From a virus: a stretch of 64,000 nt of DNA. Both the position numbers and the translations under genes were made by a program. Where the stretch lies: the IMG/VR virus record IMGVR_UViG_3300025030_000061, positions 31,052 through 95,051 of that record; one strand, given 5' to 3'. This document shows, in pieces, positions 1 through 64,000 of this stretch (position 1 is the first letter of the stretch; every line of letters starts with the position of its first letter). The notes beneath the pieces were generated by a model. That model was given only the letters and a program-made list of their open reading frames with translations. It had not been told where the DNA came from and did no database searches.

Positions 1-303
1 GCTCTCCGTTGGCGCGACCTCTCCACCGGGGAGTGGCGGGACTACGAGGATGTGCTTTGGATGAAAGAGCACGCATTGCGTGCAATATGCGATCTTTTCA
101 TCTCTGCATCTCATGAGGTCATCGCGGTGGCGGATGGTGTGCGGGTGGTTAACTCTGATCGCCTGGTGGTTGAGTGCAAGCGGCGCGGGATCCCGGTGCG
201 GACCTTTCAGTTGATTCGGGAGGTGGCGGAGGTGGCGGGTGTCCTCGATCGCCAGTTCTACTCGGTTGGTTTTGGTCCTGGGCTCTCCTCGAGGTATGCA
301 TGA
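1..303 (+). CDS. hypothetical phage protein (5' truncated)
   Basis: ORF ends at 303, with its TGA overlapping the next ATG (ATGA). The true start is probably upstream of the window. Confidence 0.5.
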   Translation, partial: ALRWRDLSTGEWRDYEDVLWMKEHALRAICDLFISASHEVIAVADGVRVVNSDRLVVECKRRGIPVRTFQLIREVAEVAGVLDRQFYSVGFGPGLSSRYA

Positions 304-791
304 TCCGTCGGGCTCCTTCTTCCTCGCGTTGCTGCGTCATGGGGCGCGATCAGTTCCTACCCGGGAATGTCACCTGCATCTCTTGCCGCCGGCAGGATGT
401 GCCGTGTCCCTTCGGTTCCGCGGTCCAGGTTCCTGCTCCGGCCGCTGCTTCGGTCGAGGAGAAGGCTGCTCCGAGGGCCAAGGAGCCGAACAAGACCGAG
501 GCGGAGTATGGTCGACGGCTCTCCCTGGAGTTCCCTGTGTGCGATGTCCGGTATGAGGCGCTGGCTCTGATCGTTGAACTCGATAGGGATCGTTTCAGGT
601 ACAGTCCGGATTTTGTGGTGACCTTTCCCGGCGGCAGGATCCTCCTGGTCGAGGTGAAAAACGCCGGGTATCAATTTGCCTCATACGGTCGGGCCAAGCT
701 CGCCTTTGCTACCTGCAGGGTCCAGTGGCCGATGTTCTCATATCGATGGGCTGAAAAAGATGGAGGTTCTTGGAATGTCACAGACTATTAA
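300..791 (+). CDS. PD-(D/E)XK nuclease (DUF1064/VRR-NUC-like)
   Basis: YSPDFVV...LVEVKN motif. ATG at 300 is coupled to the upstream stop and has a GAGG RBS. Confidence 0.7.
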   Translation: MIRRAPSSSRCCVMGRDQFLPGNVTCISCRRQDVPCPFGSAVQVPAPAAASVEEKAAPRAKEPNKTEAEYGRRLSLEFPVCDVRYEALALIVELDRDRFRYSPDFVVTFPGGRILLVEVKNAGYQFASYGRAKLAFATCRVQWPMFSYRWAEKDGGSWNVTDY

Positions 792-1332
792 CGTTTGCCC
801 CCTATGCGGGAAGGCGATAAGCCGGAGATCGAAGCACTGCAAGGGGTGCTTTCGGACGGTGCAAACAGAAGATTACCGTCTTGAACGAGCTATTACTCGG
901 TTCAAGGCAAGGATCGTAAAGCTGGACATTGGCTGTTGGGTACTTCGGGGCCTGGAGTCCGGTCCTGGGTATCCTTACGTGCATTTCCAGGGGGCAGACC
1001 ATGGTGCCCACCGTGTTGCCTTGTTTGTCTTCGAAGGGTTGTCTCTGGATACGCCTCTTGATGCTATGCATTCCTGTGATAACCCGCGCTGTGTCAATCC
1101 TGGCCATCTCGATTATGGGACTCGCACTGAGAATATGCAGGATGCCAAGGCTAAAGGGAGGACTCGGAACGTCTCTGACTGGAGCGGGTTAAATAATCCG
1201 AAGTCAAAGATTTCGCCAAGCGATCATCCAGACATTGTTTCCTTGGCTGCGGCTGGTATCCCGCGGAAGGTGATCGCTGCTCAGTATGGGATTGGATACA
1301 ACCGCGTATGTCAAATTTTAGGCTCGCGGTGA
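775..1332 (+). CDS. HNH (homing-type) endonuclease with N-terminal Zn finger and C-terminal HTH
   Basis: AHRVA...HSCDNPRCVNPGHL...GTRTENMQD. GGAGG RBS before ATG 775. Confidence 0.85.
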   Translation: MSQTINVCPLCGKAISRRSKHCKGCFRTVQTEDYRLERAITRFKARIVKLDIGCWVLRGLESGPGYPYVHFQGADHGAHRVALFVFEGLSLDTPLDAMHSCDNPRCVNPGHLDYGTRTENMQDAKAKGRTRNVSDWSGLNNPKSKISPSDHPDIVSLAAAGIPRKVIAAQYGIGYNRVCQILGSR

Positions 1333-1372
1333 TCATTCTGTCGGCCGGGTTTACTGTGGGTGCCGGTGTATA
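1333..1372 (+). promoter_or_regulatory. class A repeated motif (TCATTC-N8-GGKYTTW), variant
   Basis: TCATTC tgtcggcc GGGTTTA ... GGTGTA upstream of the methyltransferase. Matches six other copies. Confidence 0.55.
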
Positions 1373-1402
1373 ACCGGACGCTACTTTTTTTTGGAGGGTT
1401 TG

Positions 1403-3361
1403 ATGGCCAGGAGAGCACCTGTTTACCGTGGGCTGTATCGCGTGGATCCGCAGCCGGCATTTGATTTCGGCGGCAAGCTGATCGTTGACCTTTTCGCTGG
1501 TGGCGGTGGCGCCTCTACCGGGATGGAGTGGGCTCTCGGGCGTAGTCCCGATATCGCTGTGAACCATGACCCGGAGGCGGTCGCGCTGCACCAGGTCAAT
1601 CATCCGCATACCAAGCATTTCTGTGAGTCCGTCTTCGACGTGGTGCCCCAGGATGTTTGTGCTGGCCGGCCGGTCGGGGACCTCTGGATGTCTCCCGACT
1701 GCAAGCATTTCAGCAAGGCGAAGGGGGGGAAGCCGGTATCGAAGCGGGTCCGCGGCTTGGCCTGGGTCGGGAAGCGTTGGGCTGCCACTGTGCGGCCGGA
1801 GCGCATCTACCTGGAGAACGTCGAGGAGTTCAAGAGCTGGGGGCCTTTGGTCCGTGTCAACAACGAATGGAAGCCGTGCAAGAAGCGATCGGGCCGGACC
1901 TTCCGGAATTTTGTACGCGAGCTGCAGCGCCTCGGGTATGTGGTTGATTGGCGCGAGCTGAAGGCCTGCGATTATGGTGCACCGACGATTCGCAAACGGT
2001 TGTTTCTGGTCGCTCGCTGCGACGGGCAGCCGATCGAGTGGCCCGAGGAGACCCATGGCGACCCGAAGCATGCAGTGGTGCGCTCTGGCCAGCTCCTCCC
2101 TTGGCGGACTGCTGCCGACTGCATTGACTGGTCGCTGCCCTGTCCTTCGATCTTCACGCGGAAGCGTCCCCTGGTGGAGAACACCTTGCGTCGCGTCGCC
2201 AAGGGCGTCAAGCGCTACGTGATCGATTCGCCCTCGCCCTACTTCGTACCGCAGACTCGCGGGAAGCGCCTGGTGGTGGCTCCGTCCCTGACCGAGCATG
2301 CCAACAGCAGCACGCAGCGCACCTTTCCGGTCGATGAGCCGTTGCGGACGCAATGTGCCAACGTGAAGGGTGGTCACTTCGCCCTGGTGGCGGCTTCGCT
2401 CTCGACCTATTACGGTCCGAAGGGTGAAAACCACCATCGAGGGCAGGACCTCCGGGAGCCGCTGCGGACGCAGACGACCGAGAACCGTTTTGCTCTCCAG
2501 GCTGCTCTGCTCTTGAAGCACTATACGGGCGTGGTCGGCACGCCGATGGATGCTCCCTTGAGCACGGTAACGACCGTGGACCATCACAGCCTTACTGCTG
2601 CTACGCTGATCCAGACCGGGTACGGCGAGCGTCCTGAGCAGTCTCCTCGGGTGCCCCATGTCGATAAGCCGCTGGGGACCGCGGTGGCCGGCGGGGTGAA
2701 GCATGCCGTCGTGGCTGCGAACCTCGTCCGTCATTTCGGGGAGAGCGTGGGTTCTCCGGTTGATGATCCTATGGGTACGGTCATGCCTGACGGGATGGGT
2801 AAGACCGGTCTGGTTGCCACTTGCCTCGCTCGTAATTTCGGGCGTAGCGATGCTGCTCCAGTGGATGCTCCGGTGGGGACGATTACGACAAAGCAGACGG
2901 AGGCATTGGTCGCCTCCAGTCTGGTGAAGATGTACGGGACCTGCCAAGCTGGGCAGCCGGTGGATGTCCCCTTGGCGACCGTGACAGCCAACGGTCGGGG
3001 CGGTGGTCATATCGCCGAGGTTCGCGCCTTCCTCCTCAAATACTACGGCGCCGACCAGGATCCGCGCCTGGAGCAGCCTCTCCATACCATCACGACGCGT
3101 GACCGCTTTGGCCTTGTCCTGGTCAAGGGTGAGCTCTATGAGATTTCGGATATCGGCATGCGGATGCTGGCGCCGCGTGAGCTGTACCGGGCGCAGGGCT
3201 TCCCGGATTCCTACATCATCGATTACGTCGTCATCGACGGCCGGAAAAAGAAGCTGACCGCGACTGCCCAGGTGCGGATGGTCGGCAACTCCGTCAGTCC
3301 GAATGTCGCCTGCGCTGTTGTGCAGGCCAATACCGCGAAGCGTCTGCGCTACGCAGCTTAG
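1403..3361 (+). CDS. dcm: DNA cytosine-5 methyltransferase, long phage type with internal PLxTxT repeats
   Basis: Motif I DLFAGGGG, IV SPDC, VI ENV, VIII RKRLF, X GNSV. Confidence 0.93.
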   Translation: MARRAPVYRGLYRVDPQPAFDFGGKLIVDLFAGGGGASTGMEWALGRSPDIAVNHDPEAVALHQVNHPHTKHFCESVFDVVPQDVCAGRPVGDLWMSPDCKHFSKAKGGKPVSKRVRGLAWVGKRWAATVRPERIYLENVEEFKSWGPLVRVNNEWKPCKKRSGRTFRNFVRELQRLGYVVDWRELKACDYGAPTIRKRLFLVARCDGQPIEWPEETHGDPKHAVVRSGQLLPWRTAADCIDWSLPCPSIFTRKRPLVENTLRRVAKGVKRYVIDSPSPYFVPQTRGKRLVVAPSLTEHANSSTQRTFPVDEPLRTQCANVKGGHFALVAASLSTYYGPKGENHHRGQDLREPLRTQTTENRFALQAALLLKHYTGVVGTPMDAPLSTVTTVDHHSLTAATLIQTGYGERPEQSPRVPHVDKPLGTAVAGGVKHAVVAANLVRHFGESVGSPVDDPMGTVMPDGMGKTGLVATCLARNFGRSDAAPVDAPVGTITTKQTEALVASSLVKMYGTCQAGQPVDVPLATVTANGRGGGHIAEVRAFLLKYYGADQDPRLEQPLHTITTRDRFGLVLVKGELYEISDIGMRMLAPRELYRAQGFPDSYIIDYVVIDGRKKKLTATAQVRMVGNSVSPNVACAVVQANTAKRLRYAA

Positions 3362-3369
3362 GGGGGGAT

Positions 3370-4398
3370 ATGTTGGAAACGATTCTTGCTGGCAGCTCGG
3401 CGTTCCGCGAGCATGGAAAGTTCTGGACGGATGCCCTTACCTGGGTTGAGGGCTGCACTCCTGTCTCTCCTGGTTGTAAAAACTGTTGGCTGGCTGGGAT
3501 TTACAGCCGCAACTTGCCGGGCCTTGCGCCTGGTCTGGTGGAGAGAGTGAATTCCGGTGGAGCGTGTAACGATTTCTTTAACGGCAAGATCGTATGCCGC
3601 GAGGATCGTCTTCTGCTTCCCCTGCGTGCCCGCAAGCCTCGAGTGTACGCGGTTTGGAGCGATCTGTTCCATGAGGGTGTGCAAGAGGAATTTCAACTCC
3701 GTGCCTTTGCGACCATGAGTCTTGCGCGTCATCACCATTTTGTCATCATCACTAAAAGACCTGCTGTCGCTTTGGCGTTTATGGAGAGGGGTCGGTATCC
3801 AAAGGTCCAATCCAATAGCGAGCCGATTTCAAACGTGACGATCCTGGTCAGCATGGAGGACCAGCAGCGCGCCGACGAGCGGGCGCCTTTTGCTGCTCGT
3901 CTTGCTCTTGCTGGGTGGCGTGTTGGCGTACTTTGTGAGCCTTTGCTTTCGCCCATATCCTTCAAATGTATTCTTGCGGGTTCTCTGGCTAAGCGTGGAA
4001 CTTTTGCTTTTCTCCGGCTGATGTGTTGGGTTCTCACCGGCGGGGAGTCGGGAAGCAGGGCGCGGCCGGTCCATCCCGAGTGGGTGCGTACTCTCTGCAG
4101 TCAGGCGCAGGTGGCCGGGGTGCCCTTCACCTTCAAGCAGTGGGGAGAGTGGGGGCCTGGCTCGCTTCAGATGGGGACAGGTCAGCCGGTGTTCCGCTCC
4201 TTTGAGAGCAAGCGGCAGTGGATCCATAAAGGCGATACCTGGATCAATGGCGGTTTGTGCCTGGACCTGGCCGGGAAGATTCTGCGCCGCGGAGCTGATT
4301 TTGATAACGCGGTTTACCCTGTGGCCGTGGTTCACAAGCTGGGCAAGAAAAAGGCCGGCCGGGTCCTCGATGGCCGCGAGTGGCTGGAGCTGCCGTAA
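3370..4398 (+). CDS. phage Gp37/Gp68 family protein (DUF5131)
   Basis: GCTPVSPGCKNC, SDLFHE, TKRP, EPLL, WVLTGGESG, FKQWGEW, GRVLDGREW. Confidence 0.88.
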   Translation: MLETILAGSSAFREHGKFWTDALTWVEGCTPVSPGCKNCWLAGIYSRNLPGLAPGLVERVNSGGACNDFFNGKIVCREDRLLLPLRARKPRVYAVWSDLFHEGVQEEFQLRAFATMSLARHHHFVIITKRPAVALAFMERGRYPKVQSNSEPISNVTILVSMEDQQRADERAPFAARLALAGWRVGVLCEPLLSPISFKCILAGSLAKRGTFAFLRLMCWVLTGGESGSRARPVHPEWVRTLCSQAQVAGVPFTFKQWGEWGPGSLQMGTGQPVFRSFESKRQWIHKGDTWINGGLCLDLAGKILRRGADFDNAVYPVAVVHKLGKKKAGRVLDGREWLELP

Positions 4399-4868
4399 TG
4401 GCCTGGGACGATGGGCTCTCCTCTGACGGGTCACGGATCCTCATCGTTCGCTGCGGCATCAGTTACCTGGATATCCTGGGGGCCGCGGCGGAATGCGGGA
4501 CGATCCCCGCGACCGCTCGGCGCTTGGGGGTAGGGGAGACGACCTTGAGGACCTGCATCTCGGCGTACCATCTCGGGCACTGGTTCCAGGAACGCCTGGA
4601 GCCGCGCTGCCCGACGAAGATCACGCGGCGCCGGCTCTTATACTGGCTCCGGCAGAACATGACCCGGCGGGACATTGCGGCCGAGCTGGGGTGTACCTAC
4701 GATCATCTGAATGTGATGCTCCGTCGGTACGATTTGCACCTGGGGATGCCGAACCGTGGGGCGGCTGCCTGGCGTGCTAGGCGGGGGCAGGTCGGGTCGG
4801 TGGTTGTCGGGTTGAAGTCGGAGGGTCGTTTCCTTTGGGCGGATGGTTGCAACTTGTCTGTGGTGTAG
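4398..4868 (+). CDS. HTH DNA-binding protein (two HTH-like segments)
   Basis: TIPATARRLGVGETTL and TRRDIAAELGCTYDHL. TAATG coupling to the upstream gene. Confidence 0.6.
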   Translation: MAWDDGLSSDGSRILIVRCGISYLDILGAAAECGTIPATARRLGVGETTLRTCISAYHLGHWFQERLEPRCPTKITRRRLLYWLRQNMTRRDIAAELGCTYDHLNVMLRRYDLHLGMPNRGAAAWRARRGQVGSVVVGLKSEGRFLWADGCNLSVV

Positions 4869-4896
4869 CGTATGCAAACTTTTTAGGGGGTGTCGG

Positions 4897-5229
4897 GTGA
4901 CTCAGCAGGGCTTTGATTTCAGTGGTGAGCGGTTGAAGGAGCAGGGGGCCGAGGCTGCGGTTCTCCATGCCGATGGGGTACACCTGGAGTGGTCCGACTA
5001 CGCGATCTCTCTCCTCGAGGGGTTTGCGCGGGGCCGGGCTCCGTTCTGCTCTGACGATTTTCGCAAGCACGTCGCCGGGGTCCTCCCGGATCCTCCTTGC
5101 TTGAATGCGATCGGGGGTCTGTTCATCCGGGCTTCCCGCAGCGGGATCCTGGAGCACGTCGGCTATGTGAAGTCCCAGCGCCGCTCCGCGCACTCGCGTG
5201 TGGTGGGGCTCTGGCGCTCTGCGGCGTGA
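4897..5229 (+). CDS. hypothetical phage protein
   Basis: GTG start after AGGGGG. Winged-helix-like C-terminus (GGLFIRASRSGIL...SAHSR). Confidence 0.6.
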   Translation: MTQQGFDFSGERLKEQGAEAAVLHADGVHLEWSDYAISLLEGFARGRAPFCSDDFRKHVAGVLPDPPCLNAIGGLFIRASRSGILEHVGYVKSQRRSAHSRVVGLWRSAA

Positions 5230-5231
5230 GG

Positions 5232-5279
5232 TGTAGCGCATACCATCATTCTGTGGGTCGGTCTTTCCTCTGGTGTAGG
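5232..5279 (+). promoter_or_regulatory. operator box TGTAGCGCATACCA abutting class A motif TCATTC-N8-GGTCTTT-N5-GGTGTAGG
   Basis: Both repeated motifs occur in tandem in this intergenic gap. Confidence 0.7.
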
Positions 5280-5301
5280 CCATTTTGATCGGGAGGACAC
5301 C

Positions 5302-5529
5302 ATGATAGCAGCAGCTTTTAGACTGGCTCAACCTTGCAACTGGTTCGACACCCTTAACGGCGCCCTGGCGTCGGAAGGGCTCCTCGAGTCCTGGAACTTT
5401 AACGGCGGGATCGGGTACGGAGAGCACTTCACGTACATCTGGGAAAACGGCACCGAGTTCGGCCGGTTCGTGCAGATTTACCGCGACGAGCAGGGCCGCT
5501 ATGAGCGTCCGACCACCTACAACTGCTAA
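5302..5529 (+). CDS. hypothetical protein
   Basis: GGGAGG RBS, downstream of a class A motif. Confidence 0.65.
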   Translation: MIAAAFRLAQPCNWFDTLNGALASEGLLESWNFNGGIGYGEHFTYIWENGTEFGRFVQIYRDEQGRYERPTTYNC

Positions 5530-5553
5530 AAATTCCCCCTTGGAGGTTCCACC

Positions 5554-5718
5554 ATGCTTTCCGCTCTCATCAAAGAATTGCAGGCTGTCCTGGACGCCAA
5601 AGGCGACATCCCTGTGGACATCGTTATTCCTGGCACATGTACCCGCGCCCGTCGCTCTGTCCGTCCTACCGCTGTCTTCGTCCGTGACGACGGCGCCCTG
5701 CAGATCACCGTCGAGTAG
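5554..5718 (+). CDS. small hypothetical protein (54 aa)
   Basis: GGAGG RBS. MLSALIKELQAVLDAKGDIPV...ITVE. Too short for the ORF track. Confidence 0.6.
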   Translation: MLSALIKELQAVLDAKGDIPVDIVIPGTCTRARRSVRPTAVFVRDDGALQITVE

Positions 5719-5756
5719 CTCGCCCTCGGGCGTAATTTTATTTTAAAGGAGTTCTC

Positions 5757-6470
5757 ATGTCTCATCTGTTCCTGCACATCACCACTATCCCCTGCCAGCG
5801 CCATGGCTTCCTGGCCGATCTCCGCGCCAAGGTCACTGCTCCGGCGAAGCTGTCGAATGCCGAGTCCATCGCAAAGTGGCTCACCGATAACGGCGACGCT
5901 GCTGCCCAGGATGCGCTCCTCAAGACCGCCTTCGACGGTTCGCTCGGCGAGATCATCGCCATTGCCTGGGCCTTCGACTCCGATGACGTGCGCTGCGTGA
6001 GCCGCTCCCTGGACATCTGCGAGTCAGTGCTCTTGGACCAGTTCTTCTCCGGTCTGCAGGAGGACGTGCTCAACTCCGGCGCTGCTTCCGATCGCTACAC
6101 GGCTCGCATCGTCGGGCACAACATCCTGGGCTTCGACCTGCGCTTCCTGTACCAGCGTGCCGTGATCCACTCCGCGCAGCCTCCCTTCGATCTGGGGCAC
6201 GATAACCGCTACAACAACTCCCGCGTCTACGATGTCATGGTGGCCTGGGCCGGTTTCAACAAATTTCTTTCCCTGCCGGAGCTGGCTCGGGCGATCGGCT
6301 TTAACGCTCCCGCGGCTCTCAGTGCTGCCGAGGTCTGGGCCTGCGCGAAGGCCAACGATACCGATGCGCTCGGCGATCTTTGCGTGCATGACGTCTTGCT
6401 GATCCGTCAGGTCTTCCACGCCATGACCTTTTCCGAGTTCTTCGTGGAGGCCGACCATGCCCAGGGCTGA
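5757..6470 (+). CDS. DEDD 3'-5' exonuclease-fold protein (PolB-exo-like), degenerate active site
   Basis: GEIIAI, GHNILGFDLRFL, SLPELARAIG, CVHDV. ExoI reads HITTIP instead of DIETIP. Confidence 0.75.
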   Translation: MSHLFLHITTIPCQRHGFLADLRAKVTAPAKLSNAESIAKWLTDNGDAAAQDALLKTAFDGSLGEIIAIAWAFDSDDVRCVSRSLDICESVLLDQFFSGLQEDVLNSGAASDRYTARIVGHNILGFDLRFLYQRAVIHSAQPPFDLGHDNRYNNSRVYDVMVAWAGFNKFLSLPELARAIGFNAPAALSAAEVWACAKANDTDALGDLCVHDVLLIRQVFHAMTFSEFFVEADHAQG

Positions 6471-6756
6471 CGGTAAGGAGCAGTGCTCCTGCGGTTTGTG
6501 GTACCCGGCCGGCGGGGCGGCGCTCTGCGCTGCCAACCGGCACAGCGTCAAAGAGGCGCCCTACCCGAATCCGCATCGCCACGTTAATTCTTTGGAGTTG
6601 TCCGTGGAGGTGTTCTGCGTCGAATGCAGCGCCAGGTTGTCGGCCGAGTTCAAGATGGAAGCCCATGGGCGCATCGTCCTCAAGGTTTCCAATCATCTTT
6701 GCCCGGTTGAAGAGCCGGCCGATATTAGCGAATCCCTCCAGGAGGTGGCAGCATGA
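6457..6756 (+). CDS. Cys-rich hypothetical protein
   Basis: GGAGG RBS, CxC and CxxC motifs, coupled to neighbouring genes. Confidence 0.55.
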   Translation: MPRADGKEQCSCGLWYPAGGAALCAANRHSVKEAPYPNPHRHVNSLELSVEVFCVECSARLSAEFKMEAHGRIVLKVSNHLCPVEEPADISESLQEVAA

Positions 6757-8039
6757 GTACCGAAAACCACGAGCAGTTGGACGCCACGAATTCCCTGGTG
6801 AACGTGATCGAGACCGGGGACACCGAGGAGGTGGCGATGATCCTCGGGCACAAAGAGAAAATCCGCTGTGCCGGCATCGTCCGTCCCGGCATCAAGGTCC
6901 TCAAGAAGGGCGCGAAGCCAGAGGAGATTGCAAAATTCAAACAGATGGAGGCGGAGGGGTACGGTTACGACCAGATCGATATCGCCCTGGGCGGGAAGCC
7001 GAAGACAGCCACCTCGCGTCTCTTTCCCTCCAATTCGGATTACTTCGTGGTCCGTGACTGCGACTTCAAAAAGCCCGGAGACGCGCAGTTCATTCGCAAG
7101 AATTACGCGGATCCCGACGGCAGGGTACGCCGGATCCCGGTCTGGTTTACCCAAGGGCAAATCGACCGGGTGATGCCGCATGGCTTCAAGGCCTTCGACG
7201 GCAACGGTCATGTGCGCTGCTTCTCCTTCTACAACGAGGCCGGCGACCTCTGTTTCCGGTATGTGCCGAAGTCCGTTCCGAATCCGAAGAAGGGCCTGGT
7301 GGCCGAGGGTGGCGATTGGCTCATTCTGGACTCGGACGACGAGGCCGAGGCCGGCAAGGCGTGCGGGTACAAGGTCACCTTCGGGGGCATGTACCGGGTG
7401 AACGTCGTGGGGCTCCGCGGGCTGGAGGAGGTAATCGTTCCGACCAAGTCCTGGTATGGCCTAGGCTACTCGGTGGCGACGCTGCGCCGGGTCCGCTCCA
7501 TCCTGGGGCGCTTTGATGGCCTCGTGAACGGCCAGCCGTTCTTTGAGCTCTGCAAGGTCAGCGAGGAGGTCACCACTCCCGACGGGAAAAAGCAGGACCA
7601 GTGGCTCGTCACCCTGGAGCTGTCGGTGGATCCCATCGAGCTGGCGCAGTATGCCGAACCGCAGGCGGTCGCTGCCCGCGCCAATCGCGCCATGCAGATG
7701 TTCTCCGGGGCTCCCGCTCCTGCAGCTGCTCCGGCCGCTTCGGCGTCGGGTCCTCTGTCCGATCTGCCGGCGGAGCTGGGTACCGGGGAGGCCGAGGCGG
7801 AGGCCGTCGAGCAGGTGTCTGGTCGTCGCGTGAAGCTGATGGACTATCTGGCCAAGGCTGCTAAGGCGATCGGTCTGACGGCCGAGCAGATGCACCTGTT
7901 CGTCGAGAAGCAGCGCGGAGCATCGGTTGGGTCGCTCTCCGAGGAGGTTCTGGCTGCCGTATGCGAGCAGGTTCGCACCAGCATCAAGAACGGCGCCGAG
8001 GACTTCAAGCTCAATCTGCTTGCTTCCCTGGAGCAGTAG
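6753..8039 (+). CDS. recombination-associated protein, Gp3-like recombination directionality factor family
   Basis: GIVRPGIK...DYFVV...RRIPVWF...PTKSWYG pattern, in the recombination cluster. Confidence 0.6.
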   Translation: MSTENHEQLDATNSLVNVIETGDTEEVAMILGHKEKIRCAGIVRPGIKVLKKGAKPEEIAKFKQMEAEGYGYDQIDIALGGKPKTATSRLFPSNSDYFVVRDCDFKKPGDAQFIRKNYADPDGRVRRIPVWFTQGQIDRVMPHGFKAFDGNGHVRCFSFYNEAGDLCFRYVPKSVPNPKKGLVAEGGDWLILDSDDEAEAGKACGYKVTFGGMYRVNVVGLRGLEEVIVPTKSWYGLGYSVATLRRVRSILGRFDGLVNGQPFFELCKVSEEVTTPDGKKQDQWLVTLELSVDPIELAQYAEPQAVAARANRAMQMFSGAPAPAAAPAASASGPLSDLPAELGTGEAEAEAVEQVSGRRVKLMDYLAKAAKAIGLTAEQMHLFVEKQRGASVGSLSEEVLAAVCEQVRTSIKNGAEDFKLNLLASLEQ

Positions 8040-8047
8040 CTCCCCCT

Positions 8048-8078
8048 GGGAGCGGTGCCGGGCTCCGGTGCCGCTCCC
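8048..8078 (+). terminator. GC-rich hairpin after RDF-like gene
   Basis: GGGAGCGG...CCGCTCCC inverted repeat. No U-tract, so function is uncertain. Confidence 0.4.
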
Positions 8079-8079
8079 A

Positions 8080-8113
8080 TCATTCGGCCTTCGGGTCTTT
8101 CCTCTGGTGTAGG
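8080..8113 (+). promoter_or_regulatory. class A repeated motif
   Basis: TCATTC ggccttcg GGTCTTT cctct GGTGTAGG. Confidence 0.7.
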
Positions 8114-8137
8114 CACTATTTCTTTCGGAGGTTTCAA

Positions 8138-8311
8138 ATGAAAAACGGTATTGATGTTTCTTTGGTAGTCGCGGCGGTTCGTCACATGGATGCGAAGGGC
8201 TCGGAGTTCTCCGATCAGATGGTTGGCGGGACGGTGGCCTTCGATCCCGATCGGGAGCAGATCGGTTTCTTCAACGCTGATGGCGGTCTGGTCGATTCCA
8301 TTTCCTACTAG
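8138..8311 (+). CDS. small hypothetical protein (57 aa)
   Basis: GGAGG RBS before MKNGIDVS. Confidence 0.6.
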   Translation: MKNGIDVSLVVAAVRHMDAKGSEFSDQMVGGTVAFDPDREQIGFFNADGGLVDSISY

Positions 8312-8371
8312 GGGTTGTCTCCCCGAGCCCTCACCTGCTGCCTGGGTGGGGGCCTTTTGCCTGGAGGTTCC

Positions 8372-9649
8372 ATGTTCAAGGTCCTGCATTCCGCCGACCT
8401 GCATTTTTCCATTTCCGTCGATAAGCTGCCGGAGGTGGTCCGCACCACCGACTCCCTGCTGGTGCAGGCCAGGGCCGAGCAGCCGGACGTCATCATCCTC
8501 GCCGGGGATACTCTGGACGAGTACGATGGCCGGATCCGCCTCGACAGCGAGTGCGCTCGCGCTGCCATCTCCTTCGTGCAGCAGGCTGCCGATATTGCTC
8601 CCGTCGTGATCATCCGCGGGACCAAGAGCCACGACCGGGAGTCGCCGTATTTCTTCGCCCACCTCCGCGGCAAGAATCCCATCCATGTCGCTACCTCGAT
8701 CGAGCAGGTGGCGCTGGTCCGGCATGAACTTGGTGCACATGGTTATTTCTACGAGTGGCGTCCCCTGGCCGACCAGCACCTGGTTGAAGGTGAGCGCACG
8801 GTCGCTGCCTTCTCCCTGGTCCCCTCGCTTGATAAATCGCAGCTGCTCGCCTGTGTGGATGCGACGATCGCTGGCGGCAACATCGTTTTCCGGGAATTGG
8901 TGCACGACCTTTTTGCCGGCTTTGGGCTGGTGAATGACGCCTGCCAGTGCCCTACCTTCCTGGTGACCCATGGCATGCTGACCGGCGCCGTCTTCTCCTC
9001 GGGCCAGACCGCCGTCGGCGAGGACCTGGAGTTCGGGCTCTCCGATCTGCATGCGGCTCGCGCCAGCTATGTCGCCCTGGGGCACGTCCACAAGTTCCAG
9101 GAGTTTGTCGGCAACGTCTTTTACCCTGGCTCCCCTGGCCGTCTCAACTTCGGAGAGCAGGAGGAGAAGGGGTTCATCATGGCCGAGTTCGAGGGCCGGG
9201 TCTTCTCCGGGTATCGCTTCCTGTCGACTCCGGCGCGTCGCTTCTGCTTCGGTGCCGTCGAGTGGGACGGATCGGTCGAGACGGTCCTGGCCGAGGCTCG
9301 CCGGTTGGCTGCGGATTGCTCCGGGGCTGATGTCCGTTTCCGCTACTCCATCCCGGAGGAGGAGCGCATGTCCGTCGATCGCTCCGCGCTCGAGTCGTTG
9401 TTCCTGGGTGCCGGCGCCAACCGCGCTAAGATCGAGATGAACGTGATCCCGAAGCAGCGCACGCGGGCGGAGGGTATCTCCAAGCTGGAGACGCTTCCCG
9501 ACAAGGTGCTGTCCTGGGGCACGGTGGTCGGGGAGGAGATTCCCGCCGACGTCCTCCTCCTGGCCGGTCGCATCGAGGGCTTGAGCTCCGAGGAGCTGCT
9601 GGCAGAGGCGCGGGCTCTGGCGATGGGGGAGGTGTCCGGTGGGAAGTAA
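8372..9649 (+). CDS. sbcD: SbcD/Mre11-like metallophosphoesterase nuclease
   Basis: HSADLH, AGD, GTKSHD, THG, ALGHVHK, YPGS...NFGE. Confidence 0.88.
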   Translation: MFKVLHSADLHFSISVDKLPEVVRTTDSLLVQARAEQPDVIILAGDTLDEYDGRIRLDSECARAAISFVQQAADIAPVVIIRGTKSHDRESPYFFAHLRGKNPIHVATSIEQVALVRHELGAHGYFYEWRPLADQHLVEGERTVAAFSLVPSLDKSQLLACVDATIAGGNIVFRELVHDLFAGFGLVNDACQCPTFLVTHGMLTGAVFSSGQTAVGEDLEFGLSDLHAARASYVALGHVHKFQEFVGNVFYPGSPGRLNFGEQEEKGFIMAEFEGRVFSGYRFLSTPARRFCFGAVEWDGSVETVLAEARRLAADCSGADVRFRYSIPEEERMSVDRSALESLFLGAGANRAKIEMNVIPKQRTRAEGISKLETLPDKVLSWGTVVGEEIPADVLLLAGRIEGLSSEELLAEARALAMGEVSGGK

Positions 9650-10172
9650 GGCGGATTCGGGGACTCTTAGGCTGCTTATTGCCGCGCTGTTGATTGCTAG
9701 ACCGAATAAGCCGCGGGAGCTGCGTCGGTACAAGGTCCGGCCGGTCGGTCATGACGACCAGTGGTGGAGCGAGTACGTGGCCACCTCTCCCTCGCAGGCA
9801 AAGTATCGGCACTGGCAGGCTATGGATTTCTACGATTCATTCTCGGAGTGCTTCATGGCGTTCGAGGTTCGTCTCGTCCCTGGTCCCCTTTGGCCGACCA
9901 CTGAAGCCTTCCGGGAAAATGCCCGGTACCGGGGGATTCCCTTCGCTTACTGCGGCATGCGGGTGGAGGTGGCCGGGAAGCCTGGGGTGATCGTCGGTCA
10001 CAACAGCTCCGCCAACCTGAATGTGCTCTTTGACGGCTGGGACCATCTGTCGAACTGCCATCCCTGGTGGAAGGTGAAATATTTCGACCGGGCCGGCGGG
10101 GTGATCGTGGAATACACGGAGGCGGACCGCGGCTGCGCGAAGGCCTACCGCGAGGGGGTGCGTCATGGGTGA
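9639..10172 (+). CDS. hypothetical phage protein
   Basis: GVIVGHNSSANLNVLFD...NCHPWW, coupled to neighbouring genes. Confidence 0.65.
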   Translation: MGSKADSGTLRLLIAALLIARPNKPRELRRYKVRPVGHDDQWWSEYVATSPSQAKYRHWQAMDFYDSFSECFMAFEVRLVPGPLWPTTEAFRENARYRGIPFAYCGMRVEVAGKPGVIVGHNSSANLNVLFDGWDHLSNCHPWWKVKYFDRAGGVIVEYTEADRGCAKAYREGVRHG

Positions 10173-10560
10173 GGCTCCTTTGCCGGAAAAGCTGGACAGG
10201 GAATTTGCGAGGGGGGAGTTCGGCGCTGCCGGGCTATCCTACGCGGATCTGGACCTGGTCGCGCTGCGTCTCCTGCGTCGCCTCATCAACCTGGAAATGA
10301 TACGCAGCGGGCTGATGAAGTCCTCCTACCGCTGCTACCGCGGGGTGGTATTCCAGAACGCCGGGACCGACCGGTTCTTCGCCGGGATCCGCTGCAGCGC
10401 CTTTTACTTCGATCGCCGGGAGGCCGTGAGCTTCAACCGGGACGGGTTCATCGGCTTCGCCGGCTGGTCCGATGATACGAACGTGCAGCCGATCCTCCGG
10501 GGCTTCGTGGCCTGGGTCGGGGAGATGAAAAAAGTAAGGGAGGTGGCGGGCGATGTCTGA
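10165..10560 (+). CDS. hypothetical phage protein
   Basis: YFDRREAVSFNRDGFIGFAGWSDDTNVQPI, a conserved-looking phage motif. Confidence 0.7.
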   Translation: MGEAPLPEKLDREFARGEFGAAGLSYADLDLVALRLLRRLINLEMIRSGLMKSSYRCYRGVVFQNAGTDRFFAGIRCSAFYFDRREAVSFNRDGFIGFAGWSDDTNVQPILRGFVAWVGEMKKVREVAGDV

Positions 10561-11218
10561 TCCGGTTACTGAAGAGAGCTTCTTGCGGTCGGTGTCCGGC
10601 CATGTCATGACCATCCTCGAGGAGGATGGCGTTCACCGTCGGATCCGCTTCTCGAAGCCGGATTCCTCGGATATGCACTTCTACCTGGTCACTTGGCCGG
10701 GCTACCTCTGCTACTGCGGGGATATGGGGACCTTCGTGTTCCAGCGACTGCACGATATGTTTGCCTTCTTCAGGAAGGAGTCTCCGCAAAACGTTTCTGC
10801 TCCCGATCTTGGCAAGCTGTTCATCAACACTGGATATTGGGGCGCGAAGTGCGTCGCGGTCGATAGCGTCGACGGGATCCGGGAGTACTCCCCGGATTCT
10901 TTCCGGAATGTCGTCAATGAGTGGCTGGCGGAGCAACTGGAGGATGAAGAGGACGCGGGTCTGAAGGAGGAGCTTACCGCTGCCGTTGCGGACGACCTGC
11001 TTTCCTGTGCCGAGGACGGGGAGGCTGCGGCTCGGAGTGCCGTGGACAACTTCTGTTTCAACTGGTTCAGTCGTACCTTCGAGATCGCAGATTTCTGGGA
11101 GGCCACCTTGACCGTTAAGACCCATCGGTTCCTCTGGTGCTGCTACGCGATCGCCTGGGGCATCCAGAAGTTTGACGAGGCGAAGGCCCACGAGGCGTCG
11201 CTGGACTCGGGCGCCTAA
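10553..11218 (+). CDS. hypothetical phage protein
   Basis: TWPGYLCYCGDMGTFVF...FLWCCYAIAWGIQKFD, a common phage hypothetical. Confidence 0.75.
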   Translation: MSDPVTEESFLRSVSGHVMTILEEDGVHRRIRFSKPDSSDMHFYLVTWPGYLCYCGDMGTFVFQRLHDMFAFFRKESPQNVSAPDLGKLFINTGYWGAKCVAVDSVDGIREYSPDSFRNVVNEWLAEQLEDEEDAGLKEELTAAVADDLLSCAEDGEAAARSAVDNFCFNWFSRTFEIADFWEATLTVKTHRFLWCCYAIAWGIQKFDEAKAHEASLDSGA

Positions 11219-11252
11219 TCATTCTGAGGCCGGGTCTTTCTCCTGGTGTAGG
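11219..11252 (+). promoter_or_regulatory. class A repeated motif
   Basis: TCATTC tgaggccg GGTCTTT ctcct GGTGTAGG. Confidence 0.7.
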
Positions 11253-11275
11253 TCATCTCGTACCAGGAGGGCATC

Positions 11276-11386
11276 ATGGAACCTTTAACGCCGGCTGAAA
11301 TCGGTTTGTTTTTCGCAGAGGGGCTTTTCACTGACGACGAGATCCGCGCCATGCTCGTTACTGCTGCAGCTGCTCGGGAGGTCTAG
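11276..11386 (+). CDS. small protein (36 aa)
   Basis: AGGAGG RBS. MEPLTPAEIGLFFAEGLFTDDEIRAMLVTAAAAREV. Confidence 0.5.
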   Translation: MEPLTPAEIGLFFAEGLFTDDEIRAMLVTAAAAREV

Positions 11387-11388
11387 CC

Positions 11389-11601
11389 ATGAATGGGCGG
11401 GAGCAGTTTGAAAATGAAATTGTGGCTTTGGTCAAGAGGCCGCATGTGTCGCAGATGGTGTCCGACATCTGCCTGGCCGTAGCTGCCTTGCACGCCGAGA
11501 CGCTCTGCGCTGACGAGGTGTTCTCTCTCTGTCTCGACCTGGAGCGCTCGGGTCGCATCTCCTTCATGATGACTGCCGACGGCAGCATCACCGTTTACTA
11601 A
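11389..11601 (+). CDS. hypothetical protein
   Basis: GGAGG RBS, 70 aa. Confidence 0.55.
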   Translation: MNGREQFENEIVALVKRPHVSQMVSDICLAVAALHAETLCADEVFSLCLDLERSGRISFMMTADGSITVY

Positions 11602-11617
11602 ATTTCCTGGAGGTATC

Positions 11618-14185
11618 ATGATTCTCAAGTCTATTCGTCTCCGCGGTTTTCGCGGGCTCCGCGGCCTCGGCATCCCCGAGGTCTTCCTGGATCTCTCCCA
11701 GCTCCCCGAGGAGGGACTGGTCGCCGTCTGCGGTGCCAATGGCGCCGGCAAGACGACGCTGCTGGACAACCTGCACCCCTACCGTCTGCAGCCGTTCAAA
11801 ATCCGCAAGGCTCCTGGTGGCTGGTCGCCGAATGCCTTCAACTACTACGACCAGTGCTTCGGGGCGGATGCCTGCAAAGAGTTGGTGTTCGAAATGGGGA
11901 GGCAGTTGTTCCGCTCGCTGATCCTCATCGACGCCGATCGCCGGAAACAGGAAGCTTATCTGTACCGCTGGGATGGCGGACATTGGGCGTCGCATGGCTC
12001 CAGCGACGGCAAGGTGAAAACCTATGACGAAGAGGTCGAGAAGCTCTGCGGGTCCCCGCAGCTGTTCTTCACCTCGGTCTTTCGTTGCCAGGGCGCCAAG
12101 AACCTCTCCGACTATACCCGGTCGTCGGTCCTGGCGATCATTTCGGAGCTGCTCAACGTCGATCACATCAAGGCGCAGTCAAAAAAATGCGGCGATGTCG
12201 CCGCAGGCTTGTCCTCTAGCCTGTCTTCTTTGCGTGACCGGGTGTCCGCCCTTACCTTGGAGGCCGAAGGCGCTACAGAACTTCTGGACGCGATTGCTCT
12301 CCTGGAGACGGAGTTGTCCACAAACCGGCTCGGGCTTGGTGCGGCTCGCAACGATCTGGACGAGGTTCGCCTGCTCATCACCGGGTACCGGGAAAATATC
12401 GCGGCGCAGGATTCGGAGATGGAGCGCAAGGGCCTTGTGGAGCGGTCGTTCTTCGACGAGAGGGACCGGAAGCAGTCGGCGGAGAACGAGTATTCCAATG
12501 CTCTCCTGGCGGTCGATCGTCGGATGGCCGCGTTGAAGACGGCACTGGAGGGTTGGCAGGCCAATCACGATACGCGATCCTCCCGCTTGGAGCAGGATGC
12601 CCGCACCGACCTGGACGCCATCTCGCGCCGGCGCATCGTGGCTTCCGAGTCGCACGCCTCTTGGCTGTCTCATGCCGAGACCGGTATCCAGGTCCGTATC
12701 GATCGGGCGGTGAGGATCGCCGGGGGCGCCGAGAAGATTCGAGCGCAGGTCCCGGTCGAGGAGAACCTTCAGCAGTGTCTCCGGCAGGATAAAAACCTGC
12801 TGCCGTCGCTGGAGCTGGCGCAGACGACCGCTTTCCAGGCCCACTCGAAGCATGGCCAGGATCTTAAGGTTCTCCGGCTTCGCCTCGAGGATTCCCGGAA
12901 GTCCGCCGACAACCTCAACGGCATCGATTGCACGCCGGACGAGTCGGGCTGGGTCAAGCCTTCCTGCCGGCTGATCGCTACTGCGGTTGTCGATCGGGAC
13001 CGTGTCGTCACCTTGGAGGAGCAGATTGCCGCGGCCGTAGCTGGTGCTCCTGCGGTCGAATCTGCCCTGGTGCAGGCTAATGCGGATCTGGCCGATTGCC
13101 GTGCCGCGATAATCAACAACGAGGCTGCCCTGGTGGAGGCGCAGAAGTTCACGCGGCTCCTCCCGGAACTGGAGACGGCCGAGGCCAATCTTGCGGCCTG
13201 GGGCAAGGAGGTCACCGATCGTGCCGCGCAGCTTGCCTTGGAGCTGGCCGGTCTGGAGCAAGAGAAGGTGGCCCGGGAGGTGCTGTTGACCAGCGACCGG
13301 GCTATGCTGGAGGATCTGCGGGCAGAGCATCTTGGCAAGCACGATGCCGACCTAGCGGCGATCGCATTGGAGCGGTCCCAGGCGGTTGAGAAATGGAAGG
13401 CGGATGCTCTGGCCTTCGACGGCCGCATGGATACGCTGCGCCAGCAGATTGCCGCGTTCCCTCCGGTCGTTACCGACCTGGCCAGTCTGCTTCGCGGCGC
13501 GGTGCTCACCGAGACTGCGGGCCTTGCCTCGGTAGATGGTTTCGACAAGCGGATTCGCGAGATCGAGCTGGACATTACCGCGCAGCGGACCAAGCTGCAG
13601 GCGGCGCAGGTGAAGGGCTCCGAGCTGGCAGAACTGCAACCGCAGCTCGACAGGTACTTGGCGCAGATCACTCGGTTCTCTCTCCTGCAGCGGGCCTGCT
13701 CTAACGATGGCATCATCTCCCTGGAGCTGGACGACGCCTCGCCGTCGATCGCTGCCCTGGTGAACGATCTCCTTCGCGCCTGCTACGGCTCGCGCTTCAC
13801 CATCCGCCTGGATACGCAGGCAGCGAAGCAGGATGGCGATATGAAGGATGTCTTCGATATCATCGTCTTCGACTCGGAGACGGGGGAGGAGTCGTCCATC
13901 ACCGAGAAAAGCGGAGGCCAAGTTACGATAATTGAAGACGCCATTACGTCTGCCATTTGTTTGTACAACATCCATCGGAGTGATCGGGTGTACGGAACTC
14001 GCTACACCGATGAACGCGATGGTGCGCTAGATCCCGAACGAAAACTGGAATACCTCAAAGTGAAGCGAGAGGCGCTCCGTGTTGGCAGCCATAGCAGAGA
14101 GATATTTATCAGCCAAACCCCGGATCTTGTAGAGCTGGCGGACGCACGGATAGTTCTTGCTCCTGGCGGGGTTCGTATCTGCTAG
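11618..14185 (+). CDS. sbcC: SbcC/Rad50-like SMC ATPase
   Basis: Walker A GANGAGKTT, long coiled coil, signature KSGGQ, Walker B/D-loop TDERDGALD. Confidence 0.9.
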   Translation: MILKSIRLRGFRGLRGLGIPEVFLDLSQLPEEGLVAVCGANGAGKTTLLDNLHPYRLQPFKIRKAPGGWSPNAFNYYDQCFGADACKELVFEMGRQLFRSLILIDADRRKQEAYLYRWDGGHWASHGSSDGKVKTYDEEVEKLCGSPQLFFTSVFRCQGAKNLSDYTRSSVLAIISELLNVDHIKAQSKKCGDVAAGLSSSLSSLRDRVSALTLEAEGATELLDAIALLETELSTNRLGLGAARNDLDEVRLLITGYRENIAAQDSEMERKGLVERSFFDERDRKQSAENEYSNALLAVDRRMAALKTALEGWQANHDTRSSRLEQDARTDLDAISRRRIVASESHASWLSHAETGIQVRIDRAVRIAGGAEKIRAQVPVEENLQQCLRQDKNLLPSLELAQTTAFQAHSKHGQDLKVLRLRLEDSRKSADNLNGIDCTPDESGWVKPSCRLIATAVVDRDRVVTLEEQIAAAVAGAPAVESALVQANADLADCRAAIINNEAALVEAQKFTRLLPELETAEANLAAWGKEVTDRAAQLALELAGLEQEKVAREVLLTSDRAMLEDLRAEHLGKHDADLAAIALERSQAVEKWKADALAFDGRMDTLRQQIAAFPPVVTDLASLLRGAVLTETAGLASVDGFDKRIREIELDITAQRTKLQAAQVKGSELAELQPQLDRYLAQITRFSLLQRACSNDGIISLELDDASPSIAALVNDLLRACYGSRFTIRLDTQAAKQDGDMKDVFDIIVFDSETGEESSITEKSGGQVTIIEDAITSAICLYNIHRSDRVYGTRYTDERDGALDPERKLEYLKVKREALRVGSHSREIFISQTPDLVELADARIVLAPGGVRIC

Positions 14186-14203
14186 GTTGTTGTCCGCAAC
14201 AAG

Positions 14204-14238
14204 AAAACCCCCAGGGCCTCGTCGCCTTGGGGGTTTTT
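14204..14238 (+). terminator. intrinsic terminator of the left-arm operon
   Basis: AAAACCCCCAGG...CCTTGGGGGTTTTT. Confidence 0.8.
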
Positions 14239-14308
14239 GCGTTTATGGTACCATTAACCGCAGGATGAATCGCCTCGTCACACATTTCGTCAACCTGAAT
14301 TTTAGGCA

Positions 14309-14344
14309 TAAAAAAAGGGCTCAGCCCCTAGGAGCTAAACCCTT
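14309..14344 (-). terminator. intrinsic terminator downstream of the tRNA fragment
   Basis: On the - strand: AAGGGTTTAGC...GCTGAGCCCTTTTTTT. Confidence 0.7.
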
Positions 14345-14355
14345 GTTATCAGTCA

Positions 14356-14408
14356 TGGTGCCGGAGGTCGGAATCGAACCGACACGGGTTGCCCCGCTGG
14401 ATTTTGAG
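14356..14408 (-). mobile_element. attP core: 3' half of tRNA-Leu(CAA), anticodon loop to CCA
   Basis: Reverse complement CTCAAAATCCAGCGGGGCAACCCGTGTCGGTTCGATTCCGACCTCCGGCACCA has the CAA loop, long variable arm, T-arm and CCA. The 5' half is absent. Confidence 0.85.
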
Positions 14409-14603
14409 ATATGTGCGAAATGACCCTTTCCCGGCTAACTAATTGAGTTTACAGGTACAAAATCCAATCATTATAGGTGTTTGTAAAATTATTCCGCGTC
14501 ATTGAACGCCTTTAATATCGGACACTTATTACATTTTATGCCAGGTTAGCGAAGCTTGCATTCGTCAACATTTTCGTCAACTTATTCATTCGCATTGGGT
14601 GAT

Positions 14604-15119
14604 TTACGGCAGCATCGAAGCCGGGATGCTGTTATCTCCCGTGGTTAGCGCGGGTGAGGTGGTGACGGTTTTCGGCACCTCGATGGTCACGCGGTTGCCG
14701 TCTCCTGTGATGGTGCAATTAACGGTGGAACACCCATGGAGCAGTGCAATCGCCAGAAGTGCGGCCACTTTAAACATGCCATTCTCCCGGGCTTTGCCAC
14801 CCCCACAAAGCCATGTGGCCCAAAACCACCTCTTGCTCTGCCAGTAGCGCCCCTCCTCGACCAGTATGTCCTGCAGTACCTGGGAGCACTGCCAATTACT
14901 GAGAGGGGTGCCATCGTCCCACGTGCCATTCCTGCACAGTTCGTCATGCACCCACCAGCTGCGCGACGTGATGTCCATGGCACCGGTCGCGCCGTCGCTT
15001 ATCCGGTTGGCTGGGATGTTGACGGATTTGCCGTACCTGTAGGAGTAGTATTCAAACCCTTTGTTTAACGTGTAGGTGCCGTCGTTGTTGATACTTTGGT
15101 CGATTTCGAAGCTTTTCAT
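14604..15119 (-). CDS. DUF1353-like protein with an in-frame C-terminal lipoprotein-like segment
   Basis: SDGATG...WWVHDELC. Internal MFKVAALLAIALLHGC at 14777 with a GGGAG RBS. Confidence 0.6.
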   Translation of the reverse strand: MKSFEIDQSINNDGTYTLNKGFEYYSYRYGKSVNIPANRISDGATGAMDITSRSWWVHDELCRNGTWDDGTPLSNWQCSQVLQDILVEEGRYWQSKRWFWATWLCGGGKARENGMFKVAALLAIALLHGCSTVNCTITGDGNRVTIEVPKTVTTSPALTTGDNSIPASMLP

Positions 15120-15274
15120 TTGACCTCCTTCAATTCAATAATTCTATCTGTAGCCACGTGCAATTTATTTAGCGTCCGTTCTGCCGCCATTTTCAGGTCC
15201 AGACTGACCGATTCGCCGTGAACGAGGTATGCAAGGTTTGCCGCTGCGGTGATTGCATCAACAATCGATCTCAT
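15116..15274 (-). CDS. small hypothetical protein
   Basis: AGGAG RBS, MRSIVDAIT, ATGA coupling. Confidence 0.5.
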   Translation of the reverse strand: MRSIVDAITAAANLAYLVHGESVSLDLKMAAERTLNKLHVATDRIIELKEVK

Positions 15275-15282
15275 GGCGACTC

Positions 15283-15456
15283 CTATTTCTGCGCAGCCTC
15301 GTTTCGTTGTCGGCAGTTGCGGCACTCCACCGGATTGCGTTTACGGCAAGGATCCGATCCCGGCTGGTGGATACAATGCCCCATGGCATAGCTGCAATAC
15401 ACCCCACCGCGTGTGCCGTAACTCTCCAGCATCTTGATGCGCTGGCTATCCTCCAT
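15283..15456 (-). CDS. small Cys-rich protein (57 aa)
   Basis: GAGGAGG RBS. MEDSQRIKML...CSYAMGHC...C...CRNC. Confidence 0.5.
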   Translation of the reverse strand: MEDSQRIKMLESYGTRGGVYCSYAMGHCIHQPGSDPCRKRNPVECRNCRQRNEAAQK

Positions 15457-15459
15457 GCG

Positions 15460-15627
15460 TCACCTCCTCACATCAAATCGCATCTCTGCGCCAACATTCC
15501 ACGCCGTTGTCCCCTCGCGGAACAGCTCCGAGGTCTGCCGGCCAACTGAAGCGCGGTAGGTCGTGCCTGAGAGCACCTGAGAGCATGCCGGGAGGGTGCA
15601 GACGACAAGGATCAGCAGGATCCTCAT
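15460..15627 (-). CDS. small lipoprotein (55 aa), possible spanin component
   Basis: MRILLILVVCTLPAC lipobox, coupled to the endolysin stop. Confidence 0.55.
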   Translation of the reverse strand: MRILLILVVCTLPACSQVLSGTTYRASVGRQTSELFREGTTAWNVGAEMRFDVRR

Positions 15628-16250
15628 TTGTGGGCCATCGCTTCATACTCATGCACGCTGCGCGTCACTTCGACTTTCATCCGCCTCGCCCACGTGTCCA
15701 GGAACTGCATCTGTGCCGGGTTGTGGTCTACGATCTGGATGTACCGGCCATGCGTCAAGCCGACTAGATGAACGAAGAGTAGCGTTTGATCTACCTCGTT
15801 CAACCGCTTCACTGTCCCCCTACCGATGTTGCCGTCTACAGCAATGGGCGGTCTCGGCCATCCGGCGTAGTTGATCGATCGCTGTAAGATCCTCGCAGCG
15901 GTCCCTTGGCCCTGGTTGACTGCCCAGCCAAAATAGACGTTGGCGATGATCTGTGAGCGCCACTCGTCGCAGCGGGAAGCGCCCCAGAAATCGTTGCGGT
16001 AGATGAACGCGGCCCGGTCCATGGTGAGGTTGCGGATGTCCTCTCGGGGATAGCTGGATGCGGCGACGCCATACTTTGTCCCCCGGAGCTCGCCATTGCC
16101 AATAGCGCCACCGGTCCAGTTGCCCCGGTCGCCGCGCATGTTCTGGTATCCACCCTCATGGGCAAAGGTCGCCTTGAGTGCCGGCCGAATATCAGCGGCA
16201 TGGGCGGGTACGGCAAACATCATCAGCATCATTAAAATCAAGATACGCAT
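15624..16250 (-). CDS. glycoside hydrolase family 108 endolysin with N-terminal signal peptide
   Basis: HEGGY...DRG...TKYGV and a PG-binding VDGNIG region. Signal MRILILMMLMMFAVPAHA. Confidence 0.9.
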   Translation of the reverse strand: MRILILMMLMMFAVPAHAADIRPALKATFAHEGGYQNMRGDRGNWTGGAIGNGELRGTKYGVAASSYPREDIRNLTMDRAAFIYRNDFWGASRCDEWRSQIIANVYFGWAVNQGQGTAARILQRSINYAGWPRPPIAVDGNIGRGTVKRLNEVDQTLLFVHLVGLTHGRYIQIVDHNPAQMQFLDTWARRMKVEVTRSVHEYEAMAHK

Positions 16251-16268
16251 ACTTCCTCCTCGCTTAGT

Positions 16269-16424
16269 TCATTCCTCAATCCAATCCGACAGGCACCGGC
16301 ACAGGTAGTGGAGGTGCGGCTTGCTCGACTGTGCGGTGTTACACCAGCCGCACCATTGGCCGTCCGGCTCATGGAACACCGGGGTGACCAGCGCTCCGCA
16401 TGTCGGGCATTCCGCAGGTTCCAC
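16269..16424 (-). CDS. small Zn-ribbon protein (51 aa)
   Basis: GTG start after AGGAGG. CPTC...CGWC. Confidence 0.45.
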   Translation of the reverse strand: MEPAECPTCGALVTPVFHEPDGQWCGWCNTAQSSKPHLHYLCRCLSDWIEE

Positions 16425-16433
16425 GATTGCCTC

Positions 16434-17030
16434 CTACCACTCGATCAAAACGCTGCCGGGTTGGCCATCTGTCGCAACTGAAGTAGCGTAACCACCCCCG
16501 CCGATGGTGATTGCAATCGGGTTCGCGACCGTAAAATTCCCCGTCACGGTCCCCTTGATATATCCGCCACGCGCCCCTGGAGCTGCCAATAGCTCATCAT
16601 CAGGCTCTCCGCCGAAATTTCCGGCGCCATCGGTCTGTGTGATTGCAGAGACTGCCCCTGTGTATGATTGACTACCGGCAACAGCCACGGCGTAGGGGTT
16701 ATCAGAATCGCCGCCCGCGCCGCCGTTAGCTGTCATGGACCACCCTGACCTGCTAACTGTGGTATTCGCCCCTAGTGAGCCGTCGTGCTGGCCGAAATTC
16801 TGTCCACCACCGCCGCCCGAACCTTTGACGGTGATCGTGACCGGGATTACGCAGGTACCCATGTTGCCGGATAGACCGGTGGGCCAGTTGCCAGATGCTG
16901 TGATTGATGAGCTGCCGTGCAGCGTCGTTGGGGGGGTGCATTTAAGCGCTGATGTAAACCTCCGCGCTGATGGTCCTGCCCAACAGAGAGAGGGAAGCAG
17001 CAGGAGGATAATAAGGAGTCGTGCCAGCAT
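16434..17030 (-). CDS. glycine-rich tail-fibre-associated protein with signal peptide
   Basis: GSGGGGG, ANGGAGG, GARGGYI, GQPGSVLIEW Gly-rich domain. Signal MLARLLIILLLLPSLCWA. Confidence 0.7.
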   Translation of the reverse strand: MLARLLIILLLLPSLCWAGPSARRFTSALKCTPPTTLHGSSSITASGNWPTGLSGNMGTCVIPVTITVKGSGGGGGQNFGQHDGSLGANTTVSRSGWSMTANGGAGGDSDNPYAVAVAGSQSYTGAVSAITQTDGAGNFGGEPDDELLAAPGARGGYIKGTVTGNFTVANPIAITIGGGGYATSVATDGQPGSVLIEW

Positions 17031-20000
17031 TAATAGTTCCTCCCGCCGTCCGCGCCCATCGTATATGTGCTGGTCGAGTCCGACTTGAACACGTAGATGT
17101 CATATTTGCCGCTAGCGCTGGTTGATGTCGGCGCTGAACCGCCGCTCCATTTGATCGTTCCACCGCCCGCCCATGTGACAGTGTGCGTGCCGCCGTATTT
17201 GACCGTGATCGTGAATGATTTTCCGGCAACGGGCGTCGGCAGAGTGATAGTCACATTTGCATTAGTCGTCAGCTCCTGGTCCATGCCGTTCGCCAAGTCG
17301 ACGGTGAAGGATGACCCTGCCGATGGAGCGTAGGTGGTGTCTTTGAATTGCTGGCCGGTGATCGTAGTGCCAGTAACCGCCCCTGGGGTCGTGCCACCGA
17401 TTGCGCCGGGGGCGGCAAGGTTTGGAATGTCGGTTGTATAGGCCATCGTTTTACGGGTAGGGCCGGTCGTTTGAGTGACGAATAGGTTTGTCCCATCCCA
17501 CTCGACTGCTCCGGCCTCTGCGGCTGTCAGGTTGGTCCCCGCCGTAAACTTAAGTGGAGAGGTGCTGGCCGTGGCGGTACCGGCCTTGAGGTGCAGTGCC
17601 GATGTTGGTGTAGTAATGCCTATACCCACGTTGCCGGTGTCGCCCTTAATGCGAAACCGAGAGGTCATAGACCCGTTGCCGCCGATTGTGCCGAGGTAGA
17701 TGGTCATATCGGTCTGCTGATCAGCGTCCGTGTACGCGGCAGAAGCGTCGGCTTGAATCGAAATCCCATTTTTGAGGCCGGTATCCCCGTAGCCATAACC
17801 CAACAGTGAGAAAACCCGCATGCCGGATGCTAGGGCAAGTGGAGAGGCCGCAGTACCACGACCGTTTTGGACTTGTATGGAGGGAAATCCGCCGTAGCCG
17901 GTCGCACCAGTGCCGTCCCAGTTCCGCACTAGAAGTTTGGGGTATTTGGCGGAAGAGTCCGAGCTATTTACTGCAAGAATCTCGACACTTTGGTTCGTCT
18001 GGTATGTCTGGATGGTGCCTATGTCCGAGACGGTGACGCCACTGGATCTCTGTGCGAGCTTGCCGGTGGTGCTGTCAAACCTTACGATCTCATTGTCCCC
18101 AGCAGATGCCGGCCCAACCATGTCCCCGCTGCCAGAGCCCATCGACTCGATTTTGTCCCTGATGGCATTTTTGGAGGGCGCCGTCGTGGTATCTCCATCC
18201 CAAGATGTGGCGTCATAGGCGGTGTTACTGATGGCGGTTGCTGCGTTTGTCACTGTCTCCCATGTCCCTGGTGTTCCGGCTACGACGCATCGCCACCCGA
18301 GCGCGGAGCCTGCAGTCTGGTTGCTATTGTGGACAAAATCGTTGAGATCCCAGGTAAAACTGGTCGGAGCTGCCGCAGCAAACATGCGGTCCCCTTGAAT
18401 GGTGCATCCCTTCCATGACACACCAGATAGGTAGTTATTGGCGTATTTCACTGCCTGTTCATCTGCATAAAATGGAGATGCGGTCGCAATGGCATCGATA
18501 TCCGTGGAAGCATTGCGCACCAGAGGGATTCCTGCGGTGTCCGCAGTGATCGTGTTGCCGGTGAGCGGCAGGGTGGTCAGTGTTCTCTCGCCGACGATAA
18601 AAATGTTGCCGCTGGTGTCACTGTTCGCCAGGCGCATCGTATTGCCGGAAAACACACCTTTTCCGTTCCTGATCGACGCCAGTCCTACGACCGATGCGCC
18701 AGTGATGGTATTACCAGTGGCTTCCCACTGTTCAAGATTGCTGTGAGCGTCAATAGCTGTGGAAAAGTAAGCGTGCTGCGCTCCGGAAATTGTCAGTTCT
18801 TGCCCGTACTGCGCCGGGTCTTGCCAAAGGATTGAGTTCTTGACCACGTTGTTGTTGCTGATGATGCTGCGATCTGCCCCTAGTGCCACGTCATGTTTGC
18901 AGTTAGTGACGATGGCTCGGTCTATCGTGATGTTTGTCCCTGACGCCGCAATGCCGTACCCCATGCGCCCACCCGACACGCCGATTTTGTTCAGGTAACC
19001 GGTCGAATAGATGTCCTCCAAGACAAGGTTGTTCCCGGTCACGGCGAGACCCGCGGCAGCGTTATCCGCACCGAGAAAGTCGCAGTTCCTGATGGTCACG
19101 TTAGAAGCGTACAGGCTCGCGCTGGTAATCGCTGTAGTGGCCGAACGGCTATCAAAAACCAGATCCTCTATTAATCCGTCATGCATACCGACGAACACGT
19201 CCATGGTCGCGGCGGTGATGGTATTGAGAGGCGGGATGTCCATGGTCGCAGTTGAACCAGACACCGACACTACCTGAGCCATGTGCCCCGCGTAGTAGTT
19301 GTAAAGATACGGCGCAGCGGGAATTAACCGGACCATGTCACCAGCAACGACTGTAATTCCGCCTGGGATGGTGAATGTCAGCGAATCCTTGGTCACAGCA
19401 ATGCTCTGGCCAGTGTTATTGCTCAACAGACCATAAGCGGAGAGCAGCCCGTATGCCGTATTGTTCCCGTAGATACGCGATCCGTAGCCGTGGATCTCCC
19501 CGCCGGTGATCCCTGCGAATGACAGCGTGTTGGTACCGATGTTGTAGGACTGCTCGACTCCGAAATTCACGCTGGTGCCGGCTTTGATCCTGTTAACCAG
19601 GGACTGGATGTTCTGGTAGTCATCAGATCCATCACCAAGCGCCTGCCACTCGATGTCTATTTCGTGGACCCTATCGCCCCACAGGATTGATCCTGAGATA
19701 AACCCTGAGAGGCAGCGCTGTTCTGGGAAATCTGTAGGACCATTGATAGTGAGGATGCCGCCGTTTCTCTGGATTAACGCGCCGGGTTGTAACCTCAGCG
19801 TTACGTTCTCTGGGATCGTTATATTGCTGGCCATGACCCATGTCCCAGTCGTGAGCACCAGAGTTTTGACCGTGGCGCCGATAGCAGTGATGGCCGCGTT
19901 AATGGTTGCCGAGGTGAGCGTTCCGCCGTTGTAGTCAATGGCGTACACCTCGTTATCCACATCTCCCGGCTGCAGCGCCGTCTCAGCCAACGCCCCCTGC

Positions 20001-21214
20001 GCCGCCGTTGCGTAATCGGTGGAGTCGGTAGCGGCTGCGGTGCCGAGGGTGGGCTTGCCGGTAAGATCGGAATACGCGCCGGAAGTGGCGACGGTAGGGA
20101 GATCGCCAGGCTGAACAGAAGTAGTCCCGAGTGCCGCGCCCGCGGCCTGCCCATCTATTGCATCCTTGACAGCCTTGACCGCCGCCGAGTTCGCCGCCGT
20201 GGTCGTTGAGGTGGAGGTGGTGGATGAGGAAAGCTCAGTCTCTTTGATGATGTTGGCATCGGCGGGTTCGTAGGTTCCGGAGTGGTTATGGCCGGTCGCC
20301 GCTTTAGCCTCCATCTCCGATGAAGTTACGCCGCCCTTCTTTACTCCTGGTGCTGGCAGCCGGTCGCCGTCGAACGTTCCAGAAGTGATTGTGCTCGCCG
20401 CCTGGTTATGAATTGTGGCTGCTTTACCGTCCAGGGCTGTCTGGGTTGCCGTGCTAATAGGTTTGCTAGCGTCGCTGGTGTTCTCTGCGTTGCCGAGCCC
20501 GACCTGGCCCTTGGTGACTGAGTGAGGGTTGCTGGTGTTCCCGGTGTGGGTAGTGAGGCCGGTTTGCACGGCTGCAGCTGATCCGGATGGGTCCGCTCCG
20601 ACCTGAACTGCTGTCGGGATCGGGATGGTGACCTCGGTTGCATCGGCCGCAGCGTTGTCGGCCGCCGTGACGCCGGCGCCTTTGAAGTTGAGCTTGGCTC
20701 TTGAGGTGAGGCTGCCGCCTTCATCCTGGATGGTGTGCTTGGTGCCTGCGGAGAGCCCGTCCAGTTTGGTCTTGTCGGTACCGGACATAAGGCCGGCCGC
20801 CGACTGTGTCGCCGCCGGGATCCCGTCGGATCCCTCGCCTGCATGGCTGGATCCGTGCGAGGTCGGGGTCCTCGCGTTGGCGTTGCGCGTGTCCGAGTCA
20901 GTGACGTATTTGTTGGTGGTGCTGGGGGTGCCTGATGTCCCGGTCATAGCACCCTTCTCTGGCGTCGTCGGGATGTTTAGATGGTTGTAATTGCTCTCAT
21001 GCGATATGACAGCTGCCGTCCCTTGCCCGGTGATCTCGACTCTCCCGGTACCGGTGCCGATAAACAGACGCTTGCTGTCGGTGGTCCACCTGGGTCGTGC
21101 GATGGGCACTGCTGCTGGCAGATTGGCCTCGTTGCCGTTGGGTAGTTCGATGTCGGCAGCGATTGCGACAGCTGCAGTTAAAAATAGAATGAGCAGGAAA
21201 AGGTATCGTTTCAT
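17030..21214 (-). CDS. long tail fibre/tailspike with beta-helix domain and N-terminal signal peptide
   Basis: Mtd-N-like WTTDSKRLFIGTG, fibre repeats (HTGNTSNPHSVTKGQVGLGN, VATSGAYSDL), pectate-lyase-like helix, GNVGIG repeat. Signal MKRYLFLLILFLTAAVAIA. Confidence 0.8.
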   Translation of the reverse strand: MKRYLFLLILFLTAAVAIAADIELPNGNEANLPAAVPIARPRWTTDSKRLFIGTGTGRVEITGQGTAAVISHESNYNHLNIPTTPEKGAMTGTSGTPSTTNKYVTDSDTRNANARTPTSHGSSHAGEGSDGIPAATQSAAGLMSGTDKTKLDGLSAGTKHTIQDEGGSLTSRAKLNFKGAGVTAADNAAADATEVTIPIPTAVQVGADPSGSAAAVQTGLTTHTGNTSNPHSVTKGQVGLGNAENTSDASKPISTATQTALDGKAATIHNQAASTITSGTFDGDRLPAPGVKKGGVTSSEMEAKAATGHNHSGTYEPADANIIKETELSSSTTSTSTTTAANSAAVKAVKDAIDGQAAGAALGTTSVQPGDLPTVATSGAYSDLTGKPTLGTAAATDSTDYATAAQGALAETALQPGDVDNEVYAIDYNGGTLTSATINAAITAIGATVKTLVLTTGTWVMASNITIPENVTLRLQPGALIQRNGGILTINGPTDFPEQRCLSGFISGSILWGDRVHEIDIEWQALGDGSDDYQNIQSLVNRIKAGTSVNFGVEQSYNIGTNTLSFAGITGGEIHGYGSRIYGNNTAYGLLSAYGLLSNNTGQSIAVTKDSLTFTIPGGITVVAGDMVRLIPAAPYLYNYYAGHMAQVVSVSGSTATMDIPPLNTITAATMDVFVGMHDGLIEDLVFDSRSATTAITSASLYASNVTIRNCDFLGADNAAAGLAVTGNNLVLEDIYSTGYLNKIGVSGGRMGYGIAASGTNITIDRAIVTNCKHDVALGADRSIISNNNVVKNSILWQDPAQYGQELTISGAQHAYFSTAIDAHSNLEQWEATGNTITGASVVGLASIRNGKGVFSGNTMRLANSDTSGNIFIVGERTLTTLPLTGNTITADTAGIPLVRNASTDIDAIATASPFYADEQAVKYANNYLSGVSWKGCTIQGDRMFAAAAPTSFTWDLNDFVHNSNQTAGSALGWRCVVAGTPGTWETVTNAATAISNTAYDATSWDGDTTTAPSKNAIRDKIESMGSGSGDMVGPASAGDNEIVRFDSTTGKLAQRSSGVTVSDIGTIQTYQTNQSVEILAVNSSDSSAKYPKLLVRNWDGTGATGYGGFPSIQVQNGRGTAASPLALASGMRVFSLLGYGYGDTGLKNGISIQADASAAYTDADQQTDMTIYLGTIGGNGSMTSRFRIKGDTGNVGIGITTPTSALHLKAGTATASTSPLKFTAGTNLTAAEAGAVEWDGTNLFVTQTTGPTRKTMAYTTDIPNLAAPGAIGGTTPGAVTGTTITGQQFKDTTYAPSAGSSFTVDLANGMDQELTTNANVTITLPTPVAGKSFTITVKYGGTHTVTWAGGGTIKWSGGSAPTSTSASGKYDIYVFKSDSTSTYTMGADGGRNY

Positions 21215-21216
21215 GA

Positions 21217-22110
21217 CTAGAAATTTCCTCCACCAATCACGTCTGGGAACGTGATCAGAATTATGGTCGTGTCGTTCAGGGCGTCGTCCTGAAGCGAAAC
21301 GGCGAAGAGGTTACCCTCTATTTCGAAGTCGAACTTGAGCTTGCTCCGCTGTGGCATGGCGTTGCCGACTGGATTGATAATCATGTGCCCAGAGCTTTGA
21401 TCATTGCCGGGCCATGCACTGCCATTCCACCGCGGCAGTTCCTCTGCCTCGCTGATTTTGCCAAGGGCGGCCGAGTTGGCGTGGGTGTGCAGGCGTCCGT
21501 CATTGTCGCCTACTACCAGGGGATCGGCTGGGTTCTGAGCTGCGGTGGCCAGCCGGACTATCCCGTAAAGAACATCGGTGGCGGAGATCGCGCCGCCCGC
21601 CACCGCTATATCTTGGATGGTGGCGATCGGATTCCCTGCGCTGGGGCTGTGTGCTGCGTCCAGGGCTGCATTCTGCGCCTCAGTCAGGTGCTTGCTGTTG
21701 TCCTGGACGTGCAGTGCTAAGGCCGAGGTTTGCGCTGGCGTGAGTTGTGCGCCAGAGACGGCGAAATCGGACCATTTGAGCGGCTGATCCGACTCGATGA
21801 TTGGCGCCACAAACGGGCGGGCACCGGCTACGTTGAGCAGGGTGCAGCGATAGAACACCTGACGGTCGGCCCGGGAGGTGGGCCAGAGATCGATCTTGTA
21901 TTCCCCGACCTTGAGTTCCTCGGTGTCCTCGGTGGCCGTGTAGACGTAGAGCGGGATTGGGATGTAGCGCTCGTGATCCGTCGCGTCGACCGCATCAGTG
22001 GGGATGCCCCCCAGGAGGGAGAGCACGAATTCTATTCTTATCCCCCCCTGGGGCTCTCCGTTTGGTCCTCGTAAAGGCTGGCCGATATTGTTCAGTTCTC
22101 GTTTTAGCAT
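21217..22110 (-). CDS. tail fibre-related protein (no signal peptide)
   Basis: ATDVLYGIVRLAT, HTHANSAAL and PQRSKLKF fibre motifs shared with the 1394-aa gene. Confidence 0.65.
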   Translation of the reverse strand: MLKRELNNIGQPLRGPNGEPQGGIRIEFVLSLLGGIPTDAVDATDHERYIPIPLYVYTATEDTEELKVGEYKIDLWPTSRADRQVFYRCTLLNVAGARPFVAPIIESDQPLKWSDFAVSGAQLTPAQTSALALHVQDNSKHLTEAQNAALDAAHSPSAGNPIATIQDIAVAGGAISATDVLYGIVRLATAAQNPADPLVVGDNDGRLHTHANSAALGKISEAEELPRWNGSAWPGNDQSSGHMIINPVGNAMPQRSKLKFDFEIEGNLFAVSLQDDALNDTTIILITFPDVIGGGNF

Positions 22111-22131
22111 TTCTGCTCCTGGCTCATGTTT

Positions 22132-22145
22132 TGGTATGCGCTACA
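22132..22145 (-). promoter_or_regulatory. operator box TGTAGCGCATACCA
   Basis: Exact match to the box at 5232, in an intergenic gap. Confidence 0.6.
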
Positions 22146-22151
22146 CTCAGG

Positions 22152-22481
22152 TCACAGAAATTCGTCCAACTTGTCGGCGGGCACCTGAACGTGAATGGCA
22201 ATAATCCGGAGCAGCTTCATATATCTGAGGGATTCATGCTGGACGGCGCAGACTGTAGCCTTGGTCGCCGCCCGACATGCCGTGCAATCTTCTTTCTCGG
22301 TCTCATGCTTGGTTATGCAATCCTCCTTGAGGGTCTTATGTTTTGCCGCGCAGTCTCTTTTTGTGGCGTACTCGGAGCCCTTGATCTTGCGCCAGAGGTC
22401 TCCGGCCATGGGACCGAGCATGGATCCTACGACGAGCGAAATGACTCCTGTGATTATGGCGTTGTCGTCGATTGCGGGCAT
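22152..22481 (-). CDS. single-TM membrane protein, holin candidate
   Basis: N-terminal TM segment AIITGVISLVVGSMLG followed by a charged Cys-containing helix. Confidence 0.5.
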   Translation of the reverse strand: MPAIDDNAIITGVISLVVGSMLGPMAGDLWRKIKGSEYATKRDCAAKHKTLKEDCITKHETEKEDCTACRAATKATVCAVQHESLRYMKLLRIIAIHVQVPADKLDEFL

Positions 22482-22558
22482 GGTCCGGTTTACTCCTGTA
22501 GTGGTGGCTGAATGTTGGTGTAGTTACTGTTTTTTGTGAATCAACTGTGCAGCGGTTT

Positions 22559-24697
22559 TTATTGTACGACCCTTACATTGTAGGCGCTGGCAGTGGGTGT
22601 CAGGGCAATGGCTCCGCAAACCTTGACTGTCACCGTGTCTGTGGCCGACACGTGCGCCGACCAGTACGCCCCGTCGCCTGGGTAGGTGACGGGTGAAGCG
22701 CTAGCGGTCATGCCAGTAGCGGCACCCGTTACGGTCAGCGCGCCACTGGTGCAAGCACCCGCAGCAAGTGCCCCGCCGCCGATACTGCCGGTGGTGCCGG
22801 TCAGGGTGGCCCCCGTGACGTATCCGTTGGTGAGCGTCGCCGCAGTCCCGAGTTTGACGCGCCCGCCGATTTGATTGATAGTTGTGTTGGCCACGCTGAC
22901 CGAGTCCACAATGCGTATCTCGTAGGTCCCACCCCCCAGCACTTCAAACTTATTGCCGAAGATGTCTGTGTCGGTGGTGAGGTCCATATATATTGCGTTA
23001 GTTACATTCTGCAACTCAAAGCGGTTGTTCTTAATTCTGGTCCCGCTGACTATCAGGTGGTTCGGGTGTGAACCGGTCGATGGGTATCCGCTCAGTCGGA
23101 TCATGTAGGTAGCGGTGTCGCTGCTGCGCTTGATGAAGTAGTTGTTGACGAAATCGGAGTTCTTAGAGTTGTAGGCCAAAACTCCGCCTTCCTCCACTAT
23201 GTTCTCGGATACGAGGTTGTTGCCAGCGTTATATATCTCCAGATTGTACTTTGTATTAGAGGTGCCCCGCATGATCCAGACCACGGAGCCGTCGGTGACG
23301 GATTGGCCTATCACCTTGGCCCCGCCCGCTTCTCCGTCCGTGGCGATACTGGGGGTGGACCCTGCACTGGTCCCGGCAGTGGTGCATTCCCACACAGTTG
23401 TTCCCGAGTCCCATTTGACCAAGTCTCCCGCCGAATACTCCGTGGAGTTTGCCCTGGTGGCTGAGGCAGGCGTGTGGTACAGGTGGTTGTTTGCGACGAT
23501 TGCGTCCTGTTTGACGGCGATATCGTTCAAGCCTGTTGCATCCCATTCTCCTTGGGTCGGCGTGGGGTTGGTCCCCTCGTAGTATCCTTCAGGCGCGTCC
23601 CAGTACTGAGCGATGAACACGTTGTTCACGCCGTTGTCGTAGCAGTCGTTACCCGTGATGGCTATCTTGGTGCCGCCGAAACCCAAGTTAGTTTCGCCAG
23701 CGTAGATGCCGTAGTAGTTTTTGAAACAGTGATTTCCTTTGATGATCACATTGGACGATGCCCGCAGTCCTATTCCTGCATCATGCTTGTTCTCGTAGAA
23801 CCAGTTATTCGTGACGGTCACGCCTGACACTTCCCCAAGGTAAAGTCCCTTTTTCCCCGCATCCGTCCCGGTGTTGCCGTCAAACACGTTGCGTTTGCCG
23901 AGGGTGGGCACGCCCATGCTGTTTGCGGTCACCCGAGTAACATAATTGCGCCGGATCATGCAGTCGTCGCCGGTGACGCTTATCCCGTAGTTAGCATTTT
24001 TGGACCAGTCGAACACGCCACTCCATCCGGCGGTTTCGTAGCCCCAACTCTGGTTGTATCGGTTGCCGTCCACGTAGCAATCTTCGATGAGCATCCTATC
24101 CCCGGATGCTTGGATACCGGTAAATGAAGTGTCGTTGCCCGCTACCGCATAATCCTTGAACTTTATCCGTAGGCCCTTGAGAGTGATGTCGTCTCGGTAC
24201 GCGTCGACAACCGCATTTATGATGTAGAGCCTGTCTGTGCCCTTTAGGGTCCCGCCTGCGGCCACAGCCTTGATTGCCTTGTTAATCTCCACTTGGTCGC
24301 TGACACCGTCGGCCCCCCACATGTCTGGCGTTGCCTGGCTTAAACCCTCTATCCTGCCCGTGCCAGCAAATATCCGGTAGTCTCCTGTCGTTTCAACAGT
24401 GCCGACCTTGAACACGGTTGTGTTGCCGAGGCTGCCGCCCTTCGCTATTTTGAGCGCACGGTCTGTCGGCCAGGCACCACCCGGCAGGGTTGCGCTGGAG
24501 ATGTTGGACTGCACTGCGGTAAGCGCGGAGGTTACCACTATTGTTTTGCCGGCGGCGCTCGGTGCGACCGCCACTTCGGAAAGTGTTTTTTTAACGGTGT
24601 AGGTTCCTCCGGGCTCCATAACCAGTATCGCCGCAGAAGATTCGCCACAGGCCGCCAGCATGATGCTCAGAAGTGCAATATAGATCAGTTGTCTCAT
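22559..24697 (-). CDS. tailspike-like beta-helix protein with lipoprotein signal peptide
   Basis: MRQLIYIALLSIMLAAC lipobox. WGADGVSDQVEINKAI lid and right-handed beta-helix repeats. Confidence 0.78.
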   Translation of the reverse strand: MRQLIYIALLSIMLAACGESSAAILVMEPGGTYTVKKTLSEVAVAPSAAGKTIVVTSALTAVQSNISSATLPGGAWPTDRALKIAKGGSLGNTTVFKVGTVETTGDYRIFAGTGRIEGLSQATPDMWGADGVSDQVEINKAIKAVAAGGTLKGTDRLYIINAVVDAYRDDITLKGLRIKFKDYAVAGNDTSFTGIQASGDRMLIEDCYVDGNRYNQSWGYETAGWSGVFDWSKNANYGISVTGDDCMIRRNYVTRVTANSMGVPTLGKRNVFDGNTGTDAGKKGLYLGEVSGVTVTNNWFYENKHDAGIGLRASSNVIIKGNHCFKNYYGIYAGETNLGFGGTKIAITGNDCYDNGVNNVFIAQYWDAPEGYYEGTNPTPTQGEWDATGLNDIAVKQDAIVANNHLYHTPASATRANSTEYSAGDLVKWDSGTTVWECTTAGTSAGSTPSIATDGEAGGAKVIGQSVTDGSVVWIMRGTSNTKYNLEIYNAGNNLVSENIVEEGGVLAYNSKNSDFVNNYFIKRSSDTATYMIRLSGYPSTGSHPNHLIVSGTRIKNNRFELQNVTNAIYMDLTTDTDIFGNKFEVLGGGTYEIRIVDSVSVANTTINQIGGRVKLGTAATLTNGYVTGATLTGTTGSIGGGALAAGACTSGALTVTGAATGMTASASPVTYPGDGAYWSAHVSATDTVTVKVCGAIALTPTASAYNVRVVQ

Positions 24698-24731
24698 GGC
24701 TTTTTCAGTCTCCTTGTTCATCCGAAGTGTT

Positions 24732-25625
24732 TTATTCCTGGAACCAGTTGTTGCCGTTCTTTTTTAACTGGATCGTCTCGTCCTGTCCTGAAAGCGGCCA
24801 GGACTCGAGACGCATCACCGTGTCGCCTTCCTGGGGGATAAGGTTGATCAAATTTGCTGTGGCGTCGATCTTGGTGATCCTGACGGTGCCGTCGGTCGGC
24901 ATTGTGTAGTCAATGTCTCCGGCTTCAGCGTCGGCAAAGACCTTGACGTTGTGCTCGGTCTCGGCAAAGGATGCGCTGATATTGCGGGTGATCTCGCCGG
25001 TGAGTTTGAGTAGCAGACTGCGGTTGTCCTGAACCATGCCGGCGGTGATGGTGTTGTCTCCTTCCAGCCGGTTCAGTGTCGCTAGCCGGTAGCGCCAGTG
25101 GTATGCTTCCAGCTCATCCAGGCCATCGGCAGGCATGGCGACGCCTTCGGACACCTTGATGGCCCAGAAGAGCCGGAGCCTGCACGATGTCCTAGCGCCG
25201 ATGACTGGATCGATAATGGTCGGGTCCGCTACACCGTTCACCTCGGCGTACCAGGTGTCGAGGTAGACGATGTCGGTCCGGTCGGCTACGGGGGTGGACA
25301 GCGCCAACTGCGTCTCGGGCTGGCCCGTGAAGGTGGTGTTTGCGGCGAGGTATTGTATCCAGCCTTGGACGTGGATGTTGCCGGCCAGCACGGAGAAGTC
25401 GTTGACCGCTCCCGACCCCACGATCTGGAAACCGTCGTCTGGGGAGCCATCGGCAAGAAAGGCCATCAGCATGCGCCGGAAGCGCTGTACCAGCATCTCC
25501 TGGGAGGCATTGATTTCGTCGTCGAGCCACGGCCGCCCCTGTTCCTTGAGGACCAGGATGTCGTTCTTAGCGTCGTCGTAGGAGAAGCGGGAGTAGTTCC
25601 CGATCCAGTTGAGTCCTCTGTACAT
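24732..25625 (-). CDS. baseplate-proximal tail fibre protein (DUF6519-like N-terminus)
   Basis: GNYSRFSY...QGRPWLDDEINA...RTDIVYLDTW...DP. Confidence 0.65.
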   Translation of the reverse strand: MYRGLNWIGNYSRFSYDDAKNDILVLKEQGRPWLDDEINASQEMLVQRFRRMLMAFLADGSPDDGFQIVGSGAVNDFSVLAGNIHVQGWIQYLAANTTFTGQPETQLALSTPVADRTDIVYLDTWYAEVNGVADPTIIDPVIGARTSCRLRLFWAIKVSEGVAMPADGLDELEAYHWRYRLATLNRLEGDNTITAGMVQDNRSLLLKLTGEITRNISASFAETEHNVKVFADAEAGDIDYTMPTDGTVRITKIDATANLINLIPQEGDTVMRLESWPLSGQDETIQLKKNGNNWFQE

Positions 25626-25634
25626 TGTCCCTCC

Positions 25635-26570
25635 CTATATGGCTATCTCGGTCCAACCGGTGGACTTCGGGCCTGCCACGTAGCCCCTGCTGTTCAGCAT
25701 CCCGGCTGGGTCGTTGGCGATCAGCAGCTCGTCAGGCGCGAAGTACGCAGCGCGCTTGCCGGCCGCCTTGTACCTGGTGATGATGTTGACGATGGCCGCC
25801 TTGTCTCGATCATTCAAGTTGTTGATGTTCCCGCTGTGGACGTAGACGCCAATCCAGCCATTTCTGACGTCGATAGTGCCGGTGTCCAGGATGGTGGATA
25901 CCGACTCGGTGTCGTTGGATAGCCCGCTGAAGCTGTTGGAATAGAGGCAGCCGTTGGGGATGTCGCCCATATCGCGCACATCCACGAAATGGTCCACAGC
26001 CTCCATGATCAGCTTCATTAGCGCCTTGTTGTTGACCTTGAGTGTCAGTACTTCGGCCCTGGCGCGCTGCAGATATTGGCTGTCACTTTCTCCCTGGATG
26101 CGCGGGACAGTGAAGAAGTCGGCCATCCAGTAGTCGAGCCAGTCGTCCTGGGCTGTCTGCGCGTACAACTGGCGCTCCGCTGCCCGGCGCTGTGACTCCT
26201 GTCCTTCGAGAGCTCCAGCGTAGACCTGGAACTCGCAGTAAGAGGCGCTGCCTGGGTAGTAGAGTTTGGGATCGCGGGCCAGGTCGAGGGTTTCGGAGAG
26301 AATTCCCTTGGCAAGCTTGGCGCCGTGACTGGCAGATGCCATGGTCGCGTCGTAACCGGGGACGGACTGGATAGTGGCGACCAGCTGCGCCACGGTCATT
26401 TCGGCGAAAGGGATAACTGTGGTGTCGAGGCCAGCAGCGAAGAGGGTAAGTCGGTAATCCTTGACGGTGGCGGTGGCAGGGAAGCTCTCGACGGCGATAT
26501 TCACAACGGGGGTGCGCTGCGGGTTCTTGTCGAATATCCTATGCAGCCGTGATAGGAGGCGAGTCAGCAT
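25635..26570 (-). CDS. baseplate wedge protein (gpI/gp7-like)
   Basis: WLDYW...VPRIQGESDSQY...R and C-terminal YKAAG. Follows baseplate J. Confidence 0.7.
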   Translation of the reverse strand: MLTRLLSRLHRIFDKNPQRTPVVNIAVESFPATATVKDYRLTLFAAGLDTTVIPFAEMTVAQLVATIQSVPGYDATMASASHGAKLAKGILSETLDLARDPKLYYPGSASYCEFQVYAGALEGQESQRRAAERQLYAQTAQDDWLDYWMADFFTVPRIQGESDSQYLQRARAEVLTLKVNNKALMKLIMEAVDHFVDVRDMGDIPNGCLYSNSFSGLSNDTESVSTILDTGTIDVRNGWIGVYVHSGNINNLNDRDKAAIVNIITRYKAAGKRAAYFAPDELLIANDPAGMLNSRGYVAGPKSTGWTEIAI

Positions 26571-27691
26571 CAGGAGAACTCCACCGTCATGACGCCAGGG
26601 ATCAGCACCTGCCCATCGGCAAGCTCCGCGTCGGGGTAGGCTGTGATGTTGAGGTCGTCAACTCCAGGAAGTCCCTTGACGCGCTTGATGGCCTCATTGA
26701 GCACGAAGTTCTGTCCTACGGGGATGCTCTGGATGTAGTAGGTGAGAGTGTCGCTGACCAGTATCTCCAGAGTGGGTTGATCGGCGCCGGGGAAGGCCAA
26801 TATCTCGATAGTGACGTTGCCGATCACCACGGTGGCGGAAACTACACTGGCGACGTCGCCGGCAGCCTTGTAGCCTGGCACCGGCGTTCCTTCCGCGTCG
26901 AGGTATCCGTCAATAATGTCCTGTGCTCGCGCTACCAGATCGGCGCTGGCTACGCCGCTGCCGTTCCAAACGTAGACGGTAAAGTGTGAATCGGCGGTAA
27001 TCGGTGGTTGCAATACCTTTGCGTCGACCACTCGTTCAACCACATTGCCGTAGATGTTGGTGATCTCCGCCGTGGTGGCGCCGTAGGCGATAGCCGCCGC
27101 CGTGCCCCTGGATATGGACGCGATGAAATTACGGAAGCGAGATTGCCGGCTGGCCTCGGTTTCAGGGTTAGTGCCGTTGTTGATTGCTGCGGCGTTGGTG
27201 ACCGTCACGATCTGGTTTACCGGCGTCTTGATCACAGTGAGAGTGGCAGCATTGATGTTGCCGGCAGTTCCTGGCGTGAGCGATGTCACCGGTGCGTCTA
27301 TCTGGCTCTGCCCCACGGCAAGCGTTACGGATGCGCTGGTGGCGTAGACTTTTTCCATGATGCCGCTGGCGGCGCCAGTGGCGACCTTGGTTCCTGCTGG
27401 GATGATCACGTTGGCGGTAACCGGCGTGGCGCTGGAGAAAGTGACATAGCCGTTGGCTGTGGTGGCGGGGAGCAACACGAAGCCGAAAGCGGAATAAACT
27501 GCAACAGGTATGGCCTTCTTGGTGGTGACGTAGAACTGATAGTCCTGCGCCTCCATCTCGACAGCGAAGGCCTCGAACTTGGTGCGCGTGACCCCGCCAA
27601 TCAGGAGATCCGTGATGGTACTCTGGCTGCCGGCAAACCATGCCACCATGTTTGCCAGTCTGGTCTCCATTTTAATGATCGAGAATCCCAC
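26570..27691 (-). CDS. baseplate J/gp47 family protein
   Basis: IPAGTKV, PGTAGNI, GTNPETEASRQSRF, SRGTAAAI, YKAAG. Confidence 0.9.
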   Translation of the reverse strand: MGFSIIKMETRLANMVAWFAGSQSTITDLLIGGVTRTKFEAFAVEMEAQDYQFYVTTKKAIPVAVYSAFGFVLLPATTANGYVTFSSATPVTANVIIPAGTKVATGAASGIMEKVYATSASVTLAVGQSQIDAPVTSLTPGTAGNINAATLTVIKTPVNQIVTVTNAAAINNGTNPETEASRQSRFRNFIASISRGTAAAIAYGATTAEITNIYGNVVERVVDAKVLQPPITADSHFTVYVWNGSGVASADLVARAQDIIDGYLDAEGTPVPGYKAAGDVASVVSATVVIGNVTIEILAFPGADQPTLEILVSDTLTYYIQSIPVGQNFVLNEAIKRVKGLPGVDDLNITAYPDAELADGQVLIPGVMTVEFS

Positions 27692-27715
27692 CGTGCCTCC
27701 GTATTAATAGCGCTC

Positions 27716-27755
27716 AGTATCCACTATCTTGTAGCGCATATCAAATGTTTTGCCC
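27716..27755 (-). promoter_or_regulatory. class B promoter: GGCAAA-TTGATA-N17-GATACT with operator in spacer
   Basis: gggcaaaacat TTGATA tgcgctacaagatagtg GATACT. Confidence 0.7.
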
Positions 27756-27756
27756 A

Positions 27757-29730
27757 CTATCCGATCAAAAGCCTCATCCTGGTGGCGGAGGTCTGCCCAA
27801 CCAGCACCACGTCGGCTAGGATCGTGATGGCGGTGTTGTCCACATTGAAGTCAAGACGCTCCACGGCTGCCACTCGCGGGTCCTGAACAATGGTCAGTTC
27901 TGCCTCTAGTAGCGCACGCTCGTGCCACATGGGGGTGCTGACCCGTCCTACGTAGAGCGGCAGCAGTGATCCGTACTGAGGGTGTCCCAGTGCTGCAAGT
28001 TCCCCGCGCATAGTGGTGAGCCGGTGTTGTAGCTGCATCTCCAGGTTAGTGACTCCCGACACGTAAAGGTCGTTGATGGCTGCCTCGGGTTTGCCGCTTA
28101 CACCTATAGATTCGTCGGTACCCAACAGCTGCGCGTAGAAGTCTGGGTCGTCTGCTGTGATGGCGCTCACGCCGGTTCGGGTTCCAGGTATCCTGATCTG
28201 GTCTCCTGGGAAAATTACGTTTCGGCGTGTGGCATGGGACGAAACGGTGGCTGCGGTGCTGTAGGAGTTTTGCAGCGGGGTGCTGATGGTTATGATGCCG
28301 TTCCGAGCTGCAATAATCGGTGCGTACTCGTGGGTCTCGCCCTCCTGGAGCAGCAGGATCTGACCGTGGTCGGGGTTGATGTCGGTGCATAGGTTAATGG
28401 CGTAGGCACTGGCTGGAACAGTGATCCGCCCTTTAAGCAGGGCCGGGCTGAAGGCGTCAAACCACTCCTTGGCGATGAATGGGTATTCCAGACCGTTCAG
28501 CATAGCGATCTGTTTCCATTGCGAGGCGTCGCCCAGTATCCTGCTGGCGAGCGATTCCATGGTGTCGCCGTGGTTGACAGGCTCTACCTGGGAGGCGATC
28601 AGTTGCTCGGATTCGAGAAGTTCACTAAAAATGGTGGTTTCAGGGTTATCCATGGCAACGAACGCGTCTTGCCCGACGTTCTCTGGTGTCGGGCCTGCGA
28701 CGATCTCTTTCGGGTCCGAGTCTGCGGGGAGGGTGCTAGGCCCGGACGTTGTGGTGGTGGCCGATACCCTGAACTGATCCTTGTGCAGGCTCAGCATGAG
28801 CAGCGCACGCTTGGTGCTGCGCAGGTCCTGGATGAACTCGTGCGGGAGGTCCTTAATGAAGATTACGGTATTCAAGATACTGTCGGTGGTCGCTATTGCC
28901 TCATTGACTAGGGCGAAAGGAGCATTGATGGTGTCGCTGATTCCCTGCCGGAAGCCAGCGACCGACTGTCGAATGGTCTGCATGGTGCCTCTCAGCTGAT
29001 CGACGCGGTTGCTTACGTCGTTCATGGCATTGTAGGCCCAAGTGTAACCTTTGAGCAGCTTCCCCCATATGGAGAGGTCGTCTGCTGGCACAGCGATGTT
29101 AGTTAATCCCAGATATTCGGCCAGGGCGTCTTCGTCGATCGGCGCATCGATCCGCTGCAGCACCGTCATCTGAATGTCGTACATATAGAGGAAACGGCGC
29201 TGGATATTGCGCTGGAACTCGAAGCGATCGAGCTGCACCACGAAGAAGTCGCGGTCGGTGTAGTTGTAGAAGCTGAGTCTCGGCGGGTTTTTTGGGTCGA
29301 TCTTCCCTTGAAACACCTCGTCGACCTTTTCGCCGCGCAGCGTGTAGGTGCCAAAGCGCTGATAGAAAAGCATGAAGGTCTGCTCTAATTCAATGAACAT
29401 CTCCCAGGCGTCCTTAACTTTGCTGCCGAGCGTCATGCCGTGGCCGCCCACCTGGTTGCCGAGGTAGCCAAAAGTACCCTGCATGGATATTTTGGGGAGT
29501 CCCAGGCCGATATTGTCCTGGAAAGCTCCGCCGATTGTCTGCGTGGCGTTGGCGCGGGTCGGGTAGGCGATCCGGTACATCTCGGGGTTGATCGGGAGCA
29601 CGTACTCGCTACTGGGCTGGTAGCGGTTGGCCTGGGCACCGGCGGTCTGGATGCCAGTGGTCTCAAACATAAAGGGGAGACGCTGGTCCCGTGTGCGGAC
29701 GCCAGTCTGGATGTTTTTGTTCCACTGCAT
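27757..29730 (-). CDS. fused tube-initiator / LysM / gp25-like baseplate protein
   Basis: LPINPE...ISMQGTFG N-terminus, LysM GDTMESLASRILGDASQWKQIAMLNGL, gp25-like HPQYGS...QDPRV. Confidence 0.75.
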   Translation of the reverse strand: MQWNKNIQTGVRTRDQRLPFMFETTGIQTAGAQANRYQPSSEYVLPINPEMYRIAYPTRANATQTIGGAFQDNIGLGLPKISMQGTFGYLGNQVGGHGMTLGSKVKDAWEMFIELEQTFMLFYQRFGTYTLRGEKVDEVFQGKIDPKNPPRLSFYNYTDRDFFVVQLDRFEFQRNIQRRFLYMYDIQMTVLQRIDAPIDEDALAEYLGLTNIAVPADDLSIWGKLLKGYTWAYNAMNDVSNRVDQLRGTMQTIRQSVAGFRQGISDTINAPFALVNEAIATTDSILNTVIFIKDLPHEFIQDLRSTKRALLMLSLHKDQFRVSATTTTSGPSTLPADSDPKEIVAGPTPENVGQDAFVAMDNPETTIFSELLESEQLIASQVEPVNHGDTMESLASRILGDASQWKQIAMLNGLEYPFIAKEWFDAFSPALLKGRITVPASAYAINLCTDINPDHGQILLLQEGETHEYAPIIAARNGIITISTPLQNSYSTAATVSSHATRRNVIFPGDQIRIPGTRTGVSAITADDPDFYAQLLGTDESIGVSGKPEAAINDLYVSGVTNLEMQLQHRLTTMRGELAALGHPQYGSLLPLYVGRVSTPMWHERALLEAELTIVQDPRVAAVERLDFNVDNTAITILADVVLVGQTSATRMRLLIG

Positions 29731-29741
29731 AAGGACTCCTG

Positions 29742-29966
29742 CTATTTAACCGTGCCGGTGATAATGCCGTCACCAGCCGTGCCGCTGTCAGTAGTGATGG
29801 GGACAAGCTCAGAGTTAGCCACGATCTCTTCGCATATGGCCTCAAACAGAGACAGCATGATGGCGTCGGATTGCGCGATAGCGGCCTCGGAGTCGCTTCC
29901 CTGACTGGTCAGCGCTGCAATCTTGTCGAAGTACCGCTCTTTCATCCCTACTGCTGAAATCGCCAT
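29742..29966 (-). CDS. small baseplate/spike-associated protein
   Basis: 74 aa ending in GIITGTVK, directly after the spike gene. Confidence 0.55.
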   Translation of the reverse strand: MAISAVGMKERYFDKIAALTSQGSDSEAAIAQSDAIMLSLFEAICEEIVANSELVPITTDSGTAGDGIITGTVK

Positions 29967-30646
29967 TATTTGCTCGCTTTCACGGTTGCGGATCCGTGGA
30001 TGTGTGACGCCCTGAGAAGCGGGCATATAGAATCAAGTTGGACGCATCCCTTGGGCGCGCCGCTGCCGCCGTCGAGCTCGATGGTCCCTTCGCTGGTCCA
30101 GACGGTCTTCCCCAGCACATGCACCGTGCATTTGCCGTCGACTACGTCGATGCTGTAGTCGCCGGTCTTGATGGTCAGGGTGTCGTGGGCCTCGATCACG
30201 GTGATCCGGTTGCCATCCTTGTCGACCGCAATGTCCGCTTTGTTGCAGCGGAAGTGGTAGCGGCGCTTGTCCTGGGGTGCGTCGGCAGTAGCGGCCTGGA
30301 CGGCGTCGTCCCCTTCCTGTGGCAGGTGGAGGTGCTTTATAATCACTGGTTCGGACCAACTACCGTTGACAAACGCCACCAGTACCAAGTCGCCCAGTTC
30401 AGGGGACCACTCCTCCCCGTTTCCCTGGTGGAACTTTTCCGCGCTCATGGGCACGTTGTTGATGTTTGGGTAGCCTCCCCAAAGGATCAAGTCGACCAGT
30501 GTTTGTCCGGTCTGATTCTCTGTATCGTCGCGCCATTTGATGCCGACGATAGTCCCCTTCAAAATCCGGTCAATCTGTCGTGTCTCGCGGACTGCCGGAT
30601 GCTCTCGCAGCGACTCCTGCAGTCTGGCGCCTGTCTCGTCGATCAT
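29966..30646 (-). CDS. central baseplate spike (gpV/gp5-like)
   Basis: OB-fold PELGDLVLVAFVNG..P, beta-rich body and metal-binding tip CPLLRASHIHGS. Confidence 0.75.
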   Translation of the reverse strand: MIDETGARLQESLREHPAVRETRQIDRILKGTIVGIKWRDDTENQTGQTLVDLILWGGYPNINNVPMSAEKFHQGNGEEWSPELGDLVLVAFVNGSWSEPVIIKHLHLPQEGDDAVQAATADAPQDKRRYHFRCNKADIAVDKDGNRITVIEAHDTLTIKTGDYSIDVVDGKCTVHVLGKTVWTSEGTIELDGGSGAPKGCVQLDSICPLLRASHIHGSATVKASK

Positions 30647-31938
30647 CGCTTTTGCCCTCTGGTGACTTGCAGGGAGGTTATGAACTGGGGGGTGCCTGCA
30701 AATGTGCATTGATGAGTCACTTGCTCGATCAGATACTCCATAGCGGCGCCGGAGCGTTGTTTCACGAGTAGACCGTGGCCGGCCCGTATCTGAGGCGACA
30801 GGTGGACGGTGTAGGTGCCCGATTCAAGTTCGTGGTTTCTGCGGTACCATTCCCAGAACATCTTAGCTTTGGGGATGGCGAGCGCCGCGACCTTCTGTTC
30901 GGCGTTTTTGTCCAGGCCCGTCTTCACGTCCGGAGTGTTGAAGTCGTCCTGAATGATTTTGACGCAGTATCCGTGCTGGCGGATACTGTCCTGATCGAAC
31001 TGCGTCAGGTCCGGATTGGCCATAACGATGTCGACCTGACCGGATACCGCGAGCTGGTAGATCGTGGGCCAGTAACAGAGTAAGTTGATGCGCTCGGCAT
31101 CACAAACTCCGACGTCCTCCATCACGATGTCTACGTCCTGTATGGTGTGTTCGATGGCAGTGGCGAGCTTGCCGTCGTTGCCGATCGGGGTTGGTTCCAG
31201 GCGGACCTCGAAGCTGTTGGGGCCAGTGGTCTCCGTGGTGAGGGTGTTGACTGGGTCGTGCTCGGCGCGTTTCATCGCGTCCCAGGCGGTCGTGTCCCGG
31301 ATGAACGCCATGGAGTCGTCCCAGAGGATCCAATCATCGGCCGATTGGTCGTTGAACCTTATGGTCGGCGATATCTTGGACATATCGTCCAGCGCCATAG
31401 TGAGCAGCACCTCGCAGAGGTCAGGCGGGGTCTTCACCTGGAGCGGAACGCGGCGCATGTAGGAGTTCATGATGCGCGTGACAGGGCTCTCGCCCTGCCC
31501 TGGTATCTGCACTTGGGCGCCGGCTATGTCCCAACCGATACGGTGGCGCTGCAGGAGTTTGCCAAGGTCCTGGCCGCTCAGCTTGACGCTGCGCTGTGGT
31601 ATGCCGTCGACCGCGGTAAAGGATCGCGCCGGTCGGTCGACCAGTCCCAGCATGGCCATCTGCATACCGTTGCCGTCTCCTGCGTCCAGCTCAATGCTGA
31701 CAATGTCGTCCGGGATGATCGCGTTGGCATAGGTTTGGCCGTTGGGCATGATGCGGTAGGCGAGCACGATCTGAAATGTTCCGGCGGCACGTCCGTATGC
31801 CTTTGCTGTGGTCAGCGTCAACACGTCATCGGTGATGTCGCCGTCCAGGCGTGGGCCTATCGGTCGGGCCTTTCCGGTGGCGAGGTCTCTGACGGTCACT
31901 CGGCAACGTGGGGAATATGTGCTTAGAAATTGGTCCAT
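30643..31938 (-). CDS. baseplate hub / tail protein
   Basis: AAGTFQIVL, LSGQDLGKLL, YLIEQVTH...TSLQVTRG, located between tape measure and spike. Confidence 0.75.
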   Translation of the reverse strand: MDQFLSTYSPRCRVTVRDLATGKARPIGPRLDGDITDDVLTLTTAKAYGRAAGTFQIVLAYRIMPNGQTYANAIIPDDIVSIELDAGDGNGMQMAMLGLVDRPARSFTAVDGIPQRSVKLSGQDLGKLLQRHRIGWDIAGAQVQIPGQGESPVTRIMNSYMRRVPLQVKTPPDLCEVLLTMALDDMSKISPTIRFNDQSADDWILWDDSMAFIRDTTAWDAMKRAEHDPVNTLTTETTGPNSFEVRLEPTPIGNDGKLATAIEHTIQDVDIVMEDVGVCDAERINLLCYWPTIYQLAVSGQVDIVMANPDLTQFDQDSIRQHGYCVKIIQDDFNTPDVKTGLDKNAEQKVAALAIPKAKMFWEWYRRNHELESGTYTVHLSPQIRAGHGLLVKQRSGAAMEYLIEQVTHQCTFAGTPQFITSLQVTRGQKR

Positions 31939-31945
31939 GGGGTTT

Positions 31946-31986
31946 ATCCTAGCACGGTGATGTAGCGTATATCAAAATCTTTGCCC
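31946..31986 (-). promoter_or_regulatory. class B promoter TTGATA-N18-TAGGAT, probably leaderless
   Basis: ggggcaaagatt TTGATA tacgctacatcaccgtgc TAGGAT aaacccc ATG. Confidence 0.65.
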
Positions 31987-31993
31987 CGGTTGG

Positions 31994-33874
31994 TTACCTG
32001 CTCGAGACCGGTCTTGCGGCTGGCGCGGTCCCACGCCAGTTGGGGTCGTTGTTAGCCTTGTGCAGCGCGTCTACGATAGGCAAGGTGATCTTTTGAAAAA
32101 TGAGGTCCCCGAGCGCACCGAACGGACTTTTGCCATCGGCTGCGGCTTCGGTAACGAATTTCTTGCCCCAGGATATTGTGCCAGGAATACCCTCCAGGCT
32201 CTGCAGGGCCTCTTTGCCGGTGTTAAGTATTCCCTTGCCAGCCCTCTTTGCTGTCGCCTTGGTGGGGTTTTCTATGTAGTCAATCAACGTATTCACGGTG
32301 CCGCCGAGGTTTTCAAAGGCCTTGACCAGGTGGTCCACCGCCTTGGAATCGGCCAGCTTGTCTATCACGCGCAGGCCGACGCGTTCCAGCTTGTTGAACA
32401 TGGCGTTGAGCTTTTCGCCGGCCTTGATCTGCTCGGCCTCGACCTGGGCAGCCAAGGTCATCTTGCCGGCGCCCGGGAGGCTGTTGAATTCTTTCTCGAG
32501 ATCAGCGGCTAGGCGGCGCTCGCCCCTGGACCCGCCCTTGAGTCCCTGCATGTTCTTGCCACTGGCCGCGGCGTCTCTAAAAAGCGGACTGTCGGCGATA
32601 TCGATCAGCGAGGTGGCGCCCTTGGTGGAGAGCTTCCAGTCGGGAAACATCTTCATGAGTTGCGCGGCTTGGTCTTCCCGGCTGCCGCTTAGGTTCCCAA
32701 GGATGCCCTTGAGCGCCTGAGGGTTCTGCAGGAAACCTCCCTCCTTCATCTGCTCCATCTCGAACATTTTACGCCAGGACATCTGGCCGTTGAAGCCCCC
32801 CAACTCCTTCCAGAGCATGATCTCGCCCGGGGCCGAACCAGCGCCGCGGAGTCCGTTTTGCGCAACATTGGCGAACTCGGTACTCTTAGCGTACTGTTTG
32901 TAGGTCGCGTCGTCTTTGAGTCCCATGACTGCAGCAGCCATTGCGGCAGCTGTGAGCGCCTGGCTGTTACTGGCTCCGGCGCCGTGCATGGACTGGGCTG
33001 TGAGGTTGGTGTTCCTTGCGACCATGCTCAGCAGTTCGGACATACGGGCCTTGTCCATCCCCTTTTTGACTGATTCGGCCATCAGCATCAGTGCGGGGCT
33101 CGCCAGACCTGCGTTACCGGTTGCGCCGTACATGGTACCGTACATGGTACCGACCGAATTGGGGTCCACTCCGTTGGCACGTCCGAAAGCGGCCGATAAA
33201 CGCGATGCGCCGCGGGCTCGACTCCCTCCCATGCCTGCCGACTGGCTGATGTTTTCCATCAGCGCCATGTATTCGAGCGGTCCCATGCCAAGGCCTACGC
33301 CGGCGCCGTAGCCTCCACTGATACCCCTTGCGTTCAGTGTCGCCTCGTGACCTACCGACTGCTGATACCTGGAGCGGGACTGTCCCAGAAAGGCGAGGAT
33401 CGAGAAGCCGCCGGCTGCAGCGAGCCCCCACTTGAGCGCCTTTTTGATGGCATCGGTATTGCTGTGGTCACTGGCGCCGTCGCCGCTCCCCCCTCCTCCG
33501 TCTCCCCCTGGGCGTCTGGGCCTGCGCGGAGGTCCCCCTTCGTTGGCGCGTTTCTCTCTTGCCTCCCTGCGCTCGGTGAGGTCCATGATCTCTTCAAGCG
33601 CCTCGCGCTGCTTGTGCAGTTCTTTGAGACGCTCCTGTGCCACTGTGGAAAAGAAGCCGTTGGAACTCCTGGTGATGTCCTCCAGCCTCTGCTGTCCATC
33701 TAAGAGCACGTCCATGGCCTGCGCCGCTTCGGCGAAGGTTTTGACACCGGTCATTGTTATATCGATCTGCCCCAACTCCTCCAATTTCGAAAGTTCACTT
33801 TCGAACGTTTGGACGTCGAGGATCCCTTTCCGGACTGGCGCGGTATCGACTTTTATCGGGATATGCAGGCCCAT
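31994..33874 (-). CDS. tape measure protein
   Basis: Ala/Gly/Met-rich helical 626-aa protein between tail chaperones and hub. Confidence 0.7.
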   Translation of the reverse strand: MGLHIPIKVDTAPVRKGILDVQTFESELSKLEELGQIDITMTGVKTFAEAAQAMDVLLDGQQRLEDITRSSNGFFSTVAQERLKELHKQREALEEIMDLTERREAREKRANEGGPPRRPRRPGGDGGGGSGDGASDHSNTDAIKKALKWGLAAAGGFSILAFLGQSRSRYQQSVGHEATLNARGISGGYGAGVGLGMGPLEYMALMENISQSAGMGGSRARGASRLSAAFGRANGVDPNSVGTMYGTMYGATGNAGLASPALMLMAESVKKGMDKARMSELLSMVARNTNLTAQSMHGAGASNSQALTAAAMAAAVMGLKDDATYKQYAKSTEFANVAQNGLRGAGSAPGEIMLWKELGGFNGQMSWRKMFEMEQMKEGGFLQNPQALKGILGNLSGSREDQAAQLMKMFPDWKLSTKGATSLIDIADSPLFRDAAASGKNMQGLKGGSRGERRLAADLEKEFNSLPGAGKMTLAAQVEAEQIKAGEKLNAMFNKLERVGLRVIDKLADSKAVDHLVKAFENLGGTVNTLIDYIENPTKATAKRAGKGILNTGKEALQSLEGIPGTISWGKKFVTEAAADGKSPFGALGDLIFQKITLPIVDALHKANNDPNWRGTAPAARPVSSR

Positions 33875-33920
33875 GGCGACTCCTTTACTTGAGAAGGGAG
33901 GGTCTCCCCTCCCTTCTAAT

Positions 33921-34262
33921 TCACGATTCTGCTTCGAGTGTTGGCTCTACCGATGCCCATGAGCCGGAGCGCAGCAGCGTTTCCAGATCACCCACGTCCT
34001 CGCCCGCCTCCATCCTGGCGAAGGCATCGTCGATAACTGGGTCTCCGGTCAGCTGCATTGGCTTGCCGTCGATGGTGCAGTGCGGGCACTCGGTCCGGTG
34101 GGTCTGGTATCCGCATTGGAAGCATTTTTTGAGCTCGCCGCCTTTCAGCGCCAGGTCAAGTTCGTATTCCAGCGCGAATTCTTCATCGGTCATGAGTAGG
34201 AAACGCGGGTCATGGCGCGGGAGATTATATTTCTCACGGTACCATGTTTTCAGACTGTTCAT
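33921..34262 (-). CDS. tail assembly chaperone, downstream (frameshift) part
   Basis: WYREKYNLPRHDPRFLLMTDEE motif typical of K/A511-like tail chaperones. Confidence 0.7.
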   Translation of the reverse strand: MNSLKTWYREKYNLPRHDPRFLLMTDEEFALEYELDLALKGGELKKCFQCGYQTHRTECPHCTIDGKPMQLTGDPVIDDAFARMEAGEDVGDLETLLRSGSWASVEPTLEAES

Positions 34263-34647
34263 CTCCTGCTGCGCCTGCAGTGCTACCGTTCTTGGGTCGA
34301 AAGGTCCTGAGGAAGGTCTGGACCTCCGACCAGACCTCGGCGAGCGCTAGTTCATCCTCGTCGTGCAGCTTGGTCGCGTCGAACCACGCCGGTGGCTCCT
34401 CCTTGGACACGGTGCATATGAAGGCGAAAATTTTGGCCAGCATCTGCACGCTGGGAGCGATCATGTTCGGGTTAGATGCGCCATAGGCAGACAAGGCGGC
34501 AGCTTGCTTGCTGGCGATGGCGATCTTGTCCTGCAGGTTGGGCCGGCGGATGGCGAAGGTGCCGCGGTACTTCTCGCCGAACGGTTCGCCTGTCTCCTCA
34601 TTGATATTGCTCTCGATGCTGAAGATGGTCTCGTTTACGAAAGCCAT
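34234..34647 (-). CDS. tail assembly chaperone
   Basis: YRGTFAIRRPNL...PAWF...FLRTFR, directly after the tube gene. Confidence 0.75.
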   Translation of the reverse strand: MAFVNETIFSIESNINEETGEPFGEKYRGTFAIRRPNLQDKIAIASKQAAALSAYGASNPNMIAPSVQMLAKIFAFICTVSKEEPPAWFDATKLHDEDELALAEVWSEVQTFLRTFRPKNGSTAGAAGDEQSENMVP

Positions 34648-34682
34648 TAGGGGTCTCCTGTGTTTTTTATTTTTGGTGCTGC

Positions 34683-34716
34683 ACGGCAGAGAGGTGCTCC
34701 TCCCCCCTCTGCCGTG
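34683..34716 (-). terminator. hairpin downstream of tail tube gene
   Basis: CACGGCAGAG...CTCTGCCGTG inverted repeat. Confidence 0.45.
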
Positions 34717-34725
34717 GTGGGTGGA

Positions 34726-35127
34726 TTACTGCGCTTTGTGGAGGGATCTAATCTGGAAATCCTCCCCGCAGACTGAATGCTTGCCGTACTGCCTGCTGTG
34801 TGATCCGAATTTGCAGCCAGTGTAAAGTTCGACGGTGGCTCCGGATATGCAGTCGATGATCTCGACCTCGAAGTCGGGGGCAGTGAGCCATTCATCGGAC
34901 TTGGGGATCATGCCCAGCTGGATCAGGTTCTTGTTGGAGACGAAATATTTGGAACCGGAGATGGTGTGGGTTCTTTTCCCGGGAATCAGTTCCAGCGATT
35001 CGGCGTTGCCGAGCCCGTCCACATCCTGGAGGCCGAAGTCGTCGCTGCAGGTGACGTTCTGTGCCGCGCCTACGACGATTCCGCGCATTTTAAAGAGGGC
35101 CCTGTTGCCCGTCATGGTGTTTTTCAT
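34726..35127 (-). CDS. tail tube protein
   Basis: MTGNRALFK...VGAAQNV...LG...E...G...YTGCKF, directly after the sheath gene. Confidence 0.8.
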   Translation of the reverse strand: MKNTMTGNRALFKMRGIVVGAAQNVTCSDDFGLQDVDGLGNAESLELIPGKRTHTISGSKYFVSNKNLIQLGMIPKSDEWLTAPDFEVEIIDCISGATVELYTGCKFGSHSRQYGKHSVCGEDFQIRSLHKAQ

Positions 35128-35188
35128 GCTGCACGCTCCTTTCTGCTATGAGTGTGGCCCCTCCGGAGAGGGGCACAGGTAAGTGGTG

Positions 35189-36931
35189 TTACAGGCCGAT
35201 GCTGAACGTGGTCGGCTGCAGGAACAGGGTCGAGAAAATCCAGTTGATCGGCAGGACCGGTTCGGCGCTGTAATCCACGTAGCGGATGGTGCCGTCGACG
35301 CGCAGGCTGGTTTTTTTCGGGTCGTAGTTGCGGATGTAGCCTGCCAACTTTGCAGCTTCGAGGACTGCGTTGGTGACGTTGACGATGGTGCTGTCGATCT
35401 GCTCGATGCCGCCCTGGCCTATCAGCAGGTCGTGGCGTTTGCGCACCTCGCGTGCGATGTAGTCGGCACCGCGGCCTACAGAGAACTCGATGCGGTACAG
35501 GTCGTCGCTCTGCCCCCAGGTGGTGATCTGCCGGCTCACCACGAATCCGGCGCCCTGGACCATGTCGGGGATCGGCACGGCGACGCCAGCTGCGGTGTCC
35601 AAGAAGTCCTCGATCTCTGAGACCCGTAGCTCGTCCTCCAGGCCGAGGCAGCGCAGGTATTTCCGGGTCAGGGGCAGCACCGGGGAGCCGCCGGCGGCGA
35701 TGCCGGCATACATGGCGGCCGTGATGTAGGCCGGGTAAAGCTTGGCCGTGCCGTTCGGGTCGTAGTGGTAGCTTCCCAGGCCCACGTGCATAGTGCGGTC
35801 GGAGTTGAGTGCCTTAGCTGCGGCCTTGAGTGCCGCGACCGAGGCCGCCCGGTTCACCTCGCTGTTCCAGGACTGCAGCGCGCCTCCCACGAACTGGCGC
35901 CGCTCGGATTTCCCGTTGGGGCCGCTCATATAGTCGCAGTGGGTGTCGCCCATGGCGTGCAGGGATGTGTCGGAGGTCACCGGGAGGACCAGCTGAATGT
36001 CTACGGTTTTGAGCAGGTCGAACGCCGTCTGCCAGGTGTTGTTGGTAGTGACGCCGTTGCTGCCGCCAGCAAGGTAGGCCCAATCCGCATTGGCGGGGGC
36101 CGCGCCGGCGTCGGCTATGCGCTCGGCCATCACGTAGCCGGAGAACTTGGTGATGCGATCGACCATCGCCTGCAGGTCGCTCTTGGCTGTGTAGACTCCC
36201 GTCTTAATGTCGACGGCAGCAGCACTGTCCATCTGCATGGTGGAGTCGCCCGGGGAAGGAGTCAGCACGACGGCGGTGTACTTGCCAGTGGAGTTGATGG
36301 CGTCGACCAGGGCCTGAATGGTGGTGTAGACGTTGAGGTCCAGCGCTAGGTTGTCGGCCGGGACTGCCGTGCATGCCGTGCTCAGCAGATGGGTGGCGGC
36401 AGCTATGTTGATAGTCATGACCGCCGCGACCGCCGCGCCGGTGTACTGGATGCTGAAGGAGGACTTGGTCAGGTTATCGAATGCCTCGGTCTGGTCCTGG
36501 TACACGATGGTTAACTTTTTACCTGTGGTACCAGCCTCCACCTTGGTTTTGACCTGGTTGGCGGGCAGGCCGAACATGTGGCTGGTGAGTTTCAGCGCCG
36601 CGCTCAGCGTGATGCTCGACGCCACTGCTGGGTTGGTGGGGACCAGGTAGACCTCGCTCGCTCCCGGGATCTCGCTGCCGGGGGAGGGGTCGAAGGCCAG
36701 CTGTGCGGCCAGGCGGACCTCCTCGCAGCTCGGGTGCAGCAGGGCTTGGGCCAGCGACGGGTTGTTGATCTTGGTTGCCTTCCCCGGAGGGATCAGGCCG
36801 ATCATGTCGCCCATGATAACCAGTTTGTTGGCGCCACCGAGCGGGCTGCGCGCCAGGGCCGACGAGTCGATTCTCGATGCGGCCTGCGGGATCGAATAGT
36901 ATTTACCGTTCCACAATGTTCCTTTTCCCAT
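35189..36931 (-). CDS. contractile tail sheath protein
   Basis: 580 aa with YLAGGSNG, ERRQFVGG, AMYAG, LTRKYL and C-terminal PVLPINWI. Confidence 0.9.
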   Translation of the reverse strand: MGKGTLWNGKYYSIPQAASRIDSSALARSPLGGANKLVIMGDMIGLIPPGKATKINNPSLAQALLHPSCEEVRLAAQLAFDPSPGSEIPGASEVYLVPTNPAVASSITLSAALKLTSHMFGLPANQVKTKVEAGTTGKKLTIVYQDQTEAFDNLTKSSFSIQYTGAAVAAVMTINIAAATHLLSTACTAVPADNLALDLNVYTTIQALVDAINSTGKYTAVVLTPSPGDSTMQMDSAAAVDIKTGVYTAKSDLQAMVDRITKFSGYVMAERIADAGAAPANADWAYLAGGSNGVTTNNTWQTAFDLLKTVDIQLVLPVTSDTSLHAMGDTHCDYMSGPNGKSERRQFVGGALQSWNSEVNRAASVAALKAAAKALNSDRTMHVGLGSYHYDPNGTAKLYPAYITAAMYAGIAAGGSPVLPLTRKYLRCLGLEDELRVSEIEDFLDTAAGVAVPIPDMVQGAGFVVSRQITTWGQSDDLYRIEFSVGRGADYIAREVRKRHDLLIGQGGIEQIDSTIVNVTNAVLEAAKLAGYIRNYDPKKTSLRVDGTIRYVDYSAEPVLPINWIFSTLFLQPTTFSIGL

Positions 36932-36934
36932 CGG

Positions 36935-37183
36935 TTACTCCCCCTCGTTGTTTTTGGTGGCCGACCAGGACTCCCAGGACGTGCCGATCGGCTTGTTGCG
37001 GAACAGGTCGTAAAGCGTTGCCCATTCGCCCTTTGACTTTCTCCCAGTTTCGCCGGCGCTATTCATCTGTGACAGGAAGGCGCGTTTCATCTCGGCCTGG
37101 GAGTTCTTTATTCCCGAGACGAATTCCGCCGCCGTGATTGGGAATTCGCCAGGGGCCTCTGTGGCTGCGGCATTTTTGGGCAT
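36935..37183 (-). CDS. small tail-associated protein
   Basis: GAGGAG RBS, located between tail terminator and sheath. Confidence 0.55.
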   Translation of the reverse strand: MPKNAAATEAPGEFPITAAEFVSGIKNSQAEMKRAFLSQMNSAGETGRKSKGEWATLYDLFRNKPIGTSWESWSATKNNEGE

Positions 37184-37198
37184 TTCCGTTCTCCTCAT

Positions 37199-37840
37199 TT
37201 AAAGTGCCAGGTTGGTACCTGTTGTGTAGTCGTATACTGGTACCCGGACCTTCCAGGTGTTCTCAGTGACGCCGGTGATTTTGATGGCGCGGTTGAATAC
37301 CTCCATCGGGAGTTGCTGCTGGTCGGGCCTAAGGTCGGCCATGGCGATGTCGATTTCGTTCATGCCCTTTTGGGCCAGCTCCAGCATGCCCAGGCAGATG
37401 AAATACTGGCAGCAGCGCGAGAGCCAGATCGTCTCGTCCTTGGTGGCGGCGATGATGTTGATTAGCCAATGGCTCTTGCCGTAGTATCCCTTAACGATGT
37501 CGTGGGCAATCAAGTTGTCGTCACCGTCTAACACCGGGATGCTCTCCCCTGTCGAGTCGCCCATGTAGCGGTCCGAGTTGTCCTCTCCGAGGTTCACGGT
37601 GATCTGAGGGAACATCATGTCGGCCCGCGGGAAACTCCCCACGATATAGACTTGGCCTTCTTCGTGATCTCGCAGGTCGGCGTTGTAGCGCTTGCGCGTG
37701 ATGTAGTGTGCCACTTGGGCCAGGTCCGCCTCGTCGAAGTCATCGAAGATGTCGAGCAGCGGGCTTGGGTCCGCTTTCAGACCGTTGAATCCGGCCAAGA
37801 ACATCTTGATCAGAATCTTGTCTATGTTGGGAAAGCCCAT
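37199..37840 (-). CDS. tail terminator / completion protein
   Basis: FPR...FPQITVNLGED. Position upstream of the sheath. Confidence 0.6.
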   Translation of the reverse strand: MGFPNIDKILIKMFLAGFNGLKADPSPLLDIFDDFDEADLAQVAHYITRKRYNADLRDHEEGQVYIVGSFPRADMMFPQITVNLGEDNSDRYMGDSTGESIPVLDGDDNLIAHDIVKGYYGKSHWLINIIAATKDETIWLSRCCQYFICLGMLELAQKGMNEIDIAMADLRPDQQQLPMEVFNRAIKITGVTENTWKVRVPVYDYTTGTNLAL

Positions 37841-38598
37841 CAGTTCGCCTCCATGCTGACGCTGGCCTGGAGCAGGTCGGCGACGGCTGCGTCGTGGACC
37901 ATCGCCTCTACGGCGGGCCGACAGAAATTGCTCACTGCGGCTGCTATGTGGTGCGCCTCGTATCCCGGGTGGATCCAGGAGCCGGGATCGGAGTTGCTGC
38001 TCACCATCCGGAAAGTCAGATACTTGCTCTGGCTCGCTTTTGCGTATTGCTTCTCGATCCGGACCATTCCCTCGTGGATGGGCGCCTTGTGCTTGTAGCC
38101 GGTGGTGGGGTTGCTCTGGATGCCGAGAGGACTCTTGAGACGGCCTCCCCAGGCCAGCTTGTTACCCTTCTGCACGGTCGCCTTCAGTTCCCGAGCCTTC
38201 TGGTAGATGCTCGCGGGCATGGCCCTGAAGTTTGAGTCTTTAGTCCCACCTGGTGCCGCGTGCCGGAATGGGACGATGTTGTACCGGATACCCTTTTTGC
38301 TGACCCGTGACTTGGGGCCGTTGAGCAGTGCGGGCTTCATGTCGAACGGACCGCAGCCGGTTTCCAACTGGTTGGCTATCTGCTTGATGGCCATGACCCG
38401 CTGGGTCAGGTTGTCGCCGTTTTTGAGCTGGCTGCTCAGCACGATGTTGTCGGCGTAGAGGCGGCGCAGTCCGATGTTCGCGGTGATCTCCTTGGCTCCG
38501 GGCACGGAGACACTCCCCATCACCACCTGCTGCCAAGTGGCCTGCACGTGTTGCGCTGCCTGGTTCACGGCTGCCTGCAGGTTCAACATGTCGCTCAT
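37840..38598 (-). CDS. neck / tail completion protein
   Basis: PFDMKPALL...YNIVPFRH...YLTFRMVSSNSDPGSWIHPG, as in K-like neck genes. Confidence 0.7.
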   Translation of the reverse strand: MSDMLNLQAAVNQAAQHVQATWQQVVMGSVSVPGAKEITANIGLRRLYADNIVLSSQLKNGDNLTQRVMAIKQIANQLETGCGPFDMKPALLNGPKSRVSKKGIRYNIVPFRHAAPGGTKDSNFRAMPASIYQKARELKATVQKGNKLAWGGRLKSPLGIQSNPTTGYKHKAPIHEGMVRIEKQYAKASQSKYLTFRMVSSNSDPGSWIHPGYEAHHIAAAVSNFCRPAVEAMVHDAAVADLLQASVSMEAN

Positions 38599-39233
38599 CG
38601 CCGCTCCATGAGATGCTTTTTGCGCAACATTACCTTGGAACCAATATCCTCGCCTGCACTGACCCTAGTGACTGGCGGCACAAACACCAGCCATTCGATG
38701 TAGGCGTGATATTTCACCACGTAGCGGGTGAACATACGGGGAGTCTTACCGTCCTGGGACTTCCCTGTCCATTGCCAGACGATCTTCTTCCCCTCGAACC
38801 TAAAGTCTCGGTCCTGCTTGTAAAACACCTTGTTCTCGTCGTAACAGAGGATGCTCTTGACCGCCTCGTAATACAGGGTGTCGTAGTCCTGGGAGGATCT
38901 GACGAGCGGGTCCCCCTGTCCGTGCGGCAGCGACCAGGTGAAGATAATCTTGTCGCCCTCGCTCACCGTGTCTTCGGAAAGCGGAGAGAACATGCAGTCC
39001 CCAGGCTCAAACACCCCGGTCTCCATGAGTTCACGGCGCTGCGTTATATCGGTCACTAGGCCGGTTATAGTGCGCTCCTCAAGGAACAGCCAGCCGCCGA
39101 CCTCGTGTTCCTTGCAGTTGGGGTCCGGCTGGCCGTCGGCGCCGTGACAAAAACAGCGGATGCCGATCATGTGCCGGACCTGCTCGCCTTCCTCCTCTAC
39201 AAACTGGTCTACTGCGGATACGGGTATCGACAT
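38595..39233 (-). CDS. head closure (stopper) protein
   Basis: RCFC...PDPNCKEH...GWLF Zn motif, directly after the adaptor. Confidence 0.6.
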   Translation of the reverse strand: MSIPVSAVDQFVEEEGEQVRHMIGIRCFCHGADGQPDPNCKEHEVGGWLFLEERTITGLVTDITQRRELMETGVFEPGDCMFSPLSEDTVSEGDKIIFTWSLPHGQGDPLVRSSQDYDTLYYEAVKSILCYDENKVFYKQDRDFRFEGKKIVWQWTGKSQDGKTPRMFTRYVVKYHAYIEWLVFVPPVTRVSAGEDIGSKVMLRKKHLMERR

Positions 39234-39234
39234 A

Positions 39235-40587
39235 TCAGACCACCACCATGGAGATTCCGCGGTACAGCTTCTTGAATTCGGGCGCCTTCTTGTCCAGCCA
39301 ATCCTTATACTCCTGGACGGCAGTATCGTAGACGCCTTTGGCGTTGTAGCTGCGGCTGACGCTCACCCCGTCTTTGCTGGTGCTCTCGGAGTTCACGCCG
39401 GCACGGTACGCCTGCTCGGCGGTGGTCAAAATGGAGACGGCCGCGGTATACCCGACCATCTTGATGATCTCGGCCGGGACCTTCTCGTCGAGACCAATCA
39501 CGGCGGTGTAGCGCCAGAAGTCGGCGATGAATTCGCGCACTCCCCAGAAGTTGATGCCCATGAAGAACGTCCAGTACATGGCGTAGGCGCTGCTGTATGG
39601 CAGCACGTCGACGATGCCTGCCTTGCGGTTCACAGATACGGCTCCGTCCTTAAGCTGTAGGGCCTTGGTATTACCGATGTAGCCGGTAAGGTTGCCCACT
39701 TTACCGACCTGGTGGTAAGGCATGTCGAGGTGCCAGCCGAGCCCGCGGGTGTTGAAGTCCTTCTCGTAGAAGGCTCGCGGGGCGGCTTTCTGGTCGTAGT
39801 ATTCGCCCATCGCCGGGTTTGAATAAAACGGCTCCGTTGCCACTCTGGTTGGCTCCAGCATGATCTTGAGCAGGCTCTCGACCTCCTGCGTTGCCTTCTC
39901 GATCTCGGACGACAGAAACTCGTTGGTCATCTCCTCGGAGTCGAGAAGGATCCCTTCGGCGGCGTCCGCTGCAGGCAGAGAGTAATAGTCAATCGCTACC
40001 TCGATGTAGGCGCCTTTAGCATCGAGGAGGATCGCATCGTCGCTGTCCTCGTCGATAGGGATGGCTACTCCGCCTCCCCAGGTCAAGGTCCCGTCGCTGG
40101 CGTCCCATGCGAGCGCATGCACGCCTTTTTTGGTTCCCTTGGCCACATTGGTAATGGTGACACCGGTGACTGCAGACGGTTGCCGCTTCGGAGCGAGCTT
40201 GGCGCCGGCCACGAGGTGGAGCCCCTGGCAGTAGGTCTTTCGCATCTCCTCTGCAGTAACGATGGCCGCCTTGAATGCCGCTGCTGCGGTGACGTCCCCC
40301 TGGGTGGCGGTCACCTGGTAGTCGCCTCGGTTGATGTGGGATGTCCCATCAGCGTCGACGATGGCCGTCAGGTCAAACTCGACCACGGTGCCTTTGGGCA
40401 TGTCCCCTTGGAGCGTGACGACCTGGGTGGCGATCACCACGCCTTTCTTCTCGATGGCTACGACCACCTGCTCCGCTGCCAGCTCGGTGGCGGGGACCGG
40501 GATTATCCTGGCCTTCACCACCGAGCGGGTCGCTTCGTACCGGGAATACTCACCTTTTCGAAGGTGTATGCTGATTCCGGTAAGCAT
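39235..40587 (-). CDS. head-tail adaptor with N-terminal extension
   Basis: C-terminal IEKATQEVESLL...YTAVIG...VPAEI...STSKDGVSVS adaptor pattern. Confidence 0.65.
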   Translation of the reverse strand: MLTGISIHLRKGEYSRYEATRSVVKARIIPVPATELAAEQVVVAIEKKGVVIATQVVTLQGDMPKGTVVEFDLTAIVDADGTSHINRGDYQVTATQGDVTAAAAFKAAIVTAEEMRKTYCQGLHLVAGAKLAPKRQPSAVTGVTITNVAKGTKKGVHALAWDASDGTLTWGGGVAIPIDEDSDDAILLDAKGAYIEVAIDYYSLPAADAAEGILLDSEEMTNEFLSSEIEKATQEVESLLKIMLEPTRVATEPFYSNPAMGEYYDQKAAPRAFYEKDFNTRGLGWHLDMPYHQVGKVGNLTGYIGNTKALQLKDGAVSVNRKAGIVDVLPYSSAYAMYWTFFMGINFWGVREFIADFWRYTAVIGLDEKVPAEIIKMVGYTAAVSILTTAEQAYRAGVNSESTSKDGVSVSRSYNAKGVYDTAVQEYKDWLDKKAPEFKKLYRGISMVVV

Positions 40588-40591
40588 CGGG

Positions 40592-41017
40592 TTATCTCGT
40601 CTGGATGCAGTAGGTGACGGTGTTTTCGGTGGCCGAACTGATAGGAGCAAACCCGAGGTTCTTCACCCCCTTGCCGACGGTGAATTTGTCGGTGGAGATT
40701 CGGGCTGTGCCGCTGTCGCTCCACTTGGTGAGCGCGGACGGTTTGAAGATGCCTGTGGTGGCCGTGCCTGCTGTGGTGGCAGTGAACCAGAACTTGTATG
40801 CGCTAGCGTTGTTCACCGGGACATTAAGCACGGTTTTGGTCCCGAGCGCAGCGCTGGTGCAGGTGTTCGGGGCAAAGTCGGTGCTGTACTGGCCTGACGG
40901 ATTCGACGGGTATTCCCCGCCGTCCTTCCAGGCGAACGCCGGGATGGTCAGAGCCAGCAGGATGGCGACGGTGAGCAGGATGGCGACGGCTTTCGATGTT
41001 GCGGAAATGTTTTTCAT
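40592..41017 (-). CDS. signal-peptide-bearing protein in head module
   Basis: MKNISATSKAVAILLTVAILLALTIPAFA-WK, beta-rich mature part with 2 Cys, GGAGG RBS. Confidence 0.65.
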   Translation of the reverse strand: MKNISATSKAVAILLTVAILLALTIPAFAWKDGGEYPSNPSGQYSTDFAPNTCTSAALGTKTVLNVPVNNASAYKFWFTATTAGTATTGIFKPSALTKWSDSGTARISTDKFTVGKGVKNLGFAPISSATENTVTYCIQTR

Positions 41018-41068
41018 GGTGCGTTTTCCTCCGGGTTTATTGTTGATGCCTGGCCTCTCGGCTGGCTG

Positions 41069-41542
41069 TTACGCGGGGGTGGTCAGGTCTTCTTTTCTGA
41101 TGTCGGCTGCGGAGAGGACGCTCGGACGTTCTTCGCCTACGATCAGCGCGTCGACTGCCTCGACGGTTTCGGCGACCTTGATGTCCGCGATAACGTCCGT
41201 GTGCTTGCGCTTGGTGACCACTTCGTCCTTCTTTTCATTGCCCTCGCCAGCTTCGCCAGTGCCCTTGCCGGGGTCCATGCCTTCGTTGTCCTTCTGGTCG
41301 TCCTGGGCGGGCTTTTTGTCGTCCTGGTCGTCCTGGGGCTTGGCGGGAGGCTTTAGCTCTATGGTGGTTTCTTTCCAAAAGTCGGGCTTGCCAACCTTGA
41401 GGAATACCTCGGCCTCGTCGTTGTTCACCTTGGCGACGCCGACGTTCCCCTTGTCCTCGAATACGACCAGGCGTTGCTCGCCCTTGCACTTGAATCTGAT
41501 CTTGCCCTTGTGCCTGCTGATGATCTCGATGGTCCGTGACAT
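41069..41542 (-). CDS. hypothetical head-associated protein
   Basis: AGGAGG RBS before MSRTIE. Acidic repeats and C-terminal GEERPSVL. Confidence 0.6.
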   Translation of the reverse strand: MSRTIEIISRHKGKIRFKCKGEQRLVVFEDKGNVGVAKVNNDEAEVFLKVGKPDFWKETTIELKPPAKPQDDQDDKKPAQDDQKDNEGMDPGKGTGEAGEGNEKKDEVVTKRKHTDVIADIKVAETVEAVDALIVGEERPSVLSAADIRKEDLTTPA

Positions 41543-41570
41543 TGATACCTCCTGGGGAGATTTAAGAATG

Positions 41571-41598
41571 GGGAGAGGCGGGTTTTCCGCCTCTCCCT
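41571..41598 (-). terminator. hairpin downstream of major capsid gene
   Basis: GGGAGAGGCGG...CCGCCTCTCCC. Confidence 0.6.
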
Positions 41599-41621
41599 CG
41601 TGCAATGCTGTGGAGTACTTC

Positions 41622-43064
41622 CTATGCGGAGTATGTGCCGCAGTTCTTGTAGATCTTCACCCTCTGGCCGGCCTTGATAACGGCTACCATGTAGAGCAGG
41701 AGCAGGAAGGGGAAGGTGGTGCCGGCCTGGGGGAGCGGCATCTTGATGAGCGGGGTCATCTGCGCGATGCAGATGTCCTTCGCATCGGGCTTGATCACCA
41801 GGGCAAGGCCGTCGGCTGCTTTACCGTAGGCGTCTACGGTGTGCCATTCGCCCTTGTCGATGTAGGTCAGATTGCCGGCACTCGGTTGTGCGACCTTGTC
41901 GATCCACTTCGCGTCGCTACCGTCGGCGAGCTGGCCGCGGTAGATGCGGTAGCCGGTTGCGCCTGCGGTTCGGGTAATGACAGTGGTTACCTTGGTGGTG
42001 GCATCGTCCACCAGAACCCCTTCGGTTATCACCGGCATCGACTCGCCTGTGTCGTTGAAGGCTGCTACGCTGTAGTAATATGTGCCGGGCACGTGCTGAC
42101 CGGCTGCATCGTCAGCGGCGAGCGGTTGGGTAGTGACCGCCGGGGTACCGGGGGTGTTAGCCGGGGCGCCGTCGAACAGCGGCTGGCCGGTTTCGACCTC
42201 CTGGAGCAGGATGCTGTGGTCGAACTGGAAGGTGCCGAACTCGGAGTCGTACTTGTCGATTGCCGTGCCGGGGGTGAACTTGTTCCCGGTCTGCATGTCC
42301 TTGTTGAAGCGGACGATGTCGCGGGATCCGAACTGCTTGTTGAGCCCCTTCTTGACGTGAGGGGACATGAGGATCTGGTACCCGTCCACGGAGGCCTGCT
42401 TGCCGGAGGTGATGAAGTCCTCGGCCGCGTCGTCGAGTTCGTCGAAGGTGAGCGCGGCGCCCTGCATGTCGATCACGTTCTGAGGGAAGTGCTCGGTGAG
42501 CTGGGCCAGGAGACCGTCGGCGTTAACGTCGTTGCCGCTCTCGTCGAGGATGCTCTCCTTGGAGAAGATCAGCTCGCGCTCGACCTTCTCGAGCAGTTCC
42601 AGGGTACGGTCGCGGTTCTCGCGGACCGTCGGGTCTTCAAATGCGCCGCCGTTCTGGCCGGTGATCAGCATCTGGTGGGTCACGCCGCCCTGGGTACCCA
42701 GGAACTTGTTGTAGATGCCTTCGCGCTTGAAGTTCGAGGTTCCGCCCTTCGGTGCTCCGCCCTGGGCAAAGCCGGCGCCGCCTCTGCGACTGGATCCAAA
42801 ACCCTTGTGGACGTTGTACTCGTAGTACGGGGTTGCGCTCGGTACTTTCGGCAGCAGGTTGTACAGCTTGAAGTGTCTCTCGGTGATGAGGACTTCGGTC
42901 ATCACACCGTCGAGGTTTTCCAGCATGAGCGGGCCGTTGCCGTTTGCCATGGCGACGCCGCTGTTGGTCTGGAGGGCTTTCCGCAGGTCGTCGACTATCT
43001 GGTCGCCGGTCTGGTTATAGCCTCCTGCCTTGAGCATCTGGTCGTAACTCTGAACGTGTAGCAT
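41622..43064 (-). CDS. major capsid protein (phage K/A511-like, with FN3-like I-domain)
   Basis: LRKAL...LMLENLD N-arm, KFLG, GLLAQL, YYYSVAAFNDTGES, QMTPLIKMPL. Confidence 0.9.
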   Translation of the reverse strand: MLHVQSYDQMLKAGGYNQTGDQIVDDLRKALQTNSGVAMANGNGPLMLENLDGVMTEVLITERHFKLYNLLPKVPSATPYYEYNVHKGFGSSRRGGAGFAQGGAPKGGTSNFKREGIYNKFLGTQGGVTHQMLITGQNGGAFEDPTVRENRDRTLELLEKVERELIFSKESILDESGNDVNADGLLAQLTEHFPQNVIDMQGAALTFDELDDAAEDFITSGKQASVDGYQILMSPHVKKGLNKQFGSRDIVRFNKDMQTGNKFTPGTAIDKYDSEFGTFQFDHSILLQEVETGQPLFDGAPANTPGTPAVTTQPLAADDAAGQHVPGTYYYSVAAFNDTGESMPVITEGVLVDDATTKVTTVITRTAGATGYRIYRGQLADGSDAKWIDKVAQPSAGNLTYIDKGEWHTVDAYGKAADGLALVIKPDAKDICIAQMTPLIKMPLPQAGTTFPFLLLLYMVAVIKAGQRVKIYKNCGTYSA

Positions 43065-43118
43065 GTGGGTGTTCCTCCTGTTGATGTGCGGTTGCTGTAG
43101 CAGACCGGGGGTTGTGGG

Positions 43119-43826
43119 TTATGCGCCGATGAGTTCCCTGACCTCGGCGGGAAGCCGGTCGACGCTCTTGTAGGTGCCGAAGTCGGTCAGGTACCTGGCG
43201 TGGGTCTTCCCTTCCTGGACAGCCTTCTGCAGGGATTCCATGACCTCGGAGATCGATTTCTTCAGTTCGCCTCCGTCATTCTCGGCTGCGGATCCCTGGC
43301 CGAGCCTGGCTGCGTTGGGAGCCAGCGGGGTGGCTGCAATTTCGCTGACCGACTTGGCGATCCGCTCCATGCCTTCGTCCTTGCTCTTGGAGAGGTCCCC
43401 GATGACGCCGGCCAGCTTGATGTTGAGGTTGAGGAGGGAGCCCACGGCCTTTTTGAGCACTTCCATCTCGCCCAGCATGGCGTTGGTCCCGGTTTCCACC
43501 GATTTCTGCAGGTCGGCGTATGCCTCGCTCGCCTCGACGAGCAGCTCGTCCTCGATCTGCTGGCGTGCCTGGGATTTCCGCAGTGTTTCGGCTTCCTCCT
43601 CCGCCTCTTTCGATTTGCGAAGCTCCTCTGCTTCCTCTGCCTCCTGGGCTTTGCGAAGCTCCTCCGCTTCTTCGGTCCCTTCCGCAGGCGTCTCCGATTT
43701 CCGCAGCACGACATCGAACCCTGCGCCGAGTTCTTCCTGCAGCGCTTTGGTCAGCTGCTCCAGCTCGTCTCCGGGGTTGCTGGATTTCGAGAGTGCTTCC
43801 AGCTCCTCCATTGCTTTTTTGAACAT
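43119..43826 (-). CDS. scaffolding protein
   Basis: Acidic coiled coil with 13 hydrophobic-x-K-[S/A] motifs, between protease and capsid. Confidence 0.8.
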   Translation of the reverse strand: MFKKAMEELEALSKSSNPGDELEQLTKALQEELGAGFDVVLRKSETPAEGTEEAEELRKAQEAEEAEELRKSKEAEEEAETLRKSQARQQIEDELLVEASEAYADLQKSVETGTNAMLGEMEVLKKAVGSLLNLNIKLAGVIGDLSKSKDEGMERIAKSVSEIAATPLAPNAARLGQGSAAENDGGELKKSISEVMESLQKAVQEGKTHARYLTDFGTYKSVDRLPAEVRELIGA

Positions 43827-43851
43827 GCCTTCTCCTCCTTCTGTAGTTGGT

Positions 43852-44835
43852 CTAGCTGATGATGCCTGCGGCCTTCAGCGCAGCGCTGATGTCCGGCCTA
43901 CCTCCGGCCATGTCTATGGCCTTTCGTAAAAACGTGATCGCTTCCTGGTGGCTTGCGCCTCGGCACTTCTTGAGGTGCTCGACCGTTCCGGGGATGCCTC
44001 CCTTGAAGGCCATCGTGTCGGGGTCGAAGCATCCGCAGGGGGTGGCAATCTGCTCGGCGCCATAGAGGACCTGGGTGAATCCCCTGTCGAGGTTTTCGCG
44101 CATGGTCGGCGCGTTGCCGTTCGCCATCGGGATCCCGGTGTCGGTCCCCAGGGCCTTCTGTAGCTCCGCCTCGGCCGGGTGGTCGTGACTGCCGCACTGG
44201 TGCCCTGGGGTATGCAGCGGGTGGCCGGGGTGGCAGCGACCGCAGCACATGCTCTTGCGGAAGCACTCGACGGTGGCGCTCATGTTGACCGGCTTGTGCG
44301 TTACAGCCAGGTGTGTCACCAGCGACTTGACGATCTTGTTGCCGTGGCGCTTTATCACTCCGCCTTCCACGGAGTAACTGAGTGCCCGCGGGGCTCCGGC
44401 TTTCTGCAGTGCAGTGCCGAGTTCCCACATCTCGTCTGCCAGGCGGGTCTGCTCGCTCCTGGTGTTCCCGCTCGACTGGAGCAGCTCGCCTTCGACGTAG
44501 AGCCCCTTGTCTCGGATCTCCGCCTTGGTCGGGTATCCGATGATGAACGGCATCTTGCCGCCGCTGGATCCGCAGCTTGGGCATTTCCGAAACGGGGAGA
44601 CGTGGCCGCATTGGAGGCACTTCGCCTGGTGGTCGTAGTTGAGGAAGCCGGTCGCCATCAGCGGGGCAAAGTCGATGCCGTTCTTCAGCACCACCTCGCC
44701 GTCCTGGTCCATGTCCTCGGTGGAGGCATATCCGCGGATGATCCGACGGTTGCCGTCGCCGCTTTTCCTTAGTTCGACCTCGATCGGGAGTTCGAATAGG
44801 ATGTCGCGCTGTTCTTCTGGCTCGTGCTGTTCCAT
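43852..44835 (-). CDS. prohead protease
   Basis: IRGYASTEDMDQDGEVV, GFLNYDH, IGYP, LSYSVEG, LAVTHKPVN. Confidence 0.9.
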   Translation of the reverse strand: MEQHEPEEQRDILFELPIEVELRKSGDGNRRIIRGYASTEDMDQDGEVVLKNGIDFAPLMATGFLNYDHQAKCLQCGHVSPFRKCPSCGSSGGKMPFIIGYPTKAEIRDKGLYVEGELLQSSGNTRSEQTRLADEMWELGTALQKAGAPRALSYSVEGGVIKRHGNKIVKSLVTHLAVTHKPVNMSATVECFRKSMCCGRCHPGHPLHTPGHQCGSHDHPAEAELQKALGTDTGIPMANGNAPTMRENLDRGFTQVLYGAEQIATPCGCFDPDTMAFKGGIPGTVEHLKKCRGASHQEAITFLRKAIDMAGGRPDISAALKAAGIIS

Positions 44836-44853
44836 GCGGGATCCTTAGAACGC

Positions 44854-44888
44854 AAAAAGGCGACCCCGGATGTACCGGTGGTCGCCTA
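44854..44888 (-). terminator. hairpin plus U-tract just upstream of the protease gene
   Basis: On the - strand: AGGCGACC...GGTCGCCTTTTT. Confidence 0.55.
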
Positions 44889-44915
44889 TAGCTGGACGGG
44901 TCATTTGCCTTACGG

Positions 44916-45110
44916 CTACTCCCCGCTGTTCCCTGCCAAGCGTGATTCTTTGATGATGAGGTTCCCCTTGGGGGTGGCCTCTATGTTTATTTCCCTGCCT
45001 CTGTAATGAAACCGGAGGGGCAGGTCAGTTCGCGCCAGCACAGGGATCGCTGCCTCGTCTGTCTGGATGCTCTTACGGAGCAGATATATCAATCTGGGCG
45101 CTGTCTGCAT
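44916..45110 (-). CDS. small hypothetical protein
   Basis: 64 aa directly after a class B promoter. Contains LLRKS. Confidence 0.5.
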   Translation of the reverse strand: MQTAPRLIYLLRKSIQTDEAAIPVLARTDLPLRFHYRGREINIEATPKGNLIIKESRLAGNSGE

Positions 45111-45119
45111 TTACGTGCG

Positions 45120-45159
45120 AGTGTAGTTTGCTATACGCTACAGTGTCAACACTTTTGCC
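45120..45159 (-). promoter_or_regulatory. class B promoter TTGACA-N18-TACACT, operator inverted in spacer
   Basis: ggcaaaagtg TTGACA ctgtagcgtatagcaaac TACACT. Confidence 0.7.
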
Positions 45160-45463
45160 TTTGCTTGTATTTGTTTTTCTTCTGGTTCTTCAGCGTGCCC
45201 CTTCGGTATGGCCGCTCGATGGTGAGGATCATGGTCACTGCCTCGTTGGTGACGAAGCGCCAGTGCTCGGTGATGAAGTATCGAGCCGGAACCATCCGGT
45301 TCTTCAGTAGACGGAGGACCTGCCCGTATCCCAGGTCCTCCTCCTGCGCTGTGCTCATGATCGCCTGGAGCGTTCGGTGCCAGCATATGGGGCGGGTTCC
45401 CTCCCACCGGGTAACAAATCGGTCCCAGGCATGCCCGGTGATCTCTGCCCGGCGCAGGGGCAT
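45146..45463 (-). CDS. hypothetical protein (ITxHAxxRF motif, possibly RelE/BECR-like)
   Basis: EITGHAWDRFVTRW...WRFV...MILTI. Confidence 0.5.
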   Translation of the reverse strand: MPLRRAEITGHAWDRFVTRWEGTRPICWHRTLQAIMSTAQEEDLGYGQVLRLLKNRMVPARYFITEHWRFVTNEAVTMILTIERPYRRGTLKNQKKNKYKQRQKC

Positions 45464-45464
45464 G

Positions 45465-46421
45465 TTATCGGCCCAGGGTGGCCAGGACCGATTTCATGAT
45501 TCCGGCGTCCTTGGCGATCTTGAGGTGGCTGTAGTATTCCGGGTCTTCGTCGAGATGCTGGAGCACGATGCGTGCGACCTTCTCCTGGTTGTAGTCCACG
45601 ACGTCGGCGTGCTCCTCCTCGTGAAACATGCCGTCGCAGAACTCGTCGAGGCTGTATTTGTTCCAGTCGAGGCCCATGGCGTCGCCGATCTGTTTGCAGA
45701 TGGCCTCGCCGGATTTACGGAGCGGATCCTGGACGGCGGAAAGCCCGTCATAAGTGGCATCCCTCTGCTCGATCACGTCCTGTGCTCTCTGTCTTAGCTC
45801 TGCCTCGGTGAACAGCCGGCCGGGTCCTTCCATGATCCCGTTTGGAGATTCGGGGGGCGGCAGGTACCGGGTGTTGTCCAGGCGCTCTCCCTGGCGGGTA
45901 AACGCTGCCTCCTTGAACTCCTCGAAGGGCCAGATGCTCATGCTGCCAAAAAACTCGGGGCAGTCGTATGCGGCACAGAAGTGGCGCTTGGCCTCCTCGG
46001 GGCTGTTCAGTCCCAGGAAGCACTTGTCCTCGTCATACGCATCAAATGTGGGCGGCTTGTTGGTATGCACCACGTAGACTTCTGGCGCCTGATGGTCGGG
46101 GCCTATGAACACGTCGAGCTGGTCGCCGTCGGTTCCCTTGGTCCCCTTGATGTACCCGTAGGGGAGACTCATGCGGCTCATGCCCTGGGTGCCGTTGTGT
46201 GGGTCGTGCCACTCCCGGATCCGGGAGCGTCCCGTCTCGATGCTGATCGGGAGCCCGTTAAAGTCGATGCTTCCCTGGAGGGGGCGAGCCTTCATCAGCA
46301 CGGCCGGGTGGCGGATGCCTCCCTGGGTCTTCAACCACAGCTGGTACTCCTCGTCGGCCTTAACCAGACGCGGGTCCTTTGGTGTTTCTGCACGCAATGC
46401 GTGCGATTTGAGCAAACGCAC
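45465..46421 (-). CDS. head cargo protein: polyvalent-type inorganic pyrophosphatase (InPase) plus DUF5661-like domain
   Basis: GLPISIE...YGYIKGTKGTDGDQLDVFIG...YDEDKCFLG and FCDGMFHEEEH...HLDEDPEYYSHL. GTG start after AAGGAGG. Confidence 0.78.
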   Translation of the reverse strand: MRLLKSHALRAETPKDPRLVKADEEYQLWLKTQGGIRHPAVLMKARPLQGSIDFNGLPISIETGRSRIREWHDPHNGTQGMSRMSLPYGYIKGTKGTDGDQLDVFIGPDHQAPEVYVVHTNKPPTFDAYDEDKCFLGLNSPEEAKRHFCAAYDCPEFFGSMSIWPFEEFKEAAFTRQGERLDNTRYLPPPESPNGIMEGPGRLFTEAELRQRAQDVIEQRDATYDGLSAVQDPLRKSGEAICKQIGDAMGLDWNKYSLDEFCDGMFHEEEHADVVDYNQEKVARIVLQHLDEDPEYYSHLKIAKDAGIMKSVLATLGR

Positions 46422-46422
46422 G

Positions 46423-46521
46423 TTATTTACCCTCCTTGGCGGGGCAGTCGTTGCATTCGAGGCCGCAGCCTCCCGAGCACATTCTTCCGTTACCCTTGGG
46501 GCAGATGAAGCAGGTCGCCAT
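46423..46521 (-). CDS. 32-aa six-cysteine peptide
   Basis: MATCFICPKGNGRMCSGGCGLECNDCPAKEGK, GAGGAG RBS, fills the gap exactly. Confidence 0.55.
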   Translation of the reverse strand: MATCFICPKGNGRMCSGGCGLECNDCPAKEGK

Positions 46522-46525
46522 GCTA

Positions 46526-46768
46526 TTACTTCTCCTCCTCGGGTTCTCCCCAAGATTCGCCTGCCTTGTACTCGTCCTCGGTAAAACCGGGGATCCTTTC
46601 TCCGCCGCGCTTGTGGGCCCCGCGCCAGAATCCGGGAGGCGGCAGGTCTCCGTCTGCCAGGTCCCAATCCGTTTCCAGCGTATCCTCGCCCAGCATCCCC
46701 TCTGTGCCGTCTATGACGTCATCCGGGACCGGGTCGCCTTCCTGGTGCTCGAAAAGTGCTTTCGTCAT
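46526..46768 (-). CDS. small acidic protein
   Basis: GAGG RBS, 80 aa, directly downstream of the polyprotein. Confidence 0.6.
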   Translation of the reverse strand: MTKALFEHQEGDPVPDDVIDGTEGMLGEDTLETDWDLADGDLPPPGFWRGAHKRGGERIPGFTEDEYKAGESWGEPEEEK

Positions 46769-46828
46769 CTGTTCTGTCCTCCTGTTTGTGGATTACCTCA
46801 GTGAGGGTAAGCCACTGCCGTACAATGA

Positions 46829-49800
46829 CTAGTTCACGTAGCGGGCGAAGCGGCGCATAGTGCTGTCGTCGGTAATGTCGAGCGATCCGTACCAGTTGGT
46901 GCCTAGCAGCAGCGCCTTGCCGAGATCGTTGCCGTTGTGCTTCATATCGGCGATCGCCCAGATCGACTCGGGGTTGCTGCTGGTCAGCAGGTCACCGACC
47001 TTGGCAGCCTGGTCCGGTGTGAATTGCCGGAATGTGCTACGGCGGCCTCCGGCTGTCACAGTCTTGTCGCTCGTCTGCATGAAGGAGAGGTTCCGTTGGA
47101 CCTGGTTCTTGATCACCTGCAGGGCGTTGGCGGTCGTCGCCTTGAATCCGAAGCGTGCCCAGGTGTACCCGCCGACATCGATGTTGGCGTGGACGTCGAC
47201 TCGGGTTGCTCCGATCACTTTGTAAACTCCCATCGATGCGCGGAGAAAGGCTTTGCCGCTGTTCCCTCCTGATGTGCCGGCCTGGAAGTAGGAGTGGTCC
47301 ACCACCACCTTTCCGGTGGATTGCTTGGTGAATGTGCGGTCAATCCTGGTCCCGTCGCTGCCTCTCATTTCTACCGCTATCATCCTGTCATCGTAGGACG
47401 ATACGGAGACCCGAAAGCTGGTGGTTCCGCCGTAGTCGGCGAGCATCGTACCGAGCGCGTGCTTCAGCTCGTCTGGGGAGTTGAGCCCCATGACGTTCTG
47501 GGCCTTGGCTCCGATGGCCGGCCAGTCGATGCCCCATCCGCTGATGTTGGCGCCTGGCACGCCGTGTGCCTTGAATCCGCTACGAACGAGCTTGGTCTGT
47601 AGGTTCGTTAGTGCTGCCCGGTTCCTCTCGTTTGCCTCTCTGGCGGCTCTGTCCCTTTCGACCGCTGCCGTGCGTTCTGCTGCCTCGCGCTGGGCTCGGG
47701 CTTCGGGTGTGTCCGGTACCCAGGTCCCGGCCTGGTAGTCCCTGGCGCGGTTCTGCATGGCTGCGTCCTGGGTGATGTACCGGCGTGCCAGGTCCCGCTG
47801 CGCCGTGTCGCGGTAGGGTTGCATGGCTCCGGCTTGCCCGCGGTTGTTCCAGTAGCCATCGGTGCCGGTGTAATAAGTCAGGGGGTAATCCGGCCGTGGC
47901 ACGAATCCGAGCTGGGCTTCGGTCAGGTTGAGCGGGTTCGCGGATCCCGGTACCGGGTTTGTGGGCGGCTGGGCCGCGGCTGGTGCTGAGGGGCGCCGGG
48001 TCCTCGGTGCGGGTGCCGAGCGTGGGGTTGCTGTCTCGCGCTGCACTACTGGGGCCTGCGGCATTGGGGTGCTGTTCGCTTCTCCGCTCTGGCTTGCCGG
48101 CTGCGGTGTGCCGTCGCTGTTGTGGCCGAAGTGGCGCAGCAGCAGGGTGCGGTAGTCGTCGGCCGCTCTGGTGTACCCGTTGCTCCTGGTGGTCTGGATG
48201 GCGAGGATGGCCGCGACCGGGTCCTCCTCCTGGGCGGCTTCGTAAAGGCGATTGATCTTGTTCTGCGCGGAGATCAGCGCCGAGTTCTGCATGTTGCCGG
48301 CGGTGATGGTGGTCGGTGCCGGCGCCGCGGCCAGGGTTTCCTCCGGTGGCGCGATATTCCGTGCTGCGTTGGCTGCGGCCAGCAGCTCCGCCCTGTAATC
48401 ATCGACGGCCGCGTAGTTGGCGCGGGTCCGGCTGGTGCTCAGGTTGGCAATCGCATCGATATTGCCGATGAGGGCGAGTTGGCGGAGGTGGGCGGAGCGC
48501 CTGGCTGTCATTCGGTTGCTCTCGCTGGTGTCGGAGAAGTACGGGACCGCCACCTGGCGCATGGCGTCGATCATTGCCTCCTCGGGGGAGAACGCTCCGG
48601 TTGCAGCGTGCCCGAGCCTGACCGCCTCTGCGGATCCGGCGCGGAACCAGCGGCGGACGGGCTGTCCGTCGGGTCCGGCCGTTGTGCGGAGCACGTATCC
48701 GGGGTGATTGGCAATCGCCGTAGATTTGATCAGCAGGCTCCGGTCGGGGATGGTGCGGATCGACTTAAACATCCGCATCTGGAGCATGCCGGAGCGGTCC
48801 CCTGGCAGGTGTTCAGCCATGGGGGTGGTTTCGCCCTTGGTGCCTTCTTCGCGGCGCTTATGCTGGTCTGCTGCGATATCCTCGGCGTCGAGGACCTTGA
48901 GTCGTGTCGCCTCGTCCAGCTTGCCCCAATGAGGCAGGTGGCCGAATCGCTCCCGCTGGAGGCCGCGGACCTCGTGGCTGTCCTGGGAGAAGGAGAGCTT
49001 CTGGCCGTACTTGCGGACGCGGCTGTCTTCGTGCTCCATGACATGCACCAGGGCGCCGTGGGGCGTTACCCGGTCGTAGGACCGGACGCGGGCCTTGATC
49101 AGTCGGGCATTACCGGCTCTGCTGCCTGCCGTTCCTTCTCGGCCTGCTGCTCCTGCTCCTGGGCGGATGCCTTTTCCTTCAGCTTCTTGGCAGCCTTGGC
49201 CTTCCTGTTCGCTTTTGCGTCCAGCCGGTCGGCTTCCTGCAGCGCCCGCTTGAGCAGGTCCCCTTTCCGCTGGTACAGCTTTTTGTCCTTGTCGTTCTCG
49301 GCCATGCTGACCTCCTTGGTGTTTTAGCAGCAGGTGTGTGAAGGCGCGTGCCTGGAATGATTGCGCCTTGTTGAGATCGGCGCCGCTGTTCGCCTGCTGC
49401 AGGGCCTGCTTAACCACCGTCTCCTTCGATTTGGGCTCTGCCGGTCCCGAGAACATATCGACCTCGGGGTTTTCCCTGCTCGCCACCTCCGTCTTGATGG
49501 CGTGGCTTATCCCCTTAAAGACGTTTTCCAGCCGGCTCCTGGATCCGGTGCGGTCGGCGATTGCCAGGATCATGTCGGTGGCGTAGTCGGTCTTGAAGGT
49601 CGGGGTATCCCCGGTGAAGTTGAGGGAGCCCGCGTTGCGGAGGGTGTGCTCCAGCTCGGCGCGGCTCTGTCCCTGGTGGCTCAACGTGTATTCGATCGCC
49701 TCCATCATGTCGGGGACCACGTCGAGGTCGTCGTGCCCCTTCACCTGGGCGAAGTCTCCGACGCAGGCATTCAGGGCCCGGAGTACATTCCGGATCTTCG

Positions 49801-52800
49801 GCTTCGCGCTCTCGGCTTGCAGCTCGGTCAGTACGCTGCTGCCGTACACCTTGGTGAAGACCGCGTTTTGGATCCGCTCGATCGCCTTCTTGTTCGGATC
49901 GCCGTCGGCGTCCCGGAGGCTGGCCGATTCGTTTTTCCCGAGTTTGTCGAGAAATCCGTTGATAAAGTCCATGTTGTCGTCGCAGTAGATCTCGCCGTCC
50001 TCGTCGGGCTGGAACTTCTTGAGGAGGGTGTCGTCTATCCGCTCGGAGTCGGACCATGCTTGTTCGGCTGGGGAGGAGCCGAGGTTGCTGCTCTGGTTCG
50101 CCTCCCTGGCAAACTCGGCGCGATCGGTGTTTGAATCGTTCTCGTCGCGCAGGCGGACCAGTACCGGCTGCTGCATCCCTTCCACGTCTTCCGGTTTGAG
50201 CCCGAAGTGTTCGGCTTCGCCTTTGAGCCATGTCTTGTACTTGTCGGCCAGGCCGCGCTTATAGGCTTCGGAGAGGGCGATGGTGCGGCCGTTCCCACTC
50301 TCAACCGCGCCATCCTTGCCGACGATCGGGGCGCCGTCTGCGGCATTGGCGGAGTGCCCCAGCTGCTCGGGGCGGATGTCGTTCATGATGTTTGCCATCT
50401 GCATCTGGGACGAGAGGCGTTCGCGCTCCCTGGGCTGGATCTCCTGCGGGTAGGCGCGGTTGATGTGCCCCTGGATGGTGTGGCTTGTGGTCAGGTCGCT
50501 CGCTTCCACCAGGGAGTACTTGCTCTGGACCTTGTTGCCCTTCGCGGTGTAGGCCAGGTTGGCGCGTCCGGTGATGAACTTCGGGTCCTTCTTCCCGGTG
50601 TCGGTTTCCTCGACCTGCCTGCGGCCGGCGATGCTGGTCACCTGCCCCTTCGCTTTATCCGGGTCGACGCCGGCGAAGTGGACCTTGTGCTGGTCCCCTT
50701 CCTTGCCGATCGTCACGGTGTGCCCGTCCTTCTCGAACTTGCTGGCGGTTGCCTCCCGGTCCACCTTGTGCCCGAAGTGGGCCAGCAGCTTCTCGCGCTC
50801 GTCGTCTACCGCTTTGAGGTAGGGGTTCGCCCTCGAGGTGTGGATGGTGGTCAGCGCAGCCACTGGGTCGTCGGAGTTCTTGGCCGCTTCGTGCATCTTG
50901 GTGATGATGCGCTGCGCCGATACCAGAGCGGAGTTCTCCTGGTTGGCTCCCTTGATCTTGCCGGGCTCGGGCATGTCCTCTTTTTTGCCGACCGCTTTCC
51001 TCTCGTCCTTCTTGACCGGGTGCGTCTCCTTCTCCTTCCAGCCGTTCCCGCGCAGGTGCGTCATGAGGTCCTCGCCATGCTTCAGCGTGCTCCCCTGGTG
51101 GACCTGCTCGCCGTGTTTGTTCTCGTGGGCAATCACGTCCTGGTGCTTCCGCACGCGGCGGTCGTTGTGCTCCTGGACGACGGTCCCGTCCTGCCTGGCG
51201 TACTGCTGAATGTGGCTCTTGATAAGGTGGAATCGCTCCATGAGGCCGTCGATTGGGCTGGGCGCGTAGAGGTGGACGCTCTTGTGTAGGCTGTTGACGT
51301 CGACCAGGGCTTTCCCCCAGGAGGTGAAGCGCACGGCGCGGTCGTCGAGGTAGATGTCGGCAATCGGCTTGCCGGGGTTGGCTCCCTCGGGCTGCTCGCT
51401 GTTCGTGTTGATCTCGTCGAACGGGATCCCGTTGTCGGCAAGGTATGCCCGCAGGACAGGGGTGTCGGGGCGGGTGGTGTGGATGATCAGCTTCCAGCCG
51501 GCATCCTTGAGCTCGTGCATCCCCTCCGCGGCGCCGTCCACCGGGGGGCCGAATTTGTCAACGCCGAGGAATCCCTGGGAGTAGTCCGCGAGCGGGCCGT
51601 CGAAGTCTATGCATGCGGTCCGCTGGTGCTCGGCTACGGCTTTACGGAGGTCGCCAAGCTCCTGCATGCTTTTTAGGAGTCCGCGCAGGTCCTGCATGCC
51701 GCGAGTCCTGGCGAGGTTCGCCAGCGCCGAGGTCATCCTGACCTTCACCTGGTCGGCGTCCCATCGCTCCCCCTCGGGCGCCGGCATGTTGGCTCGGTTC
51801 AGCGCCGCGGCGATGTCCTGGTCCTTGTAGGCGTGGTCGAATCGGTCCAGGCCGAACTTCATCTTGATGATGGCTGCCGCGATCGGGTCGTCGAGGGATT
51901 CAAGGTGCGTGACGATCCCCTGCATGAGCTGGGCCTTCTTGGCTGCGTCCGATTCGTGCTCGGGCACGGTGGCGGCCTGGGCTGCGATCCCTCGCATGCC
52001 GCTCTCCTGGTCGTCCTCCATCCCGCCGTCGTAGGAGGTGTGTTCCTGCAGGTGCCTCTGGTGGGCGATGATATGGCGCAGCGCGGCGGTCTTCCCGGCG
52101 CGGGTCATAGACATAAGTATGCGGCTATCGCTTCCCTCTCCGGCCAGCGTGTCGCGCAGGTCGTCCAGGTCCTTCTCCGGGGCTCTGCTCGTCTCGGTGC
52201 GGTACGAGTTCATGGCTGCCGCGATGTACTCGCTGTATAGCTCGTTGGCGTCGTTGTCGTCGTTATGAAGGGCTCCCCCCAGGTCGATGTAGTGGGGGTT
52301 GAATCCGTTGCTGGTCGCCAGGTGGGCGAGGGTGCTTTTCATACGGCTGACGAATACCGGGTGGGTCAGGACCTTCCCTTCGTCGAGCTGTGCCCGCTGC
52401 TGGCCAACCTCGGCGCGGCGCCGGCTCTCCTCGGTGGAGATGGTGCTTCCCCCCCTGGAGGTCGTCTCCCTGGTACCGGTGCGGGCAGTTTCAGCCTTGT
52501 GCTCCTCGTCGGTCCAGACGTTGTCCCGGTCGGTGGTGATCTGCGCCGGGCGGAACGTGTAACCATCCCTTACAGGTTGGATGGTGTAGCCTTCCTCGTG
52601 GCTCCCCGCGACGATCGTGCCCTTTTTCTTCCTGGGCTGGCCGGGTACCTTGTAGTAGACCTTGTGGCCGTGCTGCAGGCGGTCGCCTTCCTTCCCTCTG
52701 ACGGTCACCTTCGCCATGGTCGCGGCCACCTGCACGGTCCCACCGTTGGCGGTATGCCTGGTGGTGCCTTCACGGTGGTGGACCTCCTCGTGGGCAGGGG

Positions 52801-52867
52801 CTCGGTAATCGAATAGGTTGAGCTGCGACTTTAAGAGATGAACGACGTGTTTGATGCCATTTAACAT
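46829..52867 (-). CDS. polyvalent head-cargo polyprotein (sigma-like, HAD, repeat domain, ddrB-ParB, GNAT-like)
   Basis: IIKMKFGL...QDIAAAL (sigma r4), IDFDG...KPIADIYLDDRA (HAD), GAPIV...VESGNGRTIAL (ParB), VHANIDVGGYTWARFGF (GNAT-like). Start at 52867 after GGAGGG. Confidence 0.8.
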   Translation of the reverse strand: MLNGIKHVVHLLKSQLNLFDYRAPAHEEVHHREGTTRHTANGGTVQVAATMAKVTVRGKEGDRLQHGHKVYYKVPGQPRKKKGTIVAGSHEEGYTIQPVRDGYTFRPAQITTDRDNVWTDEEHKAETARTGTRETTSRGGSTISTEESRRRAEVGQQRAQLDEGKVLTHPVFVSRMKSTLAHLATSNGFNPHYIDLGGALHNDDNDANELYSEYIAAAMNSYRTETSRAPEKDLDDLRDTLAGEGSDSRILMSMTRAGKTAALRHIIAHQRHLQEHTSYDGGMEDDQESGMRGIAAQAATVPEHESDAAKKAQLMQGIVTHLESLDDPIAAAIIKMKFGLDRFDHAYKDQDIAAALNRANMPAPEGERWDADQVKVRMTSALANLARTRGMQDLRGLLKSMQELGDLRKAVAEHQRTACIDFDGPLADYSQGFLGVDKFGPPVDGAAEGMHELKDAGWKLIIHTTRPDTPVLRAYLADNGIPFDEINTNSEQPEGANPGKPIADIYLDDRAVRFTSWGKALVDVNSLHKSVHLYAPSPIDGLMERFHLIKSHIQQYARQDGTVVQEHNDRRVRKHQDVIAHENKHGEQVHQGSTLKHGEDLMTHLRGNGWKEKETHPVKKDERKAVGKKEDMPEPGKIKGANQENSALVSAQRIITKMHEAAKNSDDPVAALTTIHTSRANPYLKAVDDEREKLLAHFGHKVDREATASKFEKDGHTVTIGKEGDQHKVHFAGVDPDKAKGQVTSIAGRRQVEETDTGKKDPKFITGRANLAYTAKGNKVQSKYSLVEASDLTTSHTIQGHINRAYPQEIQPRERERLSSQMQMANIMNDIRPEQLGHSANAADGAPIVGKDGAVESGNGRTIALSEAYKRGLADKYKTWLKGEAEHFGLKPEDVEGMQQPVLVRLRDENDSNTDRAEFAREANQSSNLGSSPAEQAWSDSERIDDTLLKKFQPDEDGEIYCDDNMDFINGFLDKLGKNESASLRDADGDPNKKAIERIQNAVFTKVYGSSVLTELQAESAKPKIRNVLRALNACVGDFAQVKGHDDLDVVPDMMEAIEYTLSHQGQSRAELEHTLRNAGSLNFTGDTPTFKTDYATDMILAIADRTGSRSRLENVFKGISHAIKTEVASRENPEVDMFSGPAEPKSKETVVKQALQQANSGADLNKAQSFQARAFTHLLLKHQGGQHGRERQGQKAVPAERGPAQAGAAGSRPAGRKSEQEGQGCQEAEGKGIRPGAGAAGREGTAGSRAGNARLIKARVRSYDRVTPHGALVHVMEHEDSRVRKYGQKLSFSQDSHEVRGLQRERFGHLPHWGKLDEATRLKVLDAEDIAADQHKRREEGTKGETTPMAEHLPGDRSGMLQMRMFKSIRTIPDRSLLIKSTAIANHPGYVLRTTAGPDGQPVRRWFRAGSAEAVRLGHAATGAFSPEEAMIDAMRQVAVPYFSDTSESNRMTARRSAHLRQLALIGNIDAIANLSTSRTRANYAAVDDYRAELLAAANAARNIAPPEETLAAAPAPTTITAGNMQNSALISAQNKINRLYEAAQEEDPVAAILAIQTTRSNGYTRAADDYRTLLLRHFGHNSDGTPQPASQSGEANSTPMPQAPVVQRETATPRSAPAPRTRRPSAPAAAQPPTNPVPGSANPLNLTEAQLGFVPRPDYPLTYYTGTDGYWNNRGQAGAMQPYRDTAQRDLARRYITQDAAMQNRARDYQAGTWVPDTPEARAQREAAERTAAVERDRAAREANERNRAALTNLQTKLVRSGFKAHGVPGANISGWGIDWPAIGAKAQNVMGLNSPDELKHALGTMLADYGGTTSFRVSVSSYDDRMIAVEMRGSDGTRIDRTFTKQSTGKVVVDHSYFQAGTSGGNSGKAFLRASMGVYKVIGATRVDVHANIDVGGYTWARFGFKATTANALQVIKNQVQRNLSFMQTSDKTVTAGGRRSTFRQFTPDQAAKVGDLLTSSNPESIWAIADMKHNGNDLGKALLLGTNWYGSLDITDDSTMRRFARYVN
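49099..49305 (-). CDS. nested 68-aa charged helical protein in an alternative frame of the polyprotein
   Basis: AAGGAGG 5 nt before ATG. The polyprotein frame reads as a low-complexity linker here. Confidence 0.55.
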   Translation of the reverse strand: MAENDKDKKLYQRKGDLLKRALQEADRLDAKANRKAKAAKKLKEKASAQEQEQQAEKERQAAEPVMPD

Positions 52868-52898
52868 GCTTCCCTCCGGCGGGTGCTTTGTGCCTGTC

Positions 52899-52938
52899 AT
52901 CCTAAGTCATCACGTAGCGCATATCAAACATTTTGCCC
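52899..52938 (-). promoter_or_regulatory. class B promoter TTGATA-N17-TAGGAT for the polyprotein
   Basis: gggcaaaatgt TTGATA tgcgctacgtgatgact TAGGAT. Confidence 0.72.
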
Positions 52939-52945
52939 ATTCATA

Positions 52946-52966
52946 TCATTCTGTATCTGCGTCTTT
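52946..52966 (+). promoter_or_regulatory. class A motif (partial), divergent from the polyprotein promoter
   Basis: TCATTC tgtatctg CGTCTTT. Confidence 0.5.
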
Positions 52967-53007
52967 ACTCCTCCAAGCGGTACATCTTCTCCCTTGGAGG
53001 CTCCACC

Positions 53008-53349
53008 ATGAAAAAATCGGCTCTGGTTCCCGTCAAATCTCTTTTCTTGGACATCGCTGCTGGCAGCCAGTCGGTCAACTTCGTGGAGCTGCTCTCCGGC
53101 TGGGGGCAGCGCCTGCGGATCTCCATCAAGTCTGATTCCTATCTCGTCCAGTCCTATGCTCGCATTGAGGTCTGGTCCGCGGCGGAGCTGAAATGGAACC
53201 TGGTGGCCTACGTGCAGCACGGCAGCATGCTGACGCCGGCCGGGCTGATCTACAATCCGAATCGCTCGGGCTTCCAGGCCTCCCACTTCCAGGCCGATCG
53301 CACCGAGCTGATCCGTCTTGCCGGTCTTGTGCTGGGTCCGGTCGCCTAA
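53008..53349 (+). CDS. hypothetical phage protein
   Basis: GGAGG RBS. RLRISIKSDSYLVQSYARIEVW...LKWN. Confidence 0.7.
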   Translation: MKKSALVPVKSLFLDIAAGSQSVNFVELLSGWGQRLRISIKSDSYLVQSYARIEVWSAAELKWNLVAYVQHGSMLTPAGLIYNPNRSGFQASHFQADRTELIRLAGLVLGPVA

Positions 53350-53354
53350 CCGTA

Positions 53355-53375
53355 TCATTCCATACAACGGTCTTT
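53355..53375 (+). promoter_or_regulatory. class A motif (partial)
   Basis: TCATTC catacaac GGTCTTT. Confidence 0.55.
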
Positions 53376-53419
53376 CTCTACCCATAGCGGCATACAAAAA
53401 ATTTCTCTGGAGGCTTACC

Positions 53420-53872
53420 ATGCTGATCACCGAAACCCATAAAAACTTCCCCTGCGGTTCCAAAGGTCGTCTCACCGTCAAGTCCGATGCCGGCGAAGTC
53501 CTGGCCGTGATCATGACGCCGGTCCAGAAGGCTCGGAAATACTGCGAGGCCAATCCCGAGACGCCGCAGGGTGTCGAATTCGCCAGGGTAATGGTCGTTG
53601 GACAACACTCGGAACTGCAGGATGCCGTGGACGCTCTGGTTCCGGTCCCCGCTCCTCCGGTCCTGGCCGGCGCCAATCCGGAAAACACGGCGCTCGTCTC
53701 CGCGCAGCGCAAACTGGTGAAGCTTCACGAGGCGGCGCAGGGCGACGATCCGGTCCTGGCGCTTGCGGCGATCAAGACCTCCCGCGGCAATAAATACCTC
53801 AATACCTGCGACGACTACCGCGTCGCGCTCCTGGCTCACTTTGCCCAGGCCGGCATCGACGCAGCGGGGTAG
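53420..53872 (+). CDS. stand-alone protein carrying the polyprotein repeat domain
   Basis: GANPENTALVSAQRKL...DDYRVALLAHF aligns by eye with two polyprotein segments. GGAGG RBS. Confidence 0.75.
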   Translation: MLITETHKNFPCGSKGRLTVKSDAGEVLAVIMTPVQKARKYCEANPETPQGVEFARVMVVGQHSELQDAVDALVPVPAPPVLAGANPENTALVSAQRKLVKLHEAAQGDDPVLALAAIKTSRGNKYLNTCDDYRVALLAHFAQAGIDAAG

Positions 53873-53876
53873 GGTC

Positions 53877-54089
53877 ATGTTCGTCCGATATTCTGGCCGC
53901 TCCTGGCGCTCGTCTGGTTCTCACGACGCACAGGGGCGGCTTCTTCTTTCTCCGCTGATCGGTCCCGGTCCTGGGATCGCTGCCGATCCTGACGAGGTTG
54001 AGCTCTGCTCCCCGCGGGAGGTGGCTGCAGCGCGCCGTCTCCTGGCCAAGCGCATATCATTCTGCGGGCCGGGCTTAGGTCTGGTGTAG
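53877..54089 (+). CDS. small hypothetical protein
   Basis: MFVRYSGRSW..., weak RBS. The 3' end overlaps a class A motif. Confidence 0.4.
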   Translation: MFVRYSGRSWRSSGSHDAQGRLLLSPLIGPGPGIAADPDEVELCSPREVAAARRLLAKRISFCGPGLGLV

Positions 54090-54090
54090 G
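54057..54090 (+). promoter_or_regulatory. class A repeated motif
   Basis: TCATTC tgcgggcc GGGCTTA ggtct GGTGTAGG, preceded by a partial operator GCGCATA. Confidence 0.68.
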
Positions 54091-54113
54091 TCATTACGGT
54101 TCTGGAGGATGTC

Positions 54114-54518
54114 ATGAGAAAACAGTTCAAGTTTGAGGGCCGGGTCGGTTGCATCGATGATTCTGGTTTCATCGCCTGGGGCGGCATTGGGTGCTCCATC
54201 GGTTCCGCTGGTCCCGATCTGCGTGACGCGATTCTCCAGCAGACCAAAACCTCCGCCCTTTTGCTCGAGGACGTCATGCCTCTCTCCCGCGAAGATTCGG
54301 TTTACCTTCGCTCCATCTCGGAACTCGTTTCCCGGCATTGGACCGAATCGCTTGACGCATTCTTCGCCAGGCTGCAGGGCATCCTCCCGCTCCCGGAAGG
54401 TTTCAAGATCGGTAAGGGGGGGCATCACATCTGGATCGCCAAGTCGGTACCTAAAACCGAGGCAGATACCTCTGGCTGGCATCGGCTCTGCTGCATCACT
54501 GAGCGGGGTGCCAAATGA
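54114..54518 (+). CDS. hypothetical protein
   Basis: GGAGG RBS. IGKGGHHIWI. Confidence 0.65.
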   Translation: MRKQFKFEGRVGCIDDSGFIAWGGIGCSIGSAGPDLRDAILQQTKTSALLLEDVMPLSREDSVYLRSISELVSRHWTESLDAFFARLQGILPLPEGFKIGKGGHHIWIAKSVPKTEADTSGWHRLCCITERGAK

Positions 54519-54757
54519 TAGATTACAGCAACGTGGTAGAGCCGATGCGGTGTGAGGCTCGGGGCGGTCGTCGCCTTGGGCGCTTCCTCCTGGCGCTGGT
54601 GGTCCTGGGGTCGTCCTTGTGCTGGTGCATCGCCGGGGGGACCGACCGCCGGCCGGTCGAGGTCAAGAAGCCGGCGCCGGTCGAGTTCTCGGCCGCGCAG
54701 ATCAATACGATGCGGGCGAATGGTCGCCTGCTCAGTCAGAGGGGGTTGCTGCCTTAA
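54515..54757 (+). CDS. small single-TM membrane protein
   Basis: RFLLALVVLGSSLCWCIA, ATGA coupling. Confidence 0.55.
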   Translation: MIDYSNVVEPMRCEARGGRRLGRFLLALVVLGSSLCWCIAGGTDRRPVEVKKPAPVEFSAAQINTMRANGRLLSQRGLLP

Positions 54758-54830
54758 GGATTCATTTGCGGGGAGGGTAGACAGGATTACAAATTACTGA
54801 TATTGTTGCGGCATATTCCCTGGAGGGTCT

Positions 54831-55214
54831 ATGCCGCTTTTTTGTGCCCACTGTTCGACTCCTGCTGACGACGATGCTCCCTGGTGCGAGTGCTGCGGAA
54901 GTGACCTAGTGCCCGCTACCCTGGGTGTGGTCGCTGCCCTGGCTCCGATCCGCCGGCATGACGTAGTCGTCGATCGTCTCCGGGTGAACTGCGTGGCCTA
55001 CGGCGAGCGCCTCCGTCACGATCCCCTCACCGAGACGATGTCCTCGGTCTTCTCCTGCGGTCGCAATCCGGAGAGGATCGATTGCGTCGGTTGTCGGGTC
55101 TGCACCACCTGCGGAGACCTGCGCTGTACCTGCGGGCTTCTCTCCATCTCGATCGGGGTAAAAACAAAGGGCACCGTCATTGATACGGTGCCCCTACGTC
55201 CTCGCCTGGTCTAA
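54831..55214 (+). CDS. Cys-rich Zn-binding protein
   Basis: CAHC, CECC, CVGCRVCTTC, CTC. GGAGG RBS. Confidence 0.6.
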   Translation: MPLFCAHCSTPADDDAPWCECCGSDLVPATLGVVAALAPIRRHDVVVDRLRVNCVAYGERLRHDPLTETMSSVFSCGRNPERIDCVGCRVCTTCGDLRCTCGLLSISIGVKTKGTVIDTVPLRPRLV

Positions 55215-55227
55215 TCATTCCTTCGCT

Positions 55228-56454
55228 TTAACTCTTTTTCTTCGCCCAGGGCTCGTGCCCGGTGTATGGGTATGGTCCCAGACAAGCGCACCAGGGGTGC
55301 ATGAGCCCGGCGACCGCCTTCATGGTGGATGCTCCGTCGTCTCTCCCTCCCAGAGCCACCTTGCCGCCTCGGATCGGGTGCGGCTTCCTGCCGATGTTCG
55401 TTGCGTTTCGGATCAGCGTAGAGAGCTTGAAGACCCTGGGGGTCTTGCCGTCGGGCAGGAGGTATGCGTACTTGCATTGGGCGCAGGCGGTCCCCAGGGG
55501 CATCTTGTAGACCGGCTTATCCACGTCTCCGTCGGCCATGAGGGCGTGCGCCATTCCCTGCTTCTGGGCGTCGGTGATCTCGTAGTATGCGACTCGGTCC
55601 CAATCCCTGGCCTTATCTTCCATGGTGCGGTGCAGCTCGCTGGCGAACTGCTGCCACGTCTCCACAGGCCGGGCCGGCGTGGGGATCCCCAGCGCTGCCT
55701 TGCGCTCCTGGTCGAGCACCGTCCTGGTGAGCGTCCTGGCGTGGAAGTCGATCGCCATCTCCCGGACCGTCTCGGCCTGCTGCTTCGCCCAGGCTTCCCC
55801 CACTCGGGTGGCGAGGTCAGCGGCGTTATTCGTGATGTAGTTGGCGGTCTGCTGCTCCGCGATGGCGATTGCGTGCAGGTCCGGCGCCAGGATGTGAGCG
55901 TACCGGGCCATATCCATGACATCGGCGAAGCTCTTGCCGCTCTCCACGACCTGGATCATCTTGCCCATGAGGAAGGCGCTGCGGATGAAGTGCAGGTCTG
56001 CCGGCACGCCAAGGGCGAACGTCTCGGGGGTTATGTCCTGGGAGACGAGGCCCAGGCGCTTCCAGCGCTCCAGCAGGTCCTCGGGGGGCTGGTACCCTTC
56101 GGATTGGAGCTGGGCCGCAATGAATCCGTAGCGGTCGTTAATGGCGAGCTGCAGGCGCCGCAGTTGCTCGGTGGTCAGCGGTTCCCTGGCGGCGCTGGCC
56201 TTGGCGATCGCGCTGGTGGCGATCTCCTGGTGGTAACGCTCTATGTCCGTCTGGGCTGCCTGGAACTCGGCCAACATCCGGTGGTAGAGTTCCTTTGTGG
56301 CGCGGGTGCGGGGGACCTTCGGACGGTTGTCGCATCCTACCGCCTTCTGCAGTTCCTCGATCACGTCGTCCTGGATCCCGCTCGCCGCAGCCATCCCGGT
56401 GATGGCCTTGCAGAGTTCTTCCCCGGTGAGGTTATGCTCGACCTTGAGCTCCAT
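55228..56454 (-). CDS. MuF/gp7-like minor head protein
   Basis: RDWDRVAYYE...ACAQC...HPWCAC. Also LCKA, LQKA and IAKA motifs. Confidence 0.78.
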   Translation of the reverse strand: MELKVEHNLTGEELCKAITGMAAASGIQDDVIEELQKAVGCDNRPKVPRTRATKELYHRMLAEFQAAQTDIERYHQEIATSAIAKASAAREPLTTEQLRRLQLAINDRYGFIAAQLQSEGYQPPEDLLERWKRLGLVSQDITPETFALGVPADLHFIRSAFLMGKMIQVVESGKSFADVMDMARYAHILAPDLHAIAIAEQQTANYITNNAADLATRVGEAWAKQQAETVREMAIDFHARTLTRTVLDQERKAALGIPTPARPVETWQQFASELHRTMEDKARDWDRVAYYEITDAQKQGMAHALMADGDVDKPVYKMPLGTACAQCKYAYLLPDGKTPRVFKLSTLIRNATNIGRKPHPIRGGKVALGGRDDGASTMKAVAGLMHPWCACLGPYPYTGHEPWAKKKS

Positions 56455-58010
56455 TATTTCAGCAGCTCGTCAGCCGCGGTCTGTACTTCGGAGACCGCCT
56501 TCTTCAGATCGTCCTTGTCGCCGCCAGGCTCCTCTCCGCCGGGTTTGTGCTCGGCAGCCTCCTGCTGGGCGGTTTCGCCGGCTTCGTGCGCAGCATCCTC
56601 GTGTTTTTTCCCCTCAAGGAGATGCGTGTGGAGGGCTCCGAAGTGCTTAGCATTGCCGTCCTCCCCTTTATGGCTGTTCCATGCTGCCTGGTGGGCTTCT
56701 GCTGCCTTTTTGTGGGCGGATGCGGCCGTCTGGTGGTCTTCGGCCGTGCCCGTCTTCCTGGCGGTCCTGCTGGCCTTGTTTGCTTCTTTGGTGAGCGCGT
56801 GGGCCTGCCGGCTATCCTCGTGCTCCTTGACGGCCGTGCCATCCTGCTTCGTGTAGCCGGTGACGTGGCTTTTCAGCAGTTCGGCTGCCATGGCGCCGAG
56901 TGCGACCGCTTTACTGAGGTCTTTGTGCATGGTGGGGCTCCCTTGATCAAGGTATCTGGAATAAACTTCTGAAAGATCTAGTTCCTGCTTCAGCACGGTG
57001 GCGACCTTCTCGTGCCTGTTGTTGCCGGCGACGTCATGGCCGTAGAGCTTCGAGCGCAGGATGTTACCGTCTGCTGATATGTCTGGGATGTGGCCGGAGG
57101 CATTGACCGCCTCGATCCTGGGCGCCAGGGTGACCTCCGCGACCGCTCCCAGGAAGTGTACTCGCGGTGGTTTGATCTCCCGGAGAAACTCTATCAATTC
57201 CTGGTTCGAGACGGCCTCCTCCTGGGATGGGATACCTACCACGAAGCGGTCGACGCCGATAATGCCGACTATCTCCCGGTAAGCGTCTGCCAGCGTCTTT
57301 GCTCCTACCTGCAGGGGCACGATGCAATTCGGGTTGAACTGGATCTGGCCGCTGATCCAGTCCCGGTGTTTCCGGTAAAGGTCCGCAGTCCCCTCCTGGT
57401 CCCCGATGATGTCCGGCATGACGAAGTACGGCGGGGTGATGGGCTCCTCGGCAGGGTTCGCTTCCTCGATGGCGTCCATCACGGCGTCGTATTTAGCCAG
57501 GACCTTCTCGAAGTCCATGGTCTTCCACTCTGGCGCCTCGTTGGCTCCCATGAGGGATAGCTGCTGTGCGGTCTGGTGGCTCTTGAGGTTCTTTCTGAAC
57601 AGCGAGAAGGCGCCGGAGTCGATGAAGACCCTAGCTCGGTGGTTCACGATTCCATTTGCTAATGCCTTCATCGCGGGCGCGGTCAGGAGGCCTATGTCGA
57701 TGCCTAATCCCACCTTACCGCTGTCTGCCAGGACGCTGGTCCCCGCCTTCAGTTCGGTGATGCTGGTCATCCCCGATGAAAACCTGGTGATTGATGCGAG
57801 GTTCACCTTCGGTGCGGTCACCTGCTGGGCCGACCGTACAATGTGAGTGCCTCTCGCCTGGATGTGGCTCACCGTCCCCGCGGCGTTACGACGTTCGTAT
57901 GCGGTGTGGTGAGGGTCATGGCTCGCCGAAAAGTCGAAGCCCTGTTGGCTTTTACGGAGGCTGCTGCTTGCGGTCGTGCAGTCTGTTATGGCGTTGGCGA
58001 GTTCGTTCAT
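56454..58010 (-). CDS. head cargo protein with TGT/DpdA-like (queuine tRNA-ribosyltransferase fold) domain
   Basis: FIDSGAFS, MPDIIGD, VPLQ, VGIP, VHFLG, ISADG. Tagged termini (LRKSQ, LLKSH). Confidence 0.65.
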   Translation of the reverse strand: MNELANAITDCTTASSSLRKSQQGFDFSASHDPHHTAYERRNAAGTVSHIQARGTHIVRSAQQVTAPKVNLASITRFSSGMTSITELKAGTSVLADSGKVGLGIDIGLLTAPAMKALANGIVNHRARVFIDSGAFSLFRKNLKSHQTAQQLSLMGANEAPEWKTMDFEKVLAKYDAVMDAIEEANPAEEPITPPYFVMPDIIGDQEGTADLYRKHRDWISGQIQFNPNCIVPLQVGAKTLADAYREIVGIIGVDRFVVGIPSQEEAVSNQELIEFLREIKPPRVHFLGAVAEVTLAPRIEAVNASGHIPDISADGNILRSKLYGHDVAGNNRHEKVATVLKQELDLSEVYSRYLDQGSPTMHKDLSKAVALGAMAAELLKSHVTGYTKQDGTAVKEHEDSRQAHALTKEANKASRTARKTGTAEDHQTAASAHKKAAEAHQAAWNSHKGEDGNAKHFGALHTHLLEGKKHEDAAHEAGETAQQEAAEHKPGGEEPGGDKDDLKKAVSEVQTAADELLK

Positions 58011-60358
58011 TTTGTCTCTGAGACATCCTCGCCCATGTCCTTTAGCCGCTCGACGATCGCTTTGGCGTGCCCTGCGCTGGGGTATTGGTGCAGTTCGTGG
58101 ATCATCTGTTCCACCTCGGCACGGTGCTGCTGCATCTGCGGGTGAGCGAGGAGCCCGGTGGCTGCCGCGTCGACCTGGGTGATGAGGTGCGCGATCTCGG
58201 GGGCTACCGAAACTACAGCGCCTTGGTGTTTGGGGTACGGGTTGTCTATTGGGCTGCCATCAGATTTCGTGTCTCCACTCCAACCATGGTGCCATGCCAT
58301 GTTCTCGAATGTTTCATCCGTGTATGGGTTAGCTCTCTCTGACTTACCTGCCGATTTGGCGGCTTTACCTTCTTCATATTTTTGATGCCTTGTATCGGGC
58401 CTACCGTGGAGCAGCGGTGCCGCATCTTCGCCCTGGATGGTGATCTCCTGTTTTTTGCCGCTGCTCCAGACCAGTTCGGTCTTGTCGCCGGCCTTGAGGT
58501 CGCCGAGGAAGTCTTCGGTGTAGGCCTCCCGCGACTCGATGATCTTCTTGATGTCGGCGGTGGTCATGCTGTTCGGCGCGGGGTAGGTGGGGCGCTGCGG
58601 GATCCTGTACCCGGCGTCCACTTTTGCCTCCTGGACGGCAACCGGCTGTTCATCCTCGGCTGCTGCTTTCCTTCGGGCGATCTCGTTGCCGACCTGGGCA
58701 AGCATAGCGTTGTCCCCGCTGTTAGCGAGTCCAGTCACCAGTTGGTGCAGTCCTTCGTCGGGGACCAGGTGGAGGTTGGCAATCGGGCCTCCCGCTGGCG
58801 CCGTGCCGCTTCCTTCTAGCTCGCTGATGTGCCGGTTCAGCATCCCTCCGACCTCGTCCGCTCCCCGCTTTCCGAGGCGCTCGTGGCCCTGGTACTTGAG
58901 GATGTTCTTCGCCGTCTGCAGGTACTTCTCCGGGGTGCTGTAGTCGGGATGGTCGGTGCTGATGCCGAGCCCTCCGCGGCCTCGCTTGTCGTGCTTCTCG
59001 AAGGCGTCGTGCAGTTCCTTCACCATTGCATGGTGGTCCTGGGGTTGGGTCGGGGCTCCCTTCGCCTGGATCTGGCTAGTGGTGCCTCTCGCATTGGTAC
59101 GGGTGTACGCTGCGTGATGCGGGTTCGAAGTCGCGGTTGCCGGGGCTGCGAAGTCAAAGCCCATCTGCGACTTTCTGAGGAGGTCCGGTCCCGTCTGTGC
59201 CGCGTCCTCGATGGCCTTCAAGAGTTCTTCTATCTTGTTCATGGTGATGTCCTCCTGTCGACTATAAGGCGACGGCGCAGAATGATAGATCGCTTTTTTA
59301 AACTTGCCGGGTCTATAGCTTGGGTTCTTCCCAGCCTCTTTGTCTCTGTGATATCGTTTTAGTGCAAGTTCATTTTCTCTTTGGCGTCGGTCCTCGCTTT
59401 TATACTTTTGAAGCCCGCTATACTTAAAGTTTTTTACCGCACTGCTGCCACCTACATCTTCTTCTGAAACTATTTTAAATGTCCATCCTCTTGCATGGCA
59501 GTACTCCGTTGCTGCTTGCCATTTTGTTTGGTTTATTGCGTAGTCGTGTTCGCATTTCCATTTAACTTCTTCGATTTCTTTACGTCCATCGTTGTATTCC
59601 ACTAAAAAGTCGGGAAGGTATCTGCGGTCCCCATATTTTATTATGGGCACATTTTTGGTCCAGGTCTTGACTGTACCGTCCGCGTCCAGCTGCTGCATGC
59701 GGAGAATTTCTGTTATTGATCCTGCATGTTCCCACAGGCCTGTTTTGGTTGATTGCCACCAGCCTTTAATGCCGCGTGGGGTATAGTTCTTTTTTGCCTT
59801 GATCGCAGACGCTTCGCTCTGTGTTCTGAGCGCGCCTGCCTTTTTTACCTGGCCAGCCACCGAACCTGTACTGGTATTCAAACGCTTACCGATCTCGGTT
59901 GGAGACATTTGATCTTCTGTATAAAGCCTCACCATTTCATTCTGCAAATCTAGTGGGATCTTCATGGAACGTATGAGTCCTTCATTCCGCATCCATCGAA
60001 TTACCGTGGTCTGCGGAATGCCCATTTCATCCGCTATTTGCTTTGTAGATTTTCCCTCTTTGTAGCGCTGTGCAACTTCTTCTTTATCGCCTCGTTCTCT
60101 TAAAGGGACATTGTATCTTGTCAGGATGCTTCTTACTCCATTTGCGGAGCAGGAATGTTTCTCCGCTATTTGTGGTAATGTCAATTTGCTGTTTTTATAC
60201 TGTTGGATAATCGAGTTGGTAGTTTCTTCGCTCAGATAGTGTTTATTTGCAGGGTTCTCCCTTCCGCGTGAGTCTTCGTGTGCGGTTACTATATTCCCGT
60301 TCTTTTTTGTGTATGCCTTGATATGGCTCTTGAGCAAATGCACCAGATTACTCCCCAA
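58007..60358 (-). CDS. head cargo fusion: HTH repeats, TnsA-like endonuclease and C-terminal modules (internal start at 59242)
   Basis: Three HTHs, RYLPDFLVEY...EEVK...KWQAATEYC, internal AGGAGG-ATG MNKIEELLKA, RMF-like YEEG...NPY...WHHGW. Confidence 0.72.
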   Translation of the reverse strand: MGSNLVHLLKSHIKAYTKKNGNIVTAHEDSRGRENPANKHYLSEETTNSIIQQYKNSKLTLPQIAEKHSCSANGVRSILTRYNVPLRERGDKEEVAQRYKEGKSTKQIADEMGIPQTTVIRWMRNEGLIRSMKIPLDLQNEMVRLYTEDQMSPTEIGKRLNTSTGSVAGQVKKAGALRTQSEASAIKAKKNYTPRGIKGWWQSTKTGLWEHAGSITEILRMQQLDADGTVKTWTKNVPIIKYGDRRYLPDFLVEYNDGRKEIEEVKWKCEHDYAINQTKWQAATEYCHARGWTFKIVSEEDVGGSSAVKNFKYSGLQKYKSEDRRQRENELALKRYHRDKEAGKNPSYRPGKFKKAIYHSAPSPYSRQEDITMNKIEELLKAIEDAAQTGPDLLRKSQMGFDFAAPATATSNPHHAAYTRTNARGTTSQIQAKGAPTQPQDHHAMVKELHDAFEKHDKRGRGGLGISTDHPDYSTPEKYLQTAKNILKYQGHERLGKRGADEVGGMLNRHISELEGSGTAPAGGPIANLHLVPDEGLHQLVTGLANSGDNAMLAQVGNEIARRKAAAEDEQPVAVQEAKVDAGYRIPQRPTYPAPNSMTTADIKKIIESREAYTEDFLGDLKAGDKTELVWSSGKKQEITIQGEDAAPLLHGRPDTRHQKYEEGKAAKSAGKSERANPYTDETFENMAWHHGWSGDTKSDGSPIDNPYPKHQGAVVSVAPEIAHLITQVDAAATGLLAHPQMQQHRAEVEQMIHELHQYPSAGHAKAIVERLKDMGEDVSETK

Positions 60359-62033
60359 TGGTTATGTGGAGATATTTTTTTTCTCTCTGATTTTGCTTGG
60401 GCTGCTGTGACTTTTGCATTGAGTCATCTTCTTCTTGATCCTGCTGGTCCTGCTGGTCCTGCTGTTCCATCATGTTAAAAGTATTTATATAATTTGGGAT
60501 CGCGACATCTGCCGGAAAATTCCAGGGGTTAGTATCTGCTCCTTCTTCTTTTTTAACTGGTCCAATAGGGTCAAGCCCTTCTTCCATCCTAGCCTCATTT
60601 CTAGTCATCCATTTAGAGACTCGTGAGGTTCTGACGGCTACTGTTTCTTGTTCGTCATCGGGGTTGAGTCCTACAAGTATCAGTTTCAGATCGTCGTATC
60701 TGGGTTTGATTATGCAATACGTTAGCCACTCACAGAGGTCTGTTAGCGATGGGATGAGGCCGCGTTCCTTGCTGAATTCTATCTCGTCCGACGGGTTGTG
60801 CCCGCCGAGCCCGCTCTGGCCGCTGGTGCCGGCGTAGGTGGAGAGGTTGAGTGTGCTGGGGTGGGCGCCGTAGGCCGCTGCCTTCAGGTTAATCGCCAGC
60901 TCTATCATCTGGTCGAATAGCATGTCCTTCGGGCTTTCGCGCAGTTTGACGCTCTTGACCTCGAAGCCTTCCTTGTCGCCGGAGGGGATTACAGGGAGGC
61001 GCCAGTTGCTGCCAATCCCGCCGGCTTCGGCTAGTATCTGCTGCTTGAATGCGGCGAGGCCTTCCTTATCGTAGTCCCCGGAAACGGTCAGGATTTGCTC
61101 CGGGTAGTTCGTGCGGAACATCTCCCGGTTGTACGTCCATGCCATAAGGAGGGTGGTGGTGATGTCGAGGGAAAGTTCCAGGCGACTCTCGCCGTACCCG
61201 AAGCGGTTGAGCTGGTCGCTCGGGTTGCTGATGTGGACGCTGATCTCGTCAGGGAGGAATGCCGCGGTGATCTGGCCGTCGATCAGCTGAACGTGGGAGC
61301 ACCTGGCGAGGTCGAATCCGGAGGCCTGGGATGCTCGCTCCATTCTGAATCCGTCGTCCTTCCGGTTCTTCTCGTTTTTCTGGGCCCAGGCGCGGATCGC
61401 CTCGTCGACGTTTTTGACGCTCTCCCCGGGGAGCCAGTGGAAGGCAGAGTATCCCTGTCCGTCGCGCCGCTTGTACCGGAGGAGAACCTTTCGGTCTATG
61501 ATCAGCTCGGCGCGGGTGAGGATGCCGACCAGGTCCTTCAGTCCGGTGTGCGGTCGGACCTTCTGAGGGTAGATGTCGAGGTACGGTTCCGGCGTCGGGT
61601 CGGAGAGCAGTTCCTCCATCTCGCGGCAGCGCTCGTCGTCTCCCTTGGTCACCTTATAGTTCTTGTCATCGTGGCGCTTGTGGACGACGCGAAAGCCGAC
61701 CTCTTTGCTTTTCCCCTCGTTGGCCTGCTGCCAGATGCGCTTCTGCTGGTCGATCCTGGCGCGGATCAGAATGGAATCGACGAAGGATTGCCGAGCGGCT
61801 TCATACAATATACTGAATTGTGGGGTACCTTGAGGTTTCTCTCGTGCTCCGTATGCCACCATATTCTGCGCCAGGGCGTAGGTGGAGAAGAAGGAGGCCT
61901 TGTTGTCTTCCTTCTGCATCTTCTTCGCTTCGGACTTGACGAGGTGCTCGATGGATCGGGCCGGCACGATTAGGCCGGCCGGTGTCTCTATCGGGTCGTT
62001 GAGGAAGTCTGAGGTTTTGGGGAGGTGAATCAT
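60348..62033 (-). CDS. portal protein
   Basis: FGYGESRLE, YNREMF, WRLPVI, KDMLF, SKERGLIP, MTRNEARMEEGLDPI. Start after GGAGGG. Confidence 0.9.
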   Translation of the reverse strand: MIHLPKTSDFLNDPIETPAGLIVPARSIEHLVKSEAKKMQKEDNKASFFSTYALAQNMVAYGAREKPQGTPQFSILYEAARQSFVDSILIRARIDQQKRIWQQANEGKSKEVGFRVVHKRHDDKNYKVTKGDDERCREMEELLSDPTPEPYLDIYPQKVRPHTGLKDLVGILTRAELIIDRKVLLRYKRRDGQGYSAFHWLPGESVKNVDEAIRAWAQKNEKNRKDDGFRMERASQASGFDLARCSHVQLIDGQITAAFLPDEISVHISNPSDQLNRFGYGESRLELSLDITTTLLMAWTYNREMFRTNYPEQILTVSGDYDKEGLAAFKQQILAEAGGIGSNWRLPVIPSGDKEGFEVKSVKLRESPKDMLFDQMIELAINLKAAAYGAHPSTLNLSTYAGTSGQSGLGGHNPSDEIEFSKERGLIPSLTDLCEWLTYCIIKPRYDDLKLILVGLNPDDEQETVAVRTSRVSKWMTRNEARMEEGLDPIGPVKKEEGADTNPWNFPADVAIPNYINTFNMMEQQDQQDQQDQEEDDSMQKSQQPKQNQREKKYLHITIGE

Positions 62034-62040
62034 TATTGGT

Positions 62041-62104
62041 CCCTCCAATCGGGCAATTGGAGGGAGTATGAACGATTGTGTAGCGCATATCAATTATTTT
62101 GCCC
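62041..62104 (-). promoter_or_regulatory. class B promoter TTGATA-N17-CATACT plus RBS-occluding hairpin
   Basis: ggcaaaataa TTGATA tgcgctacacaatcgtt CATACT, then CCCTCCAAT-tgcccg-ATTGGAGGG. Confidence 0.72.
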
Positions 62105-62117
62105 GAATGGACGGGCG

Positions 62118-62705
62118 CTAGGTTACCTGGTGCTGCCCGCAGTTCAGCCAGTCCTGGGGATAGACAGGGCAGGTCTTGTTCGCCTTGCTGCAGGTGCTGC
62201 AGTCTGTCCTTCCCGGTTCGTCTTGCGAATTGCTAATCTGGTACCTGTACCCGATGTTGGCAAGTCCGCTTGCTTTCCGATCTTCCAGGTCGGCGATTGC
62301 CTCGGCCTCGGTGCAGTGGTCGTATGCTCCGGCGTAGGCGTCGTATGCCCAGACGTGGAGGAACCAGTTTCTGGGAAGTCCGATCTGCCGGTACTCGATG
62401 CTGGTACCGTTGTTCTGATGATGCTTGATGCCCTCCATCATGCCGGGGGTGATACCAAGGTCGGCGTAAATCACGGCAGCATGTGCTACCTTGCTCCAGG
62501 CGAGCCCTGCTAGGATACCAAGTCGACGTTCCTCGGGGACCTCGTCGCGCAGTACTCCTGGTTGGGTAAATAAAAGGTGACTTGCCAGAGGGCTCTCTCC
62601 ACGTATCAGTGAGTCACGCAGGGCTCTCCTGGTGTAGGCGACATTGCGGGCGAGTTCCTCGGGTGTGCTGCCTGCGTAGGGGCTCTCTATAATCACGAGT
62701 CTCAT
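62118..62705 (-). CDS. nucleoside 2-deoxyribosyltransferase-like protein (DUF7768-like)
   Basis: VIIESPYAG...GESPLASHLLF...ERRLGI...DLGITPGM. Confidence 0.75.
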   Translation of the reverse strand: MRLVIIESPYAGSTPEELARNVAYTRRALRDSLIRGESPLASHLLFTQPGVLRDEVPEERRLGILAGLAWSKVAHAAVIYADLGITPGMMEGIKHHQNNGTSIEYRQIGLPRNWFLHVWAYDAYAGAYDHCTEAEAIADLEDRKASGLANIGYRYQISNSQDEPGRTDCSTCSKANKTCPVYPQDWLNCGQHQVT

Positions 62706-63148
62706 AATGGTGTGACCTCCTGGTATCTGCTGCATGTGGCACCATCCGCTAAAAGTCCGCTGTGTTGTAGCTCACAGGGTCCGTCGTCTGGGGCGCAGCT
62801 GTCGCAGAGCGATTTAGTTCGTGGCCGTTCCGGTTGGGTGCCGTACCACTTCGGCAGCTTGGCGAGTTTGTGGGCTCTCCCTTTCTCGATTCCCTCCCTG
62901 GTGACGGTCCCTCTGGCGACGAGTATGTCTATCATGGCGACGAGGTGTCCCAGCTCCTCCTCGAGGGCGGCTCGGTTGCTATGGCCGCGCTCGGGGTAGG
63001 TATCGTCGAGGCCGAACCTGACCGCCTTCGCCTTGATCTTGATCACGTCGGTGAGGTCCTTGACGAATCCGGTCAGCTCCTCGATCGTCTCGGCGCATTC
63101 CTCGGCCAGTATTTCCAGGTTGAGGGCCTGGTCCTTAAATTGTTGCAT
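62702..63148 (-). CDS. MazG-like all-alpha NTP pyrophosphatase
   Basis: LAEECAE...KAVRFG...LEEELGHLVAMI. Confidence 0.65.
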   Translation of the reverse strand: MQQFKDQALNLEILAEECAETIEELTGFVKDLTDVIKIKAKAVRFGLDDTYPERGHSNRAALEEELGHLVAMIDILVARGTVTREGIEKGRAHKLAKLPKWYGTQPERPRTKSLCDSCAPDDGPCELQHSGLLADGATCSRYQEVTPL

Positions 63149-63362
63149 GGTGCTCCTCCTGTGGTGTGGCGCTGCAGCTGCATGGCTTGTCTCCGAACAC
63201 CTGGTGGCAGGCGCAGGTGATGGTGTGCCCTTCCTTCTGGTGCAGTCGGTCGTATCTGGCGAGCCGACCGTGCGTCTCCTGGTCCTTCGGATTGTCGCAG
63301 GGCTCGGCGGCTGCCTTCACGTACAGGGCGTGCAGTTTGTCGAATTCCTCCTGGAAGCCCAT
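63135..63362 (-). CDS. small hypothetical protein
   Basis: GGAGG RBS, Cys-rich C-terminus. Confidence 0.5.
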   Translation of the reverse strand: MGFQEEFDKLHALYVKAAAEPCDNPKDQETHGRLARYDRLHQKEGHTITCACHQVFGDKPCSCSATPQEEHHATI

Positions 63363-63365
63363 CGG

Positions 63366-63608
63366 TTAGCGCCTCCGGTTCAGCGGGGATTCGGCTAGGC
63401 GCGTCAGGTCCCATGCGATCATATTCCCGCAACTTCCGCAGCGGAAGCCGTAGGCCTTCCGGTCCATCCGGCGCATGGTGTCGCAAGTCAGGCAGTACGG
63501 CTCCCATCCGTCGTACCAGGTCCCCATCTTCGCCTGGCGCAGCATGGCGTCCTTCGTCTCGGGGGGGAGGGCGCTGCTCTCCGCCACCGTCCAGGGTGTC
63601 TCCCTCAT
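63366..63608 (-). CDS. small Zn-ribbon protein
   Basis: CLTC...CGSC. Confidence 0.55.
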   Translation of the reverse strand: MRETPWTVAESSALPPETKDAMLRQAKMGTWYDGWEPYCLTCDTMRRMDRKAYGFRCGSCGNMIAWDLTRLAESPLNRRR

Positions 63609-63609
63609 C

Positions 63610-64000
63610 CTACTGTTCCCCCTCATCGCCTACGCAGAGTCCGTGGTGGTTCGGGCAGTCGCCGGGGCATCCCTCGGGGCGCTTGTCCTCGATGATCGGT
63701 TTTGGGTCGGTGATCTTGTAGAGGAGCTGCAGGCCGGCGACCACCAGCCGTGCCAGGGCCTCGTCCGCCTCGCGTCCTTCTCCGGTGGTCATATCCATGA
63801 TGCTCCGGCAGCCTTCCGGGTCGTCAAGGTCGAAGCCCACCACCGTCGAGCCGTATTCCTGCCGCTCGTCGGGTTGCAGTTCGCCTTCCTTCATGGGGTT
63901 GCAGTCGCTGTCCAGGGCCTGGATCATGAGGTCTTCGACGGGCTCCCAGATGTTGGCTTCGTTTCCGGTGTAGGCCAAGGTCTTGCCGTGGACGCAGCGG
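63610..64000 (-). CDS. hypothetical protein (5' end probably beyond window)
   Basis: ORF 63610..63978 in the track; the frame appears open to the window edge. Confidence 0.5.
   Translation of the reverse strand, partial: RCVHGKTLAYTGNEANIWEPVEDLMIQALDSDCNPMKEGELQPDERQEYGSTVVGFDLDDPEGCRSIMDMTTGEGREADEALARLVVAGLQLLYKITDPKPIIEDKRPEGCPGDCPNHHGLCVGDEGEQ

Follow-up and report, generated by a model that had tools for sequence, protein, structure and literature searches.

Three tail-fibre or tailspike-like late proteins of an uncultivated groundwater phage, predicted to infect Geobacter-type bacteria, were found to carry secretion or lipoprotein signals where a virion-attachment domain normally sits. 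Relatives in other uncultivated phages showed the same, indicating that these proteins are probably exported from the infected cell instead of joining tails in the cytoplasm. The window analyzed was a 64,000-nucleotide stretch of the viral record, and the region 15699-26000 was assembled identically in four runs of one groundwater study. The original prediction, that fibre and tailspike genes here begin with Sec and lipoprotein signal peptides, was confirmed. Its interpretation, that such proteins are exported and then attach to virions after lysis, act from the cell envelope or function in lysogeny, was only partly supported, as export was well supported by sequence features while the data did not discriminate among the three fates.

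Predicted export signals in the late operon

All of the genes described here lie on the minus strand. P0001 (17030-21214), a fibre-like protein of 1394 aa, starts with MKRYLFLLILFLTAAVAIA|AD, in which a charged n-region (MKR), a hydrophobic h-region (YLFLLILFLTAAV) and a c-region ending AIA|AD form a canonical Sec signal at 21158-21214. P0002 (16434-17030), its Gly-rich partner of 198 aa, starts with MLARLLIILLLLPSLCWA|GP, with the organization MLAR, LLIILLLLPSL and CWA|GP, and its Sec signal spans 16977-17030. P0003 (22559-24721), the 720-aa beta-helix protein, has a possible ATG at 24721 that lacks an RBS, whereas the RBS AAGGAGA favours the ATG at 24697, giving MRQLIYIALLSIMLAA|C with the lipobox L-A-A-C (C25). 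Its signal peptide spans 24650-24697 and the lipobox Cys codon 24647-24649. P0004 (21217-22110), a short fibre or stub of 297 aa, has no hydrophobic N-terminus, as originally described.

Each start that includes a signal has a GGAGG-type RBS and is tightly coupled to the upstream gene (TAG-TC-ATG, TAATG). The next in-frame start candidates, codons 36 and 90 in P0001 and codon 57 in P0002, lack an RBS. In a whole-genome scan of N-terminal hydrophobicity, the only late-operon genes scoring as signal-like were these three and the endolysin at 15624-16250 (MRILILMMLMMFAVPAHA|AD). The endolysin comprises GH108 (7.9e-17) and PG_binding_3 domains preceded by an N-terminal signal or SAR-like segment (AHA|AD), and its homologue in L015 (viral contexts are designated here by L numbers) has the same arrangement. 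A 55-aa lipoprotein ORF (MRILLILVVCTLPAC...) was found separately at 15460-15627, overlapping the endolysin stop codon; it gave no family hit and is a spanin-like candidate. For comparison, only 5 of the 120 generic fibre-repeat homologues of P0001 listed have a signal-like N-terminus.

Two details of the original prediction proved weaker than claimed. The similarity in fibre motifs between P0004 and P0001 was not significant by BLAST (E > 1), and the idea that the two are paralogous over those motifs was not supported. The beta-helix claimed for P0001 was not detected by Pfam, and only an ESM-Atlas lead (score 0.92, to pectate-lyase-like viral clusters) supported it. P0001 otherwise gave Phage_fiber_2 and PHROG fibre hits and consists of a fibre-repeat shaft to about residue 420, a probable pectate-lyase-like body at about 430-1000 and a C-terminal fibre-tip region, with no match in the PDB.

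P0003 carries a conserved N-module at about 24317-24646, followed by a right-handed beta-helix body at 22562-24316 (Pfam Beta_helix, 6.9e-12) predicted to be polysaccharide-active. The family profile matched secreted alginate epimerases (AlgE4, 2e-27; AlgE6), polysaccharide lyases, the Sf6 tailspike (5e-16) and, weakly, the WceF structure 6tgf (E 7e-4). The N-module was modelled with confidence (pLDDT 90) but had no clear structural relative: Foldseek against PDB gave E > 1, the best VIA Z was 3.8, and the best BFVD match was E 0.1, to a Peduovirinae tail fibre. The mature part of P0002 contains two invariant Cys. P0002 had no Pfam, NCBIfam or PHROG hit; its AF2 model was unusable (pLDDT 39), and an Atlas lead went to viral Gly-rich clusters, with PF21722 in 20% of one. 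Between P0003 and P0004 lies P0143 (22152-22481), a 109-aa protein with one N-terminal transmembrane-like segment. It had no Pfam or PHROG hit and was not homologous to the small transmembrane proteins at the same position in other loci, which are not a conserved family.

Conservation of the signals in relatives

All three members of the Gly-rich P0002 family have a signal. P0126, which is 90% identical to P0001 in the body, has a different N-terminal region but still a hydrophobic leader. Among 153 representatives of the beta-helix (N-module) family, 112 have a signal, 31 have none and 2 have a fibre-type N-terminus instead. The signals interchange between Sec-type (90) and lipobox-type (about 22 by regular expression, of which 19 looked clear by eye), the latter including P0133 (LSAC), P0137 and P0151 (LCGC) and P0149 (LAAC). 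L015 and L016 keep the lipobox LCGC while the h-region diverges. The absence of the N-terminal segment from homologues had been named beforehand as grounds for rejecting the prediction; this was not the case for most relatives, as 112 of 153 keep a signal, but it was true of the minority of 31 signal-less "MAILVFSPNGT" forms, which start exactly at the N-module and show that the two states interconvert.

In a related viral contig, the same enzyme body carries a virion-anchor domain in place of the signal. This homologue, P0125, is 64% identical, and its N-terminus is homologous to the N-terminal ~110 aa of P0004 (E 8e-11), which is a virion-anchor domain. The signals of P0003 and P0001 occupy the place where relatives carry an anchor.

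Linkage to a putative adaptor and operon context

Upstream of P0003 lies a 297-aa putative baseplate-attached "adaptor" (24732-25625), with a weak DUF4815/phrog_877 N-terminus. Its residues 222-297 (24735-24962) form a ~70-aa C-terminal domain shared with genes upstream of signal-bearing tailspikes in other phages, and this domain is 42% identical to that of the stub in L018 (E 3e-13). In the six closest viral contexts, of six examined, the gene bearing the signal and N-module lies 0-2 genes downstream of a short protein ending in this domain. In the two contexts tested by PHROG, L018 and L017, that protein was anchor-only, being T7-gp17-like and P2-gpH-like, respectively. The adaptor profile had no PDB match, the gene at 24732-25625 had no close relative in IMG/VR, and a scan with the C-terminal domain returned no further loci.

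The N-module is conserved at 45-70% identity while the bodies are only 20-38% identical; between L015 and L016, the adaptor is 87%, the N-module 70% and the body 30% identical. The adaptor C-domain and the N-module were not homologous to each other (hhalign probability 0.1), and the identities of the C-domains did not clearly track those of the N-modules (Spearman 0.25, p 0.36). Contexts for the signal-less subfamily were not found: a search of viral contigs with P0159 and a search of metagenome contigs with the query A3 gave nothing, and viral contigs searched with A3 returned only a signal-bearing relative, L023.

The exported-type genes sit in the receptor-binding-protein slot, directly after baseplate genes, and in most of the viral contexts examined (this window, L015, L016, L019 and L020/L021) they lie next to the lysis genes. 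The only convincing intrinsic terminator downstream of the operon is at 14315-14344, and neither an internal terminator nor more promoter-like sites than expected by chance were found, so these genes are read with the late and lysis genes. In L006, the P0001/P0002-type cassette lies outside the fibre module, in a moron-like position with no adaptor upstream.

Host prediction and distribution

The predicted host is Geobacteraceae. The attP core at 14356-14408, which is the 3' part of tRNA-Leu(CAA), had exact matches only in Geobacteraceae genomes, and contigs diverge at 14356 and 14408. A weak integrase-family hit and a repressor-like HTH protein further suggested a temperate phage. The N-module was not found in the 401 genomes searched from the host's phylum, P0002, which 18 contigs bear, was not found with the query used in 87 Geobacteraceae genomes, and a scan of genome contigs with P0001 found no relative. 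No cultured or deposited phage has the N-module, and P0001 matches only short fibre repeats there. No RNA holder was listed among public runs. Literature searches found no description of signal-bearing phage fibres or spikes in the library searched.

Proposed role of the probably exported proteins

Our favoured explanation, which we hold tentatively, is that P0003, P0001 and P0002 are real late-expressed phage proteins that the host Sec pathway takes out of the cytoplasm, P0003 then being lipid-anchored. In this view, they derive from virion receptor-binding proteins by replacement of the virion-anchor domain with a signal peptide, and P0003, and probably P0001, carry polysaccharide-active beta-helix bodies. 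They would most likely act on the infected cell's own envelope or matrix glycans from the periplasm or outer membrane, alongside the Sec-exported endolysin, clearing capsule, EPS or receptor glycans so that progeny escape and are not trapped on debris. The virion itself would carry only the short signal-less proteins (P0004 and the 24732-25625 protein). Our analysis showed the signal features, their conservation, the exchange of anchor for signal, the homology of the enzyme fold and the operon context; that the proteins are actually expressed and exported, that adaptor and N-module bind, and the substrate and purpose are inferred from sequence alone.

The conservation of the signals despite turnover of their sequence, the anchor-bearing homologue P0125, the body's matches to secreted enzymes, the proximity to lysis genes with a signal-bearing endolysin, and the position of the L006 cassette outside the fibre module all favour this role. 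A tether of six residues between the lipid-anchored Cys and the N-module also fits a membrane-fixed enzyme better than a virion part. However, the receptor-binding-protein slot, the linked upstream protein (the signature of adaptor-plus-tailspike systems in which the two bind), the N-module conserved as expected of an attachment domain, and the signal-less members weigh against it, and P0001 has a long fibre shaft that a free enzyme would not obviously need.

An alternative, possible but unlikely, is that the proteins are exported, fold in the periplasm and, after holin or spanin action mixes the compartments or in the lysate, dock through the N-module onto the C-terminal domain of virion-bound adaptors, so that the receptor-binding apparatus would be completed outside the cytoplasm. 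Linkage to the adaptor despite different anchor types, the high conservation of the N-module and co-transcription with structural genes support this. The signal-less subfamily has a near-invariant N-module joined to variable bodies, as in receptor-binding-protein cassette systems, and the invariant Cys of P0002 could need periplasmic oxidation. In contrast, no precedent for tailed phages was found in the library searched, lipidated forms would stay in membranes with their anchor only about six residues from the proposed docking domain, and docking after dilution in a lysate would be inefficient. The pairing can also reflect joint transfer of neighbouring genes, and the L006 cassette has no adaptor upstream. 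The furthest-reaching form of this reading, equally unlikely, is that a class of tailed phages leaves assembly carrying only anchor-only adaptors and captures its Sec-exported, envelope-folded or lipidated tailspikes and fibres through a dedicated N-module/C-domain pair once the inner membrane is breached; the same proteins may strip the infected cell's glycans beforehand.

Two further readings are improbable. The proteins could be lysogen-expressed morons that modify, mask or trim surface glycans for superinfection exclusion or serve as adhesins, comparable to T5 Llp, Cor, and lambda Lom and Bor. The phage looks temperate, the module lies next to attP, the L006 cassette is in a moron-like position, and Lom is a signal-bearing protein within lambda's fibre region (PMC12309495). 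However, the tight coupling to late genes without internal terminator or above-chance promoters argues against a role in lysogeny only, the same architecture occurs in podovirus-like contigs next to lysis genes, and the N-module and P0002 were not found in the host-group genomes searched. Finally, the hydrophobic N-termini could be a transient membrane tether, a trimerisation or docking helix, or be bypassed in ordinary cytoplasmically assembled fibres and spikes, as the gene position, fibre-like architecture and signal-less members might suggest, but the segments have full n/h/c organization with small residues at -3 and -1 or a lipobox Cys, these properties are conserved while the sequences are not, conservation begins exactly at the predicted cleavage site (AILV...), Sec-type and lipobox-type interchange, and alternative starts lack an RBS.

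Comparison with known systems

The closest precedent is WceF of Pantoea stewartii (and AmsF of Erwinia), an exported trimeric tailspike-like EPS glycanase (PMC7949094), in which a tailspike-type right-handed beta-helix enzyme is preceded by an export signal and acts on the producer's own exopolysaccharide. WceF is a chromosomal gene in an EPS biosynthesis cluster, uses a Tat signal and keeps a P22-like head-binding domain, whereas the genes described here lie in a phage late operon between baseplate and lysis genes, have Sec or lipoprotein signals with no twin-arginine motif, and have a different N-module.

In the adaptor ("anchor-branch") systems of phages such as K1-5/SP6, Klebsiella KP32-type, CBA120 and G7C, a short anchor-only protein is followed by anchorless tailspikes that share a conserved N-terminal segment and have exchangeable enzymatic bodies. 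The gene arrangement here matches this, but the parts of those systems are cytoplasmic and not known to carry signal peptides, whereas most tailspikes of this family carry Sec or lipobox signals. Sec-exported and SAR endolysins are likewise phage late proteins placed outside the cytoplasmic membrane before lysis by the host Sec system, but are peptidoglycan hydrolases rather than large fibre or tailspike-like glycan enzymes. T5 Llp, Cor, and lambda Lom and Bor are signal- or lipobox-bearing proteins acting at the host envelope, some encoded among tail-fibre genes, and Llp protects progeny from receptor in debris; they are small, unrelated in sequence and not derived from receptor-binding proteins or enzymes. 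The order of P0001 and P0002 resembles the T2/S16-type gp37-gp38 pair, in which a long fibre gene is followed by a small Gly-rich protein gene, but there is no detectable homology and both proteins here have signals.

Textbook tailed-phage assembly is entirely cytoplasmic, and receptor-binding proteins are assumed to lack export signals. Here, a whole family of tailspike-like proteins, 213 cluster representatives in a library of 1.84 billion proteins, mostly carries Sec or lipoprotein signals, with members in the receptor-binding slot of myovirus-like and podovirus-like genomes. If they act from the envelope, phages have a previously unrecognised late function, export-dependent destruction of matrix or receptor glycans working alongside the lysis system; if they join virions after export, that would be a new assembly route. 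Either way, the finding affects how receptor-binding proteins and depolymerases are predicted from metagenomes and how host range is inferred, and it points to enzymes that may act on Geobacter-type extracellular polysaccharides.

Genome organization and predicted host

The 95,051-bp IMG/VR virus record, of which bases 31052-95051 form the window, was rated complete. A myovirus-type late operon was found on the minus strand, comprising the portal (60348-62093), a prohead protease, the major capsid protein (41622-43064), the sheath (35189-36931), the baseplate hub (27757-29730), and Baseplate_J (26570-27691), followed by two further baseplate-region genes, the fiber and tailspike-like genes of interest, and a GH108 + PG_binding_3 endolysin (15624-16250). 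A 53-nt 3' fragment of tRNA-Leu(CAA) at 14356-14408 (the attP core) exactly matched only genomes of Citrifermentans, Geomonas, and Geobacter. Contigs of the source runs, which were groundwater metagenomes of a single study, diverged exactly at both borders of this fragment, as would be expected if host tRNA or integrated forms co-occurred. The phage is therefore probably temperate, with a diderm Geobacteraceae host. A repressor-like HTH protein and a candidate integrase, supported by only a weak Pfam hit, lay upstream of the window, the latter about 19 kb from the attP core.

N-terminal signals of the late proteins

All four ORFs of the original prediction were present as described, and its observation of signal sequences on the fiber and tailspike-like proteins held. 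The 1394-aa fiber-like protein P0001 began MKRYLFLLILFLTAAVAIA-AD, its 198-aa Gly-rich partner P0002 began MLARLLIILLLLPSLCWA-GP, and the beta-helix protein P0003 began, from the RBS-preceded ATG at 24697, MRQLIYIALLSIMLAA-C, a textbook lipobox (hyphens mark the predicted cleavage sites). The 297-aa protein P0004 had no hydrophobic N-terminus. Each signal-including start followed a GGAGG-type RBS and was tightly coupled to the previous gene, while the next possible in-frame starts lay 35-89 codons downstream and had no RBS. In a scan of the whole genome, the only late-operon genes with such N-termini were these three and the endolysin (MRILILMMLMMFAVPAHA-AD). As a control, only 5 of the 120 generic fiber-repeat homologs of P0001 had a signal-like N-terminus. 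The 10-kb stretch assembled identically in four runs. Two details of the original prediction were weaker than stated: the motif similarity between P0004 and P0001 was not significant, and Pfam did not detect the proposed beta-helix in P0001, for which only an ESM-Atlas lead pointed to pectate-lyase-like viral proteins.

The signal of the endolysin (AHA-AD) appeared cleavable, and its mature start, ADIRPALKATFAHEGGYQ, was shared with the endolysin of the viral contig L015. A 55-aa lipoprotein ORF (15460-15627, minus strand) overlapped the endolysin stop codon (ATGA) and may be a spanin component, whereas no clear holin was identified. A 171-aa ORF at 14604-15119 (minus strand) contained an internal Met followed by a lipobox (MFKVAALLAIALLHGC) near residue 115, which may represent an embedded or separately started outer-membrane spanin-like lipoprotein; homologous ORFs followed the lysis genes in L015 (12997-13350). 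Between P0002 and the endolysin lay a 51-aa Cys-rich (zinc-ribbon-like) ORF (16269-16424, minus strand) with no family match. A 109-aa protein with one N-terminal TM-like segment and a Cys-rich charged tail (22152-22481, minus strand) was encoded between P0003 and P0004, and non-homologous small TM proteins occupied similar positions in the viral contigs L015, L016, and L022.

Conservation of the predicted export signals

The signals were conserved in relatives. The P0002 family consisted of only three clusters, all of which began with signals of different sequence, while the mature parts were 47-71% identical and shared two invariant Cys; structure prediction yielded no usable fold for P0002. 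The closest relative of P0001 was P0126, on contig L006, which was 90% identical over residues 391-1351. Its N-terminal region was unrelated (collagen repeats), yet it again began with a hydrophobic, lipobox-like leader, and it was followed by a signal-bearing P0002 homolog. This cassette (L006 9089-13608) lay between the head-tail connector genes and the sheath gene of a myovirus-like contig, with the collagen-repeat stalk placed directly after the leader. The same contig, denoted L017 at its other locus, also carried a lipoprotein beta-helix gene (P0133) in the true fiber slot.

Of 12 P0003 homologs found by word search, 10 had signals. An exhaustive HMMER search with the ~110 residues that follow the lipobox Cys (the N-module) returned 213 cluster representatives, of which 153 were classified. 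Sec-type signals were found in 90 and lipobox signals in about 22, while 31 had no signal and started "MAILV..." exactly where the others would be cleaved. Six had long N-terminal extensions, two of which were of fiber type by eye (P0259 and P0273), three had short non-hydrophobic extensions, and one gave no HMM hit. Conservation began at the predicted cleavage site, and the leaders kept their physical properties but not their sequence, a pattern expected of functional export signals and not of a docking helix. A second kind of post-signal N-terminal module was indicated by a short motif (LP..QGG..KK....QL), common at the extreme N-terminus of ordinary phage fibers, which appeared directly after the signal peptides of P0126, P0132, and the contig L023 genes at 6293-7066 and 7833-9068.

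Signals in place of a virion anchor

On the viral contigs L003-L005, the same enzyme body (64-71% identity) was fused to a ~170-aa N-terminal region in place of a signal. The first ~110 residues of that domain were homologous to the N-terminus of P0004 (E 8e-11). P0004 therefore carries a virion anchor, while P0003 and P0001 carry signals where an anchor would be. The body of the P0003 family matched secreted mannuronan C5-epimerases, polysaccharide lyases, the Sf6 tailspike, and, weakly, WceF, with all matches starting after the N-module.

Recurring gene arrangement

Contexts of family members were examined in eight viral contigs, which included podovirus-like genomes (L015, L016, and L018) and myovirus-like genomes (L017, which is the same contig as L006; L020/L021; and L023). 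In most of them (this window, L015, L016, L019, and L020/L021), the signal-bearing beta-helix gene lay at the end of the tail module beside the lysis genes. The endolysin of L015 was a homolog of that of this phage and carried the same kind of leader. After a 191-aa stub, the myovirus-like L021 (8084-14795) encoded two small signal-bearing proteins and three consecutive large ones (731, 322, and 695 aa, two of them beta-helix), before the endolysin, holin-like, and spanin-like genes. L018, L019, and L023 also encoded signal-bearing proteins with fiber repeats.

In the two loci tested by PHROG, the gene just upstream was anchor-only: the 256-aa protein of L017 matched only the first ~155-180 residues of mostly 570-1060-aa fiber families, and the 245-aa protein of L018 matched only the first ~125 residues of mostly 650-1080-aa tail or spike families. 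In six contexts (this window and L015-L019), these upstream proteins, here termed adaptors, differed at the N-terminus but shared a ~70-aa C-terminal domain; in this domain the 24732-25625 protein of the window was 42% identical to the L018 stub (E 3e-13). That domain was not homologous to the N-module. Across these loci, the N-module was 45-70% identical while the bodies were 20-38% identical, and for L015 against L016 the identities were 87% for the adaptor, 70% for the N-module, and 30% for the body. The signal-less subfamily showed a near-invariant N-module joined to very different bodies. All of this is the signature of adaptor-plus-tailspike cassette systems, with an export signal added. 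The N-module was predicted to fold confidently (pLDDT 90) but had no clear solved relative.

Comparison with known systems and proposed role

The nearest known systems include WceF/AmsF, which are bacterial, Tat-exported, and located in EPS clusters, and adaptor-based receptor-binding systems, which are fully cytoplasmic. Others are Sec-exported and SAR endolysins and envelope morons such as Llp, Cor, Lom, and Bor. None combines a phage late-operon tailspike or fiber with a Sec or lipoprotein signal. No deposited phage genome carried the N-module, and full-text literature searches returned no description of the phenomenon. The arrangement would become categorically new if the proteins were shown to join the virion outside the cytoplasm.

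The interpretation in the original prediction, that receptor-binding proteins or depolymerases are exported and then attach to virions or act from the envelope, was partly supported. The signals, their conservation, and their occurrence in place of an anchor were shown by the sequences, all from uncultivated viruses; export itself is the best-supported step and is likely, although inferred from sequence features alone, and what the proteins do afterwards is likewise inferred. We tentatively favor the view, held with less than even confidence, that they are envelope-located glycan-active proteins working with the lysis system. They are predicted from the operon structure to be co-transcribed with the lysis genes, they lie beside a Sec-type endolysin, and many are predicted to be lipid-anchored with only about six residues of tether. 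In addition, the P0001/P0002-type cassette in L006 lies outside the fiber module, and a bacterial precedent exists in WceF.

The main alternative, possible but doubtful, is that the exported proteins are captured by the virion-bound adaptors once the inner membrane is breached; the adaptor and N-module linkage and the anchor-only stubs argue for it, while lipidation and the topology problem argue against it. A lysogeny-only role is unlikely; it fits the temperate lifestyle and the position next to attP, but not the operon structure or the podovirus-like contexts. A non-export role for the leaders is equally unlikely, being hard to square with their n/h/c organization and the interchange of Sec-type and lipobox-type forms.

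In the favored view, the purpose of these proteins would be to clear capsule, EPS, or receptor glycans so that progeny are released and not re-adsorbed.

Follow-up and report, generated by a model that had tools for sequence, protein, structure and literature searches.

A putative lysine cleavage motif common to the scaffold, the capsid protein and the putative chained cargo proteins of an uncultured myophage

An uncultured 95-kb myophage (contractile tail) has, between its portal and protease genes, five ORFs whose products carry a short lysine motif that also recurs throughout the scaffold. Are these products built into the head as cargo and cut there, by the enzyme that matures the capsid, into separate proteins? 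We analysed the late region of this phage as a window of 64,000 nt (positions 31,052-95,051 of IMGVR_UViG_3300025030_000061; DNA positions below are those of the window). Its head module is, as judged by homology, distantly related to the SPO1/phi812 type, and the five ORFs are encoded on the late strand in a position that is kept across relatives. The motif was scored as [LIMF]-x-K-[SA], with its first residue as the site position, and the count in each protein was compared with the mean behaviour of 1000 shuffles of that protein; arrows mark the bond after the lysine. The genes concerned are:

41622..43064, minus strand: major capsid protein (MCP), 480 aa, SPO1/phi812 type (Pfam SU10_MCP, E=1e-11; phrog_752, E=5e-42)
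43119..43826, minus strand: scaffold, 235 aa, acidic and helical, with 13 motifs about 10-24 residues apart
43852..44835, minus strand: prohead protease, 327 aa (phrog_1028, head maturation protease, E=1.7e-41)
45146..45463, minus strand: conserved 105-aa ORF between the InPase and protease genes, present in relatives
45465..46421, minus strand: putative InPase + DUF5661 cargo protein (Pfam InPase, E=2.8e-27 at 131-253; DUF5661, E=7.6e-12 at 325-383; ORF numbering)
46829..52900, minus strand: p2023, putative polyvalent cargo polyprotein of about six modules (Pfam ddrB-ParB, PF18763, E=2e-36 at 787-918)
55228..56454, minus strand: p408, possible MuF-like head morphogenesis protein (Atlas lead only)
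56454..58010, minus strand: p518, putative cargo ORF (leader ends SSSLRK↓SQQGFDF, K20↓S21)
58007..60358, minus strand: p783, putative two-module cargo ORF (Pfam Tn7_TnsA-like_N, E=1.7e-14; HTH_23, E=1.9e-12)
60348..62093, minus strand: portal protein, longest ORF 581 aa (Pfam Phage_portal, E=8e-9; phrog_12, E=1e-22)

Within this genome, only the head block is enriched in the motif. It exceeds expectation in the scaffold (13 motifs versus 0.76 expected), the protease (6 versus 0.49) and the InPase ORF (5 versus about 0.45-0.48), each at p<0.001, as well as in p2023 (10 versus about 3.0-3.1, p=0.001) and p518 (4 versus 1.2, p=0.035), with p408 (3 versus 0.8) and p783 (4 versus 1.55) at p=0.051 and p=0.064, respectively. 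For the portal and the MCP the motif count alone is not significant in 1000 shuffles each, and the 105-aa ORF has no copies. The remaining genes of the window, for replication, neck and tail, hold ~15 motifs versus ~17 expected. Moreover, a motif lies within the first 40 residues of 9 of the 10 head-block proteins as compared to 6 of the 111 other genes of the 95-kb genome (Fisher p=4e-9). An earlier note on this DNA had listed single instances of the motif, all of which we found, the scaffold's 13 included, and had proposed to set head-block genes against tail and early genes; the excess is indeed seen in the head block only, the others being at expectation. Its claim that scaffold, capsid maturation site and cargo ORFs have the motif in common was likewise borne out.

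Scaffold sites of close relatives conform to the consensus [ED][ED]-L-x-K↓[SA]-h-x-[ED]. The protease, which has no Pfam match at E up to 0.01, is probably a distant member of the HK97/S78 type; 87 relatives were found, and the distant ones carry PF04586. H69 (NYDH) and S155 (SVEG) are invariant in 17 sequences, down to 33% identity with the window protease, and are the candidate catalytic residues by their position in the alignment. Its motifs (LRKS at 22, LQKA at 143, IVKS at 168, FRKS at 192, LQKA at 225 and LRKA at 303) include three candidate self-cleavage sites, ELRK↓S (K24), FRK↓S (K194-S195), which does not vary within the family, and ELQK↓A (K227). The beginning of the mature capsid protein is duplicated in residues 224-257 of the protease (34 aa aligned at 59% identity, E=4e-9).

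The MCP matches SPO1 Gp6.1 (PDB 9vel, E=1.5e-24) and 5lii (E=3e-6), and has motifs MLKA at 10 (K12) and LRKA at 27. Its maturation cut is predicted at DDLRK29↓A30 (residues 1-34 are encoded at 42963-43064), and the suggested comparison with capsids of the K/A511 type holds: this site aligns with EDVVK24↓S25 of the capsid protein of staphylococcal phage phi812, whose solved virion chain (9row, 439 aa) begins at S25, 24 residues later than the full-length 5lii (463 aa). In the portal protein, the true start of which is probably the methionine of MIHLPK, 20 residues into the ORF, the motifs (LVKS at 51, MQKS at 559) lie in the tails only, HLVK↓S being encoded at 61920-61961 and SMQK↓S, 22 residues from the C-terminus, at 60351-60437.

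The same motif divides the cargo ORFs. In p2023, which likely starts at MLNGIK at residue 12 and further matches phrog_1238 at 420-531 and phrog_5143 at 726-1074, motifs stand at 22, 408, 418, 538, 559, 1176, 1267, 1377, 1390 and 1993, and cuts are predicted at K24↓S, K410↓S, K420↓A, K540↓S, K561↓S, K1178↓A, K1269↓A, K1379↓S and K1392↓S. The modules so delimited are 25-410, with a weak HTH match, 421-540 (DNA 51281-51640), which is HAD-like, 562-1178, with a 70-aa repeat and ddrB-ParB, the low-complexity stretch 1179-1269, 1270-1379, and 1393-2023. K24↓S is followed by QLNLF, and K561↓S and K1269↓A by a basic hairpin. The tenth motif, LGKA at 1993, was absent from the earlier list; it falls within the last module and probably does not serve as a site. 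The motif lysines of p2023 are not clearly more conserved than its other lysines (6/9 versus 43/86).

The InPase gene truly starts with a GTG at 46421 after an AAGGAGG ribosome-binding site and encodes 318 aa as compared to 400 aa for the longest ORF, in whose numbering the motifs stand at 85, 101, 124, 316 and 390. The protein opens with MRLLK↓SH, followed by LVK↓A; the InPase domain begins 4 residues after LMK↓A and DUF5661 6 residues after LRK↓S, and IMK↓S stands 8 residues short of the C-terminus. Pfam domain edges are 4-9 residues from sites, and all five sites fall in regions of AF2 pLDDT below about 50.

In p783 (motifs at 8, 353, 379 and 394) a basic hairpin follows the leader MGSNLVHLLK↓S. 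A TnsA-like endonuclease N domain and HTH repeats are found in module 1 (about residues 11-355), FKK↓A, LLK↓A and LLRK↓SQMGFDF lie in the joint at 349-440 (DNA 59039-59314), and module 2, residues 397-783, has no assigned function. Residues 376-434 match residues 1-54 of p518. The latter (motifs at 18, 365, 378 and 502), for which no Pfam or PHROG family was found, consists of a module up to about residue 365, a joint with LSK↓A and LLK↓SHVTGYTKQDGTAVKEHEDSR (DNA 56781-56930), and a basic helical tail that holds DDLKK↓A at K504. Finally, p408 has motifs at 14, 35 and 83, with N-terminal sites EELCK↓A (K16) and EELQK↓A (K37), the second of which is matched by the scaffold-trained profile described below.

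These sites coincide with evolutionary breakpoints. Alignments with relatives end within 3 residues of a site in 8 of 13 cases, which none of 100,000 random placements matched, and sites are present on both sides of the HAD module, of the InPase domain and of DUF5661. The HAD module (p2023 residues 427-542) has another location in the 2131-aa homologue of related locus L004. Residues 547-2022 of p2023 form a separate ORF in L009, starting DDLFK↓SH, as do residues 1390-2022 in L012, and in L002 everything after K1392 is replaced by the module that follows K396 in p783. Residues 393-515 of p783 recur as the C-terminal module of a 1504-aa protein (L002 and L003), and in L006 the InPase domain is fused into the large protein. 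Because both AlphaFold models are of low confidence (mean pLDDT 51.6 and 53.7), the placement of sites in linkers rests mainly on Pfam edges and homology blocks. The earlier note was thus right to place the motif at module borders, which are where relatives split, fuse or move modules, and its ddrB-ParB and InPase domains are Pfam matches in p2023 and the InPase protein. Three of its labels fared worse: the "sigma-like" module of p2023 has only a sub-threshold HTH match, the "GNAT-like" one goes back to an Atlas lead at 0.87, and the "MuF" name of p408, which has no Pfam, PHROG or PDB sequence match, to an Atlas lead as well (Phage_Mu_F clusters 0.94, 163 shared features).

Relatives show the same pattern. 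When those with proteases 40-62% identical to that of the window were pooled, the large ORFs upstream of the protease held 91 motifs versus 31.9 expected (2.9 times), the protease 97 versus 8.5, the scaffold 153 versus 10.5 and the MCP 30 versus 10.0, as compared to 40 versus 36.8 (1.09 times) in neck and tail genes. The ORF after the protease, the scaffold, is motif-enriched in 28 related loci, among them that of SPO1 (9 sites versus 0.77 expected), so that the specificity belongs to the protease family. The 1441-aa ORF of L009, a large homologue, has the simple motif at expectation (2 versus 2.35). A 12-column profile trained on the scaffold sites of relatives gave 11 matches in 5803 aa of non-scaffold head proteins of this phage versus 2 in 23259 aa elsewhere; it is not enriched in the relatives' upstream cargo ORFs (0.24 versus 0.21 per 1000 aa), so that the acidic scaffold context is absent from most cargo sites, and only some of them have the extended scaffold-like form.

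Many sites open a cassette in which the cut motif is followed by a basic hairpin or by a peptide resembling those that dock on sliding clamps. The hairpin, with the consensus K↓SH-V-x-x-YTRKDGT-x-V-x-x-HDD-x-R, occurs in about 780 protein clusters carrying polyvalent anti-defence domains. Four loci found through it (L071, L079, L087 and L093) have large leader-bearing ORFs directly upstream of a protease, a scaffold rich in K↓S/A and a capsid protein that contains ELQK↓AL; a cultured phage, Pseudomonas phage Dolphis, follows this pattern too. The opening of a cassette at the sites had escaped the first reading of this DNA. Clamp-like peptides are SQLNLF in p2023, SQMNLF and SQMSLF in its relatives and SEQLSLF and SEQLDLF in other lineages, with QMGFDF in p783 and QQGFDF in p518 as looser forms. 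Peptides that bind sliding clamps have a consensus of the QL[SD]LF or QLxLxL type; the K↓SQLNLF-type peptide matches it, and clamp binding is putative. The cassette is uncatalogued.

Taken together, these observations incline us to the view that the head protease probably trims the leaders of the five cargo ORF products and divides these proteins into individual packaged enzymes, a view of cleavage, packaging and injection that is read from sequence. An HK97-family serine prohead protease would recognise a hydrophobic residue-x-Lys followed by Ser or Ala, and in the procapsid would chop the scaffold at its 13 sites into peptides of about 10-25 residues, strip the first 29 residues from the capsid protein, and trim itself and the portal tails. 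The products p783, p518, p408, p2023 and the InPase protein would be head-internal cargo built into the procapsid. Each cargo ORF has a short greasy leader ending in the motif, and the longer ones are modules chained by it; the protease would take off the leaders and cut the joints, releasing an HTH + TnsA-like nuclease, a HAD-like phosphatase, ddrB-ParB, InPase, DUF5661 and several modules of no assigned function. The freed modules would exit with the DNA at infection, many of them keeping an N-terminal tag, either the small basic hairpin or the clamp-docking-like peptide. We infer the presence of the cargo in the procapsid, the cutting of joints, the injection of the pieces and the roles of the tags. 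The polyprotein-cargo reading thus stands as first proposed in its motif, head-block confinement, border placement and capsid-site homology, and is weaker in the three labels named above. Because the cut follows a lysine, ordinary trypsin-based proteomics of virions would be blind to it.

But would the protease cut at the joints, or only behind the leaders? It is possible, though not probable, that leaders alone are removed, as in T4, SPN3US and P1, and that the internal motifs are leaders carried in by fusion and left uncut or partly cut, the large proteins staying essentially whole in the capsid. In relatives these modules do occur as ORFs of their own that each bear a leader, and fusion of such modules would automatically leave a leader at each joint. 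In SPN3US the cuts identified, self-cleavage aside, are all removals of N-terminal propeptides (PMC10052503), and in phi24B virions, where a 2811-aa polyvalent protein is abundant, no fragmentation of the polyvalent protein gp47 is reported (bioRxiv 10.64898/2026.04.10.717836). However, the internal L-x-K-[SA] is invariant while the linker around it changes: in an alignment of five sequences (A4) no variation is seen in L-x-K at site 420 or in K-S at site 540 of p2023, the residues between these sites vary, and L004 has a different neighbouring module. Moreover, ELGDLRK↓A and DVNSLHK↓S are internal sites that lack a leader-like hydrophobic run, and a protease that cuts 13 scaffold sites has no evident means to spare exposed, identical sites packaged along with it.

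Since many of the sites form the very beginning of a conserved cassette, the motif could also be kept in part for reasons other than cutting. In the extreme, hydrophobic-x-K-[SA] would be an uncut docking or targeting element that binds DNA, the capsid interior, the portal or a host protein, its likeness to the scaffold sites being convergent or coincidental. Among the instances of the hairpin cassette (about 150 diverse proteins) the lysine is present in 265/272 and Ser or Ala in 254/272, a conservation expected of part of an integral element, and the cargo sites lack the acidic context of the scaffold sites. We nevertheless consider this explanation unlikely, as the motif also precedes the hairpin-free InPase domain (LLK↓ARPL), DUF5661 (LRK↓SGEA) and the HAD module (LRK↓A, LHK↓S) and ends short C-terminal tails, the protease-type motif being the only feature common to all these contexts, and as the scaffold uses K↓S/A at every locus that shows the head module beside a hairpin ORF.

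It is quite improbable that the ORFs are unpackaged late cytoplasmic enzymes or mobile insertions, with a motif excess that reflects the shared ancestry of a few repeated segments. The GC content of p783 is about 0.54-0.55 versus 0.60-0.64 and its GC3 is 0.61, lower values as for a recent insertion; its TnsA-like nuclease and HTH are a make-up also found in homing-type genes, and part of the motif excess does stem from repeated cassettes. Yet p783 itself opens with the leader-plus-hairpin cassette, the position between portal and protease is conserved across relatives, the N-terminal site is near-general in the head block (9/10 proteins), and ddrB-ParB and InPase are assigned to packaged phage polyvalent proteins by Iyer et al. 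(PMC5512222). It is hardly credible that a different enzyme does the processing, be it a host enzyme or a zincin metallopeptidase of the embedded MPTase kind that Iyer et al. 2017 propose for polyvalent proteins (PMC5512222): the five cargo ORFs match no peptidase family (0.01 as E cutoff with whole proteins, 1 with unassigned segments), and what stands at the joints is the motif found in the substrates of the head protease itself.

The proposed lysine-cut cargo would be one form of a familiar process, the cutting of internal head proteins by prohead proteases. In T4, IPI-III and Alt are proteins of the prohead core whose leader ends at the consensus of the protease gp21, and the scaffold is chopped at the same motif; the internal proteins are injected with the DNA, and some of them act against host defences. 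The window phage resembles T4 in having leaders that end at the protease consensus and a scaffold with that same motif. Different from it, T4 cuts after Glu (L/I-x-E), by a protease of another family and once per protein at the N-terminus, and has neither multi-module chains with internal sites nor a conserved tag kept after the cut. The capsid-targeting system of T4 is summarised in PMC9024508. In phiKZ (gp175) and SPN3US (gp245), too, the prohead protease processes many proteins of the head interior, at a short consensus that recurs in propeptides, SPN3US gp245 cutting nine head proteins at 14 sites (PMC10052503). However, that consensus is A/S/G-x-E, the cuts identified besides protease self-cleavage all remove N-terminal propeptides, the cargo is a structural "inner body" plus RNA polymerase subunits rather than swappable enzyme chains, and the genomes exceed 200 kb.

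The Dar system of P1 (DarA, DarB, DdrA, DdrB, Hdf, Ulx) likewise packs large anti-defence proteins in the head, with Pro cutting off an N-terminal piece of DarA and DarB bearing an N-terminal capsid-targeting sequence (PMC9024508, PMC12810830), and the ddrB-ParB domain of p2023 is named after P1 DdrB. The P1 genes are separate and scattered, though, no joint motif or multi-site cutting is described for them, and capsid and protease are of other lineages than those of the window phage; the DarA/Hdf and DarB families are absent among the Pfam/PHROG scan matches of the head block. Closer in make-up are the polyvalent proteins, chains of effector domains (InPase, ddrB-ParB, ART, NUDIX and others) encoded beside head genes and predicted to be packaged (PMC5512222). 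At least two unrelated domains per chain are present in p2023 (HAD-like and ddrB-ParB), the InPase protein (InPase and DUF5661) and p783 (HTH and TnsA-like), and the hairpin cassette is found in proteins with exactly those domains. They differ in that an embedded zincin metallopeptidase, common but not obligatory, was proposed as their processor and is absent from the cargo ORFs here; a lysine joint motif, a hairpin cassette or a role of the capsid maturation protease at joints is not described in PMC5512222.

The Herelleviridae SPO1, phi812/K and A511 share a homologous capsid protein and protease, a scaffold rich in [LIV]-x-K↓S, and a capsid cut after Lys at the aligned position, whereas their genomes are of 130-150 kb, their hosts are Gram-positive, the genes upstream of their proteases show a weak motif excess (1.7 times expectation), and those of their loci that were examined lack long chains of enzyme modules. 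RNA virus and retrovirus polyproteins are also cut from one product at a short repeated consensus, in retroviruses inside the assembling particle, but the parallel is one of mechanism and not of homology, and the products here would be accessory cargo rather than a replication or structural core.

We tentatively suggest, as a speculative extension of the preferred reading of joint cutting by the head protease, that the joints may represent a widespread "cut-and-tag" cassette (greasy leader or linker, h-x-K↓S/A, then hairpin or clamp-type peptide) that serves as the unit by which phages shuffle anti-defence modules; HK97-family proteases would free the tagged modules in the capsid, the tag would steer them to DNA or to the host replication clamp, and this grammar would be that of hundreds of lineages. 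If the joints are cut, the phage packs an enzyme toolkit as a few long genes and delivers separate, ready proteins along with its DNA and ahead of any phage gene expression, and tools could be swapped by recombination at a four-residue joint. It would also explain how giant "polyvalent" phage proteins are processed, a question that dates from 2017, when embedded metallopeptidases were proposed, would make the mature injected anti-defence proteins predictable from sequence alone by a simple rule, and would point to a natural cassette by which foreign proteins might be loaded into phage heads.

The window forms the final 64 kb of a single contig of 95,051 bp, and the minus-strand genes that span 14.6-64 kb of it make up a late block with the following order.

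Order of genes in the late block, minus strand
portal
five large ORFs, read as cargo (p783, p518, p408, p2023 and the InPase protein)
protease
scaffold
capsid protein
neck, tail sheath, baseplate, fibre

Since the block contains tail sheath and baseplate genes, the tail is contractile. The capsid protein shares ~25% identity with Herelleviridae capsid proteins, its PDB match is SPO1 Gp6.1 (E=1.5e-24), and judged by its sequence it is distantly related to the SPO1/phi812 type. The protease has a phrog_1028 match (E=1.7e-41) and 87 database relatives, on the most distant of which Pfam Peptidase_S78 is found; H69 and S155 are invariant throughout the family. The genomic context of these relatives, as of the hairpin matches discussed below, was drawn from IMG/VR loci only. 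Three further features of the window deserve mention. In the early/replication block a C-5 cytosine DNA methylase (E=1e-24) adjoins a DUF5131 protein (E=1e-49; 1391-4398, plus strand), a possible self-protection module on top of packaged cargo. GC content is 0.54-0.55 in window 58000-62000, which holds p783 and the portal region, versus 0.60-0.64 around it, and GC3 of p783 is 0.61; this low GC and GC3 suggests that the HTH and TnsA-like nuclease module of p783 was acquired recently. Finally, a 64-aa ORF (44916-45110, minus strand) between a conserved 105-aa ORF and the protease gene starts with a greasy leader and LIYLLRK↓S (the arrow marks the predicted head-protease cut), and may be an additional small cargo protein.

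The earlier note proposed that cargo polyproteins are loaded into the prohead, cut by the head protease at [LIMF]-x-K-[SA] and injected with the DNA. All motif instances that it named are found in the sequence, and the enrichment that it expected in the head region holds when counts are compared with shuffles of each protein.

Motif counts, observed and expected from shuffles of each protein
scaffold: 13 observed, 0.76 expected
protease: 6 observed, 0.49 expected
InPase ORF: 5 observed, 0.48 expected
p2023: 10 observed, 3.1 expected
p518: 4 observed, 1.2 expected
p408: 3 observed, 0.8 expected
p783: 4 observed, 1.55 expected
remaining window genes, pooled: ~15 observed, ~17 expected

Moreover, the motif lies within the first 40 residues of 9/10 head-block proteins as compared to 6/111 genes elsewhere in the genome (p=4e-9). 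Among relatives whose proteases are 40-62% identical, the observed/expected ratio reaches 14.5 in the scaffold and 11.4 in the protease; it is 3.0 in the capsid protein, 2.9 in the large ORFs upstream and 1.09 in neck and tail. SPO1 itself and further Herelleviridae-like loci likewise have a scaffold excess. The large homologue in the related locus L009 shows no excess. Within p2023, motif lysines show no clear advantage in conservation over the remaining lysines (6/9 against 43/86). The scaffold sites of close relatives follow the consensus [ED][ED]-L-x-K↓[SA]-h-x-[ED], and a 12-column profile trained on scaffolds is enriched in the non-scaffold head proteins of the present genome; since it shows no enrichment in the cargo ORFs of the relatives, we dropped it as proof of cargo sites. 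A likeness of the p518 C-terminus to scaffold residues 184-195 was not significant (E=0.35). In the distant, Herelleviridae-like relatives L020-L051 the neck/tail proteins are motif-poor (7 observed versus 25.6 expected from composition), unlike those of close relatives, which are at expectation.

Is K↓S/A the site that the protease would cut? The capsid protein contains DDLRK29↓A30, and in a HMMER alignment K29 falls opposite K24 in the phi812 capsid (EDVVK↓SFQTGYG). We found no usable Edman or N-terminal data in the literature on SPO1 or A511 capsid processing and used PDB chain lengths as evidence for the cut position: the phi812 capsid is deposited in two lengths, with 463 residues in 5lii and with 439 in three capsid entries (9row and others), the shorter chain being offset by exactly 24 residues. 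The comparison with K/A511-type capsids drawn previously is thereby supported, and because the capsid site aligns with K24 and the chain offset agrees, proteases of this family most likely cut at K↓S/A. A copy of this site is present in the protease itself: its residues 224-257 reproduce the capsid site together with the ~30 residues that open the mature capsid protein (34 aa aligned at 59% identity, E=4e-9).

Capsid-like segment of the protease and its counterpart
44056-44181, minus strand: protease residues 219-260, capsid-like segment
42963-43064, minus strand: capsid residues 1-34

The segment, in the C-terminal part of the protease, is kept across the family and may enable co-assembly of the protease and capsid subunits; a K-S pair past the catalytic domain is invariant. 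The protease also has two Cys/His-rich inserts, CLQCG...CPSCG at residues 72-89 (window ~44620-44568), present only in a subset of relatives, and CCGRCHPGHP...HQCGSHDH at residues 196-218 (window ~44250-44180), after the invariant FxK-S; both look like zinc-binding sites.

As had been suggested, sites in the cargo coincide with module borders. In the InPase protein, whose gene starts at a GTG at 46421 behind a strong AAGGAGG ribosome-binding site and yields 318 aa beginning MRLLK↓SH (start region, window 46278-46667; the 400-aa longest ORF overcalls the start), Pfam edges lie 4-9 residues away from sites. The HAD-like module of p2023 (421-540) is flanked by K420↓A and K540↓S, and in L004 the homologous protein has it 800 residues farther on, with its bracketing K↓S sites kept. 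In four loci (L009, L012, L014, L015) parts of p2023 are separate ORFs, three of which start at p2023 residues 547, 559 and 1390 with a leader of their own ending in h-x-K↓S. The region past K1392 is swapped in L002 and L003 for the p783 module located behind K396; the InPase domain is fused into a large protein in L006; and in L018 and L014 modules are inserted or replaced downstream of the InPase domain, at the K↓SH hairpin. Of 13 alignment ends, eight fall ≤3 residues from a site, which was reached by 0/100,000 random placement sets. We regard these evolutionary breakpoints as the best evidence that the predicted sites lie at joints. Two AlphaFold models were of low confidence (mean pLDDT near 52) and were excluded from fold searches; in both, the sites lie in segments with pLDDT < ~50, and the HAD, InPase and DUF5661 cores reach 54-87. 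The labels 'sigma-like', 'GNAT-like' and 'MuF' given earlier found no support in Pfam and have only Atlas leads. Two more observations concern p2023. A stretch of ~90 residues rich in Gly/Ala/Arg/Gln/Glu (residues ~1179-1269, window 49001-49387) lies between two sites; it may act as a disordered spacer, or cutting may release it as a small peptide. A 184-aa ORF inside the head block on the opposite strand (53318-53872, plus strand) shares a ~70-residue domain (N-x-ALVSAQ...AL..I.TSR.N.Y....DDYR..LL.HF) with p2023 644-713 and 1527-1596; because it has no leader and no cut motif, it may represent a version of a predicted packaged module that stays in the cytoplasm.

Numerous sites precede one of two conserved elements, a basic hairpin or a clamp-like peptide. 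The hairpin has the consensus K↓[SA]-H-[VI]-x-x-Y-T-R-K-D-G-T-x-V-x-x-H-[DE]-D-x-R. With the p518 hairpin region as query, a word index returned just 2 proteins; an exhaustive profile search of 1.84 billion proteins returned 780 representatives of clusters at E ≤ 0.001. Hairpin-bearing proteins frequently have 2-5 copies, and 101/281 instances lie within the first 35 residues. The domains in 76 scanned hairpin proteins (InPase, ART-PolyVal, Zeta toxin, ddrB-ParB, SAM lyase, NUDIX, Acb1, PBECR3, LPD3) correspond to the repertoire of polyvalent anti-defence proteins in phages. The second element is K↓S-Q-[LM]-x-[LF]-F, as in p2023; three cargo proteins have clamp-like peptides immediately behind a predicted cut.

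Clamp-like peptides, minus strand
52805-52867: SQLNLF of p2023
57831-58010: SQQGFDF of p518
59039-59314: SQMGFDF of p783

SEQLSLFDMPV and SEQLDLFDMPV occupy the same place in other lineages (L074, L093). By their sequences SQLNLF, SQMGFDF, SQQGFDF, SEQLSLF and SEQLDLF fit the docking consensus of the bacterial sliding clamp. Neither element is described by Iyer et al. 2017 (PMC5512222), who proposed embedded metallopeptidases for processing; in the five cargo ORFs no peptidase domain was detected. Given that K-[SA] is near-invariant within the hairpin cassette, the pair may serve the cassette and not the protease, but the same motif also precedes unrelated domains without a hairpin.

The design recurs elsewhere. 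Hairpin-bearing loci were found by a degenerate DNA pattern, and four IMG/VR loci reached via the hairpin have big leader-bearing ORFs, which are immediately followed by a protease, by a scaffold rich in K↓S/A and by a capsid protein that carries ELQK↓AL. The head is built to the same plan in Dolphis, a cultured phage of Pseudomonas putida: gp116 starts MLVK↓S...LVK↓AH with the hairpin and adjoins a 1222-aa ADP-ribosyltransferase protein. Another P. putida phage, Jeremy, is a further candidate carrier of this design.

Taken together, the interpretation in the earlier note is partly supported. Removal of the leaders alone is the less likely reading; we lean towards packaging of the cargo and cutting at several of its joints. 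The head protease would then process co-assembled internal proteins at its own consensus site, which is the mechanism already known from three systems. Gp21, the head protease of T4, acts in this way on the internal proteins that assemble along with it. So does the head protease of phiKZ/SPN3US (PMC10052503), and P1 Pro likewise processes co-assembled DarA (PMC9024508, PMC12810830). Different from all of these, however, the present phage has a predicted Lys-specific protease of the HK97 type and exchangeable enzyme modules strung into chains with internal sites, and its conserved tags would remain on the mature modules after cutting.

What the first reader, a model, noticed from the sequence alone, without database searches (positions are those of the whole stretch)
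49020..60340. Seven copies of a short His/Arg beta-hairpin tag placed immediately after the cleavage motifs
Seen, type 1: LLKSHIKAYTKKNGNIVTAHEDSR (~60335), LLKSHVTGYTKQDGTAVKEHEDSR (~56880), LIKSHIQQYARQDGTVVQEHNDRR (~51225), LIKARVRSYDRVTPHGALVHVMEHEDSR (~49100). Type 2: LRKSQMGFDF...PHHAAYTRTNARGTTSQIQAKG (~59180), LRKSQQGFDF...PHHTAYERRNAAGTVSHIQARG (~57960), LLKSQLNLFD...HHREGTTRHTANGGTVQV (~52835). They occur in three otherwise unrelated ORFs, including the AT-rich nuclease module that looks recently acquired. Inference: a portable packaging/ejection tag. After cleavage it would be the N-terminus of each effector and could bind DNA, portal or MuF, analogous in role to the T4 capsid-targeting sequence.
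Basis: partly seen in the sequence, partly recalled or inferred. Interest (0 to 1): 0.82.

Follow-up and report, generated by a model that had tools for sequence, protein, structure and literature searches.

The report
Cut-site-plus-hairpin tag on phage cargo
A 95-kb uncultured phage puts the same short peptide, a probable head-protease cutting site fused to a small beta-hairpin, in front of unrelated enzymes encoded among its head genes; the peptide recurs in about a thousand metagenomic protein clusters and probably labels proteins that are packed into the capsid, cut apart and injected, but no cutting or packing has been shown.

Summary
All seven copies lie at the stated places in three minus-strand ORFs between the portal and the head protease. 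I found an eighth, degenerate copy (48626-48745) and a decayed one (46356-46430).

Type 1 is hydrophobic-x-K-[S/A]-H-[V/I]..[Y/H].[R/K], a turn with G, ..V..H-[E/D]-D-x-R. Type 2 is the same cut motif, then a Q[L/M]x[L/F](x)F peptide, a spacer and the same hairpin. AlphaFold2 predicts the same beta-hairpin for both types.

The tag is not specific to this phage. A profile of 36 copies finds 995 protein clusters, many with 2-5 copies. These tags head InPase, ART, SAM-lyase, Zeta-toxin, topoisomerase IB, PBECR, ParB and other 'polyvalent protein' modules. Wherever neighbours could be identified they were portal, MuF, protease or capsid genes. No Pfam, PHROG or PDB entry covers the tag.

The tag is portable, specific to head cargo and fused to the cut site, but its partner and the stage at which it acts are unknown. 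That suggests part of the tag works in the host after injection.

This scan had already noted similar cut-site-plus-hairpin tags in at least 17 other genomes.

The parts
60266..60337 (-). Type-1 tag (LLKSHIKAYTKKNGNIVTAHEDSR) at the N-terminus of the 783-aa ORF. It heads the AT-rich HTH plus TnsA-like nuclease module.
   Evidence: 75.6 bits; GC 0.44, like the module
59057..59182 (-). Type-2 tag inside the 783-aa ORF: LLRK|S-QMGFDF, a spacer, then the hairpin HHAAYTRTNARGTTSQIQAKG. It follows an internal Met and an LLKAIED leader, which is the start of the older cargo gene.
57849..57962 (-). Type-2 tag at the N-terminus of the 518-aa ORF: SLRK|S-QQGFDF...HHTAYERRNAAGTVSHIQARG.
56808..56879 (-). 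Type-1 tag (LLKSHVTGYTKQDGTAVKEHEDSR) inside the 518-aa ORF, between its enzyme domain and its C-terminal helical part.
   Evidence: (74.5 bits)
52712..52840 (-). Type-2 tag at the N-terminus of the 2023-aa polyvalent protein: HLLK|S-QLNLF-DY...HHREGTTRHTANGGTVQV. QLNLF fits the clamp-binding consensus QLxLF exactly.
51155..51226 (-). Type-1 tag (LIKSHIQQYARQDGTVVQEHNDRR) inside the 2023-aa protein, after the HAD-like module and before the helical and ddrB-ParB modules.
   Evidence: 77 bits
49019..49102 (-). Type-1 tag, long-loop variant with a VRKYGQKL extension (LIKARVRSYDRVTPHGALVHVMEHEDSR), inside the 2023-aa protein.
   Evidence: 66.3 bits; the same variant heads PBECR, LPD3 and MuF_C proteins elsewhere
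48626..48745 (-). Eighth copy, degenerate and type-2-like (LLIK|STAIANHPGYVLRTTAGPDGQPVRRWFRAG). It is the positional homologue of ILRK|SQHSDHAAYTRTTASGATANVAQKG in relative L015.
46356..46430 (-). Decayed tag (RLLK|SHALRAETPKD...) at the start of the InPase/DUF5661 protein. Relatives carry an intact tag at this position.
   Evidence: 9.4 bits; L010: MLLKSKVKGYTRKNGTRV in front of InPase
43852..44835 (-). Head maturation protease (phrog_1028), the presumed enzyme that cuts at hydrophobic-x-K|S/A.
   Evidence: E 1.7e-41; homologues are present in all sufficiently complete tag-bearing contigs
55228..56454 (-). MuF-like 408-aa head protein without a tag. In relatives L023/L028 and in P0139/P0208 its C-terminus is fused to a tag plus cargo.
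60348..62093 (-). Portal protein, the upstream border of the cargo block. It has hydrophobic-x-K-S motifs near both ends.

Best explanation
The seven peptides are copies of a composite, portable cassette. The cassette marks and separates proteins carried inside the phage head.

Anatomy:
- A cut site for the phage's own head-maturation protease: hydrophobic at P3, Lys at P1, Ser or Ala at P1'.
- In type 1, this runs without any spacer into a hairpin of about 20 residues that ends in H-[E/D]-D-x-R.
- In type 2, it is followed by a Q[L/M]x[L/F](x)F peptide, a variable spacer and the same hairpin ending in AKG.

Proposed mechanism (inferred, not shown):
1. Cargo proteins and polyproteins encoded between the portal and the protease are built into the prohead.
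2. The hairpin is the only element shared by otherwise unrelated cargo. It is therefore the likely docking element, binding the protease, the scaffold, the shell or MuF.
3. The protease then cuts just before each cassette, so giant polyvalent proteins are split into single modules.
4. Each module keeps the hairpin at its new N-terminus and leaves the head with the DNA.
5. In type-2 cassettes the newly exposed QLxLF-like peptide would then dock the delivered enzyme on the host's sliding clamp.
For: What is shown:
- The tag is conserved and specific. It occurs in 995 cluster representatives at E<=1e-3, many with 2-5 copies.
- The cut motif is part of the tag. P3 is hydrophobic in 96% of copies, and P1' is S or A wherever K[SA]x[VILF] could be anchored, which was 94% of 402 copies. 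Most remaining copies have K-G, K-T or a 1-3 residue shift.
- The same hydrophobic-x-K-[S/A] motif without a hairpin is concentrated in scaffold, protease, capsid N-terminus and portal ends. There are 41 sites in the head block against 9.8+-3.0 in shuffles. The density is 8.7 per 1000 aa there against 1.1 elsewhere in the genome.
- The motif holds the same positions in relatives and in the cultured phages Mecenats66 and Dolphis.
- Tags precede domain-sized units. The median gap between tags is 227 aa, and there are never fewer than 36 aa after the last tag.
- Cargo domains are the phage 'polyvalent protein' repertoire. P1 DdrB, the founder of the ddrB-ParB domain, is a head protein by LC-MS/MS (PMC9024508).
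- The context is portal, MuF, protease or capsid in every locus with identifiable neighbours. Natural MuF-tag-cargo fusions exist.
- 67 of 254 N-terminal leaders are 8 residues or fewer (MYLLK|, MILLRRIVK|). A removed leader therefore cannot be the common address.
- AlphaFold2 predicts the same hairpin for both types.
- Strict Q[LM]xLF occurs 30 times in the tagged proteins against 1.0+-1.0 in shuffles, and 23 of these directly follow K[SAGT]. The consensus QLxLF is taken from PMC4549789. The phage has no clamp gene of its own.
- The tag of the AT-rich module has that module's base composition.
Against: - There is no experimental evidence here or in the papers searched that any of these sites is cut or that the proteins are in virions.
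- Plain K|S/A sites without a hairpin exist, so the hairpin is not needed for cutting. One predicted product of the 2023-aa protein, the HAD-like module (about aa 421-561), would carry no tag after cleavage.
- A tag that stays on the mature protein differs from every proven phage capsid-targeting signal. This fits a post-injection role at least as well.
- The binding partner is unknown.
- The two QxGFDF heads in this window fit the clamp motif only as a loose hexapeptide variant.
- Many of the metagenomic contigs are fragments, so the context count is incomplete.
Confidence: 0.55

Rival explanations
1. The hairpin works mainly after injection. It would be a common localisation module that holds each delivered enzyme on DNA or on a host factor, together with the clamp-binding-like peptide in type 2. 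Loading into the head would then depend on something else, such as being part of a polyprotein, a MuF fusion or the leader.
For: - The tag lies downstream of the cut and would be kept on the mature protein.
- Type 2 couples it to a QLxLF-like peptide.
- The tag core is on average basic (+2.3, against +0.55 for background 25-aa windows) and the next 12 residues are also basic.
- Several tagged cargoes act on DNA, such as ParB, topoisomerase IB, nuclease and DarB-like methylase/helicase proteins.
Against: - 27% of tags are neutral or acidic, including one in this window.
- The zero-spacer fusion to the cut site in type 1 is not explained.
- Small single-domain cargoes with 5-8-residue leaders have no other shared feature that could address them to the head.
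Confidence: 0.25
2. The hairpin is a substrate-presentation or exosite element for the head protease. It would hold the scissile bond as the edge strand of a small sheet, so that module junctions are cut efficiently and only there. It would have no addressing role.
For: - The cut motif and the first strand are continuous in 94% of type-1 copies.
- Conserved residues lie on both faces of the predicted hairpin, which suggests a bound state.
- All sufficiently complete tag-bearing contigs carry the same protease family.
Against: - Scaffold, capsid, portal and protease carry the same motif without any hairpin.
- In type 2 the hairpin is 8-22 residues from the cut.
- One protein begins directly with M-SHVKGY, with no upstream site at all.
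Confidence: 0.12
3. The peptide is a passive joint, either a folding cap or linker, or a recombination scar that spreads with module shuffling. It would have no binding function.
For: It sits at module boundaries and is flanked by low-complexity linkers.
Against: - About ten positions are strongly conserved across phages whose portals share only 22-25% identity.
- Synonymous sites have diverged within the genome, which indicates selection on the protein and rules out DNA-level homology as the cause.
Confidence: 0.05

Closest known systems
Phage-type polyvalent proteins (Iyer, Burroughs, Anand, de Souza, Aravind 2017, J Bacteriol; PMC5512222)
   Same: The proteins are giant or modular, combine unrelated enzymatic domains (ddrB-ParB, InPase, DUF5661, ART-PolyVal, PBECR, LPD, MuF_C), are encoded next to head genes, and are proposed to be injected with the DNA.
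   Different: That paper proposes processing mainly by zincin-like metallopeptidase domains within the proteins. A text search of it found no mention of a junction hairpin or of K|S/A sites. Here no such peptidase domain was found, and the junctions carry the motif of the separate head protease.
T4 capsid-targeting sequence of internal proteins (Mullaney and Black 1996, as cited in PMC9024508)
   Same: It is a short portable peptide next to a prohead-protease site on proteins that are packed in the head and injected.
   Different: The T4 signal is upstream of the cut and is removed, the T4 site is not after Lys, and there is no sequence likeness. Here the conserved element is downstream, is retained, and is repeated inside polyproteins.
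Phage P1 Dar system: the N-terminal 30-residue packaging signal of DarB, and DarA/Hdf bound to the inner capsid surface (PMC9024508, PMC12810830)
   Same: It involves head-internal anti-restriction cargo, including a ddrB-ParB protein. An N-terminal signal is sufficient for packaging, and cargo docks on the inner shell and leaves with the DNA.
   Different: Neither tag profile gives a hit above 3 bits in P1 DarB, DdrB, DarA, Hdf, DdrA or Ulx. P1 loading is hierarchical through DarA/Hdf, which have no counterpart identified here.
Bacterial beta-sliding-clamp-binding motif QLxLF (PMC4549789; PMC12309361)
   Same: Type-2 heads read QLNLF, QLSLF, QMSLF, QLGLF, QLDLF or QMSLL, and lie in a segment of low predicted order near a (new) terminus.
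   Different: Binding was not tested. Two of the three copies in this window have the looser Q[MQ]GFDF form. The motif has not been described directly after a protease site on virion cargo.
MuF-fused polymorphic toxins and encapsulin cargo-loading peptides (from my own knowledge, not checked here)
   Same: Cargo is addressed to an HK97-fold shell by a fused MuF domain or by a short peptide. MuF-tag-cargo fusions exist among relatives.
   Different: There is no sequence relation. Most tagged cargo here is not fused to MuF, and encapsulin peptides are not coupled to a protease site.

Membership tests
Phage-type polyvalent proteins (Iyer et al. 2017) | Several domains of disparate activity in one polypeptide, including signature families such as ddrB-ParB and InPase | tested here: met
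   The 2023-aa ORF has ddrB-ParB (E 2e-36) and a HAD-like module. The 400-aa ORF has InPase plus DUF5661. The 783-aa ORF has HTH plus a TnsA-like nuclease.
Phage-type polyvalent proteins (Iyer et al. 2017) | Encoded in the virion/head gene neighbourhood of a phage | tested here: met
   All lie between the portal (60348-62093) and the protease (43852-44835).
Phage-type polyvalent proteins (Iyer et al. 2017) | Packaged in the virion and delivered with the DNA | not testable with these tools
   There is only indirect support. PHROG annotations of InPase families read 'minor head protein' or 'virion structural protein', and P1 DdrB is found in heads.
T4-type capsid-targeting sequence | The signal lies N-terminal of the protease site and is removed on maturation | tested here: not met
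   The conserved element lies C-terminal of the K|S/A site. Leaders are often only 4-8 residues long.
T4-type capsid-targeting sequence | The signal is sufficient to direct a foreign protein into the head | not testable with these tools
   This needs tag-reporter fusions in a tag-bearing phage.
Substrate site of the head-maturation protease (phrog_1028 type) | A recurrent short motif concentrated in scaffold, the capsid N-terminus and other head proteins, and conserved in position among relatives | tested here: met
   41 sites against 9.8+-3.0 in shuffles, and 8.7 against 1.1 per 1000 aa. The same positions are used in relatives and in Mecenats66 and Dolphis.
Substrate site of the head-maturation protease (phrog_1028 type) | Demonstrated cleavage at the motif | not testable with these tools
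   No proteomic or N-terminal data were found for this clade.
Beta-clamp-binding motif | Sequence fits Q-L-x-L-F or the hexapeptide variant | tested here: met
   QLNLF occurs in the 2023-aa protein. The family-wide forms are QMSLF, QLSLF, QLGLF, QLDLF and QMSLL, with a 30-fold excess over shuffles. The two Q[MQ]GFDF copies are only loose fits.
Beta-clamp-binding motif | Binds the hydrophobic cleft of DnaN | not testable with these tools
   This needs peptide binding or two-hybrid tests with the host clamp. The phage itself encodes no clamp.
Any catalogued protein family or solved structure | The tag is covered by a Pfam, PHROG or PDB entry | tested here: not met
   No Pfam or PHROG model matches the tag peptides even at E up to 10 and 1 respectively. 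The best PDB match has E 0.75 over 14 residues.

The most novel reading that the evidence does not exclude
The cassette is a two-stage address code that can be read from sequence alone. Before maturation the hairpin would load any protein fused behind it into the prohead. The protease would then free each module with the hairpin, and in type 2 a clamp-docking peptide, at its new N-terminus. After injection this directs the enzyme to DNA or to the host replication clamp. If true, it would be a new class of retained, cleavage-activated cargo signal. It would also be a direct way to list the injected effectors of uncultured phages.
Probability: 0.3. Interest if true: 0.8.

Novelty: new variant of a known kind. 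Interest (0 to 1): 0.62.

Why it matters
Proteins that phages inject with their DNA act first against host defences, but they are hard to recognise from sequence. A short conserved label that heads such proteins would allow two things:
- Injected effectors could be listed in metagenomes. The tagged set already includes SAM lyases, ADP-ribosyltransferases, Zeta-toxin-like kinases, nucleases, topoisomerase IB and a (p)ppGpp enzyme.
- There would be a handle for loading foreign proteins into capsids.

The tag also offers a concrete answer to how giant polyvalent proteins are taken apart: by the ordinary head protease at marked junctions, not by built-in peptidases. The clamp-motif match suggests delivered enzymes are steered to the host replication machinery, which can be tested directly with peptides.

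Tried and rejected
- **tblastn against GenBank phages.** Two 42-aa tags against 50,697 records gave no match. This is a weak test, because a 60%-identical 26-residue match cannot reach E 10 in that search space. A profile scan of fetched regions then found divergent tags in Bordetella phage PHB04.
- **The search for related loci with the first alignment.** I replaced it with a fixed-gap degenerate DNA pattern.
- **The look-up of encoding contigs.** The genomic context of the metagenomic protein hits therefore rests on IMG/VR and GTDB loci only.
- **Self-cleavage through the Ser after Lys.** Rejected, because Ala (37%), Gly and Thr occupy that position.
- **DNA repeat or recombination hotspot.** Rejected, because synonymous sites have diverged.
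- **Removed N-terminal leader as the address.** Rejected as a general rule, because 67 of 254 leaders are 8 residues or fewer. A helical L-x-K-A-I-x-E leader with a second cut motif does exist in many proteins, however.
- **Homology to the P1 DarB packaging signal.** None found.
- **Link to conjugative elements.** No relaxase, ArdC or primase domains were found among 81 scanned tagged proteins.
- **Literature on cleavage specificity or proteomics in this phage clade.** Searches found nothing usable.
Full report
**Setting.** The window is bases 31052-95051 of a single 95,051-bp virus record that CheckV rates complete. The head genes lie on the minus strand:
- portal, 60348-62093
- a 783-aa ORF, 58007-60358
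- a 518-aa ORF, 56454-58010
- a MuF-like 408-aa ORF, 55228-56454
- a short plus-strand island
- a 2023-aa polyvalent protein, 46829-52900, with ddrB-ParB
- an InPase/DUF5661 protein, 45465-46667
- the head maturation protease, 43852-44835 (phrog_1028)
- a scaffold-like protein and the major capsid protein

No GenBank phage is close. The best portal matches are 24-30% identical: Pseudomonas phages Dolphis and Jeremy, Morganella phage Mecenats66, Bordetella phage PHB04 and SPO1-like phages.

**The observation.** All seven peptides are present as quoted.
- A type-1 HMM run over six frames of the whole genome scores the four copies at 66-77 bits. Nothing else exceeds 9.4 bits.
- Type 2 aligns with type 1 once an insert after the K-S is opened.
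- AlphaFold2 on alignments gives the same strand pattern for both types, with pLDDT of about 89-91 in the hairpin and about 60 in the flanks.
- The copies are kept at the protein level only. Third positions of identical codons agree in 27-64% of cases.
- The tag on the AT-rich nuclease module has that module's composition: GC 0.44, against 0.62-0.68 for the others. It therefore probably arrived with the module.
- I add a degenerate eighth copy at 48626-48745 and a decayed copy at the start of the InPase protein.

**The cut motif.** Hydrophobic-x-K-[S/A] occurs 41 times in the head-block proteins, against 9.8+-3.0 in shuffles. The density is 8.7 per 1000 residues there and 1.1 in the rest of the genome.
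- It is repeated in the scaffold-like protein. It also occurs near the N-termini of the protease and the capsid protein, and near both ends of the portal.
- The same positions carry it in nine relatives and in the cultured phages Mecenats66 and Dolphis.
- That this is the head protease's site is an inference. No N-terminal or proteomic data for this clade were found.

**Distribution.** Nine IMG/VR relatives with 64-72% portal identity carry both tag types at the starts of the ORFs after the portal.
- A profile of nine tags found 96 proteins in a word-indexed search.
- A profile of 36 tags, read against 1.84 billion cluster representatives, found 995 at E<=1e-3 and 210 at E<=1e-10, many with 2-5 copies.
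- A 14-sequence type-2 profile found 52 proteins.
- In 220 hit proteins there are 402 type-1 tags. 94% have K-[S/A]-x-[V/I/L/F]. Where that anchor exists, P3 is hydrophobic in 96%, His follows at +2 in 71%, Y or H at +6 in 90%, and R or K at +8 in 90%.
- Most of the rest have K-G, K-T or a small shift.
- There are two discrete lengths, 21 and 25 residues.
- Tags precede domain-sized units: the median spacing is 227 aa, and there are never fewer than 36 aa after the last tag.

**What the tag carries.** Pfam domains behind the tags include InPase, ART-PolyVal, SAM lyase, Zeta toxin, AAA_33, LPD1, LPD3, RadC, topoisomerase IB, ParB, ddrB-ParB, PBECR2/3, GNAT, MuF_C, DUF6900 and DUF6496. This is the phage side of the 'polyvalent protein' repertoire (PMC5512222). 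No markers of conjugative elements appeared.
- A text search of that paper for 'hairpin', 'prohead', 'cleav' and 'processing' found no description of such a junction peptide. The paper attributes processing mainly to built-in metallopeptidases.
- No Pfam, PHROG or PDB entry covers the tag.

**Genomic context.** A degenerate DNA pattern for the long-loop tag hit 20 IMG/VR stretches, where fewer than one was expected by chance.
- Wherever neighbours could be recognised they were portal, MuF, protease, scaffold or capsid homologues, or cargo homologues. This includes phages with only 22-24% portal identity: L017, L021 and L025.
- Two relatives fuse MuF directly to a tag and cargo.
- Contigs complete enough to judge all carry a phrog_1028-type protease.
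- Only three of 185,579 species genomes matched, all MAGs. One of them has portal and MuF next to the tagged gene. The carriers are therefore mainly uncultured phages.
- Bordetella phage PHB04, which is cultured, has divergent tags on a (p)ppGpp-enzyme-like protein and on its DarB-like 2097-aa protein.
- P1 Dar proteins have no tag.

**The clamp-motif lead.** Earlier notes of this scan on other genomes mentioned a sliding-clamp-like peptide in such tags. I tested this here.
- Type-2 heads read K|S-QMSLF, QLSLF, QLGLF, QLDLF, QLNLF or QMSLL, or Q-M-x-[L/F]-D-F.
- Strict Q[LM]xLF occurs 30 times in 263 tagged proteins, against 1.0+-1.0 in shuffles. 23 of these directly follow K[SAGT]. Where the peptide is shifted by one or two residues (KSEQLSLFG, KAEQLSLFG), QLSLF is kept.
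- QLxLF is the published clamp-binding consensus (PMC4549789).
- The phage has no clamp gene of its own.
- In this window QLNLF is an exact fit. QMGFDF and QQGFDF are loose fits. Binding is untested.

**Reading.** What is shown is this: a conserved, uncatalogued, portable cassette is specific to head-block cargo proteins and is physically fused to the motif that behaves like the head protease's site.

The following steps are inferred:
- The sites are cut.
- The hairpin is the address for loading. The argument is one of elimination: it is the only shared element, and many leaders are too short to serve.
- The QLxLF peptide docks on the host clamp after delivery.

The main rival is that the hairpin itself works after injection. 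Its retention on the product and its mildly basic charge favour that reading. The 27% of neutral or acidic tags and the spacer-free fusion to the cut site speak against it. A pure protease-exosite role is weakened by the many plain sites that lack a hairpin.

**Novelty.** The kind of element is known: phage internal-protein signals next to protease sites, and polyvalent proteins. This family, its position after the cut, its repetition inside polyproteins and its coupling to a clamp-motif-like peptide were not found described. The same scan has independently noted comparable cut-site-plus-hairpin tags, with different sequences, in at least 17 other genomes. The phenomenon therefore appears general among uncultured phages, and this window is one more family of it.

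Noticed in passing
window 52933-55214 (+ strand), especially 53318-53872: A plus-strand island interrupts the minus-strand head block. Its 184-aa ORF ends with the same ~60-aa helical domain (..NTALVSAQRKLVKLHEAAQGDDPVLALAAIKTSRGNKYL..) that is repeated inside the 2023-aa polyvalent protein on the other strand.
   Followed up: no
window 43852-44835 and 41622-43064: The C-terminal part of the protease (..LQKALGTDTGIPMANGNAPTMRENLD..) mirrors the capsid protein just after its second K|A motif (..LRKALQTNSGVAMANGNGPLMLENLD..).
   Followed up: no
window 60348-62093; L002-L009; L038-L040: The portal carries a hydrophobic-x-K-[S/A] motif about 45-55 residues from its N-terminus and another about 10-20 residues from its C-terminus. 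Both are conserved in relatives and in PHB04, Mecenats66 and Dolphis. This suggests the portal is trimmed at both ends.
   Followed up: partly
window 56454-56520: The 518-aa ORF ends ..DLKKAVSEVQTAADELLK-stop. That is a leader-like L-x-K-A..(11 aa)..LLK with the stop codon exactly where a cut would fall, directly before the MuF-like gene.
   Followed up: no
window 59200-60700: The AT-rich stretch (GC 0.38-0.50) covers the nuclease module and also roughly the last 100-130 codons of the portal gene. An internal Met plus an LLKAIED leader at about 59242 marks the start of the older cargo gene, now read through in frame.
   Followed up: partly
L039 15082-19197 (Morganella phage Mecenats66 ORF61): The 1371-aa 'helicase' starts MKRLMIK|ASIPAGAKWITVHPNGSDSKGQPVLVQ. 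This is a cut motif followed by a different strand-turn-strand peptide, possibly another family of the same kind of tag.
   Followed up: no
P0170, P0148, P0157, P0215 (metagenomic hits): QL[SD]LF peptides also occur away from cut sites in Pro/Gly-rich linkers of tagged proteins. One comes directly after a type-1 tag (..YDDKRKPKQLDLFSPD..).
   Followed up: partly
window 46829-52900, aa ~421-561 of the 2023-aa protein: The HAD-like phosphatase module is bracketed by LLKS/LRKA and LIKS motifs but has no hairpin of its own. It would be the only untagged product of the polyprotein.
   Followed up: no
window 56900-57800: The enzyme domain of the 518-aa ORF has no Pfam or PHROG hit. A first-reader note calls it TGT/DpdA-like. 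I did not test this.
   Followed up: no
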